A stretch of 64,000 bases of DNA from a bacterium (lineage in GTDB: Bacteria > Patescibacteriota > Microgenomatia > Curtissbacterales > GWA2-41-24). This document shows, piece after piece, positions 1-64,000 of this stretch. Numbering within the stretch: the stretch's first letter is position 1; each line of letters opens with the position of its first letter. The notes beneath the pieces were generated by a model. It had not been told where the DNA came from. It ran no database searches and worked only from the letters and a program-made list of their open reading frames with translations. The stretch spans positions 9,744 to 73,743 of the forward strand of contig JAKAJD010000001.1 in assembly GCA_021813945.1 (NCBI GenBank). Direction: 5' to 3'. The translations under genes were made by a program, and so were the position numbers.

Positions 1-2283
1 CATTTCTTCACAATTGTCGACGAAGCAGACTCAATCTTAATTGATGAGGCCAGGACTCCTCTTATAATTTCCGCTCCATCCCAACAGGCAACAGAAAAAT
101 ATGTGACGTTTGCAAAACTTGTAAACGAACTTTCAAAAGACACGGATTATGTAATAGACGAAAAACTAAAAACGGCAAACCTCACGGAACATGGAATTAC
201 AAAAGTAGAAAAACGCTTGGGTGTTGAAAACCTTTACGAAAAAGATTTTGCATCGATCCACCACATTCAACAAGCACTTCGCGCAAGAACCTTATTTGCA
301 AAAGACAAGGATTACGTTGTTAAAAGCGGAGAAATAGTAATAGTTGACGAATTTACGGGCCGCCTAATGCCAGGCCGCCGCTGGTCCGAAGGATTGCATC
401 AAGCGATTGAAGCAAAAGAAGGCGTCAATATCCAAAAAGAATCCCAAACCCTGGCGACAATTTCATTTCAAAATTATTTTAGGCTTTACGAAAAAATTGG
501 TGGCATGACCGGGACTGCTGCAACAGAAGCGGAGGAATTTTTCAAAATTTACAAACTCGACGTTGTTGTTATTCCCACAAACAAACCTACCATCAGAAAA
601 GATTCCGCCGATGTCGTTTACAAAACTGCCAAAGCCAAATTTACTGCCGTTGCCAACGACGTTTCCGAAAAACATACAAATGGCCAGCCGGTTTTAATTG
701 GTACAACATCTATTGAAAAGAACGAGTTTTTGGCAGGTCTTCTTAAAAGAAAGGGAATTCCCTATCAAATGTTAAACGCCAAAAACCACCAAAGGGAAGC
801 CGAAATTATCTCGGCCGCGGGCATTAAAGGCTCGGTAACGCTAGCGACAAACATTGCCGGCCGCGGTGTTGACATCATCTTAGGCGGGACTCCGCCAACC
901 GACAAACTAGGCCGCCCGATTACAAAGGGAAATGAATATGAAAAATGGAAGAAAAACCATGAAGAAGTCATAAAACTTGGCGGTCTTCATGTCGTCGGTA
1001 CGGAAAGGCACGAAGCCAGAAGAATCGACAACCAGCTCAGAGGCCGATCCGGAAGACAGGGCGATCCGGGGTCCAGCCGCTTTTACGTATCTCTGGAAGA
1101 CGACATTATGCGCCTTTTTGGCGGTGAACAAATTTCAAAGATAATGACGGCTTTCAAATTACCGGAAGATACTCCAATTGAGCACACCATGGTTTCAAAA
1201 GCCATTGAAAATGCCCAGGTTAAAGTTGAAAGCCATAACTTCGACATCCGAAAACAGTTAGTAGAGTATGACGACGTAGCCAACCGCCAAAGGGAAATCA
1301 TCTACGGTAAAAGAAGAGAATTTTTGGAAATGGCTCAAAACCAGGAATCTCAGGAGAAAGTTAAAGACCAGATTAAAGATAAAATCGATGCCGAAATTGA
1401 AAATTTAGTGCTGATGCATTCACCTGAAGGTGCGTCAAAACCTCAGCATGAAGAAATAGTAAAGGAGCTGTCGACAATAATTCCTTTCGACGACACATCG
1501 CAAGGCCATCTTCTATCCGACGCTCAGAAAATTTCCGATCCACAAAAATTGACAAGTTTTTTTAAAGAGGTAGTTGATAAAACCTACAGCGAACGCGAAA
1601 AATCACTTGGAAACGTAGTTGCCAGAGATATTGAAAAATTTGTTAATCTTTCCGTTATCGACACTTTATGGATTCAGCATTTGGATACCCTGGACGATTT
1701 AAGGGAGGGTATTGGTCTTCGAGCTGCGGGCCAACGCGATCCGCTTGTCGAATATAAGCAGGAAGCGTTTAGTTTGTTTGAAAAGCTTGTCGCCAGTATT
1801 GATTATGAAGTTGTCCACAGACTTTTTAAGGTCCAAGTACGCGAACAGCCAACAATAGAACAGGTAGAGGAAAGGGGCGTCGAAGTACATCCCCAAGCAA
1901 CTTTAACATCAACGTCAGCCGAATCGTCAGCCTCTTCTAGCGATAAAAACCCAATGGAAATGTCAGATGCCGAATTAGACGCCGAAATTGCCAAGCTCGA
2001 AAAACAGAGTACACATCAACAGTCAACAAATAATGTCCAGTTTACAAAAGACCCTAACGAAATGTCGGACGACGAATTAGATGCAGAAATTGCAAGACTG
2101 GAAGCTCTCGAGTCAAAAGGCCAGTCCCTGGCAAGTATTGCCGAAAATCCAATGGAGCAAGCCCTAAAGAAAAACCATCCTCTTCGAGTTGAAAAAATAG
2201 GCCGTAACGACCCTTGCCCTTGTGGCTCAGGCCTAAAATGGAAAAAATGCGGCCTAATCGGTGCCCCAGAACATAAAAACTAG
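1..2283 (+). CDS. secA: Preprotein translocase subunit SecA, 5'-truncated at the window edge, with a C-terminal Zn-binding tail
   Basis: The reading frame is open from position 1 ([26 protein letters not shown]), so the N-terminus lies upstream of the window. It carries the DEAD-like motor motif and the C-terminal [13 protein letters not shown] zinc finger typical of SecA. Confidence 0.9.
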
Positions 2284-2306
2284 CTGCTCTAAGATATAAT
2301 TCACCT

Positions 2307-3383
2307 ATGGAAATAAATCAGAAAATAGACGATCTAAAAAGCCGTTTTGTGCAAATCACTGCAAACTTCAACCGCGAGGAAAAACAAAAGGAGGTCAAAG
2401 ATCTCCAAAACCAATCAGCAGAGCCCGGTTTTTGGCTGGATCAACAATCAGCTCAAAAAACGATGAAGCGAATTGCAACTCTCACAAATGATCTTCAAAC
2501 TTTCGAAAACCTTTCGAAAGAACTTGAAGATCTGGCGGGAATGGTAAATCTGGTCCAAACTGACCCGTCACTTCAGCTTGAGATCGAGAAGGAACTAAAA
2601 AAAGCCGAAAAAGAGGTAGAAAGTTTGGAAATAAAAATGTTTTTGTCCGCTCCATACGATGCCAACTACGCTATTCTTTCAATCCATGCGGGCCAAGGAG
2701 GAACAGAAGCTATGGATTGGGTGGAAATGCTCTCCCGAATGTATCAGAAGTTTTTTTCCTCAAAGGGCTGGGATTTCGAAGTCATTAACGAAATTCCTGG
2801 GGAAGAAGCCGGTTTTAAAACCGTCACAATTGTCATTCACGAAGATTATGCATACGGACTCCTGCGCCGTGAAGCCGGTGTACATCGGCTAGTTCGCCAA
2901 TCCCCTTTTAATGCGGCCAACCTTCGCCAGACATCCTTTGCACTTGTCGAAGTTGTCCCAGAAGTCGACGATATGCCAGAAATAGAAGTGAAACCTGACG
3001 ACATTGAATTTGAAGCGTTCCGCTCCGGAGGCCACGGCGGCCAAAACGTTAATAAAGTCTCAACAGCGGTTCGTCTCAAACACAAGCCAACAGGAATAGT
3101 CGTCACTTGCCAAACTCAGCGTTATCAAGCACAAAACAGAGAAAACGCCCTCAAGCTTTTAAAAGCCAAATTGTGGGCACTTAAGCAATCAGAACAAAAA
3201 GAAAAAGAAGCAGAAATAAAAGGCAGCCATATTACCCCCGGTTGGGGAAATCAAATACGCTCTTACGTTCTTCACCCGTATAAAATGGTAAAAGACCTAC
3301 GTACAAACTACGAAACCTCAGATGCAACAGCAGTTTTGGATGGCGATTTAGAAGAATTTGTTAAAAAAGAGATCTCGCTTTAA
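2307..3383 (+). CDS. prfB: Peptide chain release factor 2
   Basis: GGQ motif ([12 protein letters not shown]) and the SPF tripeptide (RQSPFNAAN) that distinguishes RF2 from RF1. The 358-aa ORF is uninterrupted, with no in-frame UGA frameshift site. Confidence 0.9.
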
Positions 3384-3432
3384 ATAAGTCTTGCCCATTT
3401 TTAAATTATGCTGATATAATACCTTCAACTTA

Positions 3433-3915
3433 ATGGATCCACAAACTCTACCAAACCAACCTATTCAAGAACGCCAAACGATACCTTTAAAAAGCAAATC
3501 AAAAGGAGGAATAATTTCCAAGCTTGTACCGCTGATTGTCGTAGTCGTAATTGTGGCTGTGGGAGTTTTTTCGGGACTTATTCTTTCATCTAGAAACAAA
3601 TCGAGTCAAAAAATAGCCTCTTCGGCTTTGCAAAACCAAAAAGATTTACCTCCCGAAGTGCAAAAATCTTTTAACCAGACTTTTAAAGACCAAGCAGAAG
3701 GGGTTATTCAAAAAAATGACCAATTCGACAAATACGCTCAAGGCACCCACAAACTGATAAGGCCCGGCGGAGAAAGCCAAACAGCGTACCTTACCTCATC
3801 AGTTTTAGATCTTAACGAGTTCAATGGTAAAAAAGTTAAAGTTTACGGGGAAACTTTTGGCTCCTCTCAAGTTGGCTGGCTTATGGACGTTGGAAAAGTA
3901 GAAGTAGAGCAGTAA
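3433..3915 (+). CDS. Hypothetical bitopic membrane protein with a basic N-tail, one TM helix (LVPLIVVVVIVAVGVFSGLIL) and an extracytoplasmic domain
   Basis: 160-aa ORF preceded by a TTGCCC-18-TATAAT promoter-like sequence at 3394-3423. No recognisable family; it sits directly upstream of ftsEX. Confidence 0.5.
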   Translation: MDPQTLPNQPIQERQTIPLKSKSKGGIISKLVPLIVVVVIVAVGVFSGLILSSRNKSSQKIASSALQNQKDLPPEVQKSFNQTFKDQAEGVIQKNDQFDKYAQGTHKLIRPGGESQTAYLTSSVLDLNEFNGKKVKVYGETFGSSQVGWLMDVGKVEVEQ

Positions 3916-3931
3916 AAAAAGGCACTGCCCC

Positions 3932-4618
3932 ATGATAGAATTTATATCTGTTACCAAAAAATATCCTAATGGCGCACTTGCGCTAGATGACATTAACCTA
4001 AAAATTGCCGATGGCGAGTTCATCTTCATAGTTGGGCCATCCGGTGCGGGCAAATCGACCCTTTTAAAGCTAATCACCAGAGAAACATCACCAACGTCCG
4101 GAACCATACTATTAAATGAGGAAGATATTTTAAAAATTCCGAAAAACAAAATACCGGTTCTTAGAAGAAGAATCGGGACAGTTTTTCAAGATTTTAAGCT
4201 GCTTCTGACAAAAACAGTATTCGAAAATGTCGCTGTACCTCTCGAGGTTTTAGGTTATAAAGAATCAGAAATAGAGAAACAAGTTTCCGAAGCATTAGAT
4301 AAAGTAGGCCTGCTGGAAAAAGCGAACAGCTTCCCGCTTCAGCTTTCGGGGGGAGAAGTTCAAAGAACCTCAATTGCAAGGGCGATAATTTCAAAACCGC
4401 AAGTACTTTTGGCAGACGAGCCAACAGGTGATTTGGATCCTAAAAATTCCCTGGAAGTGGTAAGTCTTATTGAGAAAATAAACAAGGAAGACAAAACAAC
4501 AATTTTGATGGCAACGCACAATGCTCAAATAGTTAATCATTTCAAAAAGCGTGTAGTAAATCTTAAAAAGGGTAAAATAGAATCGGACGTTAAGGAGGGC
4601 AGATATGAAGCAGCCTAA
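3932..4618 (+). CDS. ftsE: Cell division ATP-binding protein FtsE (ABC ATPase)
   Basis: Walker A GPSGAGKST, ABC signature LSGGEVQRTSIARA, Walker B LLADEPTG. It is immediately followed by ftsX. Confidence 0.9.
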   Translation: MIEFISVTKKYPNGALALDDINLKIADGEFIFIVGPSGAGKSTLLKLITRETSPTSGTILLNEEDILKIPKNKIPVLRRRIGTVFQDFKLLLTKTVFENVAVPLEVLGYKESEIEKQVSEALDKVGLLEKANSFPLQLSGGEVQRTSIARAIISKPQVLLADEPTGDLDPKNSLEVVSLIEKINKEDKTTILMATHNAQIVNHFKKRVVNLKKGKIESDVKEGRYEAA

Positions 4619-5477
4619 AGAAGCTATAAAGCTTATAAGAAGAAGTCCGTATCAAGCTCTTGCGGCAGCCTTGGCAATGTCATTAACGTTTTTTGTCTCA
4701 TCCGTTTTTATTTTACTCATAATAGGAGGCCAGATAGTTTTAAATTACATCGAGCAACGGCCTCAAGTTATTGCTTTTTTCAAAGATAACGCGACTCAAT
4801 CCCAGATAGCGGATTTAACTTCAAAAGTCCAAGCAACCGGCCTGACAACAAGCATCAAATTCGTTTCAAAAGAAGAAGCTTTGGCGATCTATAGAGAGCG
4901 AAACAAAAATGACCCTTTGCTTTTAGAATCCGTAACTGCGGATTTTCTGCCTGCGTCAATTGATATCTCTGTTAAAAAAGCTCAAGATATTCAAACGATA
5001 ACGAGCATGGTTCAACAAGACTCGCAAGTTGAAAGAGTCATTACCCCCCAAAACTTAGTTGACCAGCTGGTAAAGTGGACCAAAACCATACGAGTTGGAG
5101 GAATTGTTTTTGTCTCCACACTGTTGGCCGTATCCTTCCTTATAGTAATAATGGTTATCGGCATGAGAATTGCCATACGTCGCGACGAAATAGTCATCAT
5201 GAACCTAGTCGGTGCGACCAAATGGTATATCTCAAGGCCATTTTTTATAGAAGGCGCAATTTATGGTGTTGTTGGCGCCACTGTCGCCACATTTTTTGTC
5301 TACTCACTCCTTCTCTTTTACTCACCGAATATTCAACAATTTTTAGGTCCAATTCAAATTTTCCCAATATCGCCCTTATTTTTTGTGTATTTATGGATTG
5401 CAGAAGTTCTTGCAGCCGTTTCAATTGGCGTAGTTGGGGCAGCCATAGCCCTTTTCAGGTACTTAAGGATCGAATGA
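4605..5477 (+). CDS. ftsX: Cell division permease FtsX
   Basis: Four-TM topology with a large first extracytoplasmic loop. Its start overlaps the ftsE stop, and the order ftsE-ftsX is conserved. Confidence 0.8.
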   Translation: MKQPKEAIKLIRRSPYQALAAALAMSLTFFVSSVFILLIIGGQIVLNYIEQRPQVIAFFKDNATQSQIADLTSKVQATGLTTSIKFVSKEEALAIYRERNKNDPLLLESVTADFLPASIDISVKKAQDIQTITSMVQQDSQVERVITPQNLVDQLVKWTKTIRVGGIVFVSTLLAVSFLIVIMVIGMRIAIRRDEIVIMNLVGATKWYISRPFFIEGAIYGVVGATVATFFVYSLLLFYSPNIQQFLGPIQIFPISPLFFVYLWIAEVLAAVSIGVVGAAIALFRYLRIE

Positions 5478-6667
5478 GAAGATTTTTAATCTTAATCGTT
5501 CTGCCTGTCATATTTTTTGCGCTCAGCTCACAAAAAGTTTTTTCAACAGAGCTTAGCGATTGTGACAAGGACAGTATTCCCCAGGACAAAGTTGGTGAAT
5601 GTTTAGAGATTCTTTCTAAAAAGGTCAGTGAGTTGGGAAATCAAAAAAAGACCCTTTCAAACCAAATCTCCCAGTTTAACAGTCAAATTCAAATAACCCA
5701 ACTCAAAATTGCTAATGCGGAAGCAACCCTTTCCAAACTAGAAGACGAAATTAATGTTTTGGGCTTTAGAATTGGTTATGTTACAGGTTCTATCGACAAA
5801 CTTGAAACGCTTGTGAAAGAAAGGATAGTTGCAACTTATCAGGAAAGCTTCGTTTCAAACTTAGAACTAGTGCTTTCATCAAACGGCTTTTCAGATATAG
5901 TCCTAAGGTTGCAGTACCTCAAACAGGTCCAGGAAAACGATAAGCGTATCCTTGCAAGCTTGCAGCAAACAAAATCAAATTACGCAAACCAAAAAGATGA
6001 AAGGCAAGAAAAACAAGCAGAAATAGAAGCCACAAAACAGCAACTTTTAGGCCTAAAAACCAGCCTTGATTCCCAAAAAGCCGAAAAACAGGCGTTTTTA
6101 GAAGTCACCCAAAACGACGAAGCAAAATATCAACGTCTCCTGGCACAAGCTCAAGCAGAACTTGCAGTAGCCTTCGGTGGGGGAACCGAATCATATCTTC
6201 GGGATGTTAATGTTGGTGATTCAATTGGCTCTATTGCAGTAAGATCAGCAAGCCCAGGCTGTTCAAGTGGAGCCCACCTTCATTTTGAGGTACACAAAAA
6301 TGGCTCCATTCAGGATCCTAATAATTATCTAAGTTCACACAGTTTCAGCTACAGTTATTCGCCCGACCAGTACTCTGTCTACGGCACAATAAATCCTCAT
6401 GGAGACTTACCATGGCCACTAAATGACCCCATCATGATTAATCAGGGATTTGGTACTTCCCACAGTTACGCTTCTTTTTACGGCTCGTCAGGTCATACCG
6501 GGATTGATATGGAATCCTCAGATTACACGGTAAAAGCAGTCAAAAAAGGCAAACTGTATGCAGGTGCCTTTTCTTGTGGAGGGGCATATCCCGGAACTCT
6601 TTATTATTCCAGGGTCAAAAGCGACGATGGAATCGACGTCCTTTATCTTCACATGATTCCCAGGTAA
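5474..6667 (+). CDS. Secreted coiled-coil M23 (LytM-type) metallopeptidase, EnvC/PcsB-like FtsEX partner
   Basis: The start MRRFLILIVLPVIFFALSS is a signal peptide, and its ATG overlaps the ftsX stop (ATGA). A long coiled coil follows (QISQFNSQIQITQLKIANAEATLSKLEDEI...), then M23 motifs HLHFEV and GHTGID. The longer tracked ORF 5075..6667 is an upstream out-of-frame extension over ftsX and is rejected. Confidence 0.8.
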   Translation: MRRFLILIVLPVIFFALSSQKVFSTELSDCDKDSIPQDKVGECLEILSKKVSELGNQKKTLSNQISQFNSQIQITQLKIANAEATLSKLEDEINVLGFRIGYVTGSIDKLETLVKERIVATYQESFVSNLELVLSSNGFSDIVLRLQYLKQVQENDKRILASLQQTKSNYANQKDERQEKQAEIEATKQQLLGLKTSLDSQKAEKQAFLEVTQNDEAKYQRLLAQAQAELAVAFGGGTESYLRDVNVGDSIGSIAVRSASPGCSSGAHLHFEVHKNGSIQDPNNYLSSHSFSYSYSPDQYSVYGTINPHGDLPWPLNDPIMINQGFGTSHSYASFYGSSGHTGIDMESSDYTVKAVKKGKLYAGAFSCGGAYPGTLYYSRVKSDDGIDVLYLHMIPR

Positions 6668-6708
6668 ACATTGACACCACAGTTCAAAAACCATATTTTA
6701 AATATGAG

Positions 6709-7539
6709 GTGAAAAAGCTTTTACTGCTGGTTTTTTTTCTTTTACTCTTGCCCAAAAATGTTAATGCGTCCGATGTAAAACTCAATGAAGTGATGGCAAA
6801 CCCTTCATCGGGTCAGAATGAATGGGTGGAGATTTACGCTCCAGGTACAACCAATTTAGATGGTTATTACCTCCAAGATAAAAACGATCATGACAACAAC
6901 AAGACCACAAAAACATTAAATAGTGCTCAACACTGTGGGGATTATTTCGTTTACGAATATTCAGGAGATGGATGGCTTAATAACACTTCAGACGAATCTC
7001 TTTTTCTGTACGACAATAATAATAACTTAGTAGATTCTCACGAAAATTGGCAAGCAGCTCCTGAAGGAAAAACTGTCGGGCGTATCCCTAATGGTTCTGG
7101 TGAATGGAAACAGACGAAAGAACCGACTAAATGTAACCCGAATATCGAAGATACCTCTACGCCAACTCCTGGCCCAACATCAGATCCGGGATCTACAGCA
7201 ACCTCAACTCCGACACCTACTCCAACTCCCAAAGCTTCTCCAACCCCCACGCCAAAAGTTACGCCCAAACCATCAGCAACTCCTAAAAGCGGGTCCCCAA
7301 GCGCCAGCCCTGCTGTACTTGGCGATCAAACACAATCACTAATCGCCTCAGGTGCGGGCCTTCTTGATACCAGCACTCAAGCCCAAGACGGGTTCCAAAA
7401 AGGTCCCAGTAAGCTGGTTGCTGGAATCCTTGTCATCTCTGGTACAGGCCTTATTCTCCTTGCACTCGGCTTTCACTTTTGGTACCGCAAAATCAACAAA
7501 GGCAAAATTCTCGAAACAAAAGACCCATTCCAGCTTTGA
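6709..7539 (+). CDS. Surface protein with a signal peptide, a lamin-tail domain (LTD), a Pro/Thr-rich linker and a C-terminal TM anchor
   Basis: The probable GTG start at 6709 gives MKKLLLLVFFLLLLPKNVNA; the tracked ORF from 6574 has no in-frame ATG after the upstream stop. The LTD signature is LNEVMANPSSGQNEWVEIYAPG...LYDNNNNLVDS. The linker is PTPTPTPKASPTPTPKVTPKPSATPK, and the C-terminal helix is LVAGILVISGTGLILLALGFHFWYRKINKGK. Confidence 0.6.
   Translation: MKKLLLLVFFLLLLPKNVNASDVKLNEVMANPSSGQNEWVEIYAPGTTNLDGYYLQDKNDHDNNKTTKTLNSAQHCGDYFVYEYSGDGWLNNTSDESLFLYDNNNNLVDSHENWQAAPEGKTVGRIPNGSGEWKQTKEPTKCNPNIEDTSTPTPGPTSDPGSTATSTPTPTPTPKASPTPTPKVTPKPSATPKSGSPSASPAVLGDQTQSLIASGAGLLDTSTQAQDGFQKGPSKLVAGILVISGTGLILLALGFHFWYRKINKGKILETKDPFQL
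7156..7318 (+). repeat. Low-complexity Pro/Thr/Ser-rich coding repeat (ACNCCN-type codon repeats) inside the LTD protein
   Basis: Repeated acncca/actccn units encode TPTPGPTSDPGSTATSTPTPTPTPKASPTPTPKVTPKPSATPKSGSPSASP. Confidence 0.6.
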
Positions 7540-7560
7540 TTGTGTTAAGATTCCCAAACA

Positions 7561-7989
7561 ATGCAAATAAAATCTAAATCACCTAAAGAAACACAAAAAC
7601 TTGGTCAAGAATTGGCAAAAAAACTAATTGGCGGTGAAGTCATAGCCTTATTCGGTGATCTGGGATCGGGAAAAACCATTTTTGTCCAAGGTTTGGCAAA
7701 AGGCCTAGGTATTAAGCGCAAAGTTACATCTCCAACATTTGTTTTTATGAGGCAGTACCCTTTTTCTATAAAAAAATTCCCCATGACTTTTTATCATTTA
7801 GACTTATATAGAGGTCAAAACGATCAGGATTTCGAAGCATTAGGTCTTGAAGAAATTTTTGCGCCGGATACTATAGTTGTTTTAGAATGGGCCGAAAAAA
7901 TAAAAAAAGAACTACCCAAAAAGCGCATAGAAATAAAGATCGAAAAAGTAAATGACAAAACAAGAAGAATCTCTATCGCAGGAAATTGA
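7561..7989 (+). CDS. tsaE: tRNA threonylcarbamoyladenosine (t6A) biosynthesis ATPase TsaE (YjeE)
   Basis: P-loop GDLGSGKT followed by VTSPTFVFMRQY, typical of the TsaE/YjeE family. It is adjacent to tsaC and a tsaB-like gene. Confidence 0.8.
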   Translation: MQIKSKSPKETQKLGQELAKKLIGGEVIALFGDLGSGKTIFVQGLAKGLGIKRKVTSPTFVFMRQYPFSIKKFPMTFYHLDLYRGQNDQDFEALGLEEIFAPDTIVVLEWAEKIKKELPKKRIEIKIEKVNDKTRRISIAGN

Positions 7990-8518
7990 AAAAGCCGTTG
8001 AGGTTTTAAAAAAGGGTGGGGTTATAATTTTCCCGACAGATACGGTTTATGGAATGGGTTGTCGTTTCGACAATAAAAGTGCGATAGCAAGAATTAGAAA
8101 TATAAAAGGTTCCAATCAAGAATTCCCGCTTCTCATCTCAAACATCGACCAGTCCCACCATATTGTCAAAATAAATGACGTTGCCAAAAACCTAGCGCAA
8201 AGATTTTGGCCGGGAGGCTTAACCATAATCGTCGAAAAAGCATCTGGTTTAGGGAAAATTGGAATCAGAATTCCAAGCCATAAAATTCCACTTACATTAA
8301 TCGAGAAAATTGGAGTTCCCATAATTGGCACATCGGCAAATTTCCACGGCCAAAAATCGCCAACCTCATACGAAGATTTAGACAAAAGGCTTATTTCGAT
8401 GGTAGATTTTGTTGTTCATGGCGAGTGCGATAAAAAAATCCAATCTACAGTTGTGGATTCAACCACATTGCCAGTAAGAATCCTGAGGAGGGGAGCAGTT
8501 GATGTCAGCAGTTCTTAA
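7952..8518 (+). CDS. tsaC: L-threonylcarbamoyladenylate synthase TsaC (YrdC/Sua5 domain)
   Basis: YrdC motifs GGVIIFPTDTVYGMGC and PSHKIPL. The 188-aa length fits a stand-alone YrdC. Confidence 0.8.
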   Translation: MTKQEESLSQEIEKAVEVLKKGGVIIFPTDTVYGMGCRFDNKSAIARIRNIKGSNQEFPLLISNIDQSHHIVKINDVAKNLAQRFWPGGLTIIVEKASGLGKIGIRIPSHKIPLTLIEKIGVPIIGTSANFHGQKSPTSYEDLDKRLISMVDFVVHGECDKKIQSTVVDSTTLPVRILRRGAVDVSSS

Positions 8519-8831
8519 AATTGACACAACTGAAAGGGAAAAAGTAGTAGTCGAGCTTAGAATTGGCACAAAAGTTAAGGATCAAATTTCCTCAACTCAA
8601 GAAAAAGGTTCGCAAGTTCTCCTGCCAATGATTGTTAAAATCTTAAACAGAAATAATCTAAAGTTCTCGGATATTACATCAGTCGAGGTGAACCCTGGCC
8701 CCGGCTCTTTTACAGGGACAAGAGTTGGCGTATCGGTAGCAAACACGCTTGGGTACGCACTAAATATTCCTGTGAATGGCAAAAAAGGTAAAATAGTAGT
8801 GCCAGTTTACGAAAAAAGTAAATTCGACTGA
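8499..8831 (+). CDS. tsaB: Truncated TsaB-like protein (inactive Kae1 paralog, N-terminal half only)
   Basis: LKIDTTEREKVVVEL and VNPGPGSFTGTRVGVSVANTLGYALNIPVNG match the TsaB/YeaZ N-terminal core (GPGSFTG.R.G...A.gla.....P..g). At 110 aa it is about half the length of canonical TsaB. Confidence 0.55.
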   Translation: MMSAVLKIDTTEREKVVVELRIGTKVKDQISSTQEKGSQVLLPMIVKILNRNNLKFSDITSVEVNPGPGSFTGTRVGVSVANTLGYALNIPVNGKKGKIVVPVYEKSKFD

Positions 8832-8837
8832 ATAAAA

Positions 8838-9752
8838 ATGAGCAAGATTTTAGTTACCGGCGGAGCAGGATTCATAGGTTCTCACGTCACCAAAATTCTG
8901 CTTGACTCAGGCCACAAAGTAGTAGTTCTGGATAATCTTTCTCAGGGTAAAAAGGAAAACGTCGACAGCAGAGCAGAACTCGTTGTTGCCGACATTAGAA
9001 ATACTCCCGAGGCCGCTTTTAAAGATGTCGATTCGGTAATTCACATGGCAGGTCTTATTGTTGTCCCCGAATCTGTAAAAGACCCAATTAAATACGCCGA
9101 CAACAACGTGATAGGTACGATAGACCTTTTGGAATCTATGCGAAAAGCAAATGTTAAAAGCATAATTTTTTCATCAAGTGCCTGCGTATACGGCTCACCG
9201 GAAAACCTTCCCATAAAAGAAGATGCTCCAGTGCATCCTGATAATCCATATGGCGCTTCAAAAGCGGCAATTGAATCTTTCCTTCAGGCTTACAACGCAA
9301 ACTTTGGTTTTAACGTTACAATTCTTCGCTATTTCAACCCTTACGGTCCGGGTGAAATGCACCAACCGGAAACCCATGCAATCCCAAATTTTATTAAAGC
9401 GGCGCTTGCCAAAAAACCCATTCCTCTTTATTGGAACGGTGAACAAATCCGCGACTTTATTTATATTGAAGATTTAGCACGGGCCCATGTCGATGTTTTA
9501 GGCCAAACAGGTTACAACATTTTTAATATCGGAACAGAAAAAGGTGTAGTAGTTAAAGATGTGGTTTACGAGATTTTCAACATTCTCGGCTTCAAAGTAC
9601 CAATAAATAATCTAGGCAAAAGACTCGGAGATGTCCAGGCAAATTACGCCTCTAGCGAAAAATTAAAAAAAGTCGTCGGCTGGCAAGCAAAAGTGTCTCT
9701 TTCGGAAGGCCTCAAAAAAACCATCGATTTCTATCGTTCTATACTAAAATAG
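8838..9752 (+). CDS. NAD-dependent sugar epimerase/dehydratase (UDP-glucose 4-epimerase-like SDR)
   Basis: Rossmann motif VTGGAGFIGSH and the catalytic YGASK (YxxxK) of extended SDRs. Length 304 aa. Confidence 0.8.
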   Translation: MSKILVTGGAGFIGSHVTKILLDSGHKVVVLDNLSQGKKENVDSRAELVVADIRNTPEAAFKDVDSVIHMAGLIVVPESVKDPIKYADNNVIGTIDLLESMRKANVKSIIFSSSACVYGSPENLPIKEDAPVHPDNPYGASKAAIESFLQAYNANFGFNVTILRYFNPYGPGEMHQPETHAIPNFIKAALAKKPIPLYWNGEQIRDFIYIEDLARAHVDVLGQTGYNIFNIGTEKGVVVKDVVYEIFNILGFKVPINNLGKRLGDVQANYASSEKLKKVVGWQAKVSLSEGLKKTIDFYRSILK

Positions 9753-9758
9753 GCTTGT

Positions 9759-9959
9759 TTAAGGTCTAAGAAGGCGTGCAATTCTTCTAGTTTCTCTCAC
9801 TTGTGCTGCTCGTTCTTGCGGATCGCCCTCAATTACAAAAGACATATCGGGCATTTTTGGTTCACCATCATGCCTTAATACTGGATGAGAACCAAAATGG
9901 TCTCGAGTTCGAGTATTCCTATACAAACCCTGAATCCGCTCAGTCTCATTTCCCGCCAT
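9759..9959 (-). CDS. Hypothetical small Arg-rich protein (66 aa); coding status uncertain
   Basis: It is the only ORF of 60 aa or more in a 263-nt gap whose GC content is visibly higher than the flanks. It has no SD and no recognisable family. Confidence 0.2.
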   Translation of the reverse strand: MAGNETERIQGLYRNTRTRDHFGSHPVLRHDGEPKMPDMSFVIEGDPQERAAQVRETRRIARLLRP

Positions 9960-9981
9960 TAATTGATTATATCATTTAACT

Positions 9982-10009
9982 TTGGCTTTTAACGCTATTC
10001 AATTATAAT
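9982..10009 (+). promoter_or_regulatory. Sigma70-like promoter for greA: TTGGCT, 16-nt spacer, TATAAT
   Basis: TTGGCT at 9982-9987 and TATAAT at 10004-10009. The greA GTG lies only 6 nt downstream, implying a leaderless or near-leaderless transcript. Confidence 0.4.
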
Positions 10010-10015
10010 TAGGAA

Positions 10016-10477
10016 GTGAAAAAGCCGATTGATGTAAAACTTACCAAAGAAGGTTTTGAAAAGCTTCAAAAAGAACTTGAAGAACTAAAGGCAAAAAGGC
10101 CCGGTGTTGTCACCCGCCTTACCGCTGCCCGGGAACAGGGAGACCTTTCCGAAAATGCCGGCTACCATGCCGCCAAAGAAGAATTGGGCTATGTTGATTC
10201 GCGCATCAATGAAATCAAGCTGTTGCTTCGCTTCGGGGATGTAGTTGAATCGAAAGGTGCAGAAATTGTCCAGATCGGAAACACTGTTGTGGTTGAAAAC
10301 GGTGAAGGCAAAAACGAATTTTCCCTGGTAGGCCATTTGGAAGCCGATCCCACAAAAGGCAAACTTTCCGAGATGTCGCCGATAGGTGCCGCACTTATAG
10401 GGAAAAAAGTCGGTGAAACGGTCCAAATCGACGTTCCGGATGGTAAAATTACCTTCAAAATAGTTGAAATTAGGTGA
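10016..10477 (+). CDS. greA: Transcription elongation factor GreA
   Basis: GTG start. N-terminal coiled coil with GDLSENAGYHAAKEELGYVDSRINEIKLLL and a C-terminal FKBP-like domain. Length 153 aa. Confidence 0.9.
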   Translation: MKKPIDVKLTKEGFEKLQKELEELKAKRPGVVTRLTAAREQGDLSENAGYHAAKEELGYVDSRINEIKLLLRFGDVVESKGAEIVQIGNTVVVENGEGKNEFSLVGHLEADPTKGKLSEMSPIGAALIGKKVGETVQIDVPDGKITFKIVEIR

Positions 10478-10481
10478 TCTT

Positions 10482-10511
10482 GACAGCCTAAAATCGAATC
10501 AAATATAATTT
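10482..10511 (+). promoter_or_regulatory. Consensus-like promoter: TTGACA, 18-nt spacer, TATAAT
   Basis: cTTGACAgcctaaaatcgaatcaaaTATAATt immediately downstream of the greA stop and upstream of ORF 10550. Confidence 0.4.
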
Positions 10512-10521
10512 ATCTATAACT

Positions 10522-10547
10522 GCGTTAAGAGCGCAGTTTTTCGTAGC
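10522..10547 (+). terminator. Hairpin plus T-run (ACTGCG-ttaagag-CGCAGT-TTTT); a possible greA terminator or 5'UTR structure of the next gene
   Basis: A perfect 6-bp inverted repeat followed by ttttt. It sits between the promoter-like element and the start of ORF 10550, so its role is ambiguous. Confidence 0.3.
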
Positions 10548-10549
10548 AA

Positions 10550-10984
10550 ATGGCACCAGTTGAATCGTTTATCCAAACAAAAGAATCCGACAAAAAACCA
10601 CTTGATTTAATAAAGCCTGGGCAAGAAGTAACCGACAACACCTTTCCACAAGCTCGAATAATTGTAACTTGCGACGGCCTAGATTTTAACGGTACAGTCG
10701 AGGTCCAAACACCAAAACCTGAAACGATCAGAATGCAACTATTCGAAAGTATTTCTGACAAAAGCCCCAAGCCTCTAGAAGCAGGGGGAAAACATTCCTT
10801 CTCTGGACAACAAAGAGTTGAAATCCGTTCAGAGCTTCACGACGAAATAATTTCTCTTGAGCATAGAGTTGCAGCTGGGGTAGCTTTAAACACCATCAAC
10901 GATTTACTCAGCAAAAGGGCACGTTTCCAAGCTCAACCGGTTGCAAACCCTAAGCCAGCTTTAGCAGTGACAGCATCCAGATAG
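10550..10984 (+). CDS. Hypothetical soluble protein (144 aa), no recognised family
   Basis: A clean ORF with its own promoter-like element. It has no TM segments and no motifs I recognise. Confidence 0.5.
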   Translation: MAPVESFIQTKESDKKPLDLIKPGQEVTDNTFPQARIIVTCDGLDFNGTVEVQTPKPETIRMQLFESISDKSPKPLEAGGKHSFSGQQRVEIRSELHDEIISLEHRVAAGVALNTINDLLSKRARFQAQPVANPKPALAVTASR

Positions 10985-11028
10985 CCTTGTCTGGTTGTCA
11001 CGACCTACGATATAATTACCTAGTCTAA

Positions 11029-11781
11029 ATGAAAGGCGTTATTTTAGCAGGCGGTTTAGGCACAAGGCTTTACCCCTTAACTCACGCAACAAATAAGCAC
11101 TTACTTCCTGTTTTTGACCAGCCCATGATCTATTACCCAATCCAAACGCTTGTGGAAGCTGGAATAGAGGATATTTTGATAGTAGTCGGTGGACCTCACG
11201 CGGGCGATTTCATCCGAGTTTTACAAAACGGTAAAGAATTCGGCATTCGCCACCTCGAGTATGCATATCAAAACTCCGGTGATGGAGGGATTGCGGATGC
11301 CCTAAAGCTAGCGGAAGATTTTGCAGATGATGATTCAATTACTGTAATTTTAGGGGACAACTGTACAGATGCAGACCTTTCCAAAGAAGTAAAATCTTTC
11401 AAAGACGGAGCAGTTATATTCTTAAAAGACGTTGATGATCCCGAAAGGTTTGGTATTGCCCAATTAGACCCGAAAGATCCTAAAAAAGTGATCGGAATTG
11501 AAGAAAAACCGAAAAACCCAAAAAGTAACAAAGCTGTCACAGGAGTTTACATTTACGATAGTAATGTTTTTTCTCACATTAAAAAAATAAAACCGTCAGC
11601 AAGAGGCCAAATGGAAATTACCGATGTTAACAACATTTATATTAAAGAAGGTAAGCTCAGATGGGCCGAGCTTTCCGGATTTTGGTCGGACGCCGGCACT
11701 TTCGATAGTCTCTATAGAACGAACGTTTTTTGGGCTCGAAAACTCTTAGGCAAAAAGGAAAAAGACCTCACAACTTTTTAA
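11029..11781 (+). CDS. rmlA: Glucose-1-phosphate thymidylyl/uridylyltransferase (RmlA-family sugar nucleotidyltransferase, short form)
   Basis: N-terminus MKGVILAGGLGTRLYPLTHATNKHLLPVFDQPMIYYPIQTL matches the RmlA signature G(G/A)xGTRLxPxT. It is followed by rmlB, rmlC and rmlD. Confidence 0.75.
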   Translation: MKGVILAGGLGTRLYPLTHATNKHLLPVFDQPMIYYPIQTLVEAGIEDILIVVGGPHAGDFIRVLQNGKEFGIRHLEYAYQNSGDGGIADALKLAEDFADDDSITVILGDNCTDADLSKEVKSFKDGAVIFLKDVDDPERFGIAQLDPKDPKKVIGIEEKPKNPKSNKAVTGVYIYDSNVFSHIKKIKPSARGQMEITDVNNIYIKEGKLRWAELSGFWSDAGTFDSLYRTNVFWARKLLGKKEKDLTTF

Positions 11782-11785
11782 TCGC

Positions 11786-12808
11786 ATGAGCAAATTATTA
11801 GTAACAGGCGGCGCTGGATTTATAGGATCCAACTTTGTTCACTATTGGCTTAAAATCCATCCTGAAGATACAGTAGTTAACTTTGACAAACTTACTTATG
11901 CGGGCAACCTGGAAAATCTAAGCGACTTAAAAGAGAATCCTCATCACAAGTTCATAAAAGGTGATATTGCGAATTCCGACGATGTCAAAGGCGCGATGGA
12001 AGGAGTGGATATAGTCGTTAATTTTGCAGCCGAATCTCATGTCGACAGGTCTATTCAAGACCCGGCGCCATTTGTTTTAACAAATGTTGTTGGAACCCAA
12101 GTACTTTTAGATAATGCAAAAAACGCAAAGGTAAAGCGGTTTCACCATGTTTCAACAGACGAAGTTTTTGGTGCGCTAAAACTCGACTCAAAAGAAAAAT
12201 TTAACGAGGAGACAAAATACAACCCAAATAGTCCCTATGCTGCATCAAAAGCTGCATCAGATCATCTTGTACGGGCCTATTATGAAACTTACGGCTTGCC
12301 AATAACCATCACTAACTGTTCAAATAATTTTGGCCCATTTCAATACCCCGAAAAACTAATATCGCTTTCAATCACAAATTTACTCGAAGGCGATAAAGTG
12401 CCGGTTTATGGGGACGGTTTATATGTCCGGGACTGGCTTTACGTAGAAGATCACTGCAGCGCGATAGATTTAGTTCTGCAAAAAGGCAAAATTGGCCAAA
12501 CCTATTGCATAGGGGTCGACAACGATATTCCAAATATCAAAGTGATAAGGCTAATACTTGAGGCGCTGGGGTTTGGAGAAGATAAAATCGAGCATGTTAC
12601 CGATAGACCAGGGCACGATAGGCGCTATGCAATAGATGCAGCAAAAATTAAAAAAGAATTGGGCTGGAAACCAAGCTTCCAATTCGAAGAAGCAATCAAT
12701 TTAACTGTGAAGTGGTACAAAGAAAACGAAAAATGGTGGAAAAGCCTTAGGGGTAAAGATTACCTGGAATATTATCGTAAGCAGTATACTCAAAGGAGAG
12801 ACCAATGA
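11786..12808 (+). CDS. rmlB: dTDP-glucose 4,6-dehydratase
   Basis: LVTGGAGFIGSNFVHYW, the catalytic YAASKAASDHLVRAY, and a length of 340 aa. Confidence 0.85.
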   Translation: MSKLLVTGGAGFIGSNFVHYWLKIHPEDTVVNFDKLTYAGNLENLSDLKENPHHKFIKGDIANSDDVKGAMEGVDIVVNFAAESHVDRSIQDPAPFVLTNVVGTQVLLDNAKNAKVKRFHHVSTDEVFGALKLDSKEKFNEETKYNPNSPYAASKAASDHLVRAYYETYGLPITITNCSNNFGPFQYPEKLISLSITNLLEGDKVPVYGDGLYVRDWLYVEDHCSAIDLVLQKGKIGQTYCIGVDNDIPNIKVIRLILEALGFGEDKIEHVTDRPGHDRRYAIDAAKIKKELGWKPSFQFEEAINLTVKWYKENEKWWKSLRGKDYLEYYRKQYTQRRDQ

Positions 12809-13329
12809 ATAATAGTTATTTCGACCTTGCCCACCAGCAAGAACTGATTGAAGGAGTTATTGTCAGAAAACTAATAGTTCACAAAGACGAAACCGGCGGG
12901 CTTTTTGAGACGTTAAGAGTTGATTGGCCCGATGTTTACAATGAGACCAATTTAAAATTTCAAATGCAGTATATGTCAATTACACCATCCGCTATTGCCC
13001 GCGACGAAAAACAATGGCACGTCCACAAAAACCAAAGTGACCGTTTTATTTGCGCCTCAGGAAGGATTGTCACCGCAGTTTTTGACCCCAGAACGGCGTC
13101 AAAAACGAACGGAAAGTTAAATTTATTTGTGATGAGCCCCTCCTCTGAAGATGAAATGTATATGCTAGTAATCCCTCCCGAGACATATCATGGCTTCATG
13201 GTAATTTCAAAAGAACAGGGATATCTTTTAAACTTTCCAACACAACTTTATAATCCTCAAGACGAAGGACGAGTAGACCACGCGCAAGATTTTACCTGGC
13301 AAAGCGTAAGGGAGGATTTTGGGCTCTGA
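12805..13329 (+). CDS. rmlC: dTDP-4-dehydrorhamnose 3,5-epimerase-like (RmlC cupin)
   Basis: 174-aa cupin with WHVHKNQSDRFICASGRIVTAVFDPR and YHGFMV. The stop/start overlap places it between rmlB and rmlD. Confidence 0.7.
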   Translation: MNNSYFDLAHQQELIEGVIVRKLIVHKDETGGLFETLRVDWPDVYNETNLKFQMQYMSITPSAIARDEKQWHVHKNQSDRFICASGRIVTAVFDPRTASKTNGKLNLFVMSPSSEDEMYMLVIPPETYHGFMVISKEQGYLLNFPTQLYNPQDEGRVDHAQDFTWQSVREDFGL

Positions 13330-14227
13330 CATTCCCGAAAAAATCGCGGTAATTGGTGCATCCTCTATGGTTGGCTCCCGTTTCTGCGAGCTTTTCAAAA
13401 ATCAAAAAAATCTGATAAAAGCGGATCTTAAAGGCGAAAACAATATCGACATCACTAGTTCTGAATCAGTCAATGACTTTTTCAAAAGAAATGATTTTGA
13501 TGTCGCCATCCTTTTTTCAGCCTATACGGATGTGGATCGAGCCGAAACAGAGCGCGACAACAAGAACGGCATTTGCTGGAAAATAAACGTTGAAGGTTTA
13601 ACAAATATTGTCGAGACTTGCAAGAAAACCAAAAGAAAACTTGTTTTCATCTCAACAGACTTTGTTTTTGATGGTGAAAAAGGACCCTATAATGAAGATG
13701 CCAAAAGAGGGGGAGATCCCGCTAAAATCTCATGGTATGGTATTACAAAAATTAGAGGTGAAGAAACAGTTGAAACATTAGAAAAAGATTATATAATCGT
13801 AAGAATTTCTTATCCATATAGATCAAGTTTCCCCAAAAAAGAAGATTTTGCGAGACAAATCTTAAAAAGGTTTGACGAGGGCACACTTTATCCTATGTTT
13901 ACCGACCAGGTCTTCACACCAAGTTTTATTGACGATATACCGGAAGCCTTTGAATTCCTAATTCAAAATAGATCATCCGGTATCTTCCACATTGTCAGCC
14001 CTAATTCCACAACACCATACGATTTTGCTTACGAGCTTCTTAGAACATTTGGCAAGGATTCATCAATTCTTAAAAAGGGCTCCTTAGCCGATTTTTTAAA
14101 AATCGGTGATAAAGCTCCCAGACCGCTAAATTCTGCAATGCTCACTACAAAAATACAATATTTAGGCTATAAACCAACAGATTGGAGAGAAGGAATAGAA
14201 AAGATTTTTGCCCAAAGCAAAAATTGA
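13319..14227 (+). CDS. rmlD: dTDP-4-dehydrorhamnose reductase
   Basis: IAVIGASSMVGSRF Rossmann motif, YGITKIRGEE (YxxxK), a length of 302 aa, and a position completing rmlABCD. Confidence 0.75.
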   Translation: MGSDIPEKIAVIGASSMVGSRFCELFKNQKNLIKADLKGENNIDITSSESVNDFFKRNDFDVAILFSAYTDVDRAETERDNKNGICWKINVEGLTNIVETCKKTKRKLVFISTDFVFDGEKGPYNEDAKRGGDPAKISWYGITKIRGEETVETLEKDYIIVRISYPYRSSFPKKEDFARQILKRFDEGTLYPMFTDQVFTPSFIDDIPEAFEFLIQNRSSGIFHIVSPNSTTPYDFAYELLRTFGKDSSILKKGSLADFLKIGDKAPRPLNSAMLTTKIQYLGYKPTDWREGIEKIFAQSKN

Positions 14228-14258
14228 TTGAACTTCTCTAATTAGCTAAAATTAACAA

Positions 14259-15563
14259 ATGACAATCACCGTAATCGGCGCAGGTTATGTTGGACTGGTA
14301 ACTGCTTCTCTTTTTGCCGAACTTGGAAATAAGGTTTATTGCATTGATATTGATAAGGCAAGAATAGCAAATCTCAAAAAAGGGATTGTTCCGTTTTATG
14401 AACCATCACTTGCTGAATATATATCAAGAAGCATTAAAGAAAAGCGCCTCTTTTTTACAGACTCGTACAGCCAATCGGTCCCCAAATCTCAAATAGTCTT
14501 TATATGTGTTGGAACCCCTCCAAAAAATAATGGGGAAGCAGATCTAACATATCTCTTTTCAGCAGTCGAAGAAGCTGCAAAAAATTTAAAAGGTTACACC
14601 TTGATTACTATAAAAAGCACTATTCCAATAGGCTTTGAACACGATCTCGAAGCAATAGTTAAAAAATATGCAAAATCTAAATATGAATTCGCATCATCAC
14701 CGGAATTCTTACGAGAAGGCACAGCTATTTCTGATTCACTTCATCCCGACAGAATTGTAATAGGGACAAACAGCAAGAAAGCAGAAAAAATGTTGCTTGA
14801 ACTCCATGCTCCGCTCCCTGGTGAAAGGATTATCTGCGATACCAGGAGTGCTCAGCTAATAAAATATGCATCTAATTCTTTTTTAGCCACCAAAATATCC
14901 TTTGCTAACGCGCTTGCTGCAATTTGTGAGAAAACAGGCGCTGATGTTGCAAAAGTTGTTCAAGGGGTTGGTGCTGATAAAAGAATAGGACATTCCTATC
15001 TTTACCCCGGCGTTGGATACGGTGGCTCTTGTTTACCAAAAGACGTTCTGGCATTTATTGCCCAAACAAGAAACTTCGATTACGACTTCGAACTTTTAAG
15101 AGCCGTTGATGCCATAAATAACGCTCAAGTTTCAAGTTTGGTCAACAAAATTAGAAAATCTTTGGGTATAACTGATAAGACAGGTAAAAATCTAGAAGGA
15201 GTCGAAGTAGCAATTCTCGGATTAGCTTTCAAACCCAATACGGATGATATGAGAGATGCACCCTCAGTTAAAATCATAAACGTTCTTGTTGATCTTGGTG
15301 CAAACATCACCGCATACGATCCTAAAAGTAATGAAGTGGCCAAAAAAATATTGCCAAATATCAAATATGCCAACGATCTTTATAAAGCGATTAACGAAAA
15401 AGATTTAATGGTAATCGTTACAGAATGGCCTCAATTTGCTGAAATAGATTTGGAAAAAGCAAAAAAGCTTTTAAAAAAACCTATTATTGTTGATGGTAGA
15501 AATATTTTAGATCCCAAAAAAGCGAGAGATCTTGGATTTTCATACACTGGAATAGGCAGATGA
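14259..15563 (+). CDS. Nucleotide-sugar dehydrogenase (UDP-glucose 6-dehydrogenase family)
   Basis: MTITVIGAGYVGLVTA, the catalytic-Cys motif GGSCLPKD, and a length of 434 aa. Confidence 0.8.
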   Translation: MTITVIGAGYVGLVTASLFAELGNKVYCIDIDKARIANLKKGIVPFYEPSLAEYISRSIKEKRLFFTDSYSQSVPKSQIVFICVGTPPKNNGEADLTYLFSAVEEAAKNLKGYTLITIKSTIPIGFEHDLEAIVKKYAKSKYEFASSPEFLREGTAISDSLHPDRIVIGTNSKKAEKMLLELHAPLPGERIICDTRSAQLIKYASNSFLATKISFANALAAICEKTGADVAKVVQGVGADKRIGHSYLYPGVGYGGSCLPKDVLAFIAQTRNFDYDFELLRAVDAINNAQVSSLVNKIRKSLGITDKTGKNLEGVEVAILGLAFKPNTDDMRDAPSVKIINVLVDLGANITAYDPKSNEVAKKILPNIKYANDLYKAINEKDLMVIVTEWPQFAEIDLEKAKKLLKKPIIVDGRNILDPKKARDLGFSYTGIGR

Positions 15564-16513
15564 AAAAAGCGCTTATAACGGGGGCTGCAGGTTTCGTTGG
15601 CAATCATTTATCAGAACACCTAATTTTAAATGGTATTGAAGTGTTTGGATTAATTCATCCAAGTCATCCAGCGCAGCACTCGAAAAATTTGAGTAAAAAA
15701 ATCAAAATTATAAAGTGTGACCTTTTAAAAAAAAATGACTTAGAAAGGGTTTTGAAGGGAAATAGATTCGAATACATATTTCATCTGGCGGCTTTTTCAT
15801 CTCCACCCCAAAGCTTTATAGATCCTACGAACACACTAAAAAACAACATAATCGGACAACTGAATTTATTAGAAATTTTAGCTTCATCTAATTCAGACAC
15901 TAAAATCTTGATCGTGGGATCTTCCGATGAATATGGTGATGTAGAAGAAAAATATTTGCCTGTTGCGGAAGACACACCTTTTTCACCCCAATCACCGTAT
16001 GCTGTTTCAAAAATCGCTCAAGAAATGATAGGCCTCCAATTTTTTTTGCATAATAAGTTGAAAACGGTGCGGGTAAGGCCATTTAACCATATCGGCCCTG
16101 GGCAATCACTTCTATTTGCTATTCCTGCATTCGCTTCACAAATCGCAAAGCTCGAAAAAGCTGGCGGTGGAGAGATGTATGTAGGAAACTTAAATTCCTG
16201 GAGAGATTTTACTGACGTTCGCGACATTGCAAAGGCTTATTTATTAGCACTTGAGAAAGGCACGCCTGGTGATGTATATAATATTGGTTCTGGAAAAGTT
16301 TATAAAATTGCTGATATATTAGAGGAATTAATTTCGCTTGCAAAGGTTAAAATTAAAGTAAAATTGGATCCAAAACTTATAAGAAACATGGACGCTAAAA
16401 AGATATATTGCGATTTTTCTAAATTCAGCACCAAAACTGGATGGCAGCCACAGGTACCTATAGAAAAAACTCTTTTTGATACAATTGAGTACGAAAGAAA
16501 AAAGTTAAACTAA
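15560..16513 (+). CDS. NAD(P)-dependent epimerase/reductase, probably the GDP-4-keto-6-deoxy-D-mannose reductase partner of Gmd (Rmd/Fcl-like)
   Basis: LITGAAGFVGNHL and YAVSK (YxxxK). Its stop overlaps the gmd start. Confidence 0.6.
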   Translation: MKKALITGAAGFVGNHLSEHLILNGIEVFGLIHPSHPAQHSKNLSKKIKIIKCDLLKKNDLERVLKGNRFEYIFHLAAFSSPPQSFIDPTNTLKNNIIGQLNLLEILASSNSDTKILIVGSSDEYGDVEEKYLPVAEDTPFSPQSPYAVSKIAQEMIGLQFFLHNKLKTVRVRPFNHIGPGQSLLFAIPAFASQIAKLEKAGGGEMYVGNLNSWRDFTDVRDIAKAYLLALEKGTPGDVYNIGSGKVYKIADILEELISLAKVKIKVKLDPKLIRNMDAKKIYCDFSKFSTKTGWQPQVPIEKTLFDTIEYERKKLN

Positions 16514-17491
16514 ATGGCACAAAAAAGAGCGTTAATAACTGGAATAACTGGTCAAGACGGTTCCTACTTAGCCGAGTTTCTTTTGTCAAAAGGTTATAGC
16601 GTTTTTGGCCTCACCAGAAGAACATCCACACCAAATTATGAACGGATAAAGCATATCGAGGATCAAATTCAACTAATTCCTGGTGACTTGCTCGACCAGC
16701 AATCTCTTACCACCGCAGTGGAAATTTCCAAACCGGATGAAATCTACAACCTCGCGGCCCAAAGCTTCGTTGCAACTTCTTGGTCACAACCTGTTTTAAC
16801 AGGGGAATTCACGGCTCTCGGTGTGACCAGAATGTTAGAGGCGATGCGACAGCTCGCCCCAAAAGCCAAATTTTACCAAGCTTCTTCTTCTGAAATGTTC
16901 GGCCAAGCAGAAGAATCACCTCAAACTGAAAACACTCGGTTTCACCCTAGAAGCCCATATGGAGTGGCCAAAGTTTACGGTCATTGGATCACTATAAATT
17001 ATCGCGAATCATACGATCTTTTTGCAGTTTCCGGAATTCTATTTAATCATGAATCTCCAAGAAGAGGTTTGGAATTTGTAACTCGTAAAATTTCCCATGG
17101 AGTTGCCAGAATTCACCTTGGTCAGGTAGAAGAATTAGTACTCGGTAACCTTAACGCCAGACGTGATTGGGGATTTGCTGGTGACTACGTACAGGCTATG
17201 TGGAAGATGCTCCAACAAGAAAAGCCAGACGATTATGTTATAGCAACAGGAGAAAATCATTCTGTTGAAGATTTCGTTGTCGAAGCTTTTAGGGTCGTTG
17301 GAATTTCGAATTGGAAAAAATATGTCAAATCATCGAAAGAATATATGCGTCCGGCAGAAGTAGATTTCTTAATTGGTAATTGTACAAAGGCCAAGAAAAT
17401 TCTAGAGTGGGAACCGACTGTATCATTCCAACAACTCGTTAAAATGATGGTAGAAAACGACATTGCGCTTCTTAAGAAAAACTCCAAATGA
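16514..17491 (+). CDS. gmd: GDP-mannose 4,6-dehydratase
   Basis: ALITGITGQDGSYLAEFLLSKGY is the hallmark Gmd N-terminus. Also YGVAKVYGHW. Length 325 aa. Confidence 0.9.
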   Translation: MAQKRALITGITGQDGSYLAEFLLSKGYSVFGLTRRTSTPNYERIKHIEDQIQLIPGDLLDQQSLTTAVEISKPDEIYNLAAQSFVATSWSQPVLTGEFTALGVTRMLEAMRQLAPKAKFYQASSSEMFGQAEESPQTENTRFHPRSPYGVAKVYGHWITINYRESYDLFAVSGILFNHESPRRGLEFVTRKISHGVARIHLGQVEELVLGNLNARRDWGFAGDYVQAMWKMLQQEKPDDYVIATGENHSVEDFVVEAFRVVGISNWKKYVKSSKEYMRPAEVDFLIGNCTKAKKILEWEPTVSFQQLVKMMVENDIALLKKNSK

Positions 17492-18708
17492 GACTGGTCG
17501 TAAATATCCCGACTTACAACGAAGAAGATAATATCTCAGAGGTCATAAGAAACGTTTTGAAATCTGCTAAAAACATGCCAAGCCTAGATGTGCATGTTCT
17601 GGTTTCTGATAGTCATTCTCCCGATAAAACGCCAGATATTGTAAAAGATATTTCCAAAACAAATCCAAAAGTTCACTATTTAGACGTGAAAGAAAGAGGC
17701 CTTGGCATTGGTATTGTCAAAGGGCACAGATATGCGGTCGATAAGCTAAGAGCTGATATTTTAGGTCAAATGGACGGTGATATGTCTCATGACCCATCAA
17801 CTTTACCGGAAATGGTTCAACTTATCGAGGAAGGTTATGATTTGGTTGTCGGTTCAAGGCTTATGAAAGGCGGGAAGAACCTTTTGGGATGGCACAGGCG
17901 CCTTTTTACTCGCGGGTCAGCATTTTATTGCAAACTTGCCTGGGGAACTTTTTCTATCTCAGAATATACCAATTCTTACAGAGTTTTCACAAAAAAACTT
18001 TTTGAAAATGTCGATTTTAAAAAAATTCCATGGCGATCAAAAACTTACATAATCCAGCCGTCATTTTTATATGCGGCGCTTTTAGCTGGTGCCAAAGTGA
18101 AAGAAGTCCCAATAATATTTATTGATAGAAAAAAGGGATACTCAAAGTCAAAAATTATTGCATACATTATTGATGTAGTGATATTTGGTATTAAGGTTAG
18201 AATAGAGAAGTCAAAAACTTTTTTAAAGTTTCTTTCTGTAGGAACTTTAACTTATTTCGTCAATGCAATTCTTTTAGGTCTCTTGTATCGTGGCAATATT
18301 TATTCAGTAAAAGTCTTGCCTGAAGCCATTTTGTCTTTTATCCCAGTTAATCACCCTTCTACTAAATTATTATTTATTTATCTCGATAGATTGTTCGTAG
18401 CGTCATTAATATCCATAGAAGCCTCAATAATTATCAATTTTTTCTTCCATGATAGCTGGACCTTTAAGCATCGCAACAGAGAAGGAAGCAAATTGAAAAG
18501 ATTTTTGAAGTTTAATTTGTCGTCAGTTGGGAGTCCGATTATTCAGCTTGCAAGCATACTAACTTTTGTACAGGTGCTTCACACTAGCGAACAAATAGGC
18601 TTAGCATTTGGAGTCATAATCGGACTTTTCGTAAACTATACTGTCAACCTCTTATGGATTTGGAAGGAACACCCCGAAAAGGATCTTTCGCAAAAAGTCG
18701 TAAAATAA
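17488..18708 (+). CDS. GT2 polyprenyl-phosphate sugar synthase (Dpm1/GtrB-like) fused to a C-terminal GtrA-like 4-TM domain
   Basis: VNIPTYNEEDNI, DGDMSHDPS and VVGSRLMKGG are Dpm1-type motifs. The C-terminal 120 aa form hydrophobic helices. Its ATG overlaps the gmd TGA. Confidence 0.75.
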   Translation: MRLVVNIPTYNEEDNISEVIRNVLKSAKNMPSLDVHVLVSDSHSPDKTPDIVKDISKTNPKVHYLDVKERGLGIGIVKGHRYAVDKLRADILGQMDGDMSHDPSTLPEMVQLIEEGYDLVVGSRLMKGGKNLLGWHRRLFTRGSAFYCKLAWGTFSISEYTNSYRVFTKKLFENVDFKKIPWRSKTYIIQPSFLYAALLAGAKVKEVPIIFIDRKKGYSKSKIIAYIIDVVIFGIKVRIEKSKTFLKFLSVGTLTYFVNAILLGLLYRGNIYSVKVLPEAILSFIPVNHPSTKLLFIYLDRLFVASLISIEASIIINFFFHDSWTFKHRNREGSKLKRFLKFNLSSVGSPIIQLASILTFVQVLHTSEQIGLAFGVIIGLFVNYTVNLLWIWKEHPEKDLSQKVVK

Positions 18709-18718
18709 ACATATTAAT

Positions 18719-20227
18719 ATGCCCAAACTATCTTACGATAGATTAAAATTGCTACTTTTTATCTTACTTATTTTAACAGCGGTATTTTTCCGGTTTTACA
18801 AAATACGAGATTACGTTGTTTTTCTTGGAGATGAGGGGCGAGACATGATTGTAATAAGAGATATTTTTGTAAAACACCATATTCCATTTCTAGGGCCAAC
18901 GGCTTCTGTCGGCGGTTTTTATCTAGGCCCCGTATATTATTGGATGGCGGCACCATTTTTACTTTTGTGGCGCTTTGACCCAGTTGGCCCATCATATATG
19001 ATTGCCATTTTCGGCCTTTTAACTGTACTTCTGCTCTATAAATTTTTGAAAGAAACAGTGGGATTTTGGCCAGCTTTTTTAGTAGGCTTGCTTTATAGCA
19101 CCGCTCCTTTAATCGTCAGGTATTCAAGGTCATCATGGAACCCAAATCCGCTACCTTTTTTCTCACTTTTTCTTATATACATGACATATTTAGGCATAAA
19201 ACGAGCTAAACCCATATTTTTTTTAGTGGCAGGCCTTGCATTCGGGATTGCAATACAACTTCATTATTTAGCGCTTTTGCTCGTGTTAGTCTTTCTGGCA
19301 ATTGTGCTTCTTTCAACCAATTGGAAAACATGGCCAAAAAGTATTGCCCTTTATATCGTTGGCACACTGATTACTTTTTCCCCCTTTTTATTATTTGAGG
19401 CAGCACATAATTTTCCTAATTTCAGAACAATTTTTGAATTTGTAACAAGAGGAACAAATGTAGGCTATAAAAGTTTTAATTTCCTTTGGCTTATAACCAA
19501 CACCGGCAACATATTCTTAGAAGAAATCTCGCATTTGGGTGGAACTATATACACAAAAATAATAGTCTGGACCTTACTTTTCTTTTCACTCTATGGATTT
19601 TACAAAACCAGAAAAGACAAAGAAAAAAAACTCTTATACACCACAGGATTCATTTGGTTTTTTGGAGGCCTTCTTCTTCTGCGCGTATACACTGGAAACT
19701 TAAACGATTATTATTTCGGCTTTCTTTTTCCCGCACCATTTTTCCTTCTAGGACTTATCTTCTCAGAATTGTGGGGAAACAAATTCTTACGATTGATTCC
19801 GCTCGGTTTTACAATGTTTGCTTTAATTTGGTTCACAAGTAATGCTTTTTTTAAAAATTCTCCCAACAAGTTGATTAATCAAACTGAGACTGTTGCACAA
19901 GAAATAATCCAAAAAACTGGCGGCAAACCATACAACTTCGCACTGGTATCCGACCATAATAGCGATCATGCATACCGCTATTTTCTGGATATTAAAGGCG
20001 ATCCGCCAACTCAACTGGAAACAATGGTCACAGATCAATTAATCGTTTTATGTGAATCACAAAAATGCTCGCCGCTAGGAAATCCTTTGTGGGAAATAGC
20101 TGCTTTCGGAAGAGGCGAAATAGTGGGCCAGTGGGATCTTCCAAAGTTTGGATTTAAACTTTATCGCTTAACCCATTGGTCTGGGGCTCCTTCTCCTGCT
20201 GGAAAACCGGCGGTTAAAGGTGGATAA
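18719..20227 (+). CDS. Polytopic GT-C-type membrane glycosyltransferase (DE-motif first loop); paralog of 39833..41278
   Basis: FLGDEGRDMIVIRDI...LGPTASVGGFYLGPVYYW aligns with FGGDQGYDFLIAKGI...LGPKIGPYNNFGNLYLGPAYYY of ORF 39833. It has more than 10 TM helices. Confidence 0.6.
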   Translation: MPKLSYDRLKLLLFILLILTAVFFRFYKIRDYVVFLGDEGRDMIVIRDIFVKHHIPFLGPTASVGGFYLGPVYYWMAAPFLLLWRFDPVGPSYMIAIFGLLTVLLLYKFLKETVGFWPAFLVGLLYSTAPLIVRYSRSSWNPNPLPFFSLFLIYMTYLGIKRAKPIFFLVAGLAFGIAIQLHYLALLLVLVFLAIVLLSTNWKTWPKSIALYIVGTLITFSPFLLFEAAHNFPNFRTIFEFVTRGTNVGYKSFNFLWLITNTGNIFLEEISHLGGTIYTKIIVWTLLFFSLYGFYKTRKDKEKKLLYTTGFIWFFGGLLLLRVYTGNLNDYYFGFLFPAPFFLLGLIFSELWGNKFLRLIPLGFTMFALIWFTSNAFFKNSPNKLINQTETVAQEIIQKTGGKPYNFALVSDHNSDHAYRYFLDIKGDPPTQLETMVTDQLIVLCESQKCSPLGNPLWEIAAFGRGEIVGQWDLPKFGFKLYRLTHWSGAPSPAGKPAVKGG

Positions 20228-20245
20228 TATAGGCGATTTTTTCAA

Positions 20246-21172
20246 ATGTTAAAAAATATCGTTTCGGCAAAACAATTCGATAAAGCCACTATTGAGCAAA
20301 TTCTCCAAACCGCAGATAAAGTAAGGTCCAAAAATTACGACTCCAACTCGCTGTCAGGGAAAGTTATGGCGACACTTTTCTATGAACCCTCAACCAGAAC
20401 GAGGCTCTCATTTGAATCCTCGATGCTAAGACTTGGCGGAGGCGTTATCTCAACGGAAAGTGCTGCAGAATTTTCCTCAGCGGCAAAAGGCGAGACCCTG
20501 GAAGACACTATAAGGGTTGTAAATGCATTCAGTGATGTTATTGTGCTCAGGCACTTTTCCGCTGGGGCATCAGAAATCGCCCAACGCTATTCAAAAGTAC
20601 CTATCATAAACGCTGGAGATGGTAATGGCGAGCATCCAACGCAAGCACTTTTGGACTTATATACAATTTTTTCTAAATTCTCAAAAAGAGATCTCACAAT
20701 TGCTATGGTCGGTGATCTTTTAAATGGCCGGACAATTCATTCTCTAAGTGTTTTTTTAGCGCTATACCCCAAAATGAAACTGATTTATGTATCTCCAAAT
20801 GCTCTTGCTATCCCAAAAGGCTTGAGATCTCACCTTAAATCGAAAAGAATTCAATTCAAAGAAACGCTTGATTTAAACGTCGCACTAAAGACAGCAGATG
20901 TTATTTACCAGACCAGGATTCAAAAAGAACGCTTTAAAAATGAAACAGAATATGTGAAATTCAAAGGCCTTTACATAATTGATAAAAAAAGCCTTAAACA
21001 GCTTAAAAAAACCTCAATTATCATGCATCCTCTCCCACGAATAAACGAAATTACTGCAGATGTAGATAAAGATCCTCGTGCTCTGTATTTCGAACAGGTC
21101 CAAAATGGTCTTTACGTTCGAATGGCAGTTCTCCTTTACCTCTTTGACAAAAGCTCTTCTAAGAATCGATAA
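20246..21172 (+). CDS. pyrB: Aspartate carbamoyltransferase catalytic chain
   Basis: STRTR, HPTQ, TRIQKER (aligns with E. coli TRVQKER) and HPLPR motifs. Length 308 aa. No pyrI is adjacent. Confidence 0.85.
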   Translation: MLKNIVSAKQFDKATIEQILQTADKVRSKNYDSNSLSGKVMATLFYEPSTRTRLSFESSMLRLGGGVISTESAAEFSSAAKGETLEDTIRVVNAFSDVIVLRHFSAGASEIAQRYSKVPIINAGDGNGEHPTQALLDLYTIFSKFSKRDLTIAMVGDLLNGRTIHSLSVFLALYPKMKLIYVSPNALAIPKGLRSHLKSKRIQFKETLDLNVALKTADVIYQTRIQKERFKNETEYVKFKGLYIIDKKSLKQLKKTSIIMHPLPRINEITADVDKDPRALYFEQVQNGLYVRMAVLLYLFDKSSSKNR

Positions 21173-21180
21173 TAAGTTTA

Positions 21181-21948
21181 ATGGACGAAAACCCACACCT
21201 GTCTGTGGTTATTCCGGCATATAACGAAGAACCCAATTTTATAAAGGGTACGCTAGATGAGGTTCCGGAATATCTTAAAAAACAGCCATACCCCTACGAA
21301 ATTTTAATAGTAGACGACGGTTCAAGTGATGCAACGGCATCTCTTGCAGAAAATTTTGCCAAAAAGCACAAAAACGTGAGAGTGGTTAATAATCCGCACG
21401 AGGGCAAAGCGGCCACTGTAAAAGCCGGTGTTGAAAGTGCCAGGGGTGAGCTCATTTTATTTACCGATTTCGACCAGGCAACCCCAATTCATGAAGTAGA
21501 ACGACTCTTACCTTATTTTTCAGAATTCGACATTGTAATAGGCTCAAGACAGCTCCCTGGGGCAAAAAGAGAAAAAGAGCCATTCCACAGACACTTGATG
21601 GGATTAGTTTTTAACATCTTAGTTCAAATCATTGCAGTTCGAGGTATCTGGGACACACAAGCCGGTTTTAAATGCTTTAAAGCTCAGGTTGCCAAAGAAC
21701 TTTTCGGCGAACTGAAGGTTTACGGAAAGGCTAAAAAGGTAGAAGGCGCTCTAGTTACTGCTTTTGATGTAGAACTGTTGTTTATAGCAAAAAAAAGAGG
21801 CTATAAAATTAAAGAGGTGCCAATAATCTGGCATCATGTTAAAACCACAAGGGTTAGCCCCATAAAGGACTCTTTAAGAATGTTAAGGGATGTCATCAAA
21901 ATTCGCCTTAATGATATCCGGGGAATTTATAACAAAGCTCCAAGATAA
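21181..21948 (+). CDS. GT2 glycosyltransferase, Dpm1-like polyprenyl-phosphate sugar synthase (soluble)
   Basis: LSVVIPAYNEEPNF, VDDGSSD, DFDQATP, IGSRQLPG. Confidence 0.75.
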   Translation: MDENPHLSVVIPAYNEEPNFIKGTLDEVPEYLKKQPYPYEILIVDDGSSDATASLAENFAKKHKNVRVVNNPHEGKAATVKAGVESARGELILFTDFDQATPIHEVERLLPYFSEFDIVIGSRQLPGAKREKEPFHRHLMGLVFNILVQIIAVRGIWDTQAGFKCFKAQVAKELFGELKVYGKAKKVEGALVTAFDVELLFIAKKRGYKIKEVPIIWHHVKTTRVSPIKDSLRMLRDVIKIRLNDIRGIYNKAPR

Positions 21949-22013
21949 AACTTCAAATTATCCAAAAAAGGAACTATAGTGGAAAAATACTTGGATCCTG
22001 TAAAATAAGGCAT

Positions 22014-23225
22014 ATGTCCAAACTGGAAAAATTCCTCCTTTTTGTAAACATAGCGATCTATCTTTCTATTGCAGTTTTTTCATTCGCTTATGTGGATCTC
22101 AATCTTACCTTAAGCCAAAACCGCTATATTCTGGGCTTCATTTCACAAATGCAATATTTAGGTTATTATAGTAGGCCGCAAGCCACATCCATCTATCTTC
22201 TCATGATTTTTGCGACATACGCGTTTTTTATTGCCAATTTAATTCTGTTTTTAAGGAAAAAAATTACAAAAAAATACCTGGTCTTATCGTCACTTACAAG
22301 CGTTATAATTTTGATCTTTGCGTACCCATACCTCTCCTCAGATATTTTTAACTACATATTTGATGCAAGAATAATATTACATTACCATTTAAGCCCATAT
22401 AGTCACAGAGCTTTAGACTTTCCACAAGATGACTGGATTAGGTTTATGCGTTGGACGCATCGATATTCTCCATACGGCCCTGTTTGGCTGTTTTTCTCGC
22501 TCATACCCTACACCCTAGGCTTAGGTAAATTCCTTCTAACTCTTTTAACTTTTAAAACTTTTATTTCTCTGTTTCACCTAGCGAATATTTACCTGATATA
22601 TCAAATTTTAAATTTTAAAAAAGATAATTTAAGGCTTACGGGAACAGCTCTTTACGCACTTAATCCACTTATTCTTACAGAAGGAATCATAAATGGGCAC
22701 AATGATGTAGTCCTGGCAACCTTTTTGCTACTACCGATTTATTTCTCGACTCGCAATAAAAATGTAAAATCAATTATTTCAATATTGACAGGTACACTCA
22801 TAAAATACATTCCCATCCTTAACTTTCCGTGGTTATTATTGCATATAAAAACAAAAAACTTTGGGCTTAAAAAGTTAATAATTGCTAACATTATCACAAT
22901 GGTTATCTTTACTTACATTTTTTCATCATTCAAAATTACTGTGCCATTCGTCTCATCAGGGGCTACTCAAGTGCAGTTTCAACCATGGTATCTATTCTGG
23001 ACACTGCCTTTAATTGCCCTTCTTTCAAATACCTGGCTCACAATTTTTTCAATCGCTGTAGCGCTTGGTGCAAGTTTAAGATATCTCCCATTCATTTATT
23101 ATGGAGACTGGAGCCATCAAGGTACTTTAGAGTTTATGACTATTGCAACCTTTGCACCTGCTTTTATAATGGGCATTATATTTTTGATATATAAAACCTT
23201 TTTAACTCACTCAAGTGACAAATAA
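22014..23225 (+). CDS. Polytopic membrane protein, possible GT-C-type glycosyltransferase
   Basis: About 11 TM helices. The conserved-looking loop is SSDIFNYIFDARI...QDDWIRFMRWTHRYSPYGPVWL. Confidence 0.5.
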   Translation: MSKLEKFLLFVNIAIYLSIAVFSFAYVDLNLTLSQNRYILGFISQMQYLGYYSRPQATSIYLLMIFATYAFFIANLILFLRKKITKKYLVLSSLTSVIILIFAYPYLSSDIFNYIFDARIILHYHLSPYSHRALDFPQDDWIRFMRWTHRYSPYGPVWLFFSLIPYTLGLGKFLLTLLTFKTFISLFHLANIYLIYQILNFKKDNLRLTGTALYALNPLILTEGIINGHNDVVLATFLLLPIYFSTRNKNVKSIISILTGTLIKYIPILNFPWLLLHIKTKNFGLKKLIIANIITMVIFTYIFSSFKITVPFVSSGATQVQFQPWYLFWTLPLIALLSNTWLTIFSIAVALGASLRYLPFIYYGDWSHQGTLEFMTIATFAPAFIMGIIFLIYKTFLTHSSDK

Positions 23226-25659
23226 AAATAGGACTTCAAAATTTTTCAAATCAACTTTTCCATTTGCAGTCATATTTGGTGTGACACTTCTTATTTTCTT
23301 TAAAATTTTCATAAAAGGGTTGTATCCAATTCCTGGTGATCTTCTTGTTTCTTTCTATTTCCCTTGGTACTCAGGCGGGTGGGTCGGTTATGACCCTTGG
23401 ACTACCCATAAAGAAATGCTTGGGGCAGATTCAATAAGGCAAATATATTTGTGGAAGGAGTTTGCTGCACATCAATTTTTATCTGGCCATTTTCCACTTT
23501 GGAATCCATTTACTTTTTCAGGCCAACCCCTCATAGCAAATTTTCAGTCTAGTGTTTTTTATCCTTTCAACATTTTTTATTTCTTTACCGACGCAAGAAA
23601 CGCTTGGATTTTACTTATAACAATTCAACCACTTTTAGCGGGAATTTTTATGTTTATTTGCCTGCGAAGTTTCAAATTGCCAAAAATTGCGGCACTTTTT
23701 GGCTCAATTACTTTTATGTTTTCAAGTTACTTTATAACTTGGATGGAGAATGGAAATATAAGCCATGGTTACCTTTGGCTTCCTTTTGCAATATTTGCCA
23801 TTAATCGATTTTTTGAAAAACATCAGATTAGATATCTGATCGCATTGGCTGTGACCATCACCCTTTCCATTTTTGCAGGCCATCCCCAAACAGTCATATA
23901 TATTGTTTTAGCTACCTCTTTATTTTTCTTTTTTAAAATTTACGAAGAGTCCAAAAATGCAAAACTTTTTTTGTATTATTGCATCTCTCTTTTGGGGGCA
24001 TTGCTAATCAGCTCAGTCCAGCTAATCCCTACATTGGCTTTTTACAAAATGTCTCCAATTCATCTTCCTTTCGCCAAAGAAGTATTTGACAGATCGATAA
24101 TGCCAGTTCAAAACTTAATCACCTTCTTTGCAAGTGACTTCTTTGGTCATCCGGCAAACAATAATTTTTGGAGCGCAAGCTACGGAGATTTTACCCCTTA
24201 TTTCGGGGTCATACCACTTATATTTTCACTTTGGGCAATATTTAAACTGAGGAGAACAAGATTCGTAAGATTTGCAGCTTTAACATCTTTATTTTTTATC
24301 TTCTCAGCAATCCAAGGGCCTATTACTTATCTGATAAAAAAACTACAAATACCTTTAGTAGACGCTACCTCTCCATCTAGATTCCTTTCAATAACAATAT
24401 TCTTTTTAATTATCTTGTCTGCCCTTGGCTTCTCTGATTTTTTACAGCATATCCAAACTAAAAAATATTTTACAAACTTTATAAAATTTTTGGCATTTTT
24501 GTTCCCAATATATATTGCGATGTGGGCTTTTACTGTATTCGGCAAAATCATATTAAAAAATGATCAAATTTGGCAAATTAATCTCTCTGTCTCACAACAC
24601 AATTTAGTTCTACCAACAGCTATGTTTTTATCAATTCCTGCAATATTGCTTCTACTCATATATGCAAAAAAATTAATAAAACCTTTCCCGGATAATATTT
24701 CCATAAAGATTGCGATCACGGCCATTTTCCTAGTTACAATATTTGGTGGCGTTTACTACACAAACAAATTTCTTCCGGTTGCTCCCAAAAAATTTATTTT
24801 TCCTGATCACCCTATTTTGACATGGCTTGAGCAGAATGCAGGTATCGATAGATTTTACGGAAGCCAGACTGCCCATATTGATTACAACTTTCCAACGCAT
24901 TATCAAATTTATGGAGTTGAAGGCTACGACACACTAAGACTCGAGCGTTACGCCCAGCTGCTAGCCTCTATTCCAACTGGCCAAGTGCCAAAAACTTACC
25001 TGCGATCAGATGGGACACTGCCAGATAGCAATGAGAATGTTAACAAAAAGAGAATTCTGGACCTTTTAGGCGTTAAATATATGCTTGATAAAGAGGATAA
25101 TCCAAAAACGGGTGCAGACTGGCATTACGACAGATTTCCGACAGATAAGCTAAAAGGCTTGGTACAGTACACCAGACCTCAAATATACTTGAGAGAAGAT
25201 GCTATACCACGGTTTTTCATGTCTACCAAATACACAGTTGCAAAATCGGATGAGGAAATCTTGAGTGATATTTATAACCAAAATTTCGATCTTAGAACTT
25301 TAATTTTAGAGCAAGAACCAAACATACCCGTTGATAACACTGAGTCCAATATAGTTATTCCTCAACTCTTAAACTACATCCCGGAAAGTTCTATCTTCAA
25401 AACTAATAACAGTTCAAATTCGCTTTTGTTTATCTCGGATGCTTACGACAGTGGCTGGAAAGCTTTTATAGATGGTAAAAAATCTCCAATATTACGGGCC
25501 GATTATGCCCTAAGAGCAGTAGCGGTTCCCAAAGGAGAGCACGAGGTGCAATTTAAATATGAGCCGGACTCTTTTAAAATTGGCTTTTATATCACTATCT
25601 TATCCACAATCGGACTTCTTGGAATTTGCGCATTTTCTATATCGAAGAAAAAATTCTGA
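23215..25659 (+). CDS. YfhO-like large membrane protein (GT-C-like, 814 aa)
   Basis: Polytopic N-terminal region plus a C-terminal domain ending GWKAFIDGKKSPILRADYALRAVAVPKGEHEVQFKYEP, which resembles the YfhO-family C-terminus. Confidence 0.6.
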   Translation: MTNKNRTSKFFKSTFPFAVIFGVTLLIFFKIFIKGLYPIPGDLLVSFYFPWYSGGWVGYDPWTTHKEMLGADSIRQIYLWKEFAAHQFLSGHFPLWNPFTFSGQPLIANFQSSVFYPFNIFYFFTDARNAWILLITIQPLLAGIFMFICLRSFKLPKIAALFGSITFMFSSYFITWMENGNISHGYLWLPFAIFAINRFFEKHQIRYLIALAVTITLSIFAGHPQTVIYIVLATSLFFFFKIYEESKNAKLFLYYCISLLGALLISSVQLIPTLAFYKMSPIHLPFAKEVFDRSIMPVQNLITFFASDFFGHPANNNFWSASYGDFTPYFGVIPLIFSLWAIFKLRRTRFVRFAALTSLFFIFSAIQGPITYLIKKLQIPLVDATSPSRFLSITIFFLIILSALGFSDFLQHIQTKKYFTNFIKFLAFLFPIYIAMWAFTVFGKIILKNDQIWQINLSVSQHNLVLPTAMFLSIPAILLLLIYAKKLIKPFPDNISIKIAITAIFLVTIFGGVYYTNKFLPVAPKKFIFPDHPILTWLEQNAGIDRFYGSQTAHIDYNFPTHYQIYGVEGYDTLRLERYAQLLASIPTGQVPKTYLRSDGTLPDSNENVNKKRILDLLGVKYMLDKEDNPKTGADWHYDRFPTDKLKGLVQYTRPQIYLREDAIPRFFMSTKYTVAKSDEEILSDIYNQNFDLRTLILEQEPNIPVDNTESNIVIPQLLNYIPESSIFKTNNSSNSLLFISDAYDSGWKAFIDGKKSPILRADYALRAVAVPKGEHEVQFKYEPDSFKIGFYITILSTIGLLGICAFSISKKKF

Positions 25660-27257
25660 TGAAAAAATATTTTTTTATCCTATTGGTAATAGCCGTACTA
25701 TCAATCTGGCCATTTTTCTCCAAAGGCTTTTACCAAAGCCACGATGGTGAATGGATGATAATTCGCTTCACTGCCTTTCACCAAACTTTAAGGGCTGGTA
25801 ATTTCCCTGTCAGATTTGTTGACCGCCTTAATAACAGTTACGGATATCCGGTAATCAATTTTTTATACCCACTGCCTTTTTATCTTTCAGAAATCCCAAA
25901 AATTTCAGGATTTGGATTTGTTGACAGTGTAAAAATAATCTTCGCATTCTCAACACTTATATCAGCAGCCGCGATGTTTTGGGCCCTTTCAATAGGTTTT
26001 TCGCCGACCGCCAGTTTAACCGGAGCAATCATTTATTTATTTATCCCTTATCGTTTTGTCGATCTCTATGTAAGAGGATCTATTGGCGAGAATTTAGCTT
26101 TTTCTGTATTGCCTCTTATATTAGGATCAATATTTCAAATATCAAAAGGCAAAAAAATATATTTTCCTCTTTTGGCTATTTTTATTGGCCTTTTAATTAC
26201 CTCCCACAACGTAATTGCAGCAATTTTTCTGCCAATATTTATTGTTTTGTCTTTTCTTTTAATAATGCACGACAGAGCTAAACTGCTAATATCCTACGCT
26301 TTGGGAATTTTATCCGCTGCCTTTTTTTGGTTTCCTGCGCTGTATGATCTCAAGTATGTGAAACTTTCGCAGATCAACGTATCAAACGTAAACGATCATT
26401 TAGTAAGCTTTTCAAGACTTATTATTCCATCATGGGGTTATGGATCAAGGCCAGTCGGTCATTTAGGGTTTTCACCGCAAATTGGAATTGTGGCTGTCGC
26501 AGTCCTACTTACTGCTTTATACATTCAGATCATTTCAAAAAAGAAAAATGTATCAATAAATTTCTTTTTAGTGATAACGACCGCATGCATTTTTTTACTG
26601 ACCACCTGGTCAAAAATAATTTGGAATACCATTCCAGCGATTAGTGTAATTCAGTTTCCCTGGAGACTGCTTTCCGTTATTGTATTTATCTCTTCTTTTT
26701 GTGCAGCGTTCGTTATTGATTCAAACAAAAGAAACAAAACATTATTGGCAACACTCCTAATATCAGCATCGGTTATATCAACAATCGTTTACACAAAACC
26801 CTCAGGCTTTGTTAACAGGGGAGAGGGTTACTATACAACAAACGAAGGTTCGACAACTGTATTGGACGAATACCTGCCTCTTTGGGTTCAGGAAAATCCT
26901 AAAGGTCATCCTAACCAAAAAATTGAAGTTGAAAACGGTAAATCAACTTTAACTCAAGTTGCTATAAAGCCTAATAATTACAAATTCACCCTTAACGCCT
27001 CAGAAGAAACAAAAATTAAAGTTAACACCATCTTTTTTCCTGGCTGGAAAGTTTTTGCAAATGGAAATCCTATTAAAATAGACTATAAAAATCCAGAAGG
27101 TTTAATAAAATTCAAATTGCCAAAAGGAAACTATGACGTTATAATCCGGTATACAAAGACTTTGCCACATCTCGTCTCCGAGATAGTATCGCTCTTTGCC
27201 GTTTTTTCGACGGGTCTGTACTTCTTTTTAATAAAATGGCGAAAACTAGGTTTTTAG
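25659..27257 (+). CDS. Polytopic membrane protein family with an N-terminal HDG-x-W...R...FPVRF motif and a YfhO-type C-terminal domain; paralog of 35048..36772
   Basis: Start MKKYFFILL (ATGA overlap with the upstream stop). HDGEWMIIRFTAFHQTLRAGNFPVRFVDRLNNSYGYPVINFLYPLPFY aligns with the 35048 paralog. The C-terminus is FFPGWKVFANGNPIKIDYKNPEGLIKFKLPKGNYDV. Confidence 0.55.
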   Translation: MKKYFFILLVIAVLSIWPFFSKGFYQSHDGEWMIIRFTAFHQTLRAGNFPVRFVDRLNNSYGYPVINFLYPLPFYLSEIPKISGFGFVDSVKIIFAFSTLISAAAMFWALSIGFSPTASLTGAIIYLFIPYRFVDLYVRGSIGENLAFSVLPLILGSIFQISKGKKIYFPLLAIFIGLLITSHNVIAAIFLPIFIVLSFLLIMHDRAKLLISYALGILSAAFFWFPALYDLKYVKLSQINVSNVNDHLVSFSRLIIPSWGYGSRPVGHLGFSPQIGIVAVAVLLTALYIQIISKKKNVSINFFLVITTACIFLLTTWSKIIWNTIPAISVIQFPWRLLSVIVFISSFCAAFVIDSNKRNKTLLATLLISASVISTIVYTKPSGFVNRGEGYYTTNEGSTTVLDEYLPLWVQENPKGHPNQKIEVENGKSTLTQVAIKPNNYKFTLNASEETKIKVNTIFFPGWKVFANGNPIKIDYKNPEGLIKFKLPKGNYDVIIRYTKTLPHLVSEIVSLFAVFSTGLYFFLIKWRKLGF

Positions 27258-28219
27258 TAACGGGCGGAGCGGGATTTATCGGCTCAGAAATAGTCAGGCA
27301 GCTTCTAGCCTCGGGGCACTCCGTACGCGTAGCAGACAATCTTTCTAAAAAAGACGTCCAAATAGACAGTCGAGCTGAATTTATAAAAGTAGATTTAACA
27401 GATAAAGAGCAAGCAAATGAAGCGTTTTTGGGAATCGATATTTGCATCAATGCTGCCGCCAAAATAGGGGGTATTGGATACTTTCACAAATTTCCTGCGA
27501 CGATTTTATCGGAAAATAATAAAATTTACTCATCCACATTTGAAGCTGCGGTTAAAAACAAAATCAAAAGAATGCTTTACATTTCTTCTTCAATGGTTTT
27601 TGAATCGGCAAAAAGCTTTCCCTCAAAAGAAGAGGACATTTACAAAATTCCGCCGCCAGTTTCCTCATACGGTTTTTCTAAACTATCTGGCGAGTGGTAT
27701 TGCCGTTCGTTTTGGGACCAATATAGATTGCCTTATACAATTTGTAGACCGTTCAACGCATACGGAATAAACGAATTTCCAGAACGGGAAATAGGCTACG
27801 CTCACGTCATCCCAGACCTTGTAAGAAAGATCTTAAGCGGCCAATACCCGCTTGAGCTTTTAGGTACCGGCCAGCAAACGAGATGTTTCACCCATGTTTC
27901 AGACATAGCAAACGGGGTAATAACAGCCTCTCTTCACAAAAACGCCCAAAATCAGGATTTCAATATTGGAACCGACAAAGAAATAAAAATGATTGATCTT
28001 GCCCAAAAAATCTGGCAACAGATGGAAATGAAAAAATCCTTTAAAGTTAAATTTGTCACGGGTTTCGAGTTTGACATAAAAAGAAGAGTCCCTAACGTTC
28101 AAAAAGCAAGGCAGCTAATGGGATGGGAACCTAAGGTTAAATTTGAAGAAGGCCTAAAGGAGGTTATTGAATGGCTAAAGCAACAAAAAAGCCAAGGCAA
28201 GTTTCAAACAAGCAAGTAG
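27236..28219 (+). CDS. NAD-dependent nucleotide-sugar epimerase/dehydratase (extended SDR)
   Basis: FLVTGGAGFIGSEIVRQLL and YGFSKLSGE (YxxxK). Length 327 aa. Confidence 0.75.
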   Translation: MAKTRFLVTGGAGFIGSEIVRQLLASGHSVRVADNLSKKDVQIDSRAEFIKVDLTDKEQANEAFLGIDICINAAAKIGGIGYFHKFPATILSENNKIYSSTFEAAVKNKIKRMLYISSSMVFESAKSFPSKEEDIYKIPPPVSSYGFSKLSGEWYCRSFWDQYRLPYTICRPFNAYGINEFPEREIGYAHVIPDLVRKILSGQYPLELLGTGQQTRCFTHVSDIANGVITASLHKNAQNQDFNIGTDKEIKMIDLAQKIWQQMEMKKSFKVKFVTGFEFDIKRRVPNVQKARQLMGWEPKVKFEEGLKEVIEWLKQQKSQGKFQTSK

Positions 28220-29496
28220 CTATTGTCGGAACGGGTCGTGTGGGCTTACCACTAGCTCTCTTTCTTGCGGAAAAAGGGCACACTGTTTATGGTTTGGATG
28301 TCGACGAAAATAAAATAGGAACCCTTAAAAAAGGCGAAATGCCCTTTTTAGAAGAAGGGGGATCGGATCTGTTAAAAAAACATGTTAACAAAAAATTCAT
28401 TCCAAGCTCTGATTTTTCAAACATATCAAAATCGAAAGTAATTATTCTTACGCTGGGAACCCCAGTCGATGAGAATATGAACCCATCGCTTGTGCAAATA
28501 GATAGGGCCTTGAAAACCGCCAGCAGGTATTTTAAAAACGACCAACTTCTAATTTTAAGATCTACAGTTTCTCCAGGTACTACAAACTACGTCAAATCAG
28601 TGATTAACGATTCAGGCAAATTTAAAGTCGGAATTAATTATTTTTTAGCTTTTTGCCCTGAAAGAATAGCCGAAGGTAAATCACTCAAAGAACTTGGAGA
28701 GATTCCTCAAATTGTAGGAGGGGTTGATCGCCAAAGTACTCAAAAAGCAGCGGAATTTTTTGCAAGTCTTGGCATAAAAGTTAATAAATCAGACGACATT
28801 TCCGCAGAACTTGCAAAGCTTTTTACAAATATGTATCGCTATATCAATTTTGGAATTTCCAATGAGTTCATGATTCTGGCAGGAAATTACAACAGAGATA
28901 TATACAAAATTGTCGAACTTGTAAACAAGGATTATAAAAGAGGTGGCTTAGCGCTTCCAGGGCTAACCGGAGGTCCATGCTTATTTAAAGATGGATTCTT
29001 CTTAATAAGCGATGTACCATTTTTAGATCTTATTGCAACAAGCTGGAAAATTAACGAATCAATTCCTCTGTTTTTAATAAATAAAATACGACAGAGAAGA
29101 AAGCTGGAAGGTAAAAAAGCTGTTGTGTTGGGTTTAGCGTTCAAAGCTGATATCGACGATATCAGAGAATCTCTTGCGTTTAAAGTTAAAAAAGCACTCG
29201 AAAGGGAGAGGGCACAGGTCTTTTTGCACGATCCATACATTAAAGATTACCAAAATAACTTGAATGAAACCCTAAAGGACGCTGATTTTGTCTTTATTGC
29301 AACCAACCATTCTTTTTATAAAAAGTTAGATTTTGAAAATATTAAAAAATTAGTTTCAAAAAATTGCGTTATTTGTGATGTTTGGAATATATTTAAAACA
29401 AATAAAATCATTTTCACAATAAAATCTTTAGAAAATATGGGGAATAAAAAATTTCAAGACACGGAAAGCGATTTGGAACACCCGGGCTTGATATAA
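28171..29496 (+). CDS. Nucleotide-sugar dehydrogenase (UDP-Glc / UDP-ManNAc dehydrogenase family)
   Basis: VAIVGTGRVGLPLALFLAEKGHTVYGLD Rossmann motif plus the catalytic Cys in GGPCLFKDG. Its ATG at 28171 overlaps the upstream gene by 49 nt. Confidence 0.75.
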   Translation: MAKATKKPRQVSNKQVAIVGTGRVGLPLALFLAEKGHTVYGLDVDENKIGTLKKGEMPFLEEGGSDLLKKHVNKKFIPSSDFSNISKSKVIILTLGTPVDENMNPSLVQIDRALKTASRYFKNDQLLILRSTVSPGTTNYVKSVINDSGKFKVGINYFLAFCPERIAEGKSLKELGEIPQIVGGVDRQSTQKAAEFFASLGIKVNKSDDISAELAKLFTNMYRYINFGISNEFMILAGNYNRDIYKIVELVNKDYKRGGLALPGLTGGPCLFKDGFFLISDVPFLDLIATSWKINESIPLFLINKIRQRRKLEGKKAVVLGLAFKADIDDIRESLAFKVKKALERERAQVFLHDPYIKDYQNNLNETLKDADFVFIATNHSFYKKLDFENIKKLVSKNCVICDVWNIFKTNKIIFTIKSLENMGNKKFQDTESDLEHPGLI

Positions 29497-29538
29497 GCTT
29501 ATTTTGACACTCCAAATTTTAAAAGTTAAAATTTTAAA

Positions 29539-30255
29539 ATGAAACTTTCTATAGTTATTCCTGTTTACAACGAGGGGCAAGTTATAAAAGAAACTTTAAC
29601 TAAGCTGGAATCTTCTCTGAAAACACCACACGAAGTTTTAATAGTTTACGATATGGATGAAGACACAACAGTGCCTATTGTAAAAAAATTGCAAAATGAC
29701 CTCAAAAACATAAAGCTTGTTAAAAATCTCTATGGTAAAGGTGCATTGAATGCTCTAAAAACTGGCCTTAAAAAATCACAAGGGGAAGCGGTTTGCATAA
29801 TGATGGCAGATTTAACAGACGACCCAAAAGTAATCGAAAAGATGTTCAATTTATATCAAAAAAATAAAGGTGTTGTTGCAGCATCAAGGTACATGAAAGG
29901 CGGCCATCAAATTGGTGGACCAAAATTTAAGCAACTGCTTTCGCGTACTGCCGGAATCAGTCTCCACTATCTCACCGGAATCGCGACACACGATGCAACA
30001 AACTCCTTTAAACTTTATCCTAAAAAGTTTCTTAAAGAAACAAAAATAGAATCAGACGGTGGTTTTGAATTAGGCATAGAATTAACTGTCAAAGCTTTCG
30101 CAAAAGGCTATAACATTTCAGAAGTTCCGACGACCTGGATATATTCGTCAAAGGAATCACGTTTTTATCTTAAAAAATGGTTACCAAAATATTTAAAATG
30201 GTATTTCTGGGCAATCACGCACAAATATCAATCGCAATCGATCAATAATTTTTAA
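29539..30255 (+). CDS. GT2 glycosyltransferase, Dpm1-like polyprenyl-phosphate sugar synthase
   Basis: LSIVIPVYNEGQVI, MADLTDDP, AASRYMKGG. Confidence 0.75.
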   Translation: MKLSIVIPVYNEGQVIKETLTKLESSLKTPHEVLIVYDMDEDTTVPIVKKLQNDLKNIKLVKNLYGKGALNALKTGLKKSQGEAVCIMMADLTDDPKVIEKMFNLYQKNKGVVAASRYMKGGHQIGGPKFKQLLSRTAGISLHYLTGIATHDATNSFKLYPKKFLKETKIESDGGFELGIELTVKAFAKGYNISEVPTTWIYSSKESRFYLKKWLPKYLKWYFWAITHKYQSQSINNF

Positions 30256-31697
30256 TGAAAAAAATGTTATTGGCTGCTGTTTTTCCAGCGATTGTTCTAA
30301 TTACGCTATTTATTTATAAACAAAGTTTAAGCTTTTATTTTTTTCAAGACGACTGGTTTGTGCTGGATACAATAAAAAACATTCACCTAAATAACATCTT
30401 TAGCATTTTTTCTGCAAGACAGGATGTTGTTTACTATAGACCTGTCGGAATGCAATTATTTTTCTTTTTAAGTAAGTCTTTATTCGGGTTAAATCCTATT
30501 AATTTTCATCTACTTTCCTTTTTCTTTCATATTTTAAACATATTTATGATAGGGTTAATCTCTTTTCAGATTTTCAGAAGCAAATTTGCGTCGGCCGTTT
30601 CATCCTTTTTTTATGCGGTAGCGTCTTTTCACTTTATGACACTCTCCTGGATATCATTAACTTGGAATAACATTGGAACTTTCTTTGTATTTTCGTCTAT
30701 TTATTTTTATCTAAAGTTTTCTTTATCCGAAAAGTTAATAGATTATTTTTTGGCTGTCAGTCTTTTTTTTGTAGCTTTATTCAGCACAGAGTTTGCAGCT
30801 CTTACACCAATAATAGCTGCCTTAATTTCTCTCCTTTCGCCAAATAAAATTAACTTTCGCGGTATTAAAAAAACTTTATTAATTTTAAGTCCACCGATAT
30901 TAGCAATCATCGTATATATTTCCTTTCGATTGACTCACTCCGCCATTCAAACGACTAGCGACTACAAGATCGTCATTAGCACAAAAATTATAAAAAATCT
31001 GATATGGTATTTCTTATGGCTTACTGGCGTACCACAAGAGCTTAAATTTAATTTGAGTATCTCACAGCTAAAAATCGCCCGAGCTTTTTTAAACGGTGCT
31101 GGATTTGAAATTTTACTTTTTTTCCTCTTTTGGTTAGGAATTATTATATTAGCGATTTTTTTACTCAAAAAAAACAAATCGCCTGCAAAATTAAATATTG
31201 TCGTTGCTCTCATATTTTTAATAGGTCTAATACCAGTTATATTTCTCCCGAACCACACATTTCCATATTATCTGAACATTTCCTCTTTAGGGCCCTTTTT
31301 ATTTATTGCCTTTCTTCTCAAAAAAAATGCCCGCAAAGGAAATGAAAAATTTTTTATTATCAATTATCTAATAATTATTATTTGGCTATTTTTATCTTTC
31401 ACAAACTATCGAATTAATGCTAAAACCAATTGGATTCCGGGCGAAGCTATTATTTCAAAAAAGATCACAGAAGACGCTTTGATCCAGTCAGCCAACAATT
31501 CAAACTATTCACCTGTAGTTATAGTAAGCGAAGATGCGGTCGGTACTGAGCAGTCATTAACAGGCCAAAGGGCCTTGCAAATCATACTTAATAATCCAAA
31601 TATTAAAACTTATGTCAGAAAGAGAGAGCAAGCGATAAATGACTACAAGATGGGCACCTTACCAAAAAACGCATACTACATTTTTTATTATCAATAA
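30255..31697 (+). CDS. Polytopic membrane protein, possible GT-C glycosyltransferase (FFQDDWFVLD first-loop motif)
   Basis: 480 aa with more than 10 TM helices. An acidic DD motif follows TM1. Confidence 0.5.
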   Translation: MKKMLLAAVFPAIVLITLFIYKQSLSFYFFQDDWFVLDTIKNIHLNNIFSIFSARQDVVYYRPVGMQLFFFLSKSLFGLNPINFHLLSFFFHILNIFMIGLISFQIFRSKFASAVSSFFYAVASFHFMTLSWISLTWNNIGTFFVFSSIYFYLKFSLSEKLIDYFLAVSLFFVALFSTEFAALTPIIAALISLLSPNKINFRGIKKTLLILSPPILAIIVYISFRLTHSAIQTTSDYKIVISTKIIKNLIWYFLWLTGVPQELKFNLSISQLKIARAFLNGAGFEILLFFLFWLGIIILAIFLLKKNKSPAKLNIVVALIFLIGLIPVIFLPNHTFPYYLNISSLGPFLFIAFLLKKNARKGNEKFFIINYLIIIIWLFLSFTNYRINAKTNWIPGEAIISKKITEDALIQSANNSNYSPVVIVSEDAVGTEQSLTGQRALQIILNNPNIKTYVRKREQAINDYKMGTLPKNAYYIFYYQ

Positions 31698-31705
31698 ACG
31701 ATTTA

Positions 31706-33337
31706 CTATCTTTTCTTAAAAAAATAGTTGTTGTCAGAAGTCCTGGTAATTTCAAAGTTGCCATCAATCACCTTAAAATACTCGTCCCTCCAACTGGGGG
31801 ATGACTGGCTTTTATAATTGTTCCATTCTTTGGTACTTATTATCAAATAATCGCCTTTATATGACTTAAGATCAGTGACTAAAATATTGTTAAGTATTTC
31901 CGCCTTGCTATACCAAGGGAAAAAATTTACAAAATACCCATACGGCAATCTTGTGCTTTCATAATAATAGCTGGCAGAAAAATCCCGAAACACGAAAATT
32001 TTGGAATCAGAAGGGCTCTTTCTAAGAACATTTACCGTAAGTTCATTTTCCTTCGGGAAAGAATTAAAAGATGTTTGATTAAAACTATACCAATCTTTTG
32101 CAATAAATAAGCTTATTAATCCAAATCCGACAAAAATTATTACGCTATTTAAAATAAATCGCTTTTTAAAGATAAGTTCTATTAAACAAAATGTAATCGC
32201 AAGTGACACAAGCCAAAATGAGAAAAGGTAATACGGCGAAAGATGAGTATTTGTAGCTATTCTTAGCCTCAATGGTAGCAAAAAAACAATGATCAAAATT
32301 GCATGCGAAATCCGTCTTTGAAGCAAGAATGTGATTACACCCATAAGGTAAAAAAGGGCAACTATCATCTCAATACTGAAGAAGTTATTATAAAGATCTG
32401 TAAATATCGTTTTGACATAAAGAGTGTATTCTCCGTGGATTGCGAATGGCGCAACTAAAAATTTGCTTGCTCTAATAAATGTTAAAAGAGCTAATCCTTC
32501 GGTTTTAATAAGTAAATAAAAATGGATATAAACTTCATGGATGGCATTGAGGTAAACATCTAGTGGTTTGAATCCTGTAATTAGTTTAGATTCTCTGAAA
32601 AAATAAACAGTCGAATTAAAATTAAATGCATCGTCGACAAAACTTCTTAAAGATTTGGTAATAAGTAGATAAATAAGAAAAATCGCCGTTAAACAAAAAA
32701 TTGTCAGAACATAAAATTTTAGATCAATGAGATTAGCCCTAATATTAGAATGCTTATTTTTAATTTGCCAAAGTAGGTGAAAAATTATCAATATCACAAA
32801 AGCTACAATATGCATGGGAGAGGTCAAAAACATTAAAAAGGAAATCGTAGAAAACATCACAGTTCTCTTTTTTCCCATTGGCAAACCATTAGAATCGAGT
32901 ATTAAAAAGTAAGCGCCCAAAAGCATCAAAGCCCAAATAGGTCCGTCGGCAAATTGTTGACCTCCGTATAGGCTTATTCCAAAAGAGGCAAGTAGAATAA
33001 GGGGTAATACTGAATACTTATAAATTCCTTTTAAATAAATAAACATGAGCGAAAAGGAAGCAAAGGTTAGTCCAAGCATTACAGCTCTATAAAGCAATTT
33101 TGTGTGAGCTACTAACTCAAGGGGCACACCCATAAAAAATAGCAAGGGAAAGTGGTGACTAAAAAAGTCTCGATAGAGAACGTATCCCTGCGACATTAAC
33201 CATGGCGCTACCATGTTATCGTACTCGTCTCCAAAATCTAATTTATTAAAGTACAAAGAGTAGATTTTAATGCCAATAATAAGTACAAAAAGAAAGAAAG
33301 CGTATATATAATATTTCCGAATTCTCTTGAAAGTCAT
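31706..33337 (-). CDS. Polytopic membrane protein, possible GT-C glycosyltransferase; the only minus-strand gene of the core island
   Basis: 543 aa with a DFGDEYDNMVAPW motif after TM1. It is divergent from the ArnT-like gene at 33390. Confidence 0.5.
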   Translation of the reverse strand: MTFKRIRKYYIYAFFLFVLIIGIKIYSLYFNKLDFGDEYDNMVAPWLMSQGYVLYRDFFSHHFPLLFFMGVPLELVAHTKLLYRAVMLGLTFASFSLMFIYLKGIYKYSVLPLILLASFGISLYGGQQFADGPIWALMLLGAYFLILDSNGLPMGKKRTVMFSTISFLMFLTSPMHIVAFVILIIFHLLWQIKNKHSNIRANLIDLKFYVLTIFCLTAIFLIYLLITKSLRSFVDDAFNFNSTVYFFRESKLITGFKPLDVYLNAIHEVYIHFYLLIKTEGLALLTFIRASKFLVAPFAIHGEYTLYVKTIFTDLYNNFFSIEMIVALFYLMGVITFLLQRRISHAILIIVFLLPLRLRIATNTHLSPYYLFSFWLVSLAITFCLIELIFKKRFILNSVIIFVGFGLISLFIAKDWYSFNQTSFNSFPKENELTVNVLRKSPSDSKIFVFRDFSASYYYESTRLPYGYFVNFFPWYSKAEILNNILVTDLKSYKGDYLIISTKEWNNYKSQSSPSWRDEYFKVIDGNFEITRTSDNNYFFKKR

Positions 33338-33389
33338 AATTAATTATACGATCTTTTCACCTTATCGTTTAAAATAAACTGTCAGCTTA

Positions 33390-35051
33390 ATGTTTAAGAG
33401 AATAAAACAGAACAATATTCGCATAATCTTTGTTGCTCTTATTTGCTTGACGTTATTTTTACGTCTCTATCAATTGGGAAATATACCTAATGGCTTTGCA
33501 AACGACGAAGGTGCTGTAGCATACCAATCGTATTCAATCTTAAAGACCGGAAAAGACACATGGGGGAAAAGTTTCCCAACTACATCTTTTAGAGATTTTG
33601 GAGAATATTTGCCACCGTTTGCGGTATATGCAATTGTGCCATTTATTAAATTAATCGGATTAACCGTATTTGCAACTAGATTACCTTTTGCTCTTACTGC
33701 AGTAATTGCAATTTTTCCAATTTACGCTTTGTCAAAGGAACTGTTTAATAACAAAAAAATCGCACTTCTTTCGTGTTTTCTGTTTGCTATTTCCCCCTTT
33801 AACATAGGGTGGTCACGGTTTATTTTCGAAGGCAATTTTGGAATGTTATTTTACTTGCTGGGAATTACTTTCCTTGTTTTTGCCAAAAAGAAATCCCATT
33901 TTCTACCTTTTTCTGCTCTATTTTTCGGCTTAACATTTACAACATATCACATATATTATTTTCTCACGCCCTTAACTGCTGCAATTTTAGCTATTCCCTT
34001 AATTTCAAAATTCGCTAAATCAAAAAGAGACACCCTTATTACAATCATAATATCTATAGTCTTTGTCGCTTACGCTCTAGCCATAGTTGCAAGCGGTTCT
34101 GGCAGGGAGCGCTTCAGGCAGGTCTCCATTTTTCAAAATCAAAATTCTTTAATAAATCTAAATTCAAGGCAATCTTATTGTGGAAAAAGTACACCACAAA
34201 TTATTTGCAGAATATTTTTCAACAAAGCAGAAACCTACCTTTTTGATTACAGCTATAATTATTTTTCGCATTTTTCACCCACCTTTTTATCTCTCGATGG
34301 AACCTTTTTACGCCAAGCAATATTGCCTAAGCACGGGTTAATTTATCCGTTTGAATTGCCATTTTTATTTATTGCAGCCTTTTTCCTCATAAAAAATTTT
34401 ACGTATCAATCTTACGTACTGGTGGGATTATTATTAATTTACCCCTTAGCAAACAGCTTTACAGGTGTGGGTGAGATATCCCGAATATCTCAAATCATGC
34501 CAATATTTCCGATTCTAAGTTCCTATGGAATATTCACAACGATCCAAAAGCTAAGACCCATTTTTAGGGGAATGCTGTCGATTTTCTTAGTTAGTTTTGC
34601 CGTATTTAACATAGTTTCGTTTTTATTGAATTACTTTTTAATTTTTCCCAGAACTAACGGTTACTTCGATTCGGATGCTTATGTCAAATTATTTAAAAAA
34701 ATAAGCGTAGACAAAACTAAATATAAAAATTTTTACATTACAAGAGATTACGAGGGCAACAGCCCAGAATATCAAGCCAGGATATTTCTGCCAATACCAC
34801 CAAACACTTTTCAAGATTCAACTCGCAATGAATTCGAAGTTAAAAAACCTCAAAATTATATTGACTACAAAAGATTAGACAACTATTATTTCTTCAGTAA
34901 CATGCAAGACATCAGCCCCAATCCCGGCGATCTAGTTGTTATAAATTACAATCAAGCTAGTGTGGCAAAAAAAATCGATTTCACTATATATGAAGATAGT
35001 GGTAATCCAGCCCTAATTGGAGTATCAGGCGAAAATTTAACTAATAAGTGA
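33390..35051 (+). CDS. ArnT/PMT-like GT-C glycosyltransferase (COG1807 / GT39-83-like)
   Basis: GFANDEGAVAYQSYSILKTGKDTWGK...ISPFNIGWSR matches the DE-loop signature shared with the six tandem paralogs at 50821-60488. Confidence 0.7.
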   Translation: MFKRIKQNNIRIIFVALICLTLFLRLYQLGNIPNGFANDEGAVAYQSYSILKTGKDTWGKSFPTTSFRDFGEYLPPFAVYAIVPFIKLIGLTVFATRLPFALTAVIAIFPIYALSKELFNNKKIALLSCFLFAISPFNIGWSRFIFEGNFGMLFYLLGITFLVFAKKKSHFLPFSALFFGLTFTTYHIYYFLTPLTAAILAIPLISKFAKSKRDTLITIIISIVFVAYALAIVASGSGRERFRQVSIFQNQNSLINLNSRQSYCGKSTPQIICRIFFNKAETYLFDYSYNYFSHFSPTFLSLDGTFLRQAILPKHGLIYPFELPFLFIAAFFLIKNFTYQSYVLVGLLLIYPLANSFTGVGEISRISQIMPIFPILSSYGIFTTIQKLRPIFRGMLSIFLVSFAVFNIVSFLLNYFLIFPRTNGYFDSDAYVKLFKKISVDKTKYKNFYITRDYEGNSPEYQARIFLPIPPNTFQDSTRNEFEVKKPQNYIDYKRLDNYYFFSNMQDISPNPGDLVVINYNQASVAKKIDFTIYEDSGNPALIGVSGENLTNK

Positions 35052-36772
35052 TAAAAAACACCGCAGTAGTAATTATTATATTTTCATTTGCAGTTTTAGT
35101 TTCAACACCTCTTCTAAAACCGGGCCTATATTCTGTGCACGACGATCAACAAATAGCTAGGCTTTTTGTCTACGATCAAGCCTTAAAAAATGGTCAATTT
35201 CCAGTCAGGTGGGTTAGCGGTCTAGGTTTCGGCTTTGGCTATCCGTTATTTATTTTCTACCCACCGCTTGTATATATGCTAGGTGAAGTTTTCCATCTGA
35301 TTGGATTCGGATACATAAACAGTGTAAAACTTGTCTTTTTTAGCGGAATTTTATTATCAGGCCTTTCGATGTACTTATTGGTAAAAGATCTATGGGGAAA
35401 ATTAGAAGGTACAATTAGTGCTTTATTTTATATGATTGTTCCATATCGCGCTCTCGATGTTTATGTTAGAGGAGCTTTAGCAGAATCTCTTGCCTTTGTT
35501 TGGCTTCCGGCAATATTGTGGTCATTTTTCCAACTCAGGCGGACTCAAAATGCTAAATACGTTTACCTCTCGGCTATGTTTTTAGCTCTTTTGATGATTA
35601 CCCACAACCTAATATTCCTCCCTTTTGCGTTAATTCTTGGCATCTATCTGGTTTTTCTGGTATTAACATCCCAGAAACGGACCATACTCACCAAGCAAAT
35701 CATATTATCTGGCATATTAGGAGCCGGATTATCGGCATTTTTCTGGGCACCCGCCCTGCTCGAAAAAAAATATACCATAGTGGACAGCCTCTTGTTGGTT
35801 AATTTAGCGGATTACAGAATTCACTTTGTATTTCCACAACAGCTTTGGAACTGGCCATGGGGGTTTGGAGGCTCTGCCGGGCTTGAATCAGGTATTTCGT
35901 TTAAGATCGGCAAATTGCATATTATTTTGGCGGCAGCGACTGTTTTAATTGCAATTACTAGAAAAATATTTTTAAAGACTAAAACTAAATTAAATACCGA
36001 GGTTGATAACTTAATAATTATCTTTTTTGTGCTCTTTTTGTTTTCAGCGTTTATGGCAACTTTTTACTCCAGATTTATCTGGAAAATCATCCCGCCGCTT
36101 GCTTATTTACAATTTCCCTGGAGATTTTTAACATTTACTGCGCTTTTTAGCTCCATTTTAGTGGGAGCTTTCATCTATTATTTAAGGCTCCCCATCATAA
36201 AAATTGTATCAGGATTCATTTTGGTGATTTTACTTCTTATTCCAAACTTAAAGTTATTTCAGCCTCAATTTTATAGGACCAACTTAACAGACAGTGTGGC
36301 CACCTCAAAAGAGGTCATAAGTTGGGATGTTTCACTTTCATCTTTCGAGTACGTCCCAAAGGGTGTTGATATTTACAAAACAAGCTTCGGTACGAATATG
36401 ATAAAAATCGACAAATCCGAAATTCCAACTCAGCCGATTGAGATATTAAGTGGAACTCCACAAATTCAAATGTTAAAAACTACACCCGACAAAATACAAT
36501 TTCAATTAACTGCCGATTCTCCCTCAAGACTGAAAGCAAATATCTTCAACTTTCCGGGATGGTCAGTTGTAATCGATGGTAATCAAACATTAATCAATGA
36601 TGAAAATCCGCTTAAACTCATTACCTTTAACGTGCCAAAGGGCAGCCATTCGGTTAAAATAGAATTTGGAAACACTCCCATAAGATTAGTAGCAAATTAC
36701 ATAAGTTTGCTATCAATTTTGTGCTTAGCCATATTTGTATTCCGAAAATGGAAGATCCTGAGTACTCACTAG
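35048..36772 (+). CDS. Polytopic membrane protein, paralog of 25659..27257 (HD...FPVRW family with a YfhO-type C-terminus)
   Basis: HDDQQIARLFVYDQALKNGQFPVRWVSGLGFGFGYPLFIFYPPLVY. The C-terminus is NFPGWSVVIDGNQTLINDENPLKLITFNVPKGSHSV. Confidence 0.55.
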   Translation: MIKNTAVVIIIFSFAVLVSTPLLKPGLYSVHDDQQIARLFVYDQALKNGQFPVRWVSGLGFGFGYPLFIFYPPLVYMLGEVFHLIGFGYINSVKLVFFSGILLSGLSMYLLVKDLWGKLEGTISALFYMIVPYRALDVYVRGALAESLAFVWLPAILWSFFQLRRTQNAKYVYLSAMFLALLMITHNLIFLPFALILGIYLVFLVLTSQKRTILTKQIILSGILGAGLSAFFWAPALLEKKYTIVDSLLLVNLADYRIHFVFPQQLWNWPWGFGGSAGLESGISFKIGKLHIILAAATVLIAITRKIFLKTKTKLNTEVDNLIIIFFVLFLFSAFMATFYSRFIWKIIPPLAYLQFPWRFLTFTALFSSILVGAFIYYLRLPIIKIVSGFILVILLLIPNLKLFQPQFYRTNLTDSVATSKEVISWDVSLSSFEYVPKGVDIYKTSFGTNMIKIDKSEIPTQPIEILSGTPQIQMLKTTPDKIQFQLTADSPSRLKANIFNFPGWSVVIDGNQTLINDENPLKLITFNVPKGSHSVKIEFGNTPIRLVANYISLLSILCLAIFVFRKWKILSTH

Positions 36773-38217
36773 ATATAGAACTGATAAAAAGAAAAGCTAT
36801 ATCTGGTGTAGTAACATTTACACTGCGAACTTTTTTTATACAGGCGTTCACTTTTTTCGCGACCTTTATCTTAACCGTTCTTTTGGCTCCTTCAATTTTC
36901 GGAATTTTCTTTTTAGTTTCTGCAATTTTAAACTTCTTTGTTTATTTTTCCGATGTTGGATTGGCAGCTGCATTAATTCAAAAAAAAGAAGAGCCTTCAA
37001 GGAAAGATCTTGTTTCAACGTTCACTATTCAACAGACAATCATTCTTTCACTGGTGGTAATCGGCCTTATTTTTTCTTCCACCATAGCCGGATTTTACAA
37101 GCTAGACTCTAGCGGACTGCTTCTTTTAAGAGTCCTTATCATATCTCTTATCTTTTCTTCATTAAAAACTGTGCCGTCTATACTTTTGGAAAGACACTTG
37201 CACTTTTCAAAACTAGTGATTCCTCAAATTGCAGAAAATATAGTCTTCTATTTAACCGCGCTTATCCTGGCATATTATCACTTCCAAATAGCCAGTTTTA
37301 CCTGGGCAGTACTCTTGCGTGGGATTGTGGGCCTTGTCGCTATTTACATCTTGTCTCCATGGATGCCAGGAATTGGTATAGACAAACAAAGTGCCAAAAA
37401 ATTAACCTCTTTTGGTGTTCCTTTTCAAATAAATAGCGTATTGGCTTTATTTAAAGACGATCTTTTAACAGTCTTTTTAGGTAAAATTCTTACTTTCTCT
37501 CAGGTGGGATACGTTGGGTGGGCACAAAAATGGGCCTTCGTTCCTCTAAGATTTTTTATGGATAATGTTAATAAAGTGACCTTTCCCGCATATTCAAGAC
37601 TTCAGGAACATAAAGATGAGTTGGCGAAAGCCATAGAAAAATCCGTCTTTTTCGTCACCTTTTTGGTTTACCCATCAACCTTCGGGTTAATGGCTGTTGC
37701 CCCTCAAATAGTAGCTAGTGTGCCGAATTATGGAAAATGGGAACCAGCTTTACCGCTTTTATACCTATTTTCTATAAATGCCATTTTTTCTGCAGTATCG
37801 ACAACTTTTACTAATACTTTATTTGCAGTGGGTCATCCCAAAATCGTTTTAAAATTTATGACTTTTTGGACAGCTGCAACTTGGCTTCTGACAGTCCCTT
37901 TAGTTTTTAAATTTGGATACATTGGTGTGGGTATCGCATCGGCAGCCGTTGCAGCTTCATCGGTAGTCACTGTCTACTTTGTAAAGAAAGAACTTCAAAT
38001 ATCTGTGGGGAAAAATATAGTTGGGCCTCTTTTCACCGCAACCATAATGTTCTTCTTGGTTAAATCAGTAGAGGCTGCTTTACCAAAAACTATTCTAAGT
38101 GTAGTTTTCTCAATTATTTTTGGTGCTATAATTTATTTTATCATCTCGCTCTCAATCTTTAAAAAGCACTTAATTGAAGATTCAAAAATCATCATTAAAT
38201 CTCTTTTAAAGCCATGA
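36748..38217 (+). CDS. Wzx-like oligosaccharide/polysaccharide flippase (MOP superfamily)
   Basis: 12-14 TM helices with SDVGLAAALIQKKE and FGVPFQINSVLALFKDDLLTVFLG, typical of polysaccharide-biosynthesis-protein flippases. The probable start is the second Met, MEDPEY; the tracked ORF starts at 36721. Confidence 0.7.
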   Translation: MEDPEYSLDIELIKRKAISGVVTFTLRTFFIQAFTFFATFILTVLLAPSIFGIFFLVSAILNFFVYFSDVGLAAALIQKKEEPSRKDLVSTFTIQQTIILSLVVIGLIFSSTIAGFYKLDSSGLLLLRVLIISLIFSSLKTVPSILLERHLHFSKLVIPQIAENIVFYLTALILAYYHFQIASFTWAVLLRGIVGLVAIYILSPWMPGIGIDKQSAKKLTSFGVPFQINSVLALFKDDLLTVFLGKILTFSQVGYVGWAQKWAFVPLRFFMDNVNKVTFPAYSRLQEHKDELAKAIEKSVFFVTFLVYPSTFGLMAVAPQIVASVPNYGKWEPALPLLYLFSINAIFSAVSTTFTNTLFAVGHPKIVLKFMTFWTAATWLLTVPLVFKFGYIGVGIASAAVAASSVVTVYFVKKELQISVGKNIVGPLFTATIMFFLVKSVEAALPKTILSVVFSIIFGAIIYFIISLSIFKKHLIEDSKIIIKSLLKP

Positions 38218-39125
38218 AAAAAGTCAAAATTTCGGCAGTGATTTCTGCCTTTAACGAAGAAAAAAAAATAGAAGATTGTTTAAATTCTCTAAAAAACGTC
38301 GTTGATGAAATTATTTTCATAGATAATTCATCAAGTGATAAAACTGTTCAAATAGCCAAAAAATATACAAACTTAGTTTTTGTTGTTCCCAATGACCCCG
38401 TGATGCTCAATAAAAACAAAAACTTCGGTTTTACAAAGGCCACTGGGCAATGGATCATTTCTCTCGACGCAGATGAGCGTGTTACGCCAGAACTTGCATC
38501 AGAAATAAAAAACATTATCAAAAACACTAAATACAATGCTTTCGAGATGCCTAGAAAAAATATCATTTTTGGTAAATGGATTCAGCATTCAATATGGTGG
38601 CCTGATTACAATGTAAGGCTTTTTAGGAAAAAATTCGGCCAATTTCCCTTAAAGCATGTTCATGAGAAACTTGCAGTTGATGGGAATATCGGAAGGCTAA
38701 CTAATCCTCTCATTCATTACAATTACGATTCAATTTCCCAATTTATAAAAAAACTAGACAATACTTACACCGAATCAGAAACAGAGAATTTCATTGCTAG
38801 CGGCAAAAATATAAATTGGTACGATGCAATCCGCTGGCCACTAAGTGATTTTATAAAGACGTTTTTTTTTGAAAAAGGTTACAAAGACGGTTTCCACGGA
38901 TTGGTACTGTCTGAACTTCAGGCTTTTTATTCACTAATATTTTTTGCAAAGGTATGGGAGAGAAAAGAAAAGTTTAAAGACCTAACACCTGAAGGTTTTT
39001 TATCTGAAACAGAAAAAGAGTTAGCAAGAGCAGCCAAAGAAGTAATGTATTGGATTTACACGACAAAAATCGAAAGTAGTTCCATCAAAAAAGTCTATTA
39101 CAAAATAAGAAGACGCTTCAGATAA
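38214..39125 (+). CDS. GT2 glycosyltransferase (DADER-motif subfamily)
   Basis: ISAVISAFNEEKKIEDCL, IDNSSSDKT, SLDADERVTPEL. It is a paralog of 42152..42949 and 60489..61277. Confidence 0.7.
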   Translation: MKKVKISAVISAFNEEKKIEDCLNSLKNVVDEIIFIDNSSSDKTVQIAKKYTNLVFVVPNDPVMLNKNKNFGFTKATGQWIISLDADERVTPELASEIKNIIKNTKYNAFEMPRKNIIFGKWIQHSIWWPDYNVRLFRKKFGQFPLKHVHEKLAVDGNIGRLTNPLIHYNYDSISQFIKKLDNTYTESETENFIASGKNINWYDAIRWPLSDFIKTFFFEKGYKDGFHGLVLSELQAFYSLIFFAKVWERKEKFKDLTPEGFLSETEKELARAAKEVMYWIYTTKIESSSIKKVYYKIRRRFR

Positions 39126-39126
39126 T

Positions 39127-39756
39127 CTATTGGATAGTTACCTTCTGCATTACGTCACCCACAGCAATTTGATCAACAACATCTTGGCCCTCAACTACTT
39201 GGCCAAAAATTGTGTATTGCTTAGGAAGTTGTGGTGTATCGGCAAGCATTATAAAAAACTGGCTCCCGTTTGTGTTCGGACCCGAATTTGCCATTGCCAC
39301 AATACCTTTTTTGTAATCACGTGTAACTTTCTCATCTGGAAATGAATACCCTGGTCCTCCTGTGCCATTTCCATTAGGGTCACCACCCTGGATAACAAAA
39401 CCCTCTTCTCTTCTGTGGAACTTAAGTCCGTCATAAAATTTTTTGTCCGCAAGGTAAATAAAATTTGATACTGCATGCGGCGCATCGCCAAAAAACTGTA
39501 TTACAATATTACCCTTTCCGGTTTGAATGGTGGCCTTTTTCGCAGAAATCTGATCAGAAGTTAAAACAGGAAATGGCATTGTTGCTGCTTGAGATGTAGA
39601 TTCGTTATTAAACATTATCTTAGGCGTTTCTGATGCAATTGGCACCTGGGAGGGAATAGTTAAATCATTCGTTCCAAACTTGTGTTTTGCCGTGAATAAA
39701 AAAACGGCAACCAAAACGATAATCAACCCAATAAGTGCAATCACCAAATTCTTCAT
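39127..39756 (-). CDS. Cyclophilin-type peptidyl-prolyl cis-trans isomerase with an N-terminal membrane anchor or signal
   Basis: FHRREEGFVIQGGDPNGNGTGGPGYSFPDE and MANSGPNTNGSQFF. The N-terminus MKNLVIALIGLIIVLVAVFLF is hydrophobic. Confidence 0.85.
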   Translation of the reverse strand: MKNLVIALIGLIIVLVAVFLFTAKHKFGTNDLTIPSQVPIASETPKIMFNNESTSQAATMPFPVLTSDQISAKKATIQTGKGNIVIQFFGDAPHAVSNFIYLADKKFYDGLKFHRREEGFVIQGGDPNGNGTGGPGYSFPDEKVTRDYKKGIVAMANSGPNTNGSQFFIMLADTPQLPKQYTIFGQVVEGQDVVDQIAVGDVMQKVTIQ

Positions 39757-39832
39757 CTGGAATTTACAGTTTAATTGTGTAAGTAAGAACTGTCAATTAC
39801 CTCTTTAAATCTGAATATTTTATAATTGATAG

Positions 39833-41278
39833 GTGAAACTTAGCAAAGTTTTAAAATCCTACTGGCCATTTTTTCTTATTTTATTAATCTCTGCAATTTT
39901 GAGATTTTGGCGCCTAGAACAACTAACGACTTTTGGAGGAGATCAGGGATATGATTTTTTGATAGCCAAGGGAATACTCCAAGGAAAATTTACACTACTC
40001 GGCCCAAAAATTGGCCCATACAACAATTTTGGCAACCTGTATCTAGGTCCAGCCTACTATTATTTAATAGCGCCATGGCTCTTTCTATTTCAACTTGATC
40101 CGATAGGTCCTGCCTTTTTCACAGTTATGACTGCACTTGCTACGATATCTCTTATTTTTATTATTGCAAACCAATTTTTATCAAAAAGGATTGCAATACT
40201 CGCATCGGCAATATATGGGCTTAACGCTATACTGATTGAACAATCACGGGCATCATCAAATCCTCACTTAATACCTTTTTTCGCTGCCGTTAGTGTCTAT
40301 TCTTATTTGAAAACATCACAAGATAAATCAAAATCCATCTTATGGCCCCTCTTGGCGGGTTTTTCTGTAGGTATTGCATTTCAACTTCACTATTTAGCTA
40401 TTTCACTATTGATTGTGATTTTAATTTTCAATCTTCTAAATTCAAAATACAAAGCCATCATATTAGTATTCATCGGCCTTATGTTAGCCTTGGGCGGGCA
40501 AATATTATTTGAGTTCAGGCATAATTTTTTTGTAACAAATCTGTTCCTAATTCAGATGCATCAGGGAAAAGTTCTCTCGCTGGCAACAGTTTTAAAAAAC
40601 ATTAATTCATCAGCCAGATTGCTTACCAGTGCTTTTATTTTTTCCCCAATATTAATTTTTATATTGTTTAATAAAAATCTACTCAAAAAACAATTAATCA
40701 CTTTTTTATTAACTTCAACAATTCTTGGATTTTTCCTTGTTGTTATTTATCCTGGGAACCCGCAACCTCACTATTTTGCTCCAATCTATGTCAGCGTAAT
40801 ATTGCTAATATCGACGATTTTTTCATCTTTTCTTGATCCGAAACAAAATTTCTTTATAAAATTTGCTGTTATGGTAATTTTGACCATTTATTTTTTGATT
40901 AATATCTCAAGTTACCATTTGCTCAGAAAAAACGGCTATACAATGCCTGATGGATGGAACTTAACCGGAATTAAATTTGCCTCAAAAGCCATTGCAAATG
41001 ATGTTGACAACGAAAGAACCTTTAATGTTGCAGCTACCCTAGACGGCGATACGAGGGCTATGCCCTACAGATATATGTTATCAGTTTACGGAAAAACTCC
41101 CCTGGGCGTAGAAAAATATCCTCAAGCACAAGTTATCTATCTCGTCTCAAGAGATTCATTGGATGAAATAAAAAATTATTCTGTATGGGAAATCGCCAGT
41201 TTTTGGCCTTATAATATTAGCAAGATTGCAGATGTTCAAAATGGTATTAGGGTTTACAAATTAACAAAAACAAATTGA
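39833..41278 (+). CDS. Polytopic GT-C-type membrane glycosyltransferase, paralog of 18719..20227
   Basis: GTG start 6 nt after TATAAT (39821-39826). FGGDQGYDFLIAKGILQGKFTLLGPKIGPYNNFGNLYLGPAYYY. Confidence 0.6.
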   Translation: MKLSKVLKSYWPFFLILLISAILRFWRLEQLTTFGGDQGYDFLIAKGILQGKFTLLGPKIGPYNNFGNLYLGPAYYYLIAPWLFLFQLDPIGPAFFTVMTALATISLIFIIANQFLSKRIAILASAIYGLNAILIEQSRASSNPHLIPFFAAVSVYSYLKTSQDKSKSILWPLLAGFSVGIAFQLHYLAISLLIVILIFNLLNSKYKAIILVFIGLMLALGGQILFEFRHNFFVTNLFLIQMHQGKVLSLATVLKNINSSARLLTSAFIFSPILIFILFNKNLLKKQLITFLLTSTILGFFLVVIYPGNPQPHYFAPIYVSVILLISTIFSSFLDPKQNFFIKFAVMVILTIYFLINISSYHLLRKNGYTMPDGWNLTGIKFASKAIANDVDNERTFNVAATLDGDTRAMPYRYMLSVYGKTPLGVEKYPQAQVIYLVSRDSLDEIKNYSVWEIASFWPYNISKIADVQNGIRVYKLTKTN

Positions 41279-42180
41279 ACCAAATGAAAGTCGCCGTAAT
41301 TGTTCTAAATTACAACGGATGGCAAGACACACTCGAATGCGTAGAATCTTTAAAAAACGCTCAGCATCCAAATCTTAAATCTGAAATAATTATTGTTGAC
41401 AATAACTCATCAGACGGCTCCCAAAAACGCCTATCCAAAATTAAATACATAACCTTAATTGAAAATACACAAAACCTAGGTTATTCCGGGGGAAACAATA
41501 CAGGCATTAAATACGCGTTAGATAAAGATTTTAATTTTATTCTTTTGATAAATAACGATACATATGTAGATAAGAATTTTTTCGAGCATCTCTATCCGGC
41601 TTTAAAAATTGCTGAAATTTTATCACCCAAAATTTATTTTGCTCCAGGTTTCGAATTTCACAAATCAAATTATAATAAAGCAGATTTGGGAAAGGTCGTT
41701 TGGTACGCTGGAGGTAAAATAGATTGGCAAAATATATTAGGCTCACACATTGGAGTAGACGAAGTAGATAATGGGCAATTTTCAGAATCTAAAGAAATCG
41801 ATTTTGCAACAGGGGCATGCATGCTAGTAAAAAGAGAAGTTTTCGAAAAAATAGGCCTGTTAGATGAAAAATATTTTTTGTACTTGGAGGATATGGATTT
41901 TTGCGTAAGGGCAAAAAAAGCTGGTTTCGCAATATCATTTTTCCCAAAGGCAGTTGTTTGGCATAAAAATGCAGCATCAAGTGGGGGTTCAGGGTCAAAA
42001 ATGCAAGACTATTACATCACACGCAATCGACTCCTTTTTGCGTTTAAGTTCGCGGCCCTTAAAACCAAATTTGCAGTCTTGAAACAGGTTACACTTCAAG
42101 CAAATGATCGCATAAAAAGGCTTGCTCTTGCGGATTTTTTAACATACAGATTTGGAAAAAGTCATGCCGACATTACCTAA
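41275..42180 (+). CDS. GT2 glycosyltransferase (COG1216 / rhamnosyltransferase-like)
   Basis: VAVIVLNYNGWQDTLECVESL, IIIVDNNSSDGS, FLYLEDMDFC. Confidence 0.7.
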   Translation: MNQMKVAVIVLNYNGWQDTLECVESLKNAQHPNLKSEIIIVDNNSSDGSQKRLSKIKYITLIENTQNLGYSGGNNTGIKYALDKDFNFILLINNDTYVDKNFFEHLYPALKIAEILSPKIYFAPGFEFHKSNYNKADLGKVVWYAGGKIDWQNILGSHIGVDEVDNGQFSESKEIDFATGACMLVKREVFEKIGLLDEKYFLYLEDMDFCVRAKKAGFAISFFPKAVVWHKNAASSGGSGSKMQDYYITRNRLLFAFKFAALKTKFAVLKQVTLQANDRIKRLALADFLTYRFGKSHADIT

Positions 42181-42949
42181 ACTGCCTATATCAGCATTGA
42201 TACTTGCCAAAAACGAGCAAGATATGATTAGTGGTTGCTTGGAGCAACTTGATTTTGTTGAAGAAATAATAATATTAGATCAAAAATCCGAAGACAATAC
42301 TGTTGAAATAGCAAAAAAATATACAGATAAAGTTTTTACTTCATCAAACGAAGATTTTGGCAAAAATAGAACACTTCTTGCCCAGTATGCGAAAGGCGAA
42401 TGGTTACTATATTTAGATTGCGATGAAAGATTGTCAAAAGATAATTTAGAAGAAATTGCCCTCAAAATAACTCAAAGCGAAAACTCTGCTTACTACTTTC
42501 CCAGAAAGAATTTTATTTTAAGCAGGGAAGTCAAGCATGGGGGTTGGTGGCCAGACTATGTACCTAGGTTATTTAAAAAATCTAACTTAAAAAAATGGTC
42601 TGGAAGAGTACACGAAAGCCCTGTAATCGATGGCAAATTCGGATACATGAAAAACCCCATCACTCATCACACGGCAAGATCTATCAACTTGATGCTTGCT
42701 AAGTCGATCAAATGGGCAAAAATTGAAGCAGAGCTAAGATTTGAAGCGAATCAGCCAAAAGTAACTATTTTGAAAACGGTGAAGGCAATTTTTTTAGAAT
42801 TTATAAACAGGTATTTTGCCAAAATGGCTTTTTTGGACGGAGCAGTAGGCGTTATAGAGTCTGTATACCAAGGCCTTCACCAAGCTATGATAATGACATA
42901 CCTTTGGGAGCTTCAAAACAAAACTGAATTGGAGAATATGTCGAAATGA
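42152..42949 (+). CDS. GT2 glycosyltransferase (DADER-motif subfamily)
   Basis: ISALILAKNEQDMISGCL, LDQKSEDNT, YLDCDERLS. Confidence 0.7.
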   Translation: MEKVMPTLPKLPISALILAKNEQDMISGCLEQLDFVEEIIILDQKSEDNTVEIAKKYTDKVFTSSNEDFGKNRTLLAQYAKGEWLLYLDCDERLSKDNLEEIALKITQSENSAYYFPRKNFILSREVKHGGWWPDYVPRLFKKSNLKKWSGRVHESPVIDGKFGYMKNPITHHTARSINLMLAKSIKWAKIEAELRFEANQPKVTILKTVKAIFLEFINRYFAKMAFLDGAVGVIESVYQGLHQAMIMTYLWELQNKTELENMSK

Positions 42950-44004
42950 AAATTGGCTTCTTTAGCCCTTATTTAGATACATTCGGTGGTGGGGAAAGAT
43001 ACATGCTTGAACTTGCGTCCCACCTTTCACAAAGCCAAAATAACAAGGTAGATATTTTTTGGGATGATAATGCCATAAAAGCACCACTTTCAAAATTTCT
43101 TAAAATAGATCTTTCCAAAACTAATTTCATACAAAACATCTTTGCCAACAGAACACAGGCCTCAAAATTAATGAGTACCAAAAAATATGATTTGCTTTTC
43201 GTTCTATCTGACGGGAGCGTCCCGCTATCATTTGCAAAAAAGAACATTCTTCACTTTCAAGTGCCGTTTAATTTTTCGCATCCTGATTTTAAAACAAAAA
43301 TAAAATTGGCAAAAATAAAATACCTCATTTGTAATTCCGAGTTCACAAAAAACTTTATAGACCAAAGCTTTTTAGTAAAATCGAAAGTCATTTACCCACC
43401 AGTCGATGTAAAATCGATAAAACCACTCCCTAAACAAAACTTAATTCTTTCTGTCGGCAGATTCAGCCAAAACCAACTTCATCCCAAGAAGCAAGAAGTT
43501 TTAATAGAGGTATTTAGGGAACTATATAAAAAAGCTCCATTGTGGAAGTTACTTCTAATTGGACAAGCAAAAAGGGAAGATTCAAAATACGTCAGAAAAC
43601 TAAGGAAAATTAGCCAAGGGTATGCAATTAAAATTATTGAAAACCTTGAGGTTGAAAAATTGAGGAAGTTATACGGCCAAGCATCAATCTACTGGCATGC
43701 AACTGGATATGGAGAGGATGAAAACAAAAACCCCGAAAGAATGGAGCACTTTGGCATTTCCACAGTTGAGGCATCTGCCGCCGGAGCTATCCCCGTTGTA
43801 ATAGGTAAAGGTGGACAAAAAGAGATTGTAGAGAACGGAAAAACTGGCTATTTATGGACTACAAAAACTCAGCTGTTCGAAAAAACTTTAGAACTTTTAA
43901 ATAGTCCTCAATTACTCGAAAAGCTATCGAAAAACGCTATAAAAAACAGCCGTAGATTTAGCAGAGAAAAATTCTTTTCGGAATATGAAAAAATTATTTA
44001 CTAA
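42946..44004 (+). CDS. GT4 (GT-B, group 1) glycosyltransferase
   Basis: C-terminal E-x7-E region FGISTVEASAAGAIPVVIGKGGQKEIVENGKTGYLW. Confidence 0.75.
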   Translation: MKIGFFSPYLDTFGGGERYMLELASHLSQSQNNKVDIFWDDNAIKAPLSKFLKIDLSKTNFIQNIFANRTQASKLMSTKKYDLLFVLSDGSVPLSFAKKNILHFQVPFNFSHPDFKTKIKLAKIKYLICNSEFTKNFIDQSFLVKSKVIYPPVDVKSIKPLPKQNLILSVGRFSQNQLHPKKQEVLIEVFRELYKKAPLWKLLLIGQAKREDSKYVRKLRKISQGYAIKIIENLEVEKLRKLYGQASIYWHATGYGEDENKNPERMEHFGISTVEASAAGAIPVVIGKGGQKEIVENGKTGYLWTTKTQLFEKTLELLNSPQLLEKLSKNAIKNSRRFSREKFFSEYEKIIY

Positions 44005-46306
44005 CTTCAAAATTTCTATTCTTCCAATTTTAATCATTGCTTTATTTTTTTCGACCGAGCTTATCCATGGAAGAGTCCCAATACCGGCAGACTCCCTAAT
44101 TGGGCTTTATCATCCTTTTCGGGACAACTCATATTTGGGCTTCGCAGAAGAACATTTCCCGACGAAAAATCCTTTAATTACCGATCCGGTATTGCAAACA
44201 TACCCATGGCGTTTTCTTGTAGTTAATAATCTAAAAAATTTCAGTCTTCCACTATGGAATCCTTACAGCTTTTCTGGCCAGCCGCTTCTTGCCAATGTCC
44301 AGTCGGCAACATTTCAGATTATTAATTTACTCTATCTAAAAACACCTTTTAATTTTGTTTGGGTCTTGGGAGTGATTATAGCTCCACTTTTAACATCACT
44401 CTTTACATTCTTCTTTTTAAGGTCATTAAAAATCTCACAAACTGCCTCAGCATTTTCCTCATTTATATTGCCTTTCACTGGATTCTTTACCGCATGGCTG
44501 GCATGGGGAACTGTCATAACAACAGCGATGTGGCTACCTCTAATTCTTTACTGTGTAAACAAACTAAATGAAAAATGGTCGGCAAGATTTTTTATCCTAC
44601 TTACATTTTCTTCTTTCCAGACAATAGTATCTGGTCATTGGCAAACTGCCTTTTATGTTATGTTATCATCCGCAATTTATTTAATTTATAAATCCATCAG
44701 TTCAAAATCTCTAAAGCTTTTTTCCATAGTTACTTCAGGTCTTATCTTAGGGGCAATGATAAGCTCAATACAAATAATTCCGTCTCTGGAGTTTATTAAC
44801 TTATCCAATCGTGGCCTAGATCAAGCGTATTTTGCAGGAAGAAGGGATTGGTTTATTCCTCTTCAGAATTTAGCCCAACTTCTTGCACCAGATTTTTTCG
44901 GAAATCCCACAACCTATAACTACTGGGGTATTTGGAATTACGCTGAATTTGTAAGCTACATCGGGTTGGTACCCTTATTTTTTGCACTTATCTCTGTATT
45001 TAAAAAGAATTCATACATCAAGTTTTTTTGGTTTATGATAGCCTTATCACTATTTTTAGCTTTAGAAAATCCAATTTCTAAATTACCTTACACTTTAAAC
45101 TTGCCGTTAATCGCCTCAATGCAACCCTCAAGAATTATTTTCCTTCTAGATTTTGCACTATCAGTACTTTGTGCCTTCGGTATGGACTATTTTTTGGAAG
45201 AAAAATTCAAAAAAAAATTTGTACTTCCGGCCTTATTGATGTTTCTAATAATTATTTCCTTAATATTATTAACTAAATTTGCCAGTCAGATTTTTCCGTC
45301 AGTAGAAAACCTCGCCCCTTCTTACACCGCCTTTAGAAATTTGCTTTACCCTTTACTTTTTTCCGCATCAATTTTTCTGATAATACTTCTAAAAGTTACG
45401 AAAACTACAAGGAATTTAATGGTGGCAATAATTATTTTGATAACTGTTCTCGATCTTTTTAAATTTGCTAACAAATTCACACCATTTTCAAACTTTTCCA
45501 TTATTTTTCCCAAAACAGAAACCACTAATTTTTTAATGAACCAGAAAAAGCCTTTTAGGATTTTAGAAACAGATCGTAGAATTTTAAACGGCAACATTTC
45601 TAGCGTTTATCAAATTGAACAAGTATCAGGCTATGATCCTCTATATCTCAAATCATACGGCCAACTTGTAGCCTCATGGGATGCAGCGGCTTTACGTTCT
45701 TCAGGATCTTTTAACCGGATAGTCACGCCTCAAAATTACAATTTACCACTCACAAATTTTATGAATGTTAAGTATTTGCTAAGTTTTGACGATATTCAAA
45801 ACGACAATTTATCAAAAATCTTTGAAGAGGGTCAAACAAAAATTTATGAAAACAAAAATGTGTTGCCAAGAACATACTTTGTCGAAAAAGTAACTAAAGT
45901 TGAAAACCAGAATCAAGAGCTGAGCCAAATTACTAGTAAAAATTTCGATTTTAGTAACCTCGCTGTTTCTCGAGAATTTCAAATGGAAGGAAAATCAAAA
46001 GGGACTGCTAATATAATTTTCTATGCCGACCAAAAACTTCAAATAGAAACTAAAACTCAAGAAAACTTGCCACTGATAATAAGTAATGTTAAGTATCCCG
46101 GTTGGAATGCTTTTATCGATGGGAGACCAACAAAACTTTATGAGGCCAACTTTATGTTTCAGTCAATTATAGTACCCCCAGGCGAACATATAATTTTATT
46201 AAGTTACATGCCCAAATCGTTTACTTACGGTTTCTACTTAACAGCTCTATCAGTATTTGTAACAATATGTATTGGAGGATTCCTGTGGAAAAAAGGGTAT
46301 CGGTAA
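43985..46306 (+). CDS. YfhO-like large membrane protein (GT-C-like, 773 aa)
   Basis: Its N-terminus (IPADSLIGLYHPF...WNPYSFSGQPLLANVQSATFQ) aligns with ORF 23215 (IPGDLLVSFYFPW...WNPFTFSGQPLIANFQSSVFY). The C-terminus is KYPGWNAFIDGRPTKLYEANFMFQSIIVPPGEHII. Confidence 0.6.
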   Translation: MKKLFTNFKISILPILIIALFFSTELIHGRVPIPADSLIGLYHPFRDNSYLGFAEEHFPTKNPLITDPVLQTYPWRFLVVNNLKNFSLPLWNPYSFSGQPLLANVQSATFQIINLLYLKTPFNFVWVLGVIIAPLLTSLFTFFFLRSLKISQTASAFSSFILPFTGFFTAWLAWGTVITTAMWLPLILYCVNKLNEKWSARFFILLTFSSFQTIVSGHWQTAFYVMLSSAIYLIYKSISSKSLKLFSIVTSGLILGAMISSIQIIPSLEFINLSNRGLDQAYFAGRRDWFIPLQNLAQLLAPDFFGNPTTYNYWGIWNYAEFVSYIGLVPLFFALISVFKKNSYIKFFWFMIALSLFLALENPISKLPYTLNLPLIASMQPSRIIFLLDFALSVLCAFGMDYFLEEKFKKKFVLPALLMFLIIISLILLTKFASQIFPSVENLAPSYTAFRNLLYPLLFSASIFLIILLKVTKTTRNLMVAIIILITVLDLFKFANKFTPFSNFSIIFPKTETTNFLMNQKKPFRILETDRRILNGNISSVYQIEQVSGYDPLYLKSYGQLVASWDAAALRSSGSFNRIVTPQNYNLPLTNFMNVKYLLSFDDIQNDNLSKIFEEGQTKIYENKNVLPRTYFVEKVTKVENQNQELSQITSKNFDFSNLAVSREFQMEGKSKGTANIIFYADQKLQIETKTQENLPLIISNVKYPGWNAFIDGRPTKLYEANFMFQSIIVPPGEHIILLSYMPKSFTYGFYLTALSVFVTICIGGFLWKKGYR

Positions 46307-47202
46307 TAATTCCAAACTATAACGGCAGGGAACTTTTGGCAAAAAATTTGCCTTCTGTTCTAGCTAATTGCCTAGGGTGTGAAATTATTGTTGTTGATGA
46401 CGCGTCTACAGATGACTCAATACAATTTTTAAAGAAAAAATATAATAAAATAAGAATCGTAAAAAACACTAATAATCTAGGATTTGCAAAAACAGCTAAT
46501 TTAGGTGTCCAAAAAGCAAATTCAAGGCTGGTGCTTCTTCTTAATTCTGACGTTTCCCCAAGAAATAACTTTCTAAAGGTCGCAATAAAACATTTTGAAA
46601 ATAAAAATTTGTTTGCAGTAGGTATTGAAGATTATAGCCATGAATCAGGGAAAATAATAACGAAGGGCAGGGGAGGCATAAAATTTAAAAAGGGCTTCTT
46701 TTTGCATTTTCCTGCCTTTATAGAAAGGGGTCCCACCTTTTGGGTATCCGGTGGTTCTGGCTTATTTGACAGAGACAAGTTTTTAGAACTCGGTGGTTTT
46801 GACGATATTTATAAGCCATTCTATTGGGAAGATATTGATTTGGCTTTCAGGGCATGGAAAAGCGGCTATACTTGTATTTTTGAACCGCTCTCAAAAGTAG
46901 ACCACTTTCACGAACAAGGCGCTATAGCAACTCAAAAATCAAGATTTTTCATAAAGATAGTTTCTTACAAAAATCAATTCATTTTTGCATGGAAGAACAT
47001 TTCAAGCTATACTTGGGCGCTAGAGCATTTGCTTTGGCTGCCATTTAATATCTTCAAAGCAATTTTAAATTTTGATCTAGCGTTCATTGCCGGTTTGGCT
47101 TGGGCTCTTTTAGACCTGCCGCACCTGCTCTATGATCAAGTCTTTTCAGAAAATAGCTACTTATTGTCCGATAGGGAAGTAGTAAATACATATGACAAAT
47201 AG
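46267..47202 (+). CDS. GT2 glycosyltransferase (COG1216-like)
   Basis: VSVIIPNYNGRELLAKNLPSVL, IIVVDDASTDDS, WEDIDLAFR. Confidence 0.7.
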   Translation: MYWRIPVEKRVSVIIPNYNGRELLAKNLPSVLANCLGCEIIVVDDASTDDSIQFLKKKYNKIRIVKNTNNLGFAKTANLGVQKANSRLVLLLNSDVSPRNNFLKVAIKHFENKNLFAVGIEDYSHESGKIITKGRGGIKFKKGFFLHFPAFIERGPTFWVSGGSGLFDRDKFLELGGFDDIYKPFYWEDIDLAFRAWKSGYTCIFEPLSKVDHFHEQGAIATQKSRFFIKIVSYKNQFIFAWKNISSYTWALEHLLWLPFNIFKAILNFDLAFIAGLAWALLDLPHLLYDQVFSENSYLLSDREVVNTYDK

Positions 47203-47959
47203 TAATATTCTTTGGAATCCCAAAAAAAAGCCAAAAATTATCGTGGTCATGCCAGCTTACAATGCGGAGAAAACTGTCAAAGCCACATACAATGACTTGC
47301 CAAAAGATTTAATAGAAGAAGTGATTCTTGTAGACGACGCATCGAAAGATAAAACCATTGAAAAAGCTCAAAAACTTGGGATAACAGTATATGCCCATGA
47401 TAAAAATCGAGGTTATGGAGGAAACCAAAAGACATGCTACGATCAAGCACTAAAAAGGAAGCCCGATGTCATTATCATGGTTCATCCTGACTATCAATAC
47501 GATGCAAAATTAGCTGGGGTACTTTGCGAACCCATTGTTAATGGCCGTGCTGACATCATGCTTGGTTCTAGAATCCAAACAAGAGATCAAGTTCTTGCCG
47601 GTGGGATGCCTTTATATAAATATTTTTCAAATCGCTTTTTAACTCTAGTGGAGAATCTTGCAATGGGCCTCAATCTTTCGGAGTATCATACAGGTTTCAG
47701 AGCTTTTAGTGCCGAAACACTCAAAAAAATACCTTATCATCAATTTTCCGACGATTTCATCTTCGATCAACAAATATTAGTGTCTGCACTTGCCTCTGGC
47801 AGCAATATCTCTGAAACCCCTGTTCCTTGCAAGTATTTCCCTGAAGCTTCTTCAATAAATTTTCAAAGGTCTACAAAATATGGACTCTTTACACTCTGGA
47901 CCGTATTCTTGTACATTTTAAATCAGTTGAAACTATACAAAGCCTCAATTTTTAATTAA
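47192..47959 (+). CDS. GT2 glycosyltransferase, Dpm1-like polyprenyl-phosphate sugar synthase
   Basis: IIVVMPAYNAEKTV, LVDDASKDKT, MVHPDYQYD, LGSRIQ. Confidence 0.75.
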   Translation: MTNSNILWNPKKKPKIIVVMPAYNAEKTVKATYNDLPKDLIEEVILVDDASKDKTIEKAQKLGITVYAHDKNRGYGGNQKTCYDQALKRKPDVIIMVHPDYQYDAKLAGVLCEPIVNGRADIMLGSRIQTRDQVLAGGMPLYKYFSNRFLTLVENLAMGLNLSEYHTGFRAFSAETLKKIPYHQFSDDFIFDQQILVSALASGSNISETPVPCKYFPEASSINFQRSTKYGLFTLWTVFLYILNQLKLYKASIFN

Positions 47960-48948
47960 ATTCTCACCTTTAAAAACGAGTTATACAATCTTAAAAACCG
48001 CCTTTTTGTCTTTAAATCGACGGTGACTTTCACAAGTCCCTCACTCCTCTGGCCGTAAGCCACAGTAGTCCCCAGAGGACTCAAAAGTACAGCTGGCAAA
48101 ACAGCCAAATCCTCCTCCCCATTGACTATAATGACTCTAGGAGAAATGATTCCTTCTAAAACTTTTCCGATACTATTTACTAAATCAGATGTTATGCTGC
48201 CACTAGGATTCTTAGCTGCCATATAATCTTGATTGTCATCAAAACCTAAACTATCTAAACTTCCAAACTTTTTCTTTCTTTCAACTTTAAAATCAACTAT
48301 CGAAATCATAGGAATAACCTTACGTTGGAGCAAATTATATGTAATTTCATCACCCACAGATATTAACTTCTGAGAAAATCCGTCGTTAAGGAACGTATTA
48401 ATGTCGCCATACAAGAATCCTTGTGGCTTCTTTAATTTACCCCGCAACTCTTCTGTCAATTTTGAAACTTTAAAACTTTTCAAGTAATTAAGGTAATTTA
48501 ACCCCTCCTTGCTGATTTCGCCATTTTTGATTCTTGTTGATGAGATTGGCTTGCCGTCAGAAGCTTGTGTTAAAGGTAGCATTAAGACTTTAAGCGGTTT
48601 CAGATTTTCCTCTAGCCGCTTTTTATTGATAATTAATGCTCCCTTATTGGTATTCGCTGTAACGGCAATAGAATCAATAGTTTTATCTTTGATTGCTGTT
48701 CCAAAAGTATCATCTATGACCAAAATCGAGAAATCGCGTCCACCAGAGATTTCTTTTAGATAATTTTCAACATTTTTTAATCGCAAGTTTTCTGTGTCAA
48801 AAGGATTTTTACCTAAAGTCCTAACAAATTTATCACTTGTAACGCCAACTGTAATTTTATCAGCCAGATCATATGCTGATTTCAAAAAATCGCGATGGCC
48901 ATTATGAAATAAATCAAATGTGCCGCCGGCAGCTATATGCTTTAACAT
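47956..48948 (-). CDS. HxGH cytidylyltransferase-like domain (PPAT/TagD-like) fused to a C-terminal domain of about 180 aa of unknown function (possibly DUF359-like)
   Basis: AAGGTFDLFHNGH (the (T/H)xGH nucleotidyltransferase motif) and ISSTRIKNGE (the ISSTxIR motif) define the N-terminal domain. The C-terminal part carries LISVGDEITYNLL...ISIVDFKVERKK. The probable start is the internal Met, MLKHIAAGG; the tracked ORF extends to 49020. Confidence 0.6.
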   Translation of the reverse strand: MLKHIAAGGTFDLFHNGHRDFLKSAYDLADKITVGVTSDKFVRTLGKNPFDTENLRLKNVENYLKEISGGRDFSILVIDDTFGTAIKDKTIDSIAVTANTNKGALIINKKRLEENLKPLKVLMLPLTQASDGKPISSTRIKNGEISKEGLNYLNYLKSFKVSKLTEELRGKLKKPQGFLYGDINTFLNDGFSQKLISVGDEITYNLLQRKVIPMISIVDFKVERKKKFGSLDSLGFDDNQDYMAAKNPSGSITSDLVNSIGKVLEGIISPRVIIVNGEEDLAVLPAVLLSPLGTTVAYGQRSEGLVKVTVDLKTKRRFLRLYNSFLKVRI

Positions 48949-48999
48949 ACCGCTAATACTACCCTTCGACAAGTAAATTTTCCAGAAAGCTATGTTAAA

Positions 49000-50076
49000 A
49001 TGGCAATTGTGAAAAGCCAACTAGTCAAGCTCCCAGGTCTTGTCGATGTCCATGTTCATCTACGCGAACCTGGTGGCACACAAAAAGAGGATTTCGCATC
49101 TGGGACCAAAGCGGCAATCGCTGGAGGGTACACTCAAATTCTAGATATGCCAAACAACACTCCGCCCACAATTGATCTAAAATCCTTAAAAAACAAAATT
49201 GACCTCGCAAAAGGCCGAATTTATTCCGACCTGGGTTTTAATTTTGGTGGCAACGCTCAGTCAATAGAATATTTTCCAAAAATATACAAAAAAGCATTTG
49301 GTTTAAAAGTTTATATGAACCAAACGACTGGAACCTTATTAGTCGACAAGAATGAAGAGAGAGAAATGATCTTTAAATACTGGAAGAGCGATCTGCCAAT
49401 AATGGTTCATGCTGAAGGCGAAACTGTTGAAATCGCAATAAAACTCGCAAGAAAGTTTAAGAAAAGGCTTCACGTTTGCCACATTACCCCCGATCAATTA
49501 TCCTCAATATCGAAAGCTAGAAAAGCCGGATTAAAAATAAGTTGTGAAGTTTGTCCACACCATCTGTTTTTAAATCAAAAAGACGAAAAAAAACTTGGCC
49601 CATTAGGTATTATGAAACCTCATTTACTAACTGAGATTGAACAAAAAAAGCTTTGGCAAGATCTCGACAAAGTGGATATGATCTCAACTGATCATGCTCC
49701 ACATACTCTTGAAGAAAAATATGATCAGACCGCCCCTAAATTTGGAGTACCCGGCCTTGAAACAACAGTACCATTATTTTTTGAAGCCATAAGCAAAGGT
49801 AAAATTACTCTTAAAAGATTCATTGAAATGACTTCCAAAAATCCCAAAACAATATTTAAACTTCCCAAACAACCTCAAACGCATGTCATAATCGAAACTA
49901 CCGAACCATTCAAAATATCTTCACTCAATCTATTTACTAAATGCAACTGGACACCATTTAAAAATCTTTACGGCGCAGGAAAAATTAAAAAAGTTGTATT
50001 AAGAGGTAAAACTGTCTTTAAAGACGGCCAATTCATCGACAAACCTCAAGGAAAAGTTATTACCCCAAATGTATAA
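49000..50076 (+). CDS. pyrC: Dihydroorotase-like cyclic amidohydrolase
   Basis: LVDVHVHLREPGG, KVYMN and DHAPH are metal-ligand motifs of class I DHOase. Length 358 aa. Confidence 0.7.
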   Translation: MAIVKSQLVKLPGLVDVHVHLREPGGTQKEDFASGTKAAIAGGYTQILDMPNNTPPTIDLKSLKNKIDLAKGRIYSDLGFNFGGNAQSIEYFPKIYKKAFGLKVYMNQTTGTLLVDKNEEREMIFKYWKSDLPIMVHAEGETVEIAIKLARKFKKRLHVCHITPDQLSSISKARKAGLKISCEVCPHHLFLNQKDEKKLGPLGIMKPHLLTEIEQKKLWQDLDKVDMISTDHAPHTLEEKYDQTAPKFGVPGLETTVPLFFEAISKGKITLKRFIEMTSKNPKTIFKLPKQPQTHVIIETTEPFKISSLNLFTKCNWTPFKNLYGAGKIKKVVLRGKTVFKDGQFIDKPQGKVITPNV

Positions 50077-50743
50077 TCAGGACTATTATTCAAACAAACC
50101 TAAAGTTAAATTATTTTTTGACATCGAAACTATTCCAGCTGAAGAGAAATTTAGAGATTTAGTAATAAATTTGGGTCTTCAAAAAGAAAATAAAAAAAAC
50201 AAAACAAAAATCAAAAGATTATCAAAATCTAAAAAACAGTCTCTTTATGAACAAAGCGCTATCTCAGGTGATTTTGGCAGAATTCTTTGCATCGGTTACG
50301 CAATAGAGAACGGTTCACTATCAGTAATTACCGGTCCCGAAGCGGACATTCTTAAAACTTGGTGGACAGTTGCCGATAAGGCCGATCTTTTTATAGGCCA
50401 CAACATCATGGATTTTGATCTTAGGTTTATTTTCAAAAGATCAATTGTTCACCATATTAAACCTTGTGCTAGGCATTTAAATTTGTCATTTGCCCGGTAT
50501 AAAAATTTTCCCATCTACGATACTATGCGTGAATGGGAAAAATGGAACCCTGAAAGCTTCATTAAACTTGACACTCTAGCAAAGGTTTTAAATCTCGAAT
50601 CGTCTAAATCAGACGGTATAGATGGCTCCCAAGTTTTTGAGTTCTATAAAAAGGGAAAACTTGATGCAATTTACGAATATTGCAAAAAGGACGTTAAGCT
50701 TACGCGCGAAGTCTATGAGCGCATGTCATTTACCACCTCTTAA
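50069..50743 (+). CDS. Predicted DEDDy 3'-5' exonuclease related to the PolB exonuclease domain (COG3298-like)
   Basis: Exo I FDIETIP, Exo II HNIMDFDLRF, Exo III YCKKDVKLTREVY. Confidence 0.6.
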   Translation: MYNQDYYSNKPKVKLFFDIETIPAEEKFRDLVINLGLQKENKKNKTKIKRLSKSKKQSLYEQSAISGDFGRILCIGYAIENGSLSVITGPEADILKTWWTVADKADLFIGHNIMDFDLRFIFKRSIVHHIKPCARHLNLSFARYKNFPIYDTMREWEKWNPESFIKLDTLAKVLNLESSKSDGIDGSQVFEFYKKGKLDAIYEYCKKDVKLTREVYERMSFTTS

Positions 50744-50820
50744 TCTTTAGGTTGAAATCTAATTGGGAGTGAAATATTGCCAATTCTAATGTAAGATAAA
50801 GTATCGCAAGTTTAGCTTCC

Positions 50821-52446
50821 ATGCAAAGGCACAAAATCTTACTAATTGTTATTCTAATTCTTGCGGCATTCCTGCGTTTTTATCACCTCGGCCAAAACCC
50901 TCCTAGCCTAGATTGGGATGAAACCGCCGAAGGCTATAATGCTTATTCTATTCTCAAGACTGGCATGGATGAGTACGGAAAAAAGTTCCCTTTATCTTTT
51001 CGCTCTTTCGACGATTATAAACCACCTCTTTACACCTATATGACCGTTCCGTCGGTTGGTTTATTTGGCCTAAACGATTTCGCAGTGCGTTTTCCGTCGG
51101 CGCTTCTTGGCACATTTGCGATATTAACAACCTATTTAATGGTTTTGGAGCTTTTCGGCAATCGAAAAATTGCCCTGTTTTCTGCTTTATTTTTAACAAT
51201 TTCCCCCTGGCATCTTCAGTTTTCGCGCGTTGGATTTGAAACCAATAGCACCATTTTTTGGGCAACACTTGGAACATGGGCTTTTTTAAAGGGGATAAAC
51301 GCAAGTGGTAAAAAAATCGCGTTGTGGTTATCCCTAGCGTCCACCGCCTTTGGTCTTAATCTTTTTATGTACCATAATTCACGTGTTTTTATCCCGCTTT
51401 TTTCTGTGGTTCTAATATTCCTTTTTAAAGGCAAACTCCTTAATATAAAAAAATACCTCATTGTACCCGCAATTATCGCTGTAATTTTTTCATCATTACT
51501 TATTCCAATTATTTTTTCTATCCAGGGACAACTACGATATGAAGGTACAACAGTCTTTTCAGATCTCTCGCCACTTTATAAAGCATCCGCCAAAATTGAA
51601 GTTGACAGGCAAGATGGAATGCTTGCAATTGGGAAAATATTGCACAATAGGCGCTTAGTTTATGCGCCAATCATTTTAAACAATTACCTATCCCACTTAA
51701 ATCCGACATTTTTGTTTTTCACTGCAGACATGAACAGGCACCACGCACCCGGAATAGGCCTGCTATACCTTTGGGATTTGCCATTTATTCTGGCAGGAAT
51801 TTATTTTCTCATTAAAAATAAGTTTGACACGAAATCAAAAGTGATAATTTTTTCCTGGTTTTTTCTTGCTCCGGTTGCTGCATCTGTTACCTGGGGCGTG
51901 CCTCACTCGTTGCGCTCAGAAATGTACATTCCAACTTATCAAATTTTTGCAGCCATAGGTATATATACTCTTTATTCATATATAAAACCCAAAAAAGTTT
52001 TTGCGATCTTTGCCAGCCTAGCCCTTTTTATAAACTTCGCCTACTATCTCCACCAATATTATGTCCACATGCCAGTTGAATTTTCCCAAGACTGGTTATA
52101 TGGGAGAAAAGAAGCAGCGCTTACATCAAATCAACTTAAAGATAACTACAGTCGTGTTATTGTCTCGACTAAACTTGAGCAGCCGCATGAGTTCTGGCTT
52201 TATTACCTGAAATACGATCCCAAAAAATATTTAAGTGAAGGTGGAACAGTTTCAGGTGGATTTTTGGAAGACAGGAATCATTTTGACAAGTTTTACTTCA
52301 AACCTATTAATTTTGCCAAGCAATCTCAAGAAGAAAAAACTTTATTTGTTGGAACACAATCCGAATTTCCCGAAAACTCTAAAGTTATTAAGAAAATAAA
52401 TTATCTAAATGGGCAGCCAGCAATATATATAGTTTCGGGAGTATAA
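50821..52446 (+). CDS. ArnT/PMT-like GT-C glycosyltransferase (tandem paralog 1 of 6)
   Basis: LDWDETAEGYNAYSILKTGMDEYGKKFPL...ISPWHLQFSR. Confidence 0.7.
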   Translation: MQRHKILLIVILILAAFLRFYHLGQNPPSLDWDETAEGYNAYSILKTGMDEYGKKFPLSFRSFDDYKPPLYTYMTVPSVGLFGLNDFAVRFPSALLGTFAILTTYLMVLELFGNRKIALFSALFLTISPWHLQFSRVGFETNSTIFWATLGTWAFLKGINASGKKIALWLSLASTAFGLNLFMYHNSRVFIPLFSVVLIFLFKGKLLNIKKYLIVPAIIAVIFSSLLIPIIFSIQGQLRYEGTTVFSDLSPLYKASAKIEVDRQDGMLAIGKILHNRRLVYAPIILNNYLSHLNPTFLFFTADMNRHHAPGIGLLYLWDLPFILAGIYFLIKNKFDTKSKVIIFSWFFLAPVAASVTWGVPHSLRSEMYIPTYQIFAAIGIYTLYSYIKPKKVFAIFASLALFINFAYYLHQYYVHMPVEFSQDWLYGRKEAALTSNQLKDNYSRVIVSTKLEQPHEFWLYYLKYDPKKYLSEGGTVSGGFLEDRNHFDKFYFKPINFAKQSQEEKTLFVGTQSEFPENSKVIKKINYLNGQPAIYIVSGV

Positions 52447-52449
52447 CAA

Positions 52450-54084
52450 ATGAATCAGTACAAAAACTTACTTAATTCAAAATTACTCATAATTTTAATA
52501 GTTATTCTAGCTTTTGTATTAAGAACATACAAACTTTCAAATGTTCCGCCATCGCTCTATTGGGACGAAGCTTCTCTGGGTTACAATGCATATTCCATTC
52601 TTAAAACAGCACACGACGAGCATGGTAAATTCCTACCATTAACAAATTTTGGTGCATACGGCGATTACAAACCACCGCTTTATATTTATGCAACCGTCCC
52701 ATCGATTTTTATCTTTGGTTTGACGGAATTCGCAATACGCTTCCCGTCTGCGCTTTTTGGAACACTAACCATTTTACTTACGTATTTTCTTGCAAAGAAA
52801 TTTTTCGAAAATGAGGCAATCGCACTTTTATCTGCATTGTTCTTGGCGATTTCCCCCTGGCATCTGCAGTTTTCAAGAGGTGCCTTTGAAGCAAATTTAG
52901 GACTCTTTTTATCCGTTTTAGGAGTTTTGACATTTATTAAATTTGCGAAGGATAGACCACTATATATTTTTATGTCAGCAGGTTCTTTTCTAGCCGCCAT
53001 GTATACGTTTACTGGTCAAAGATTATTTGCCCCATTTATTCTAGTAGTGCTTTGTTTTCAGTTCAGAAAAGAATTAATCAAAAATTGGAAATACGTCCTA
53101 GTCGCAGCCTTTCTTTCGGCAATATTGTTTTGGCCACTTTTTAGGTTCGTTACAGGAACAATTGAAGGGAAACTTCGCTTTAACGAGGTTACTATATTTA
53201 AAGATTTAAAGCCGATCAACGATTCAATAAGATTTAAAAACGAAGATAATTTCTCCTGGTGGTCGGGGATAACGCATAACCGCCGTCTTTTTTACATAAA
53301 TCAATATTTGATCCATTATTTCGATGCCTTTAATCCTACATTTTTATTTTTTCAGGGAGACGTTAATCCACGCCTTTCGATCCAGGCGATAGGAGAGCTT
53401 TACTTTTTTGACTTATTTTTGATTCTGGCAGGAATATATTTTCTTTTCAATAAAAAACAAAAATTTCGCTTTTTGATTATGGGTTGGTTATTAATATCTC
53501 CCCTCGGCCCAGCAACTGCCAGGGAAACACCGCATGCCTTAAGGATGATCCATATTCTGCCTACCTTTCAGCTAGTGGCAGCATATGGCACTTACCAAAT
53601 ATATCAACTTATTAAATTCAAAAAAATGTTTGTTATAGGTTCAATAGTAATAATTTTAGCCAGCTTCTTTTACTACTTACACATGTATTATGTACATTAT
53701 CCGCGAGAAAATTCCGGAGAGTGGCAGTATGGTTATAAGCAAGCCGTTGAATACCTTAGCCCCTTATATAATAATGTAGATCATGTGGTTGTCACAGAAG
53801 CTTATGGCAGGCCTTATATATACTTTCTAATTTATATGAAAATCGACCCCAAAAATTATTACCAACATGCAAGTGTTTCAAGAGACGACCAATTTTTTTA
53901 TCACGTCAACTCGTTTGACAAGCTAATATTTTCAAATTCACCGACAAGTTACGCTCTTCCCGGTAAAACAATTTTTGTTACGACACCAGGGAACTTACCG
54001 ACAAATACTAAACTTCTCGAGACAGTTAGCCAGCTGGATCAAAAACCGGTGTTTGATATAGGAGAAACTGTGAATGAAAAATAA
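52450..54084 (+). CDS. ArnT/PMT-like GT-C glycosyltransferase (tandem paralog 2 of 6)
   Basis: LYWDEASLGYNAYSILKTAHDEHGKFLPL...ISPWHLQFSR. Confidence 0.7.
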   Translation: MNQYKNLLNSKLLIILIVILAFVLRTYKLSNVPPSLYWDEASLGYNAYSILKTAHDEHGKFLPLTNFGAYGDYKPPLYIYATVPSIFIFGLTEFAIRFPSALFGTLTILLTYFLAKKFFENEAIALLSALFLAISPWHLQFSRGAFEANLGLFLSVLGVLTFIKFAKDRPLYIFMSAGSFLAAMYTFTGQRLFAPFILVVLCFQFRKELIKNWKYVLVAAFLSAILFWPLFRFVTGTIEGKLRFNEVTIFKDLKPINDSIRFKNEDNFSWWSGITHNRRLFYINQYLIHYFDAFNPTFLFFQGDVNPRLSIQAIGELYFFDLFLILAGIYFLFNKKQKFRFLIMGWLLISPLGPATARETPHALRMIHILPTFQLVAAYGTYQIYQLIKFKKMFVIGSIVIILASFFYYLHMYYVHYPRENSGEWQYGYKQAVEYLSPLYNNVDHVVVTEAYGRPYIYFLIYMKIDPKNYYQHASVSRDDQFFYHVNSFDKLIFSNSPTSYALPGKTIFVTTPGNLPTNTKLLETVSQLDQKPVFDIGETVNEK

Positions 54085-55567
54085 ACCAGTATTCGTCTGG
54101 GTAATTCTGTCGTTTGCCTATTTTGCCACACGCCTTATTAACCTCAAAATCCTTCCAATTTTTACAGATGAAGCAATCTATTCATTTTGGGCCCAAGTAG
54201 CGCTTCATGATCCTGCAAATCGTTTTATATCCTTAGAAGATGGTAAGCAGCCGCTATTTATATGGATTGCGGCGACGTTTCAAAAATTCATATCTGACCC
54301 GCTTATTGCCACAAGGCTGGTTTCAGTTTTTGCTGGGTTTGGGTCGCTAATAGGCATTTATCTTGTTTCAAATCTGCTATTTAATAATAAAAAAATTGCC
54401 TGGACAGCATGCTTCCTCTATATAATTTTTCCTTTCACTCTCCTTTACGATAGAATGGGCATTTTTGACTCTCTTTTAACAATGATTGGAATTTGGGCAG
54501 TATTTTTCTCAGTCAAAATGGCCAAAGATCCAAAATTAGATTTAGCAATGTTGAATGGGATTACAATAGGGCTTGGACTTATCACAAAATCATCAGCCGA
54601 ATTTTACCTATACTTGCTTCCATTTTCGCTAATATTTTTTAATTTTTCAAAAAAAGATCGCAGCAATAGATTTTACCATTGGTTGGGCTGGTCGGCTATC
54701 ACCTTTCTTATTGCTGAAGTTATCTATAATTCCCTTCGGCTATCACAATTTTTCTACATAATTGGAAGAAAAAATATGGAATTTATAAGATCCGTTTCAG
54801 AAGTAATTAAAAATCCTCTTGAGTTTTCAGTATCCAATTTCCACGCTCTAACGCAATGGGTATATACCTATATGGGCGCCGTTTTCTTTTTTGTCTTTCT
54901 GGCAGGTTTAATTTACGGTCTATACAAAAGAAAACATCAAATCATCTATCTTGCAGTACTAATTTTTGCGCCCTTTTCTGCAGAGGTCATTTTCAACAAA
55001 GTCTTATATGCAAGATTTGCCTTGTTTTACTTTCCATACGTAATCATTATCTTGTCGTTTACAATTGTTACTCTTTTTGAACTCTTCTCTAAATATAAGA
55101 AGGTAATCATCGCAATAGTAATTTTGGGCCTCATTGTGCCCTTATCCACGTCTTTTTTTCTTTTGACTAACCCGCCGAAAGCCAACATTGCTGACAACGA
55201 CAAAAATCAATACATTAATGATTGGCCGGCTGGGTATGGAGTATCAGAAATTATCAATATTCTAAAACAGGAATCATCAAAAGGAGATGTTTACGTTGGG
55301 ACAGAAGGAACTTTTGGTCTTTATCCTTATAGTCTTCAAGTCTATTTTTATAGTAATCCCAATGTTCACATATACGGTTATTGGCCAGTAGATGCAAACA
55401 GTCTTCCAAAACAGATAATTGATTTCTCAAAAGATTATAAAACATATTTTATCTATAACTTTACTCAAGCTTCTATAGCCGATAAGCATACCCATTTAGT
55501 TGCTAAATATCAAAAAGGTAGTGGTAACAGCTATATGAGACTATTCCAAGTGGAATATGACCGCTAA
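54074..55567 (+). CDS. ArnT-like GT-C glycosyltransferase, divergent subfamily (tandem paralog 3 of 6)
   Basis: IFTDEAIYSFWAQ...GKQPLFIW is the classic ArnT-type first loop; it lacks the YNAYSILKTG signature of its neighbours. It overlaps the upstream gene by 11 nt. Confidence 0.65.
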   Translation: MKNKPVFVWVILSFAYFATRLINLKILPIFTDEAIYSFWAQVALHDPANRFISLEDGKQPLFIWIAATFQKFISDPLIATRLVSVFAGFGSLIGIYLVSNLLFNNKKIAWTACFLYIIFPFTLLYDRMGIFDSLLTMIGIWAVFFSVKMAKDPKLDLAMLNGITIGLGLITKSSAEFYLYLLPFSLIFFNFSKKDRSNRFYHWLGWSAITFLIAEVIYNSLRLSQFFYIIGRKNMEFIRSVSEVIKNPLEFSVSNFHALTQWVYTYMGAVFFFVFLAGLIYGLYKRKHQIIYLAVLIFAPFSAEVIFNKVLYARFALFYFPYVIIILSFTIVTLFELFSKYKKVIIAIVILGLIVPLSTSFFLLTNPPKANIADNDKNQYINDWPAGYGVSEIINILKQESSKGDVYVGTEGTFGLYPYSLQVYFYSNPNVHIYGYWPVDANSLPKQIIDFSKDYKTYFIYNFTQASIADKHTHLVAKYQKGSGNSYMRLFQVEYDR

Positions 55568-57224
55568 ACTATCATCAATTTATATTTTCATCTTCATAAT
55601 TGTCCTTGCCGCCTCCCTCAGGTTAATCAACTTGGGTTCAATTCCCAATGGATTCAGCGACGACGAGGCAGCATTTGGATACAATGCATACTCTATTTTA
55701 AAAACCGGTCGAGACGAATGGGGTAAATTATTACCCCTCACCAATTTCCAAAGCTTCGGTGACTACAAGCTACCTGTGTATTTTTATCTAACTTCTGTTT
55801 CAATTTCATTTTTTGGACTGTCGGAATTTGCAGTCAGATTTCCAACAGCATTTTTTGGGATCCTTTCTATTATTCTGACTTACTTCCTAATCAAAAGATT
55901 ATTTGATGAAAAAACAGCCCTTTTAGCATCGTTTCTGCTCACAATTTCTCCCTTTCATATATTCGTTTCGCGCCACGCTTTAGAATCCGCTGTCCCAATT
56001 TTTTTCAACCTTGCGGCGGTATTATTTTTTTTGAAATCATTTAAACGGAAAAAGTTAATTTATATTTCGGCCATTTTTTTTGCTATCAATCTTTATATAT
56101 ATCGTTCAACCTGGATTTTTGTACCAGTATACTTTGGGGCCCTACTGTTTTTATTTAAAGAAGAAATTTCAAAAAATCTAAGAAATACGATCTACGCTCT
56201 GCTAATCTTCGCAGCCCTTGCAACACCAATTGCTATTACTGCTGTATCCCCGAGTGGAACTTCAAGAGTGAGACAAATTGGCATAACATCTCAATTTAAC
56301 ATGATAGGTCTGGTTAATGATGTCAACAGCAACAAGCAAATATGCATTCAAAAGCTGCCGATATTGGTTTGCCAAATCACATACAACAAATACTCAGCCT
56401 TGTTGAAGAAATACGTATCAAACTATATTAGCCATTATTCTCCTCAATTACTCTTTATTTCCGGATCTCCGGATGGTGAACAAATGTTAAAAGGAAGAGG
56501 ATTTTTATATTTTTTTGAGCTACCTTTTATAGTAATTGGGATCATTTATCTTGGAAAAAATCGAAAGAGTTTCCAGTCAAAAATAATTTTACCTTGGCTT
56601 CTCATCTACCCATTGGCTTCAGCTAGTACCGGCTTTGAAACACCCGGAAGACAAGCAATTATGATGCCTGTATGGGAAATAATAACGGCTGCCGGCTTTT
56701 TTAGTTTAGTTTTTTACCTTGAGCAAAGAAAAAATCTTATATTTAAAAAAATTCTTATAGTTTTTTTTGCGTTAATTGTCGCGTTCGAATTTGGTGGATT
56801 TTTCGTGGATTATTTCTACATCTACCCGAAAATTTCTGGTCCCTATTTTAGATACGGTTACAGAGAGCTTTTTTCATATCTTAAAAACCAACAAAATGAT
56901 TACGATAGAATTCTAATTTCAAACAAGCTAGACGCTTCACATCAATACATCTTTTTGCTTTTTTACTCCAAGATAAGCCCCAAAGATTATCAGAATCCGT
57001 CTTATTTCGATAGGCATATCAACGATCATGGATGGGTAGAGGTTACGAGAATGGGAAAATATTACTTTTATGCCTCAAAACCCGGTCTGAATGGACAACC
57101 CCAAAAAACTCTAGTCGTAGTTGGAAAGGGCGAGGTTCAATCTGGCCCTAAACCAATTTACACAATAGATTTTCCAGACGGCCACAAAGCGTTTGAGGTA
57201 TATCAGCTTGAAAAAATTATATGA
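55557..57224 (+). CDS. ArnT/PMT-like GT-C glycosyltransferase (tandem paralog 4 of 6)
   Basis: GFSDDEAAFGYNAYSILKTGRDEWGKLLPL...ISPFHIFVSR. Confidence 0.7.
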   Translation: MTAKLSSIYIFIFIIVLAASLRLINLGSIPNGFSDDEAAFGYNAYSILKTGRDEWGKLLPLTNFQSFGDYKLPVYFYLTSVSISFFGLSEFAVRFPTAFFGILSIILTYFLIKRLFDEKTALLASFLLTISPFHIFVSRHALESAVPIFFNLAAVLFFLKSFKRKKLIYISAIFFAINLYIYRSTWIFVPVYFGALLFLFKEEISKNLRNTIYALLIFAALATPIAITAVSPSGTSRVRQIGITSQFNMIGLVNDVNSNKQICIQKLPILVCQITYNKYSALLKKYVSNYISHYSPQLLFISGSPDGEQMLKGRGFLYFFELPFIVIGIIYLGKNRKSFQSKIILPWLLIYPLASASTGFETPGRQAIMMPVWEIITAAGFFSLVFYLEQRKNLIFKKILIVFFALIVAFEFGGFFVDYFYIYPKISGPYFRYGYRELFSYLKNQQNDYDRILISNKLDASHQYIFLLFYSKISPKDYQNPSYFDRHINDHGWVEVTRMGKYYFYASKPGLNGQPQKTLVVVGKGEVQSGPKPIYTIDFPDGHKAFEVYQLEKII

Positions 57225-58918
57225 AAAGATATTTATTTACTGGCAATTTAAATATATTCAAAAATCTAATAAAGAGAAACATGTTTTTAATTTTGATAAT
57301 CATTTTAGCTTGTGTATTACGTTTTTACATGTTAACAACGATTCCAATTGGTTTCGGTGATGATGAAGCAGCATTCGGATATAATGCTTACTCTTTGCTT
57401 AAAACTGGTCATGATGAATGGGGAAAATATTTTCCATTCCCTGTTTTTGAAAGTTTTGGAGATTGGAAACTTGCGCTTTACCTATATTTGGTGGCTATTA
57501 GTCAATTCTTCCTGGGTGTTACTGTTTTTGCGACCCGATTTCCTTCTGCGGCAATCGGGGTTCTCGCAGTCGTGGCAACCTATTTACTTACAAAAGAATT
57601 ATTCGATAAAAAAATTGCTCTGGTTGCCTCGTTGTTAATCACGATATCTCCATGGCACATCGCGGCTTCGAGAAACGCTTATGAATCTGATTTATTAATT
57701 TTTACAATAACTCTTGGTACCTATTTTTTTCTAAAAGGCCTGAAGAAAAAGTATTATATTACGTTGAGTTTCTTAATATTCGGATTGTCGTTTTATTTGT
57801 ATCGATCAGCCTGGACTTTCATCCCTATTTTCATTCTTTTTTTAGTATTTTTATACTGGGATAGCTTCAAAAATTTAAGGTTATTTTTGGCAAAAAATAT
57901 TTTCTTTTTTTTAATTCTTCTATTGCCTCTTATACCAACACTTATAACCTTTCGAGGCCAATCAAGATTTTTTCAAGAGAGTTTTATGTCAGGGATTCAA
58001 AACATAGGAATATCGAACGATGTGAATGAGAGAAGAGGGGATTGTGCACAATTCTTTGGAAATCTGTTCTGCAAACTTACCTATAACAAATATAATTTTT
58101 ATTTATCAAAATATATCGACAACTATATTGCTAATATTTCCCCGCAAACTTACTATCAGAACATTAACCCAACCGGATATCAATCATTTACTCCCAGGGG
58201 CTACTTCTACACATTTGAATTCCTTCTTGCTATACCAGGCTTAATTTACCTTATTAATATTAAGAAAAACTCTACAAAGATTTTATTTGTTTGGATTGTA
58301 GCTGTCCTCCTTGCACCATCATTAACAAGCGTGGGAAATCCAGGCAGACTCAATATAATTATGCCTGTACCTCAAATAATCGCTGCAATTGGTTTAATAT
58401 ATTTGATTCAAATGATTAAAAATAATAAGCTGCGTTTACCATTTATCATACTAGCAACTACGGTGGTAACTTTATCCTTTATTAGATTTGTTGCTGACAC
58501 AATGAGCTACTATCCAAAATATGCTGCAATGTATCAAAGATATGGCTACGGAGAACTTTTTAAATACGTTGAAAGTCAGAAATCAAATTATTCTCAAATT
58601 ATCGTATCGAGAAAGTCAGATGACGCAAAGCAATACATTCATTATTTGTTTTTTACTAAATACGACCCTTCTAATTATCAAAAAAATGCATTTTTTTCTA
58701 GAGATAAATTAGGGTTTAGATCTGTCGATCAAATAGATAACATAAAATTTTCCTCATCCGTACCGCCTTTAAACACTATTCCTATAGGAACTATGATAGT
58801 AAGCGGAAATAACGAGTTATCGAGTAAAGATCTACGCCCCCTTAAAACGATAGTGGACCCCAAAGGCGATGTACTATTTAATGTTTATGAACTAACTGCG
58901 CACGCATATGAAGAATAA
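57221..58918 (+). CDS. ArnT/PMT-like GT-C glycosyltransferase (tandem paralog 5 of 6)
   Basis: GFGDDEAAFGYNAYSLLKTGHDEWGKYFPF...ISPWHIAASR. Confidence 0.7.
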   Translation: MKRYLFTGNLNIFKNLIKRNMFLILIIILACVLRFYMLTTIPIGFGDDEAAFGYNAYSLLKTGHDEWGKYFPFPVFESFGDWKLALYLYLVAISQFFLGVTVFATRFPSAAIGVLAVVATYLLTKELFDKKIALVASLLITISPWHIAASRNAYESDLLIFTITLGTYFFLKGLKKKYYITLSFLIFGLSFYLYRSAWTFIPIFILFLVFLYWDSFKNLRLFLAKNIFFFLILLLPLIPTLITFRGQSRFFQESFMSGIQNIGISNDVNERRGDCAQFFGNLFCKLTYNKYNFYLSKYIDNYIANISPQTYYQNINPTGYQSFTPRGYFYTFEFLLAIPGLIYLINIKKNSTKILFVWIVAVLLAPSLTSVGNPGRLNIIMPVPQIIAAIGLIYLIQMIKNNKLRLPFIILATTVVTLSFIRFVADTMSYYPKYAAMYQRYGYGELFKYVESQKSNYSQIIVSRKSDDAKQYIHYLFFTKYDPSNYQKNAFFSRDKLGFRSVDQIDNIKFSSSVPPLNTIPIGTMIVSGNNELSSKDLRPLKTIVDPKGDVLFNVYELTAHAYEE

Positions 58919-60488
58919 AATATTCATTTTAATAATCTTAATATCGCTAGCTTTGAGATTTTATAAATTGGGAGTTATTCCAGCTGGCTTGGATTGGGAC
59001 GAGGTAAGTAACGCTTACAATGCTTATTCGATTCTAAAAACAGCACGTGATGAATTCGGCACATTCTTACCTTTGACAAACAGATCATTCGACGATTATA
59101 AACCGCCTCTTTATATGTATCTAAATGTTCCAACAGTTGCTATTTTTGGCCTTACGCCGTTTGCCGCAAGATTGCCCTCCGCCCTTTTAGGTACTCTATC
59201 AACCATTTTCATCTATTTTTTGGTAAAACGCCTATTCAAAAAAGAAGCACTTGCTCTCATATCAATGGCACTTGCAGCAACTTCGCCATGGCAGCTGCAA
59301 TTTTCCAGAGTCGGTTTTGAAGCAAATTTAGGTTTGTTTATGGCAATATCATCATTTACACTTCTTCTTTATGCGTTGCCCATGTTGAAGGAAAAATTTT
59401 CATCTCGAAAAGCCACTGTCTTTCTACTATCTGCATTCTCATTTGGATTAAGCTTTTACAGTTACCATTCAGAGCGTATCTTTATACCATTATTATTTCT
59501 CGTATCCCTTATAATTTACCGGCAAGATTTTTTAAAGATACCCAAGAAACTTTGGGTGATTTTTATCGCCATTACAATATTTCTGGTACTTCCTTTTTTC
59601 ATTTTTACTCCATTTAAAGCAATATCACAAAGGCTTGACGAAACAAGCCAATCGACAACAATTCAAAACATCGACCAATCGATTGTTTTTATGAAGGAAG
59701 ATAACTATTCCTATCTTTCTAAAATTATCCATAACAGGAGATTATTAATTGCAACCAATTATGCAAAGAATTATTTAGCTAACTTTGATGTGAACTATTT
59801 ATTTATCAAGGGCGACAACAACCTTCGTCATCATATTGAAAATATGGGCATGCTTTACCTTATAGAGTTGCCTTTACTTATATATGGTCTCTACTTTTTT
59901 ATTAAAGAAAGATCCAAAAGTACAATTTTTATTCTAGCTTGGCTCATCCTATCACCTATTCCAGCAGCACCAGGCAACGTAGCGCCCCACGCAATCAGAA
60001 GTTTTACCATGATTATTTCGCTAGAAATTGTAATTAGTTTTGCAATATTAAAAATTTATGAGCAGATTAAGTGGAAAAAAGCATACATGGGATTACTCCT
60101 TTCAGCTTATTTTTTGACATTTATCGTCTACTTGCATAATTATTACGTTCACTATTGGCACGATAATGCCTCCTGGTGGCAGCATGGATATCTTCAAGCA
60201 GTTTCAAAGACTAAAGTAGTCAAAAACAACTACAATCGGATAATAGTCGATCCATCAATTGAGCAAGCATACATTTTCTGGTTATTTGGCACCAAATACG
60301 ACCCAAAAAGTTATCAGATAAATGGAAATAAGGAACATTTTGATAAATATTACTTCACACCTGTCCAGCCTGAAAATTCAAAAGACTTATTTGTAACAGC
60401 AAAAAGCTTGCCCCAAGAGTTTGACATAATTGACACAATAAATTTTCCAAATGGCGAGAAAAACATATCAATAGGTCATCCAAAATAA
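58908..60488 (+). CDS. ArnT/PMT-like GT-C glycosyltransferase (tandem paralog 6 of 6)
   Basis: LDWDEVSNAYNAYSILKTARDEFGTFLPL...TSPWQLQFSR. Confidence 0.7.
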   Translation: MKNKIFILIILISLALRFYKLGVIPAGLDWDEVSNAYNAYSILKTARDEFGTFLPLTNRSFDDYKPPLYMYLNVPTVAIFGLTPFAARLPSALLGTLSTIFIYFLVKRLFKKEALALISMALAATSPWQLQFSRVGFEANLGLFMAISSFTLLLYALPMLKEKFSSRKATVFLLSAFSFGLSFYSYHSERIFIPLLFLVSLIIYRQDFLKIPKKLWVIFIAITIFLVLPFFIFTPFKAISQRLDETSQSTTIQNIDQSIVFMKEDNYSYLSKIIHNRRLLIATNYAKNYLANFDVNYLFIKGDNNLRHHIENMGMLYLIELPLLIYGLYFFIKERSKSTIFILAWLILSPIPAAPGNVAPHAIRSFTMIISLEIVISFAILKIYEQIKWKKAYMGLLLSAYFLTFIVYLHNYYVHYWHDNASWWQHGYLQAVSKTKVVKNNYNRIIVDPSIEQAYIFWLFGTKYDPKSYQINGNKEHFDKYYFTPVQPENSKDLFVTAKSLPQEFDIIDTINFPNGEKNISIGHPK

Positions 60489-61277
60489 ATGAAAAAAGAA
60501 AAAAGAATCAAACTATCCGTCGCTCTTGCAACGTATAACGAAGAAGAAAATATAGTAGATTGCCTTGAATCTGTTAAAGATGTGGGGGATGAGATTGTGG
60601 TTGTTGATGGTAATTCACAAGACAGAACAGCTGAACTGGCAAAAATTAATGGGGCAAAGGTCATTAAAACTGAAAATAAAAAAATGTTTCACATCAACAA
60701 AAATTTGGCAATTAAAACCTGTAGGGGAGAGTGGATACTACTTTTGGATGCAGACGAAAGAGTAACGCCCGACCTAGCCAAAGAGATCAAAAACATCATC
60801 CATGGTAAATCCACAAATGATGGTTACTGGGTTAATCGCAAAAATTGGTTTTTGGGTGGCTTTTTAACAAAAGGAGGAGCATATCCAGACTCGGTAATAA
60901 GGCTATTTAAAAAAGGCAAGGGCCACCTTCCCCAAATCAGCGTTCATGAACAAGTTGCAATTGAGGGCTCATTGGGCCACCTAAAAAACGATCTCCTTCA
61001 TCTGGCGGACCCAAATTTTTCGAGATATTTAACAAGGGCTAACCGCTATACTGATTTGACGGCAGAGAACCTAAAGAATAGCAAAATCGGCCAAGGACCA
61101 TTGCAAATTGTGTTTTACATGCTCATAAAACCATCCGTCACTTTTACAGACATTTATATTCGCCATGGAGGCTTCAAAGATGGATTTAGAGGTTTTGTGT
61201 GGGCTTTGTTTTCGGGAGCTCATCATTTTTATGCCTATTCAAAGTATTTAACCGAAAAATCACAAAAAAAATTATAA
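60489..61277 (+). CDS. GT2 glycosyltransferase (DADER-motif subfamily)
   Basis: LSVALATYNEEENIVDCL, VDGNSQDRT, LLDADERVTPDL. Confidence 0.7.
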   Translation: MKKEKRIKLSVALATYNEEENIVDCLESVKDVGDEIVVVDGNSQDRTAELAKINGAKVIKTENKKMFHINKNLAIKTCRGEWILLLDADERVTPDLAKEIKNIIHGKSTNDGYWVNRKNWFLGGFLTKGGAYPDSVIRLFKKGKGHLPQISVHEQVAIEGSLGHLKNDLLHLADPNFSRYLTRANRYTDLTAENLKNSKIGQGPLQIVFYMLIKPSVTFTDIYIRHGGFKDGFRGFVWALFSGAHHFYAYSKYLTEKSQKKL

Positions 61278-61360
61278 TTCGAACCTAAATTGCCTACTTG
61301 TTTAAAAGCTAAAAAATTGTTATCAAAGTAATATATACCCTTTTTCGAAAGGAGGTAGCC

Positions 61361-61390
61361 ATGGCAAAGAAAAAGAAAAAGAAAAAATAA
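61361..61390 (+). other. Mini-ORF MAKKKKKKK with the strongest Shine-Dalgarno sequence in the window; a candidate leader peptide or regulatory element
   Basis: aaaGGAGGTagccATGgcaaagaaaaagaaaaagaaaaaaTAA. The SD GGAGGT lies at 61351-61356, in a window that otherwise almost lacks SDs. Confidence 0.25.
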
Positions 61391-61401
61391 GATCTTTCTT
61401 G

Positions 61402-61457
61402 CCCACCTTAGCGGTTTTTAAAAGATTTTCTATTAAAAGCGGAAGGTGGGTTTTCTT
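61402..61457 (+). terminator. Hairpin CCCACCTT...(33-nt loop)...AAGGTGGG followed by TTTTCTT; terminator- or attenuator-like
   Basis: An 8-bp perfect inverted repeat (61402-61409 and 61443-61450) followed by a T-run, immediately after the poly-Lys mini-ORF. Confidence 0.3.
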
Positions 61458-61497
61458 ACTCGGATTCATAAATTCTCCTATTTACCCAAAACTGAGC

Positions 61498-61556
61498 TAT
61501 AATTTAGAAGAAATTACATAAGCTAAAGCGAATATAATTTAGAAGAAATTACATAA
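61498..61556 (+). repeat. Two identical 24-bp direct repeats TATAATTTAGAAGAAATTACATAA, 35 bp apart, upstream of the GT4 gene
   Basis: Copy 1 is at 61498-61521 and copy 2 at 61533-61556. Each contains TATAAT, and copy 2 ends 8 nt before the GTG start at 61565. Confidence 0.6.
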
Positions 61557-61564
61557 TCTTAATA

Positions 61565-62593
61565 GTGAAAGTTGCAATAGACGCTAGCCCTCTTAAAAAC
61601 CAGCACAACACACGCGGTATAGGTAGTTACACTCAAAATTTAATTGAATCTTTCAAAAGGCTTAAAGAGGGAATTGAATTAGAGCAATTTTATGACCCAA
61701 AAAATCCTCCTAACGTTGACGTTGTTCACTATCCTTACTTCGACTTCTACTTTAACACTTTACCAATTTTTAAAAAACAAAAACGAGTTGTCACCATACA
61801 TGACGTCATACCCTTAGTTTTTCCAGATAAGTTTCCTGCAGGTCTTAAAGGTAGGTTTAACCTTCAAAGGCAAAAGCTTGCTTTGAAAAACACTGACGCT
61901 GTAATTTGCGACTCGGTAACATCAAAGCAAGACATAATAAATAAATTGGGGTATCCACAAGATAAAATACATGCCGTTTATCTTGCTCAGGGAAAAAATT
62001 TTAAAAAAATCAACGATAAAAAATTATTAAACAAAATCTCAAAAAAATATAAATTACCATTGAGATTTATCCTTTATGTTGGAGATGTAAACTGGAATAA
62101 AAATTTGCCAAATTTACTAGAAGCATCAAAACTGGCGGACGTCAATCTCGTTATGGTAGGAAAAGCAATCCTTGATGAAAATTTAGAACAAACAAAATCT
62201 CTTATATCAAAAATGAAAAGTATTGGTATTTCAGAAAAAGTCCTGAGGCTTGGTTACATCCAAGAGGAGGATCTAATCTCAATTTATAATCTGGCATCAG
62301 CAACACTGGTACCCTCGTTTTACGAAGGCTTCGGCCTTCCTGTTTTAGAAAGTATGACTTGCGGCACGCCAGTTATCTGTTCAAAAAACTCATCTCTGAC
62401 CGAAATAGCAGAGGAAGCAGCAATCTATTGCGACCCCAATGATTCAAAAGATATTGCTCTAAAAATAAACCAAACCATAGGACTAAAAAAGCCAGATCTC
62501 TCAGAGAGATTAATATCTCATGCAAAAAAATTCAGTTGGGAAAAGGTGGCAACTGAAACAATCAGAGTGTATAAGAAGGTGGCGTTGGAGTAA
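61565..62593 (+). CDS. GT4 (GT-B, group 1) glycosyltransferase
   Basis: GTG start. YEGFGLPVLESMTCGTPVICS matches the GT4 E-x7-E region. Length 342 aa. Confidence 0.75.
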   Translation: MKVAIDASPLKNQHNTRGIGSYTQNLIESFKRLKEGIELEQFYDPKNPPNVDVVHYPYFDFYFNTLPIFKKQKRVVTIHDVIPLVFPDKFPAGLKGRFNLQRQKLALKNTDAVICDSVTSKQDIINKLGYPQDKIHAVYLAQGKNFKKINDKKLLNKISKKYKLPLRFILYVGDVNWNKNLPNLLEASKLADVNLVMVGKAILDENLEQTKSLISKMKSIGISEKVLRLGYIQEEDLISIYNLASATLVPSFYEGFGLPVLESMTCGTPVICSKNSSLTEIAEEAAIYCDPNDSKDIALKINQTIGLKKPDLSERLISHAKKFSWEKVATETIRVYKKVALE

Positions 62594-63682
62594 ATGTATA
62601 AAAAGATATTTTTAATATTTACTGCCTGGCGCCTTTTTTTATTTTTTATAGCTTTTCTGGCTCCAAACTTTATTCACCAATTCGGTAATAAATTTCCTTA
62701 TGTCGGTTTATTAGAATCTTCAAACCTGCCTCATTTTCTCTGGTCTTTTGGAAACTTTGATGGTGTTCACTATCTTGGAATCGCTAGCCATCTTTATGAC
62801 TTTCAATATACTCAGGCTTTTTTCCCTTTATATCCATTGCTTATTCGTTTTTTGTCACCCGTATTTATGGGCAATATATTGCTCACCGGTTTGATAATCT
62901 CCAACACTTTTTTTCTGCTCGGACTCTTCGTCTTTTACAAATTAGTTTCAGAATCGTCAAATGAAAAGACTGCTTTTTGGTCAGCTTTATTCATTCTGGC
63001 ATTCCCGACATCGTTTTATTTTGGATCTGTTTACACAGAAGGTTTATTTTTTTTCTTAATCACCTCTAGCTTTTATCTTTACAGCAAAAATAAAATATTC
63101 TTAGCATCCGTGGTCGGTGCGTTTTCTTCGGCAACACGCTTGATTGGCGTCTTCATGCTCCCTGCGCTCATTAAAAGAAAAGCCGTAATTCGGCAAGCTG
63201 TATTACTTCTCATTCCTTCCGGTTTATCTCTTTACATGGCATATCTCTATATCAAATTTCATAACGCTTTCTATTTCCTGACAGCCCAAACAATATTTGG
63301 CCAGGAACGATCTACCTCGAAGATAATACTTCTCCCCCAGGTTTTTTTTAGATACATCAAGATATTATTAACTACCAGGGGTGAAGTCTTAGCTATTTCA
63401 TCTTTAGAAATTTCATCAACAATTTTTGCATTTCTAATTCTCGCTCTGGCGTCAAAAAAAATGAAAGCAGACTGGCTGATTTTCAGCTGGCTTGCCGTTT
63501 TGGTGCCAACCCTAACAGGAACACTGGCTTCTATGCCCAGATATGTCCTAATTGCTTTTCCGATTTTTATCTATCTAGGAATGATAAATAATCTGTATAT
63601 CAAATTAACAGTACTCACATTGTTCCTAATCCTTCTTACAATTACCACAGCTTTTTTCACACAAGGGTATTGGGTAGCCTGA
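62594..63682 (+). CDS. PIG-V-like (GPI mannosyltransferase 2 family, GT76-like) polytopic mannosyltransferase
   Basis: FDGVHYLGIASHLYDFQYTQAFFPLYPLL matches the Mannos_trans_2 signature (WD..hF..IA..GY.....AFFPlyPll). It has about 10 TM helices. Confidence 0.55.
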   Translation: MYKKIFLIFTAWRLFLFFIAFLAPNFIHQFGNKFPYVGLLESSNLPHFLWSFGNFDGVHYLGIASHLYDFQYTQAFFPLYPLLIRFLSPVFMGNILLTGLIISNTFFLLGLFVFYKLVSESSNEKTAFWSALFILAFPTSFYFGSVYTEGLFFFLITSSFYLYSKNKIFLASVVGAFSSATRLIGVFMLPALIKRKAVIRQAVLLLIPSGLSLYMAYLYIKFHNAFYFLTAQTIFGQERSTSKIILLPQVFFRYIKILLTTRGEVLAISSLEISSTIFAFLILALASKKMKADWLIFSWLAVLVPTLTGTLASMPRYVLIAFPIFIYLGMINNLYIKLTVLTLFLILLTITTAFFTQGYWVA

Positions 63683-63710
63683 AGCTCTAAATTTATGCTA
63701 TTATCCAGCT

Positions 63711-64000
63711 ATGGGCTTTTATAAGCTTTTAATAACAAGCGTAGTTTTAAACGTTACGGCGAACATTTTACTGAAAAAGGGTGTTGTTTTAGCGGGTGGT
63801 GTAAGTGGAGATAAAACAAAAGTCATAGGAGATATATTTCGAGTTGCCCTTAGCCCATATATTTTAGGCGGCTTGATACTATACGGCCTCTCATTTTTGA
63901 TTTGGTTGAGAGTTTTAAGCTTTAACGACCTGTCTAAGTCCTATCCAATCTTTGCGACAATCGTATTCTTACTCACTACAGTAGCTTCCATTCAATTTCT
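63711..64000 (+). CDS. Small 4-TM SMR/EamA-like transporter (ArnE/ArnF-like candidate polyprenyl-P-sugar flippase subunit), 3'-truncated at the window edge
   Basis: The frame is open from the ATG at 63711 to the window end: MGFYKLLITSVVLNVTANILLKKG...DLSKSYPIFATIVFLL. It was not in the ORF track because it has no stop codon in the window. Confidence 0.5.
   Translation, partial: MGFYKLLITSVVLNVTANILLKKGVVLAGGVSGDKTKVIGDIFRVALSPYILGGLILYGLSFLIWLRVLSFNDLSKSYPIFATIVFLLTTVASIQF

Follow-up and report, generated by a model that had tools for sequence, protein, structure and literature searches.

The M23 peptidase domain of an FtsEX-linked coiled-coil hydrolase, encoded in the window (the whole stretch of 64,000 nucleotides analysed here, from a bacterium of the Microgenomatia, order Curtissbacterales), is a natural circular permutation, conserved throughout the lineage. 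The last third of the domain, containing the HxH motif, precedes the first two thirds, which contain the catalytic Tyr and the HxxxD and YxH motifs. With a probability of about 0.8, the gene product is an extracytoplasmic partner of FtsEX, composed of a signal peptide, a PcsB/EnvC-type coiled coil and a catalytic permuted M23 domain.

Genes in this region follow the order secA, prfB, a small membrane protein gene, ftsE, ftsX and the permuted-M23 gene, and are followed by the gene of an LTD-domain surface protein and then by tsaE; the coordinates of the relevant features are reported in Table 1. The ftsE and ftsX frames overlap by 14 nt, and ftsX in turn overlaps the permuted-M23 gene, its stop and the ATG start at 5474 sharing the ATGA at 5474-5477. 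From there the reading frame is uninterrupted up to the stop codon at 6665-6667. A 530-aa ORF beginning at GTG 5075, produced by mechanical ORF listing, is an artefact, as the start is the ATG overlapping the ftsX stop. The protein is probably exported by its N-terminal signal; a hydrophobic N-terminal stretch is found in 139 of 157 family members.

Table 1. Features of the ftsEX locus and of the permuted M23 protein; residue numbers refer to the translation of the permuted-M23 gene.
Feature	Position	Strand	Basis or remark
ftsE (ABC ATPase)	3932..4618	+	Pfam ABC_tran, E 9.6e-39
ftsX (permease with extracellular domain)	4605..5477	+	Pfam FtsX_ECD 5.2e-16, FtsX 2e-10
Coiled-coil permuted-M23 hydrolase gene	5474..6667	+	Translation, 397 aa + stop
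Predicted signal peptide or membrane anchor, residues 1-24, MRRFLILIVLPVIFFALSSQKVFS	5474..5545	+	Sequence reading
Coiled coil, ~residues 44-232 (about 190 residues)	5603..6169	+	Weak coiled-coil family matches, residues 34-230
Pfam CC_PcsB match, residues 106-169	5789-5980	+	34.4 bits, cutoff 27
M23 segment, C-terminal in canonical enzymes, residues 245-287	6206..6334	+	Canonical HMM positions 95-133
Cys263	6260-6262	+	Within residues 245-287
H268-L-H270	6275-6283	+	Within residues 245-287
Connector, old C-terminus to old N-terminus, residues 288-309	6335..6400	+	Between the two HMM matches
M23 segment, N-terminal in canonical enzymes, residues 310-394	6401..6655	+	Canonical HMM positions 6-84
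H341-x3-D345	6494-6508	+	Within residues 310-394; Y336 in same segment
Cys368	6575-6577	+	Within residues 310-394
H393, putative catalytic residue	6650-6652	+	Within residues 310-394; role by alignment to LytM

The sequence-only reading had placed the halves of the M23 domain in swapped order between 6160 and 6667, which correspond to residues 230-397, and both peptides quoted in its support are found in the translated protein: RDVNVGDSIGSIAVRSASPGCSSGAHLHFEVHKNGSIQDPNNYL represents residues 243-286, and PIMINQGFG...HTGIDMES...DGIDVLYLHMIPR residues 319-397. HLH occupies positions 268-270, HTGID positions 341-345, and the YLH histidine is residue 393. The protein ends with ...LYLHMIPR, three residues past residue 394 and four past H393. 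The same reading had held that all the metal ligands are present in swapped order, and that the protein is an FtsEX-associated coiled-coil hydrolase; the HxH histidines and the H and D of HxxxD are indeed invariant across the family, ftsEX lies directly upstream, and both CC_PcsB and FtsX_ECD were detected.

When scanned with Pfam, the window protein matches Peptidase_M23 in two stretches, within its C-terminal 160-residue region. The better one, residues 245-282, corresponds to profile positions 63-96, the end of the model. The native protein barely passes the gathering cutoff (28.9 vs 28.7 bits), and the old N-terminal segment, scanned by itself with Pfam, falls below the reporting level. 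In the native homologue P0007, the downstream stretch, residues 239-291, corresponds to profile positions 2-52. The window sequence was then rejoined by placing residues 305-397 ahead of residues 235-304, and scanned again. One match was obtained, covering positions 2-96 of 96, with a score of 35.4 bits; for two rejoined homologues the scores were 44.5 and 71.6 bits, vs 35.1 and 62.6 bits for the native sequences. Two partial matches in swapped order, as anticipated by the sequence-only reading, are therefore turned by rejoining into a single collinear match of full length.

Alignment to a doubled HMM is the classical test for circular permutation. A canonical M23 HMM of 135 positions was built from 33 canonical domains, and a tandem-doubled version of it was also made. 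By using the single HMM, residues 245-287 of the window protein align to positions 95-133, and residues 310-394 to positions 6-84. By using the doubled HMM, one collinear match is obtained, in which residues 245-394 align to positions 95-219 (60.3 bits, E 1.3e-19), spanning the junction between the two HMM copies. The same behaviour, with both models, was observed for 14 other family members, and the swapped order is far beyond chance. The breakpoint is clean and coincides with the end of the YxH(L) strand (HMM position 84); in P0082, among the most canonical-looking members, the two pieces cover positions 85-135 plus 1-84, which is the entire domain. The native window protein does not show the collinear order HxxxD, YxH, HxH, with PF01551 matched end to end: it is collinear with M23 only against the doubled HMM, or after its halves have been rejoined.

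The family profile was also compared with PDB sequences. Chain 9gy1_A, from a solved M23 enzyme, is matched in swapped order, profile positions 107-162, corresponding to the downstream segment, aligning to chain residues 38-92 and positions 15-58, from the upstream segment, to residues 100-142, and a swapped-order alignment is likewise obtained for the solved M23 chain 9m7n_A (Gp16). Lysostaphin chains are matched by the downstream part of the profile.

In a scan of GTDB, by one genome per species, 45 loci were returned. The order HxH, HxGxD, YLH (YWH in a few), stop is found at all of these loci, barring a few with damaged ends: L030, L039 and L045 are masked, truncated or frameshifted close to the end. 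The closest locus (L001, from MAG WY5.bin133) shares 94% identity with the window across the domain, and its orthologue, of equal length, is also located directly after ftsX. On the whole, ftsX is the gene immediately upstream, with the same orientation, at 39 of the 45 loci. In three others the flank is too short to show ftsX; no ftsEX is detectable within 4.2 kb upstream in L017 and L018, and no ftsEX match was obtained for L008, a 2-kb contig.

A profile search of 5.8 billion proteins identified about 75 clusters covering most of the permuted domain; canonical M23 proteins rank below them and match 20-30% of the query only. A HMMER search of 1.84 billion cluster representatives returned 145 clusters (50% identity) at E<=1e-30. 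The 146 newly listed cluster representatives were classified: 127 show two matches in permuted order, 16 are end-truncated fragments, two are permuted and have a first match with a weak, spurious extension, and one (P0252) contains three tandem canonical M23 domains, while none features a single canonical domain. Source names, where informative, are Curtiss-, Levy-, Gottesman-, Woese- and Blackburnbacteria, Microgenomates and Patescibacteria. About twenty entries from one bulk submission are labelled 'uncultured Gammaproteobacteria' or 'Pseudomonadales', with unchanged synteny; these labels are suspected to be placeholders. No relatives of the permuted domain were found in the viral contigs scanned. 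A homology search with the coiled coil only retrieved only close Curtissbacteria-type relatives, and no partners with other catalytic domains from sister lineages; two full-length coiled-coil relatives, P0286 and P0298, are permuted. In public databases the members are annotated as 'peptidoglycan DD-metalloendopeptidase family protein', 'MepM/NlpD' or 'EnvC', with no mention of the topology.

Residue conservation was evaluated on about 157 full-length members, aligned to the doubled HMM. Alignment gaps aside, none of the five metal and catalytic residues varies, in a set of members that reaches down to roughly 33% identity with the window domain. The H and D of HxxxD are found in all 156 aligned members, the two HxH histidines in 158 and 157, and the YxH histidine, H393, in all 153; Y336, located five residues ahead of H341 and counterpart of Tyr204 of LytM, is at least 90% conserved. 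Degenerate LytM factors, of the EnvC, NlpD and DipM type, are characterized by loss of at least one zinc ligand or catalytic histidine. No such loss is observed in the window protein, which retains all five residues.

In LytM, the zinc ion is bound by H210, D214 and H293, a water molecule is activated by H260 and H291, and the oxyanion is stabilised by Y204 (PMC4594094). By alignment to LytM, H341, D345 and H270 would be the zinc ligands of the window protein, H393 and H268 would activate water, and Y336 would stabilise the oxyanion. The residue set Tyr, HxxxD, His, HxH is common to the window protein and to LytM, lysostaphin and LasA (MEROPS M23; PMC4594094), but the order differs, being Y204-H210-D214-H260-H291-H293 in LytM and H268-H270-Y336-H341-D345-H393 in the window protein. 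The latter also differs from these enzymes in having a structured connector and an additional pair of conserved Cys. The protein is most likely an active peptidoglycan endopeptidase, under FtsEX control. Since the catalytic residues are intact, it would itself be the hydrolase, as PcsB, CwlO and RipC are, rather than an amidase activator of the EnvC kind.

The fold of the domain was predicted by AlphaFold2 on residues 225-397, by using an alignment of 72 sequences. The model is a single compact domain, mostly beta (mean pLDDT 90.7, pTM 0.87), in which the 22-residue connector is predicted to be ordered (pLDDT 91-98) and to form a short strand and a helix. The order of the strands matches the canonical HMM positions element by element, in a manual mapping rather than a superposition. 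A Foldseek search of the model against PDB and BFVD, dependent on residue order, found nothing significant, and no M23 structure in the top 50. The Foldseek structural alphabet uses the sequence separation of neighbouring residues, which is altered by permutation, and this dependence on residue order may be the reason for the missing M23 match. The putative assignment to the M23 fold is thus based on sequence profiles together with the confident model. A prediction on the rejoined sequence, run without an alignment, was discarded (pLDDT 40), its Foldseek matches to lipocalins being meaningless.

Across the family, the gap between the two HMM matches ranges between 0 and 62 residues. A single residue separates the end of the old C-terminal match from the start of the old N-terminal one in P0265, and about five residues in P0072 and P0082. 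Connectors of 0-5 residues imply that the termini of canonical M23 domains are close together, which is a precondition for a viable permutation. The sequence-only reading had supposed that the domain could still fold if the new termini were near each other, and had suggested a model as a check; the confident, compact prediction is in favour of circular permutation. In the sub-clade L028-L043, the connector carries an insert with exactly two further Cys.

Strong covariation was observed between Cys263, just before HxH, and Cys368, located in the loop leading to the YxH strand: 124 members have both, 13 have neither and 6 have only one. This is the pattern expected of a disulfide joining the two re-threaded segments, which probably form one domain, stapled by a C263-C368 bond. 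The chain ends 2-4 residues past the catalytic His in 133 of 143 members.

Other explanations were considered for the swapped order. An artefact specific to the window, due to assembly, rearrangement or frameshift, is suggested by the unusual order itself and by nothing more. The ORF is uninterrupted, and both the order and the C-terminal end recur in 45 species genomes and 127 representatives, from many studies, so that an assembly error is excluded, and an artefact of any of these kinds is practically out of the question. The orthologues, indicated by the sequence-only reading as a further check, share the permutation in all these genomes and representatives, and none is canonical. The two segments might otherwise pair across subunits, in a domain-swapped dimer in which each active site is built from two molecules. 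PcsB crystallises as an intertwined dimer (PMC11627006), and remnants of a tandem duplication can in principle complement in trans; still, a single chain is predicted by AlphaFold2 as one compact domain (pTM 0.87) with an ordered connector, members with connectors of only 0-5 residues keep both segments, and the Cys pair covaries within the chain, which makes such an arrangement very improbable.

The domain could also be a degenerate, catalytically dead LytM factor, regulating another hydrolase as EnvC does; the sequence-only reading had kept two non-functional half-domains as a fallback. EnvC, the best-known FtsEX partner with a LytM domain, is inactive (PMC11627006), the native Pfam score is marginal, and Foldseek returned no M23 structural match. 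Against this, the HxH and HxxxD motifs and the YxH His are invariant in about 157 members, even at identities of roughly 33%, the equivalent of Tyr204 is conserved, and no amidase gene adjoins the locus, where the downstream genes encode the LTD-domain protein and TsaE. Invariance of the catalytic residues therefore makes a dead domain unlikely, and speaks against the fallback. A permuted domain with an intact active site remains the preferred reading.

Known systems share some, but not all, features of the window protein. The closest architecture is that of canonical proteins combining CC_PcsB and Peptidase_M23 (P0081, P0098, P0119), in which a PcsB-type coiled coil is similarly followed by M23, and HxxxD, YxH and HxH are all intact. 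Their M23 domain follows the family model collinearly, with the N-terminal WP...FG strand joined to the coiled coil, whereas in the window protein the coiled coil leads into the hairpin preceding HxH, and YxH is followed almost at once by the end of the chain. The gene of P0081 is located at the start of its contig. EnvC, activator of AmiA/AmiB in E. coli and P. aeruginosa, also consists of a coiled coil and a C-terminal LytM-type domain, with FtsEX exerting control by way of the extracellular domain of FtsX (PMC7668044, PMC11627006); its LytM domain, however, is collinear, has lost catalysis and binds the amidase regulatory helix, whereas the window domain is permuted and keeps all catalytic residues.

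PcsB from S. pneumoniae, CwlO from B. subtilis and RipC from M. tuberculosis are FtsEX partners and hydrolases themselves: a coiled coil forms the N-terminal part, and the catalytic domain, at the C-terminal end, stays autoinhibited until it is released by FtsEX (PMC11627006). The match of the window coiled coil to the Pfam CC_PcsB model is a likeness to PcsB; the catalytic domains differ, as those of PcsB, CwlO and RipC are cysteine peptidases (CHAP or NlpC/P60), and that of the window protein is a zinc M23 peptidase. A precedent for the natural circular permutation of a cell-wall peptidase catalytic domain is found in the permuted NlpC/P60 families (YaeF/poxvirus G6R, LRAT-like), in which the catalytic residues are swapped in order, according to Anantharaman and Aravind (2003), as cited in PMC6403190. 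Unlike the window protein, these have a papain-like fold with Cys/His chemistry, and are neither M23 peptidases nor FtsEX partners.

A PcsB/EnvC-type coiled coil ahead of the catalytic domain, detected by the CC_PcsB model (34.4 bits), and overlapping ftsE and ftsX frames, the latter with an extracellular domain, are both found in the window. The chain would enter the domain at a hairpin located, in canonical enzymes, after the catalytic YxH(L) strand, pass along the HxH strand as far as the old C-terminus and, by way of the structured 22-residue connector, reach the old N-terminus; it would then run through Tyr, HxxxD and YxH, to stop three to four residues on. By analogy with EnvC, PcsB, CwlO and RipC, the coiled coil would dock between the pair of FtsX extracellular domains. 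The effect of ATP binding and hydrolysis in FtsE would be passed on via FtsX and the coiled coil, relieving autoinhibition, and the freed peptidase would cut septal peptidoglycan cross-links, separating the daughter cells. Gene order and homology suggest that the window protein may bind FtsX and be autoinhibited; for the known partners, the mechanism has been reviewed (PMC11627006; see also PMC7668044).

The point at which the coiled coil is attached differs from that of canonical enzymes, being the hairpin beside the catalytic YxH strand, vs the N-terminal WP...FG strand. In known FtsEX partners, control is exerted by a separate restraining helix, or by docking of the catalytic domain against the coiled coil. 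The permutation might be an adaptive rewiring, by which the pull of FtsEX on the coiled coil gates the active site directly. Both chain termini would be placed by the permutation at the catalytic centre, the last coiled-coil helix would be joined, via about ten residues, to the hairpin packing beside the catalytic His, and the conserved disulfide would keep the two segments together under load. An adaptive role of this kind is rather doubtful.

The textbook route to a permutation is a tandem duplication, followed by loss of the outer parts. The permuted domain likely originated in this way, from an M23-M23 duplication that lost both outer parts. Tandem canonical M23 proteins exist, with two domains in P0076 and three in P0252, and the latter matches the permuted profile across its domain junctions. 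Within the permuted family, no duplication intermediate of the coiled-coil M23-M23 type was found. P0183 and P0265, in which the first match reaches back to positions 47 and 71, were considered as intermediates and rejected: the extra stretch falls within the coiled coil, where the alignment is weak, and is probably spurious.

The permuted domain is also found outside the coiled-coil architecture. Five small secreted proteins (P0082, P0083, P0086, P0087, P0095) contain it without a coiled coil, and score 108-125 bits against canonical HMMs. One coiled-coil-free gene is arranged as in the window (M23, LTD, tsaE), but the gene preceding it codes for another membrane protein, in place of ftsX. 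In P0108 the permuted domain is followed by a PEP-CTERM-like tail, while P0226 (1256 aa) and P0261 (894 aa) are large, unrelated proteins that carry it close to the C-terminal end.

The M23/LytM peptidases belong to the cell-wall enzymes that have been studied most, and include lysostaphin, LytM, LasA, MepM and the EnvC/NlpD regulators. No report of a permuted M23/LytM domain was found in the full-text literature available without subscription, nor was a permuted M23 domain mentioned in the full-text literature on FtsEX in Patescibacteria/CPR. The reports retrieved concern the permuted NlpC/P60 families (PMC6403190) or, for the hybrid-barrel domains of RNA polymerase and NusG, deep variation in topology (PMC11515920). 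In function, the protein would be an FtsEX partner of the PcsB/CwlO/RipC kind, with M23 chemistry of the LytM/lysostaphin type.

The permutation alone leaves the understanding of the FtsEX/M23 system unchanged. For protein evolution, it provides a natural permutant conserved within a lineage, with a breakpoint adjoining a catalytic histidine, and a case for how a composite metal site tolerates re-threading, in which variants with short and long connectors can be compared. For CPR cell division, a probable FtsEX-controlled septal hydrolase of Microgenomates is identified, and its attachment geometry, unlike that of EnvC, PcsB and RipC, could be used to test the transmission of force by FtsEX. 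Collinear models under-score permuted members (the window protein is 0.2 bits over the Pfam threshold), so that members can be missed, or misread as truncated or degenerate. The permuted domain is a well-supported oddity in a heavily studied enzyme family, one that matters for annotation and offers a useful natural experiment.

At L017 and L018, two species loci encoding a full coiled-coil permuted-M23 protein (match at 5001-5465), ftsE/ftsX were not detectable in the 4.2 kb examined upstream; both genes were found at all the other 39 loci with sufficient flank. In the window, the gene downstream of the permuted M23 gene has a product that combines a Lamin-Tail-Domain (LTD), an extended Pro/Thr/Ser-rich linker and, at the C-terminus, a membrane anchor. 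Coordinates are reported in the table, together with those of other features of the window, where the + strand holds 46 of the 49 ORFs that reach 200 aa (positions 1-64000) and no tRNA genes were identified by ARAGORN over the 64 kb.

Among the GTDB records with this Microgenomates-type ftsEX-M23 locus, many bear the title "uncultured Gammaproteobacteria" or "Pseudomonadales". The records concerned are L008, L010-L013, L017-L019, L025, L027-L029, L031, L033, L037, L039-L041, L044 and L045, and also L020; one 1.4-Mb contig is labelled "Vitreimonas sp.". The taxonomy given in these titles appears to be a placeholder or an error.

Features of the window and of related proteins
Feature	Location	Strand	Remark
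Cys263 codon	window 6260-6262	+	before HxH
Cys368 codon	window 6575-6577	+	before YxH strand
LTD-protein gene	window 6709-7539		downstream of permuted M23 gene
YfhO-like membrane protein gene	window 23215-25659
PMT_2/GT-C-type glycosyltransferase gene, seventh copy	window 33390-35051		further upstream of the six
Six consecutive paralogous PMT_2/GT-C-type glycosyltransferase genes	window 50821-60488		497-565 aa each
P0082 gene	L046:1018-1599		small secreted permuted M23 protein, coiled coil absent
Permuted domain of P0226	residues 1078-1251 of 1256		near C-terminus
Permuted domain of P0261	residues 691-835 of 894		near C-terminus

Two cysteine patterns were observed within the domain. Cys263 and Cys368 covary throughout the family, both being present in 124 members, neither in 13 and a single one in 6. 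In the sub-clade L028-L043, the connector contains an insert (NCSG..C) with exactly two additional cysteines. Both patterns are suggestive of disulfides.

The permuted domain is also found in P0226 and P0261, which are large, unrelated proteins, one long and helical, with membrane segments, the other Cys-rich and multi-domain. The only near-significant Foldseek matches of the predicted model were phage internal virion proteins, BFVD A0A510E7V3_3 and L0CQF1 (probability 0.99 and 0.85; query-normalised TM of 0.40 and 0.31, respectively). By sequence, the family profile also matches, in swapped order, the M23 domain of Gp16, a phage protein of solved structure (PDB 9m7n_A). Canonical M23 domains occur in tandem in P0252 (three in 609 aa), where matches to the permuted profile span the junctions between domains, and in P0076 (two in 292 aa); this is the layout expected of a precursor, if the permutation arose by duplication.

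Small, secreted permuted M23 proteins devoid of the coiled coil include P0082, encoded at L046, and P0083, P0086, P0087 and P0095. Their match to the canonical consensus is much closer (108-125 bits), with only about 5 residues joining the old C-terminus to the old N-terminus. At L046 the order M23, LTD-protein, tsaE is the same as in the window, and the gene directly upstream encodes a different membrane protein, not FtsX. Coiled-coil-free proteins number six with P0108 (168 aa, from a Logan assembly), and five of them have a cysteine near the HxH loop and another at the extreme C-terminus (HLIC). Beyond YAHL, P0108 ends in a tail of PEP-CTERM-like type (VPEP, followed by a hydrophobic segment and RRRRR), which suggests that the permuted domain also occurs outside Patescibacteria, in an exosortase-bearing organism.

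Follow-up and report, generated by a model that had tools for sequence, protein, structure and literature searches.

Known systems of this kind follow a 'three-component' logic based on polyprenyl-phosphate-sugars and GT-C transferases (PMC5836110, PMC8035078, PMC11127046, bioRxiv 10.1101/180810). Several three-component systems per Rha-CWPS locus are on record (PMC9574508, PMC10821137), and LAM synthesis relies on 'an array of essential GT-C members' with Ppm1-derived donors (PMC3123699, PMC3485146).

The stretch of DNA analysed here (the window, 64,000 nucleotides) belongs to an ultra-small, uncultured Curtissbacteria-like bacterium (Microgenomates, CPR/Patescibacteria). Between positions 11029 and 64000, the ORF list of the window comprises 43 closely spaced ORFs (40 on the + strand) in a compact, co-directional layout with a median intergenic gap of -4 bp. 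Membrane glycosyltransferases of the GT-C fold account for 17 genes and 52% of the DNA in this region (nine PMT_2, one PMT_2-related, two YfhO, two YfhO/PTPS-like, one MptA/B-like, one PIG-V-like and one without a Pfam model). The cluster continues for at least 10 kb beyond the window end on the source contig, giving a length of at least 63 kb, about 6% of the roughly 1-Mb genome. Its features, named in the text by their start positions, are as follows.

11029..14227, +, rmlA, rmlB, rmlC and rmlD, dTDP-L-rhamnose route (Pfam NTP_transferase, GDP_Man_Dehyd/Epimerase, dTDP_sugar_isom, RmlD_sub_bind)
14259..17491, +, UDP-glucose 6-dehydrogenase, SDR sugar-nucleotide enzyme (15560) and GDP-mannose 4,6-dehydratase (Pfam, NCBIfam)
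17488..18708, +, full-length PfDPMS-type polyprenyl-phosphate glycosyltransferase, GT2 catalytic plus GtrA/DPMS TM domain (Glycos_transf_2 91.5 bits, GtrA_DPMS_TM 66.8 bits; 5mlz 5.6e-28)
18719..20227, +, GT-C, PMT_2 family, group B, paralog of 39833 (PMT_2 47.6 bits, cut-off 26.1)
20246..21172, +, aspartate carbamoyltransferase pyrB (TIGR00670 325.7, cut-off 237)
21181..21948, +, DPMS-like GT2, soluble catalytic domain only, 255 aa (5mlz 9.3e-15, then ArnC, GtrB)
22014..23225, +, GT-C, MptA/B-like
23215..25659, +, GT-C, YfhO family, 814 aa (YfhO 76.6 bits, cut-off 28.5; 30% identity to 43985)
25659..27257, +, GT-C, YfhO/PTPS_related-like, with C-terminal beta-sandwich and final TM helix
27236..29496, +, SDR epimerase/decarboxylase-like enzyme and second NDP-sugar dehydrogenase (Pfam Epimerase, UDPG_MGDP_dh)
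29539..30255, +, DPMS-like GT2, 238 aa (5mlz 7.2e-18 over query residues 1-221, then GtrB)
30255..31697, +, GT-C related to PMT_2, without a Pfam match of its own
31706..33337, -, GT-C of a family without a Pfam model
33390..35051, +, GT-C, PMT_2 group A (PMT_2 42.1 bits; 27-34% identity to tandem-array genes)
35048..36772, +, putative GT-C, paralog of 25659 (30.6% identity over 576 aligned positions to 25626/25659; PTPS_related weak, E 0.0018)
36721..38217, +, Wzx/MOP-family lipid-linked oligosaccharide flippase (Polysacc_synt_3 169 bits)
38214..39125, +, conventional GT2, GmaR/SunS-like, not DPMS-like (best PDB match GmaR, 4.4e-16)
39127..39756, -, cyclophilin-type PPIase with N-terminal hydrophobic segment (Pro_isomerase 143.9 bits)
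39833..41278, +, GT-C, PMT_2 group B (PMT_2 28.3, cut-off 26.1; PMT 22.5, cut-off 22.7)
41275..44004, +, two conventional GT2 and one GT4, cytoplasmic Leloir transferases (Pfam)
43985..46306, +, GT-C, YfhO family, 773 aa (YfhO 61.8 bits, cut-off 28.5)
46267..47202, +, conventional GT2 (best PDB matches chondroitin synthase, ppGalNAc-T2)
47192..47959, +, DPMS-like GT2, 255 aa (5mlz 1.3e-7, the only PDB match)
47956..50743, three unrelated genes breaking the cluster: PPAT plus DUF359 (DPCK) fusion (-), dihydroorotase-like gene, PolB-type 3'-5' exonuclease
50821..60488, +, six tandem PMT_2-family GT-C paralogs (50821, 52450, 54074, 55557, 57221, 58908; PMT_2 42-54 bits in all six)
60489..62593, +, GT2 (GmaR/SunS-like group) and GT4, conserved followers of the PMT_2 array (Pfam)
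62594..63682, +, GT-C, PIG-V-like, Mannosyl_trans2 (PF04188 26.7, cut-off 22.4)
63711..64000, +, cut by the window end, ArnE/ArnF-like small (SMR/EamA-type) membrane protein, candidate polyprenyl-P-sugar flippase (L084 11118-11486)

The core of the initial annotation, namely DPMS/GtrB-type synthases associated with numerous GT-C transferases and several NDP-sugar routes that feed them, is borne out by concordant sequence, profile and fold evidence. Several deoxyhexose and uronic-acid precursor routes are indeed represented. RmlB (476.6 bits, TIGR01181 cut-off 365) and Gmd (431.7, TIGR01472 cut-off 415) pass NCBIfam equivalog cut-offs; RmlA and RmlD are top NCBIfam matches under theirs, and RmlC is assigned as best match in the profile search. 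The two NDP-sugar dehydrogenases pass TIGR03026 at the subfamily level (445 for the first and 321 for the second, cut-off 190), and the top equivalog of the second is UDP-ManNAc dehydrogenase, under its cut-off.

The four GT2 synthases at 17488, 21181, 29539 and 47192 had been called Dpm1/GtrB-like, and the assignment holds: all carry the Pfam GT2 domain and have P. furiosus DPMS (5mlz) as their best solved relative, with GtrB and ArnC ranking next for the first three. The 17488 protein covers both the catalytic and the C-terminal TM domain of PfDPMS (residues 23-272 and 284-372 aligned), and the DxD and GSR motifs line up in this alignment. The top NCBIfam matches of 21181 are PgfS, DPhHxTase, ArnC and AglJ, and those of 47192 are AglJ (4.8e-20) and PpgS (4.3e-13), all under cut-offs. 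In contrast, two control GT2s of the same cluster, 38214 and 46267, match GmaR/SunS or chondroitin synthase/ppGalNAc-T first and DPMS far lower (1.9e-4 and the N-terminus alone for 38214). No GT2 and no GT-C protein of the cluster reaches an NCBIfam equivalog cut-off, so that sugars and acceptors cannot be assigned from the families.

On profile and fold evidence, the other polytopic proteins are predicted to be GT-C enzymes rather than unrelated transporters, the sole exception being the Wzx flippase. Motif inspection reveals a conserved Asp/Glu after TM1 in the GT-C proteins. The invariant Asp is present in 18719, which is 27% identical to 39833, while 39833 has DQ in place of DE. Precomputed PF26314 (MptA_B_family) matches are found on the 22014 protein and on 120 of 120 homologs among the matches listed, although the call on 22014 was not reproduced in a profile search with an older Pfam copy. 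Alignment of 30255 to PMT_2 profile A1 by hhalign gives 93.6% as a single sequence and 98.2% (E 3.1e-14, 126 columns) with five locus homologs. GtrA occurs as a fusion partner in a remote relative of 31706, and 35048 would be a GT-C enzyme by the fold of its paralog 25659.

In the tandem array, PMT and/or STT3-N are also matched in five of the six genes, 54074 matching PMT_2 only. Five array genes are mutually 30-41% identical, and 54074 diverges further, at 24-30% over partial alignments; the DE motif is invariant across all six. Positional orthologs in other Curtissbacteria arrays share 41-76% identity. From these one-to-one orthologs, together with a paralog identity of only about 27-41% within Curtissbacteria, we infer that every paralog has a distinct linkage or acceptor specificity, in the manner of an assembly line outside the membrane.

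The proposal that each synthase is followed by a GT-C gene stands for 17488, which precedes a PMT_2 gene, and fails for 47192, which is followed by three unrelated genes before the array at 50821; its GT-C neighbour lies two genes upstream (YfhO, 43985), with none directly downstream. No stand-alone GtrA is encoded in the window. After the ArnE/F-like gene (ArnF 45.7 bits and ArnE 34.2 bits, both under cut-offs; Multi_Drug_Res and EamA weak), the source contig carries, just beyond the window, an SDR epimerase, a fifth DPMS-like GT2 (5mlz match 1e-18) and its partner, a DUF2304 (GacJ-like) gene (75.8, cut-off 25.5). It is more likely that the six-gene array pairs with this fifth synthase than with 47192. 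The description as iterated modules overstated the regularity: module compositions differ, paralogs share just 22-41% identity and the fourth module (47192), in the form described, is absent. Segmental duplication was rejected as the origin of the modules.

The Wzx flippase and eight conventional GT2/GT4 genes point to a second, cytoplasmic lipid-linked-oligosaccharide route in the cluster. No priming phosphoglycosyltransferase, Wzy polymerase, ligase or LCP gene is found in the window or the next 10 kb, so this branch is incomplete at the locus. Housekeeping genes are also interspersed (pyrB, the pyrC-like dihydroorotase-like gene, the cyclophilin, the CoA gene and the exonuclease); their co-location with glycosylation genes may be due in part to a compacted genome and not to one shared pathway. 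The embedded pyrB probably lies outside the glycosylation pathway. The cyclophilin, with a TM/signal-like segment at residue 4, is probably exported.

Gene order, including the embedded pyrB (at the same position in loci L087 and L088), is conserved in other Curtissbacteria, whose copies of the query protein are 55-63% identical to it. Arrays of two to nine PMT_2 paralogs, followed by GT2, GT4, PIG-V-like and DPMS-like GT2 genes, recur across Microgenomates. Among 79 Microgenomates loci, which were chosen for containing a PMT_2 homolog so that proximity to GT-C genes is partly built in, the array is followed, in this order, by homologs of the GT2 in 68 and of the GT4 in 46, the PIG-V-like gene follows GT2-GT4 in 40, and GT4, PIG-V-like GT-C and DPMS-like GT2 follow the array in 32-46. 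The neighbourhood comparison indicates a vertically conserved chromosomal cluster of Curtissbacteria, with an array cassette common across Microgenomates. The word 'island' hints at a feature peculiar to this genome and does not fit, and a mobile island was likewise rejected.

We consider it likely that the locus is a vertically inherited envelope-glycosylation super-cluster working as follows. Cytoplasmic enzymes would supply dTDP-rhamnose, a GDP-6-deoxyhexose precursor, UDP-uronic acids and epimerised derivatives. Five DPMS/GtrB/ArnC-type GT2s (four in the window, one beyond) would charge polyprenyl phosphate with single sugars at the inner membrane face. The lipid-linked sugars would then be flipped, candidates being the GtrA-like TM domain of 17488, the ArnE/F-like protein and possibly Wzx, and the 17 GT-C transferases, whose first outside loops all carry an acidic motif, would pass them to outer-face acceptors. 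In parallel, conventional GT2/GT4 enzymes would build a lipid-linked oligosaccharide exported by Wzx, which may be a scaffold for GT-C extension or decoration.

Among the acceptors, a glycan or lipoglycan would rank first and a protein second. A lipoglycan or heteropolysaccharide assembled outside the membrane, by the logic of mycobacterial PIM/LM/LAM, arabinogalactan or the GPI anchor, is quite possible, if short of probable: a GT4/GT2-made glycolipid or lipid-linked primer would be flipped and then elongated and branched stepwise by PIG-V-like, MptA/B-like, YfhO and PMT_2 paralogs using polyprenyl-P-sugars. The recurrent cassette after the array, the MptA_B_family member, the LAM precedent and the positional orthologs, as expected of fixed, distinct steps, are consistent with it. 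The weak best matches of GT4 61565 include lipid-glycosylating enzymes (MshA, GlcN-PG synthase, IagA/BgsA, DAG glucosyltransferase), but these are generic and far under cut-offs, and lipid-anchor chemistry is not inferable. CPR bacteria are not known to synthesise lipids de novo, which counts against this reading, and in distant Microgenomates all window paralogs map onto the same one or two genes, which fits independent expansions better than a fixed pathway. A more tentative reading is that a wall polysaccharide containing rhamnose is decorated, in the way known from streptococcal GAC (GacI/J/K/L) and lactococcal Rha-CWPS; here, RmlABCD and the cytoplasmic GT2/GT4 enzymes would build the backbone, to which several independent three-component systems would attach variable side chains. 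It agrees with rmlABCD at the head of the cluster, with the rhamnosyltransferase subfamily as top NCBIfam match of GT2 41275 (under cut-off), with the GT2/DUF2304 pair and with the multiple systems known per Rha-CWPS locus, but the 74 kb examined contain no GacO/WecA-type primer, GacDE-like ABC exporter or LCP ligase, and the GT-C count is far above that of Lactobacillales loci.

Protein O-glycosylation, in which PMT_2/PMT-like paralogs act as actinobacterial Pmt or eukaryotic PMTs and transfer polyprenyl-P-sugars to Ser/Thr of secreted proteins (S-layer, pilins, adhesins), the substrate class or sugar differing per paralog, is as tentative as the wall-polysaccharide reading. Five of the six array genes score above the Pfam PMT (PF02366) cut-off, and all keep the DE motif, but PMT/PMT_2/STT3 cross-matches are generic to the GT-C N-terminal core, and the GT-C proteins of the cluster lack the WWDxG oligosaccharyltransferase motif. 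The top NCBIfam match of Wzx, 'O-glycosylation flippase' (121.5 bits, under its cut-off), the protein/peptide glycosyltransferases GmaR and SunS as best solved relatives of the conserved GT2 group 38214, 42152 and 60489, and the apparently exported cyclophilin argue for a protein acceptor. However, no MIR domain and no acceptor protein are identifiable in the cluster, rmlABCD, Wzx and GT4 are better suited to polysaccharide, and the C-terminal beta-sandwich of 25659 looks like an accessory domain of the kind found in carbohydrate-active enzymes, a point in favour of a glycan acceptor. It is quite unlikely that there is no single system, genome compaction having juxtaposed unrelated envelope-glycosylation genes, with many PMT_2 paralogs redundant or fast-evolving for surface variation (phage/host evasion). 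The interspersed housekeeping genes, the compositional heterogeneity found by a scan of the window, and the variable array size with lineage-specific gains such as the 55557/57221 duplication would fit, but gene order is conserved, the cassette order is retained across class-level lineages, and orthologs (48-76%) are much more conserved than paralogs (27-41%), so that most copies seem to be under purifying selection for distinct roles.

A literature search found no paper joining CPR/Patescibacteria with GT-C, PMT_2, GT39, GT83, YfhO or ArnT, in agreement with the initial statement that this is not a described system as such. While Lactobacillales loci hold one to three GT-C genes each, the super-cluster holds 17, and the fifth GT2 and DUF2304 form a pair resembling GacI/GacJ of streptococcal GAC (bioRxiv 10.1101/180810). 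The cluster layout, common to the whole lineage, appears undescribed; the mechanism itself is known, and would be a multiplied form of the polyprenyl-phosphate-sugar/GT-C logic alongside a Wzx-dependent route.

The genes between 11029 and 64000 form a compact, largely co-directional cluster rich in predicted glycosylation genes. At an ORF threshold of at least 150 aa, 53 ORFs were found in the window and 43 within 11029–64000, where 40 of the 43 lie on the plus strand. Neighbouring genes are separated by a median of −4 bp, with 25 overlapping junctions and a single gap of more than 100 bp. In this 287-bp gap (61278–61564) no promoter-like site was seen; a single weak terminator-like site lies just upstream of it (61200–61222). 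The first 11 kb of the window are occupied by housekeeping genes, encoding SecA, RF2, FtsE/FtsX, a PcsB-like M23 protein, Sua5 and GreA. Upstream of the cluster there is also a lamin-tail-domain (LTD) protein (6574–7539; 321 aa), possibly a surface protein, which has a hydrophobic segment at its C-terminus. The same window proteins are present in several independent assemblies, which makes misassembly unlikely. The closest named homologs of several of them belong to Candidatus Curtissbacteria and other Microgenomates, and the proposed assignment to a Curtissbacteria-like member of the CPR (Patescibacteria) rests on these best matches. The initial annotation set the cluster at 11029–64000; the gene content agrees with this, but the cluster is wider, since it continues past 64000 on the source contig.

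The membrane proteins of the cluster had been annotated as GT-C transferases, a view borne out by Pfam, profile and fold analyses: 17 GT-C proteins were found, covering 52% of 11029–64000, and the Wzx/MOP flippase 36721 (ORFs are named by their start coordinate) is the only polytopic cluster protein outside this class. Nine of them match PMT_2 above the Pfam gathering score, namely 18719, 33390, 39833 and the products of a tandem array of six genes (50821, 52450, 54074, 55557, 57221 and 58908). YfhO (PF09586; cut-off 28.5 bits) is matched by 23215 (76.6 bits) and 43985 (61.8 bits), for which PgfM1/M2 are weak NCBIfam matches, and 62594 falls in Mannosyl_trans2/PIG-V, again above the gathering score. 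No family of the older Pfam release matches 22014; in precomputed annotation, this protein and all 120 of its listed homologs carry PF26314 (MptA_B_family). When 30255 was pooled with five homologs from related loci, comparison with the PMT_2 profile gave a probability of 98.2% (E 3.1e-14, 126 columns). Structure models were made for 31706 (minus strand) and 25659, since neither has a usable family match; PF09586 or PF10131 is carried by only part of the 25659 homologs, and 35048 is a paralog of 25659 (30.6% identical). The best fold matches of the modelled proteins are ALG12 and Pmt4, at identities of only 7–13% to enzymes of these types, and their structural neighbours include AftA, AftB, AftD and PimE.

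The catalytic carboxylate of GT-C enzymes sits shortly after the first transmembrane helix, and an acidic motif is present at this position, shortly past helix 1, in every one of the 17 proteins. In the PMT_2 paralogs the loop-1 Asp is invariant and forms part of a DE pair in eight of nine, while the 31706 family has FGDExDN and the 25659 family HD. Five array members (50821, 52450, 55557, 57221 and 58908) also match PMT (PF02366) above the cut-off. The MIR domain is not matched by Pfam in any PMT_2 paralog; to our knowledge, bacterial Pmt enzymes likewise lack it. Membership of the ArnT family (GT83) was rejected, as NF009784 gave 23.4 bits for 50821 against a cut-off of 567 and the other proteins tested gave no match. 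An STT3-type oligosaccharyltransferase was rejected for 55557 and 57221, which lack the WWDxG motif: STT3 Pfam matches are limited to the N-terminal transmembrane core, and neither WWD nor W[WYF]DxG occurs in any of the 17 GT-C proteins.

The 31706 family (31706–33337, minus strand, in the window) has neither a Pfam nor an NCBIfam model. An exhaustive profile search returned 20 close representatives (E<1e-30), 203 proteins at E<1e-10 and 864 at E<1e-3 (e.g. P0001–P0018 and P0260–P0404), and no Pfam GT-C family was found in ten distant relatives that were scanned. One relative, P0317, carries a GtrA domain at its N-terminus. Many others are 670–700 aa long, with the match starting around residue 140–180, as would be expected, from length and offset, for GtrA fusions of the same kind. 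The fusion of a 31706 relative to GtrA gives extra support to a mechanism based on synthase, flippase and GT-C.

The four GT2 proteins 17488, 21181, 29539 and 47192, previously described as Dpm1/GtrB-like, retain that description. All match Glycos_transf_2 in Pfam, and the top match among solved structures is in every case the Pyrococcus furiosus dolichol-phosphate-mannose synthase (PfDPMS, 5mlz), with E-values of 5.6e-28, 9.3e-15, 7.2e-18 and 1.3e-7, respectively. DPMS is followed by Synechocystis GtrB (5ekp) and ArnC for the first three proteins and is the sole match for 47192. GtrB and ArnC are two further structurally characterised polyprenyl-phosphate glycosyltransferases. The 406-aa protein 17488 has a C-terminal GtrA_DPMS_TM domain (66.8 bits in Pfam) and four predicted hydrophobic segments. 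It aligns with PfDPMS over both the catalytic domain (23–272) and the transmembrane domain (284–372), with DxD ('mDGDmsH' opposite 'mDaDlqH') in register and GSR conserved, and thus has the complete PfDPMS architecture; the other three (238–255 aa) consist of the catalytic domain alone. Two control GT2s from the cluster behave differently: GmaR and SunS come top for 38214, and chondroitin synthase and ppGalNAc-T for 46267, with DPMS far lower and aligned at the N-terminus only. The top NCBIfam models for the four synthases are PgfS (first for three of the GT2s), AglJ, dolichyl-phosphate hexose transferase, PpgS and ArnC, and none of the four reaches an equivalog cut-off. Taken together, these matches support a predicted DPMS/GtrB/ArnC-type enzyme class.

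The control protein 38214 belongs to a group of three GT2 paralogs (38214–39125, 42152–42949 and 60489–61277; 31–36% identical) and is the sole member of the group compared with solved structures, GmaR (22ao) being matched at 4.4e-16 and SunS next. GmaR is the Listeria flagellin O-GlcNAc transferase, and SunS is a peptide S-glycosyltransferase.

The arrangement of synthases and GT-C genes is less regular than had been proposed. Three of the four window synthases (17488, 21181 and 29539) are directly followed by a GT-C gene, as claimed for all of them, but 47192 is not: it lies two genes downstream of the YfhO gene 43985, preceded by this gene and a GT2, and the last three genes of the list below lie between it and the PMT_2 array. 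The claim of iterated modules is too strong, given that the compositions differ and paralog identities across the cluster are 22–41%. The groups consist, in turn, of GT2-TM and PMT_2; of GT2, MptA/B-like, YfhO and YfhO-like; of GT2, PMT_2-like, novel GT-C, PMT_2, YfhO-like and Wzx; and of PMT_2, GT2, GT2, GT4, YfhO, GT2 and GT2. Segmental duplication of whole GT2 plus GT-C modules is unsupported, with differing compositions and identities of 22–30%. Several genes of other functions are interspersed:

Genes of other functions within the cluster
20246–21172: pyrB, between the first two modules (TIGR00670, 325.7 bits; cut-off 237)
39127–39756, minus strand: cyclophilin-type PPIase with an N-terminal hydrophobic segment, inside the cluster
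47956–49020, minus strand: fusion of an archaeal-type phosphopantetheine adenylyltransferase (PPAT) and DUF359, directly after 47192 (NF001985, 142.7 bits, cut-off 104; PF04019, 98.8 bits)
49000–50076: dihydroorotase-like gene, 28 kb downstream of pyrB (257.6 bits; cut-off 279)
50069–50743: stand-alone PolB-type 3'-5' exonuclease, 224 aa (DNA_pol_B_exo2, RNase_H_2), between the dihydroorotase-like gene and the PMT_2 array, with no NCBIfam match

The cyclophilin is probably exported, as its N-terminal segment suggests. The DUF359/GTP-dependent dephospho-CoA kinase domain of 47956–49020 stays below the NCBIfam equivalog cut-off; on its domain matches, the protein is predicted to be the last two steps of CoA synthesis, in archaeal form, fused in a bacterium. 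The gene pyrB occupies the same position in two other Curtissbacteria loci (L087, 4611–5537; L088, 826–1620).

At least three routes to sugar precursors had been proposed to feed the cluster, in keeping with the finding that RmlB and Gmd pass NCBIfam equivalog cut-offs and two NDP-sugar dehydrogenases pass a subfamily cut-off. RmlA, RmlC and RmlD are assigned as best matches, and two more SDR enzymes (15560 and 27236) are present. The flippase candidates are the GtrA-like domain of 17488, the ArnE/F-like protein at 63711 and possibly Wzx 36721; no stand-alone GtrA is found in the window, where the only GtrA_DPMS_TM domain is the C-terminal one of 17488. A priming phosphoglycosyltransferase, a Wzy/ligase and an LCP protein are missing from the 74 kb examined, with no match to Bac_transf, Glycos_transf_4, Wzy_C or LCP in ORFs of at least 150 aa from the window and L084, the source-contig locus that runs past the window end; such genes may be located in another part of the genome.

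In L084, the PIG-V-like gene is followed by a 122-aa protein at 63711, whose best models are ArnF (45.7 bits) and ArnE (34.2 bits), both below their cut-offs; ArnF and ArnE are the subunits of the Und-P-Ara4N flippase. An SDR epimerase, a 229-aa GT2 and a DUF2304 protein come next. This fifth GT2 (L084, 12418–13107) falls in the DPMS-like group in local HMMs (111.7 versus 40.4 bits) and matches 5mlz at 1e-18, with ArnC next among solved structures. The DUF2304 gene (13104–13457; 75.8 bits, cut-off 25.5) overlaps it by 4 bp. The GacI/GacJ and PpgS/Rv3632 pairs have this GT2–DUF2304 layout, and in them the small partner is reported to bind the Und-P-sugar synthase and to stimulate it (bioRxiv 10.1101/180810). 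Donors for the PMT_2 array and the PIG-V-like enzyme are most plausibly supplied by the fifth synthase rather than by 47192. Further downstream, L084 contains more GT4, GT2 and methyltransferase genes. Among the GT4/GT2 genes lie two proteins with no Pfam or NCBIfam match (17242–18798, 518 aa; 19891–21089, 588 aa and incomplete at the locus end), which may be further unmodelled GT-C or polymerase-type enzymes.

Among relatives, gene order is kept within Curtissbacteria, and a core cassette recurs across Microgenomates. A profile scan with the PMT_2 group-A alignment (6 sequences), using one genome per GTDB species, gave at least 598 stretches, of which at least 587 were confirmed. The best 79 of these loci come essentially all from Microgenomates-type CPR MAGs, covering Curtiss-, Levy-, Woese-, Shapiro-, Davies-, Gottesman- and Blackburnbacteria. 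The Microgenomates-type PMT_2 cassette of the named Curtiss-, Woese- and Levybacteria records is also present in many records titled 'uncultured Gammaproteobacteria' (L005, L010, L011, L013 and about 35 others), whose titles are presumably placeholders or wrong taxonomy. By local HMMs, 78 of the best 79 loci have two to nine PMT_2 paralogs per ~21-kb locus (modes 4 and 6) and one locus, L076, has a single copy. The recurring order is PMT_2 array, GT2 (60489-like), GT4 (61565-like), PIG-V-like, [ArnE/F-like], [epimerase], DPMS-like GT2 and [DUF2304].

Cassette genes in the best 79 loci, counted in ~21-kb loci, many of which end at the flank limit
GT2 (60489-like), directly after the PMT_2 array: 68 of 79
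GT4 (61565-like): 46 of 79
PIG-V-like: 40 of 79
DPMS-like GT2: 50 of 79
PIG-V-like and DPMS-like GT2 together: 32 of 79

In the same loci, a GT-C gene is found no more than 200 bp away from 21 of 60 DPMS-like GT2 genes, a proportion inflated by the choice of loci for containing GT-C genes; the conserved gene order carries more weight. Two other Curtissbacteria share the upstream half of the cluster; in them, Gmd, GT2-TM, PMT_2, pyrB, GT2, MptA/B-like, YfhO and YfhO-like genes are followed by SDR, dehydrogenase, GT2, polytopic proteins, Wzx and GT2, with small insertions and losses. The homologs of 25659 (o25626) in these two genomes are 57–63% identical to the window protein.

Within the array, 50821 corresponds to the first gene in five of the seven closest loci (64–76% identity) and maps to gene 5 in L007 (40%), while 52450, 54074, 57221 and 58908 follow in order in Curtissbacteria arrays (46–76%). 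In most related arrays a single gene corresponds to both 55557 and 57221 (41.5% identical), indicating that the two arose by recent tandem duplication; both copies are found only in L005. In more distant classes, the same one or two genes are the counterparts of all window PMT_2 paralogs. The evolution of the array is one of birth and death, with purifying selection on distinct copies.

GC content is 0.39–0.43 in the first 14 kb and mostly 0.32–0.37 beyond, rebounding to 0.40 at 16–18 and 20–22 kb. The drop reaches soluble enzymes and the housekeeping genes at 48–50 kb, so it is more than a codon effect of membrane proteins, and synteny argues against recent acquisition as its origin. A mobile or horizontally acquired island was rejected: the gene order, including pyrB, is kept in two other Curtissbacteria, no tRNA or Rfam family was found in the window, and there is no integrase or transposase family among its Pfam matches.

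It has been established for three-component systems that a GT2 loads polyprenyl phosphate, a flippase translocates the product and a GT-C enzyme transfers the sugar outside (PMC5836110, PMC8035078, PMC11127046). The best-supported reading of the cluster is this principle, multiplied. Five synthases would each place a monosaccharide on polyprenyl phosphate, a flippase would move it across the membrane and the 17 GT-C enzymes would transfer the sugar on the outer side; alongside, conventional GT2/GT4 enzymes could feed a Wzx-dependent branch of lipid-linked oligosaccharides. As to the acceptor, there are hints of a protein, in the PMT matches, the conserved GmaR/SunS-like GT2, the top match of Wzx ('O-glycosylation flippase') and the apparently exported cyclophilin, and several acceptors may coexist. 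A more ambitious extension of the multiplied principle, which we hold tentatively and consider rather improbable, is a Microgenomates-wide assembly line outside the membrane. The enzymes of the PMT_2 arrays, the PIG-V-, MptA/B- and YfhO-like enzymes and at least one GT-C family unmodelled by Pfam would each draw on one of several polyprenyl-phosphate sugars and add a defined residue to a heteropolysaccharide anchored in lipid or in the wall. Such a line would be a functional analogue of LAM/arabinogalactan assembly in mycobacteria or of GPI assembly, independently evolved. If true, it could be the major determinant of the episymbiont surface and of host attachment.

CPR bacteria represent a large share of bacterial diversity and are thought to live attached to host cells, and their surface chemistry is little known. 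In the literature searched, mostly outside subscription journals, CPR/Patescibacteria were not linked to GT-C, PMT_2, GT39, GT83, YfhO or ArnT; a paper on a Microgenomates genome goes no further than a count of '29 glycosyl transferases' (PMC7143001). Every component class is already known and the mechanism would not surprise a specialist. The cluster stands apart in packing 17 GT-C enzymes and five synthases into ~63 kb of a ~1-Mb genome, in being dominated by tandem PMT_2 arrays, in its Microgenomates-wide cassette and in having at least one GT-C family that Pfam does not cover. The commitment of ~6% of a minimal genome to the cluster, together with the core cassette kept across Microgenomates, points to an elaborate, selected envelope glycoconjugate central to these cells. 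This investment and its conservation are noteworthy, and experimental handles on the CPR cell surface are provided by five candidate Und-P-sugar synthases, by the 'PMT_2 array, GT2, GT4, PIG-V-like, ArnE/F-like, GT2 + DUF2304' cassette as a genomic marker and by the GT-C family unmodelled by Pfam.

Among known systems, the cluster resembles the three-component systems (GtrB/CsbB GT2, GtrA/GtcA flippase and a YfhO/GtlB/GtrC GT-C), such as B. subtilis CsbB/GtcA/YfhO and S. mutans Pgf, in that DPMS/GtrB-like GT2s adjoin GT-Cs and YfhO members are present. However, these systems have one synthase and one GT-C, in comparison with five and 17 here, where the GT-Cs are mostly PMT_2 rather than YfhO/GtrC and neither a stand-alone GtrA nor teichoic-acid genes are found. 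Loci with two or three such systems are described in lactococci and streptococci (PMC9574508, PMC10821137), and the principle seems scalable far past the one to three systems per locus of Firmicutes. S. pyogenes GacI/GacJ/GacK/GacL and M. tuberculosis PpgS/Rv3632/Rv3779 share a short DPMS-like GT2 followed by DUF2304, a nearby GT-C and rml genes (bioRxiv 10.1101/180810). Here, the GT2–DUF2304 pair maps just beyond the window end, an ArnE/F-like protein is the candidate flippase instead of the Wzx-like GacK, and the associated GT-Cs are PIG-V-like plus the PMT_2 array, not GacL-like.

The Arn pathway (Ugd, ArnA, ArnC, ArnE/F and ArnT) shows a similar sub-cluster logic of NDP-sugar dehydrogenase, SDR, GT2, SMR-type flippase and GT-C; ArnC is the second solved relative of 21181 and of the fifth GT2, and ArnF is top for the 122-aa protein. 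Nevertheless, the cluster has no ArnB or ArnD and a monoderm-type CPR cell has no lipid A. The eukaryotic and archaeal Dol-P-Man pathways (DPM1/PfDPMS with PMT, ALG3/9/12 and PIG-M/V/B) differ in the bacterial setting of the cluster and its lack of MIR and the OST-type WWDxG, but share the PfDPMS architecture of 17488 and, as in GPI synthesis, a PIG-V-like member that comes after a GT4. Finally, the synthesis of LM/LAM and arabinogalactan in Corynebacteriales (Ppm1; PimE, MptA-D, AftA-D and Emb) also involves many GT-C paralogs, with an MptA_B_family member in the cluster, where no Emb-type or PI-anchor genes were identified. These mycobacterial GT-Cs assemble a polymer outside the membrane from polyprenyl-phosphate-sugar donors, and such multiplicity is well described in Corynebacteriales, M. 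tuberculosis having ~15–17 GT-Cs, about the same number as the cluster. In mycobacteria their genes are spread across a genome of 4 Mb and served by two or three donors, whereas here they are gathered, with five synthases, in 53 kb of a 1-Mb genome.

Follow-up and report, generated by a model that had tools for sequence, protein, structure and literature searches.

Four membrane proteins encoded close together end in one and the same motif, and the question is whether they owe this to a module grafted onto unrelated scaffolds or to kinship along their whole length. They stem from a cluster of cell-surface sugar genes of an uncultivated Curtissbacteria bacterium. We analyzed a 64-kb stretch of DNA as a whole (the window), in which the four open reading frames start at 23215, 25659, 35048 and 43985, just as predicted, and in which all features described here lie on the plus strand. 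Two of the proteins are long, Y1 (23215..25659, 814 aa) and Y2 (43985..46306, 773 aa), and are 30 % identical over their full length; the other two are compact, P1 (25659..27257, 532 aa, ATG start) and P2 (35048..36772, 574 aa, GTG start), with a full-length identity of 31 %. A basic tail is found at all four C-termini (4/4). The start codon of P1 shares one nucleotide with the stop codon of Y1 (TGATG), and three further contigs of Curtissbacteria have the two genes in the same overlapping order. The P2 gene overlaps the upstream PMT_2 gene by 4 nt at its start.

The common motif noticed in the original prediction, PGW-x-(A/V)F-x-(D/N)G ... (V/L)P-x-G-x-H, proved to be specific: in a six-frame translation of the window the corresponding regular expression matches solely Y1 (25453-25542), P1 (27042-27134), P2 (36557-36649) and Y2 (46100-46189). 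An HMM of the C-terminal segment scored these four proteins with E values from 2e-25 to 5e-38, and the next of the 109 open reading frames with 0.11. Neither this HMM nor the regular expression found the segment in the nine PMT_2-type GT-C paralogues of the window or in its other membrane proteins. The similarity extends beyond the short motif, as the profile-profile alignment (hhalign) pairs P2 469-571 with Y2 671-771 at a probability of 98.6-98.8 % (E 1.2e-16 and 1.3e-15). When the C-termini were isolated, those of P1 and P2 matched the end of the Pfam YfhO model at positions 753-825 with 21.7 and 16.6 bits (E 7.5e-5 for P1), the same region as in Y1 and Y2 (Y1: positions 770-835, E 2e-14). 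Together with the structural models described below, these results confirm that both families carry a common extracytoplasmic module of the YfhO type. A match to the Pfam model PTPS_related (PF10131) was absent from all four isolated C-termini even at E values up to 10, and in NCBIfam the C-termini of Y1 and Y2 gave only far-sub-threshold matches to the models of the streptococcal PgfM1 and PgfM2. We found no database entry specific for the module.

The signature of the module can be written as [YF]-P-G-W-x-[AV]-x-[VI]-D-G ... N ... P-x-G-x-H. Across 178 domain copies from 150 diverse representatives its residues occur at frequencies of W 100 %, G 100 %, P 94 %, G 92 %, H 92 % and D 90 %, and the Asn is near-invariant. 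The P-type and the Y-type copies are only ~15-24 % identical to each other and form cleanly separate subtypes.

With respect to the established families (Pfam gathering cut-offs of 28.5 bits for YfhO, PF09586, and 26.4 bits for PF10131) Y1 (E 2e-21, 76.6 bits) and Y2 (E 5.6e-17, 61.8 bits) are clear members of YfhO, and 62 of 62 Y homologues match this model. The whole proteins P1 and P2 gave no YfhO match at E<=1 and stay below the family cut-off. Among the P homologues 5/64 match YfhO, and some P1/P2 orthologues are named 'YfhO family protein' by NCBI. It had been guessed that the P family, with its HD...FPVRW residues, corresponds to the 'PTPS-related' membrane family. This is correct insofar as PF10131 is matched by 43 of 64 P2 homologues (best E 4.6e-11), several of them above the cut-off; however, only the N-terminal half of the model is concerned and P2 itself is below the cut-off (17.3 bits, E 0.0018, profile 2-321). 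Of the 621 model positions only those from 1 to ~320-346 were ever matched in the P family. For P1 we obtained no PF10131 match locally, and its identical database protein P0299 carries a precomputed match to PF10131.16.

It had also been proposed that the N-terminal membrane regions of the two families are unrelated, and this part of the prediction fails. Foldseek searches with the AF2 models of P2 (pLDDT 85, pTM 0.89) and Y2 (pLDDT 89, pTM 0.90) returned solved GT-C class A enzymes as the best structural matches, in both cases with a probability of 1.00: STT3, PglB, AglB, AftD, Emb and Pmt for P2, and AftD, STT3, ArnT, Emb and PglB for Y2. According to these models both families have the GT-C fold, P1 and Y1 being included by their 30-31 % full-length identity to P2 and Y2. 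The sequence profiles agree: P 1-430 against Y 1-500 gave E 7.6e-6 in local (probability 84 %) and 2.8e-8 in global hhalign comparison (93.8 %), and a collinear alignment of only the first halves of the membrane regions gave E 9.2e-7 (91 %), against E values of 0.05-0.1 for reversed controls. In the collinear alignment the invariant residues of the two families share the same columns, among them the Asp that directly follows helix 1, an FPxR/K motif, and WLPLIL-type and His motifs. The P family is invariant at H31, D32, P52, R54, Q355, F356, P357, W358 and R359. In its first outside loop D33 is conserved to at least 90 % next to the invariant H31 and D32, followed by helices 35-47 and 73-84; the Y family has an invariant D36 and helices 35-40 and 72-84. 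Both families thus possess the acidic residue(s) in a two-helix first outside loop that are characteristic of GT-C enzymes (PMC13503287, PMC7801869), and we infer that these residues are catalytic.

For the second halves of the membrane regions the comparison of P with Y was not significant (E 0.0044 versus 0.025 for the reversed control) and locally the best alignment does not keep the register of the collinear one; we therefore do not claim homology for these halves. A match of a Q-x-P-x-R motif falls into a low-confidence part of the collinear core alignment and is taken as a lead only.

Several single proteins bridge the two families. The P-type protein P0289 matches the YfhO profile 55-401 with its residues 56-411 (63.5 bits) and the PF10131 profile 1-346 with its residues 70-432 (104 bits), so that its core lies above the curated cut-offs of both families. 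The YfhO homologue P0236 matches PF10131 at 1.9e-9, and P0317, P0357 and P0370 are cross-matched by our local N-terminal HMMs. As the membrane cores are related too, the sharing of the module is probably an ordinary family relationship rather than an exotic domain graft. We therefore consider it probable that Y1, P1, P2 and Y2 are the long and the compact versions of one broad YfhO/PTPS_related GT-C lineage which arose by common descent.

That the sandwich and the terminal helix were instead moved as a cassette between GT-C lineages, from YfhO-type to PMT_2/PTPS_related-type cores or the reverse, as a portable unit for binding the acceptor or the carrier, is unlikely but has some observations on its side. 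The C-terminal regions are far more similar (score 139 over 99 columns, E 1e-16) than the cores (51 over 167 columns), the P core scores closer to the PMT_2 paralogues of the window, which are devoid of the module (E 1.3e-8), than to the Y core (7.6e-6), and the variable halves of the cores have no detectable similarity. Furthermore the P-type proteins match PF10131 at positions 1-320 only and YfhO mostly at 750-835. The C-terminal and the core similarities are therefore discordant, as an old domain transfer could have left them. On the other hand, position and topology of the module do not differ between the families, the core alignment is collinear and includes invariant motifs common to both, P0289 exceeds the YfhO cut-off with its core, and the two subtypes of the sandwich are cleanly distinct without a sign of recent exchange. 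A graft onto unrelated scaffolds is not supported. The distribution of the module points in the same direction. The module matches 44,920 representative proteins at E<=1e-3, and the full-length proteins among the best 150 of these matches all have a P-type or a Y-type core; another type of core bearing the module was found neither among these 150 nor among the nine PMT_2 paralogues of the window.

Of the best 150 matches 149 were proteins new to the analysis, and 83 of these are short (<400 aa). We rejected them as candidates for stand-alone modules, as those that we read resemble C-terminal pieces of YfhO-type proteins or products of internal-start calls in them. Four of those read (P0303, P0342, P0365 and P0381) have odd N-termini and also appear fragment-like, judged from the protein sequences.

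In both AF2 models the module is predicted as a beta-sandwich of ~90 residues followed by a C-terminal membrane helix. In P2 the extracytoplasmic sandwich comprises residues ~442-543 (36371..36676), with strands at 442-444, 450-452, 464-468, 472-479, 482-489, 493-500, 505-509, 512-514, 524-529 and 532-540, and the signature falls on P503, G504, W505, D510, G511, N520, P530, G532 and H534. The terminal helix spans residues 544-569 (36677..36754), is paired by hhalign with the terminal helix of Y2 and precedes the basic tail RKWKILSTH. In Y2 the sandwich comprises residues ~659-743 (45959..46213), with strands at 659-662, 674-681, 684-691, 695-702, 707-711, 714-716, 719-721, 725-730 and 733-741, and the terminal helix residues 744-772 (46214..46300). 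The strands of P2 and Y2 follow in identical order with a constant offset of 201-202 residues. By the C-terminal HMM and the Pfam YfhO match the module of Y1 (HMM E 2e-25) lies at 25300..25656, with the sandwich at residues ~696-793 and then the terminal membrane helix, and that of P1 (HMM E 4e-26) at 26910..27254, with the sandwich at residues ~418-509 and then a membrane helix. Signature, sandwich and terminal helix are thus present in all four proteins. A soluble domain of ~100 aa had been predicted as the end of each protein; the sandwich of ~90 residues with the motif is indeed there, but it is closed by a membrane helix. In the models the module is therefore tethered to the membrane and has no free soluble end.

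[quoted passage not shown] On the reading that we prefer, common descent of the whole architecture, the shared element would be the last part of this big outside loop, followed by the final helix and the basic cytoplasmic tail. In the long Y1 and Y2 an additional alpha/beta sub-domain of ~160 residues lies before the sandwich, and the compact P1 and P2 retain no more of the loop than a short helical linker and the sandwich. The cores would be homologous in the conserved seven-helix GT-C module, and the simplest history would require no graft onto unrelated scaffolds. Membrane glycosyltransferases of this GT-C type move a sugar from a polyprenyl-phosphate carrier at the outer face of the membrane to a cell-surface acceptor. 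The sandwich would be anchored to the membrane surface through its own helix, would be part of the variable module and may help to build or gate the acceptor site beside the catalytic first outside loop. By analogy a role of the module in binding the acceptor or the carrier is plausible, and YfhO has been suggested to possess carbohydrate-binding domains outside the cell (PMC8035078).

A purely structural role, in which the sandwich staples the last helix to the core or pairs two GT-C subunits without recognizing a substrate, seems to us quite improbable. In the models the conserved D-G and P-x-G(-x-H) residues are located at beta-hairpin turns, a placement that fits such a role as well as binding. 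The overlapping genes of Y1 and P1, found again in the other contigs, would suit a heteromeric pair. Dimers are the working form of GT-C enzymes such as Pmt1-Pmt2 and EmbA-EmbB, and both complexes are among our Foldseek matches. However, the invariant Trp and the near-invariant His and Asn of the 178 copies are also typical of sugar-binding sites, Foldseek locally matches the sandwich to beta-sandwich domains that are accessory parts of glycoside hydrolases (2rdy, 6tvk, GH30), and P2 and Y2 have no paired partner of the other type. It is more doubtful still that the sandwich and helix form an independently evolving module for recognition or pairing through which the coupled Y1 and P1 would join to a heteromeric complex of two GT-C enzymes. 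Such a complex would be an analogue of Pmt1-Pmt2 or EmbA-EmbB; the Y1-P1 pair appears to be translationally coupled and is kept across Curtissbacteria. A chance or convergent likeness of short motifs without homology, for which only the weak BLAST values between the single sequences speak (E 3e-6 to 0.01 in a database of the four), is refuted by the profile-profile alignment, by the in-register match of the independently curated Pfam profile, by the strand order of the models and by the HMM, in which the four open reading frames score more than 24 orders of magnitude better than any of the other 105.

Among known systems the YfhO family (B. subtilis and Staphylococcus aureus YfhO, Listeria monocytogenes Lmo1079, streptococcal PgtC2, PgfM1 and PgfM2) is the closest. 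Y1 and Y2 pass its cut-off and resemble it in the GT-C fold, the large outside loop and the sandwich with helix at Pfam positions ~750-835. P1 and P2 share its C-terminal part, and some of their relatives its core as well, but they are short of ~200 loop residues and below the cut-off. The characterized members come from Firmicutes, and the targets that they glycosylate are teichoic acids or protein regions rich in Ser/Thr (PMC5836110, PMC8035078, PMC12041528), whereas the host of our four proteins is a member of the Curtissbacteria. PTPS_related is a family of unknown function in the GT-C clan CL0111 (PMC7801869). The P-family core resembles its positions 1-320, but positions 321-621 are never matched by P proteins, whose C-terminal module matches YfhO instead. 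'Component 27' comprises bacterial membrane proteins annotated as YfhO which fit true YfhO poorly on superposition and connect to STT3/PglB via GT39-like proteins (median length 665 aa, representative A0A7X7MB17; Durairaj et al. 2023, PMC10584680). By its description it is, like the P family, a GT-C family that resembles YfhO without being YfhO; the P family, at 530-580 aa, is shorter.

In GT-C class A enzymes the N-terminal module of seven helices is conserved and bears the catalytic acid on its first outside loop, and the C-terminal module, which shapes how the acceptor is bound, is variable (PMC13503287). In Y1, P1, P2 and Y2 one more membrane helix follows the outside domain and closes it, unlike in PglB, STT3 and ArnT. 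The outside domains of these three enzymes end free.

Sequence searches of the PDB with the single proteins and with three profiles returned nothing related by sequence to the two families or to the module, and in the literature we found neither a YfhO-type structure nor biochemical work on the sandwich domain. The compact P-type protein represents a minimal YfhO-like enzyme whose outside loop is almost only the sandwich and is therefore a convenient structure target for a family without a solved member. What Pfam defines as the YfhO "domain" consists in reality of two separable pieces, the GT-C core and the terminal sandwich with its helix. A very large number of proteins of ~530-580 aa, most of them without a name, carry the second piece, and their cores are labelled PTPS_related, YfhO, both or nothing in the databases; a separate domain definition for the module would tidy up their annotation. 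Otherwise the finding is an expected family relationship within a known superfamily. The module proteins of this length seen here belong mainly to Curtissbacteria and other uncultivated bacteria of the Candidate Phyla Radiation.

The surrounding genes supply the remaining parts of a polyprenyl-phosphate-sugar pathway. Besides the nine PMT_2-type paralogues the locus encodes small GT2 enzymes, a GT2-GtrA fusion, a Wzx-type flippase and sugar-nucleotide-modifying enzymes. Judged from the GT2, GT2-GtrA and flippase genes, Y1 and Y2 are putative enzymes for the transfer of a sugar from C55-P-sugar onto a surface polymer or protein. Upstream of Y1 a polytopic membrane protein without Pfam match is encoded (22014..23225); its counterparts in the three other Curtissbacteria contigs, assumed to be orthologous from their position only, match PF26314 (MptA_B_family). 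Downstream of P1 follow sugar-activation genes (27236..30255), which by their Pfam matches encode an NAD epimerase/dehydratase, a UDP-glucose/GDP-mannose-type dehydrogenase and a small GT2, and their order is kept beside the P1 orthologues in the same three contigs. Directly after P2 a polysaccharide flippase of the Wzx/MurJ type is encoded (36721..38217; PF13440 E 1.6e-49, plus PF01943 and PF03023), and this neighbourhood recurs elsewhere.

The four proteins with the common C-terminal motif are encoded as the original prediction had described them. Y1 (23215-25659, 814 aa) and Y2 (43985-46306, 773 aa) are ordinary members of the YfhO family (PF09586). P1 (25659-27257, 532 aa) and P2 (35048-36772, 574 aa) are compact membrane proteins with the HD...FPVRW signature; P1 starts with an ATG that has one base in common with the Y1 stop codon (TGATG), and P2 with a GTG in a 4-base overlap with the stop of the upstream PMT_2 gene. 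Both starts are also used by identical database proteins. The window belongs to the genome of a candidate phyla radiation bacterium, Candidatus Curtissbacteria. Contigs of metagenomes, the longest ~1 Mb, encode identical or near-identical proteins, and several close homologues (~52-60 % identical) carry the Curtissbacteria name in NCBI.

The motif is more than a chance resemblance, since five independent tests agree. As a regular expression it matched only these four ORFs in a six-frame translation of all 64 kb. An HMM built from C-terminal segments of both families found the four at E values between 2e-25 and 5e-38; among the 109 window ORFs, the best of the others reached only 0.11. A profile-profile comparison of 64 P2-type with 62 Y2-type sequences gave a single significant alignment (P2 469-571 with Y2 671-771; probability 98.6-98.8 %, E values 1.2e-16 and 1.3e-15). 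Taken alone, the C-terminal 130 residues of P1 and P2 matched positions 753-825 of the curated Pfam YfhO model (E values 7.5e-5 and 2.6e-3), the same stretch that is matched by Y1 and Y2 (2e-14 and 1.2e-8). Finally, the AlphaFold models of P2 (pLDDT 85, pTM 0.89) and Y2 (pLDDT 89, pTM 0.90) place the same strands in the same order, shifted by a constant 201-202 residues, and follow them with a long helix (P2 544-569, Y2 744-772).

According to these models the common module consists of ~90 residues folded as a small beta-sandwich and, directly behind it, a terminal membrane helix. The prediction of a soluble C-terminal domain therefore holds for a shared, outside-facing domain but not for a free C-terminus, because the membrane helix closes it. 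All four proteins have a basic tail after this helix, and in B. subtilis YfhO the last two helices are described as separated by a large extracellular loop (PMC5836110); therefore the sandwich is the membrane-proximal end of a YfhO-type outside loop. In Y2 this loop (~499-743) has an extra alpha/beta part of ~160 residues besides the sandwich, and in P2 (~403-543) the sandwich is accompanied by a short helical linker. Searching 1.84 billion representative proteins with a combined module profile, we obtained 44,920 matches at E<=1e-3, of which 7,994 had E<=1e-10. The PGW...PxGxH motif is a true family signature, as residue frequencies in the 150 best-scoring proteins, which contribute 178 copies of the domain, recover the same pattern: [YF]-P(94 %)-G(92 %)-W(100 %)-x-[AV]-x-[VI]-D(90 %)-G(73 %) ... 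N(71 %) ... P(74 %)-x-G(100 %)-x-H(92 %). Some representative database proteins are 1,100-3,300 aa long and combine two GT-C cores with 2-4 tandem C-terminal modules (P0241-P0244, P0246, P0255, P0256 and P0289 among them), and in a few (P0286, P0272) one sandwich directly follows another. These may be true fusions or merged gene calls.

The P2 and Y2 models have the GT-C fold, to which P1 and Y1 are assigned by 30-31 % full-length identity; the sandwich faces outside and is tethered by its own helix, and the first outside loop carries invariant acidic residues. In solved class A enzymes most acceptor contacts are made by the variable module (PMC13503287), and by analogy the sandwich may contribute to the acceptor site or to its gating. 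For S. aureus YfhO, carbohydrate-binding domains outside the cell have been proposed (PMC8035078). Locally, the sandwich has structural matches only among accessory beta-sandwich domains from glycoside hydrolases (2rdy, 6tvk, GH30). As several motif residues sit in hairpin turns, the sandwich may instead serve a mainly structural purpose.

The module had been thought to be grafted onto unrelated transmembrane scaffolds. The common module is real, but this evolutionary reading has to be corrected: the membrane scaffolds of the P and Y families are related. The models of P2 and Y2 match the same solved GT-C enzymes (STT3, PglB, AglB, AftD, ArnT, Emb and Pmt), and the GT-C clan includes PF10131 (PMC7801869). 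When the strong C-terminal match was left out (P 1-430 against Y 1-500), hhalign still aligned the cores with E values of 7.6e-6 (probability 84 %) in local and 2.8e-8 (93.8 %) in global mode, and the first halves of the membrane regions alone with 9.2e-7 (91 %), compared to 0.05-0.1 for reversed-profile controls. From residue 1 onwards the two families align collinearly, with invariant residues of both in common columns: the Asp just past helix 1 (H-D-D in P, P-A-D in Y), F-P-x-R/K, P-L-F/W, W-L-P-L-I-L, a conserved His and P-x-L-E. Cross-matches occur in both directions: the YfhO homologue P0236 matches PF10131 at 1.9e-9, the P-type protein P0289 matches positions 55-401 of the YfhO profile with residues 56-411 (63.5 bits) and positions 1-346 of the PF10131 profile with the overlapping stretch 70-432 (104 bits), and local N-terminal HMMs of the two families cross-match as well. 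The second half of the membrane region has no significant similarity (E 0.0044, control 0.025) and aligns out of register, and the P core is closer to nine module-free PMT_2 paralogues of the window (E 1.3e-8) than to the Y core. In view of both observations, an ancient transfer of the sandwich and helix between lineages is possible. Against such a transfer, the module has equal position and topology in both families, the sandwiches of the P and Y types form clearly distinct subtypes, and those of the best 150 module matches that are full-length proteins all have a P-type or Y-type core. The two observations also fit the general class A plan, in which a conserved N-terminal module of seven helices is combined with a C-terminal module that varies (PMC13503287).

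The guess that the HD...FPVRW family is 'PTPS-related' was partly right: PF10131 is found in 43 of 64 P2 homologues (PMT_2 in 16, YfhO in 5, STT3 in 4), but P-family matches are confined to positions 1 to about 320-346 of the 621 in this model. P1 orthologues have precomputed assignments to PF10131, PF09586, both or neither, and a few are named "YfhO family protein" by NCBI. We would class the P family as a compact YfhO/PTPS_related-like GT-C lineage that is a full member of neither Pfam family. The module itself is already contained in the Pfam YfhO model and implicit in database annotations of P-type proteins, and biologically these proteins belong to a known class of enzymes. In the literature we found a "YfhO-like" GT-C family distinct from YfhO (component 27; PMC10584680) and no paper describing the sandwich and helix as a separate domain; at the sequence level no solved structure of either family was found. 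The annotation point is useful.

The locus also encodes small GT2 enzymes, an epimerase/dehydratase, a UDP-sugar dehydrogenase, a GT4 and a Wzx/MurJ-type flippase (36721-38217). Cytoplasmic GT2 enzymes would put sugars onto polyprenyl phosphate, the lipid-linked sugar would be flipped across the membrane, and the GT-C enzymes would pass it to surface acceptors, as in the CsbB/GtcA/YfhO systems (PMC5836110, PMC8035078). A GT2 catalytic domain fused to a GtrA/DPMS-type membrane domain (17488-18708) is likely a polyprenyl-phosphate sugar synthase and could feed donors to downstream GT-C enzymes.

Three other Curtissbacteria contigs (L004, L005 and L006), with P1 orthologues that are only 53-56 % identical, repeat the gene order around Y1 and P1. 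The conserved order is an MptA_B-like membrane protein, YfhO (~770-806 aa), P1-type protein (~530 aa), epimerase, UDP-sugar dehydrogenase and GT2, the last following the dehydrogenase directly in two contigs and separated from it by a single additional gene, unannotated, in the third. In all three the YfhO end coordinate is the P1-type start coordinate (position 5001), with one shared base as in the TGATG of the window (25657-25661), which suggests translational coupling of two GT-C enzymes. The conserved order points to a common pathway for Y1 and P1, which possibly act together. The 403-aa membrane protein encoded before Y1 (22014-23225) had no match in the Pfam version searched; the genes at this position in the related contigs belong to the newer family PF26314 (MptA_B_family).

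Nine PMT_2-type GT-C paralogues lie in the 64 kb (18719-20227, 33390-35051, 39833-41278 and 50821-60488), and six of these follow one another head to tail without interruption (50821-60488). Together with Y1, Y2, P1, P2 and the MptA_B-like protein there are at least 14 predicted GT-C-type membrane proteins. The genome is likely small, because the longest contigs with these proteins are ~1 Mb, and for such a genome this set is a striking expansion. Two polytopic membrane proteins of the glycan locus, of 480 aa (30255-31697, plus strand) and 543 aa (31706-33337, minus strand), have neither the C-terminal module nor a Pfam match and are possibly further divergent GT-C or polymerase-like proteins. 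The island is interrupted by non-glycan genes for a cytidylyltransferase-like protein fused to DUF359 (47956-49020, minus strand) and a PolB-type 3'-5' exonuclease-like protein (50069-50743, plus strand).
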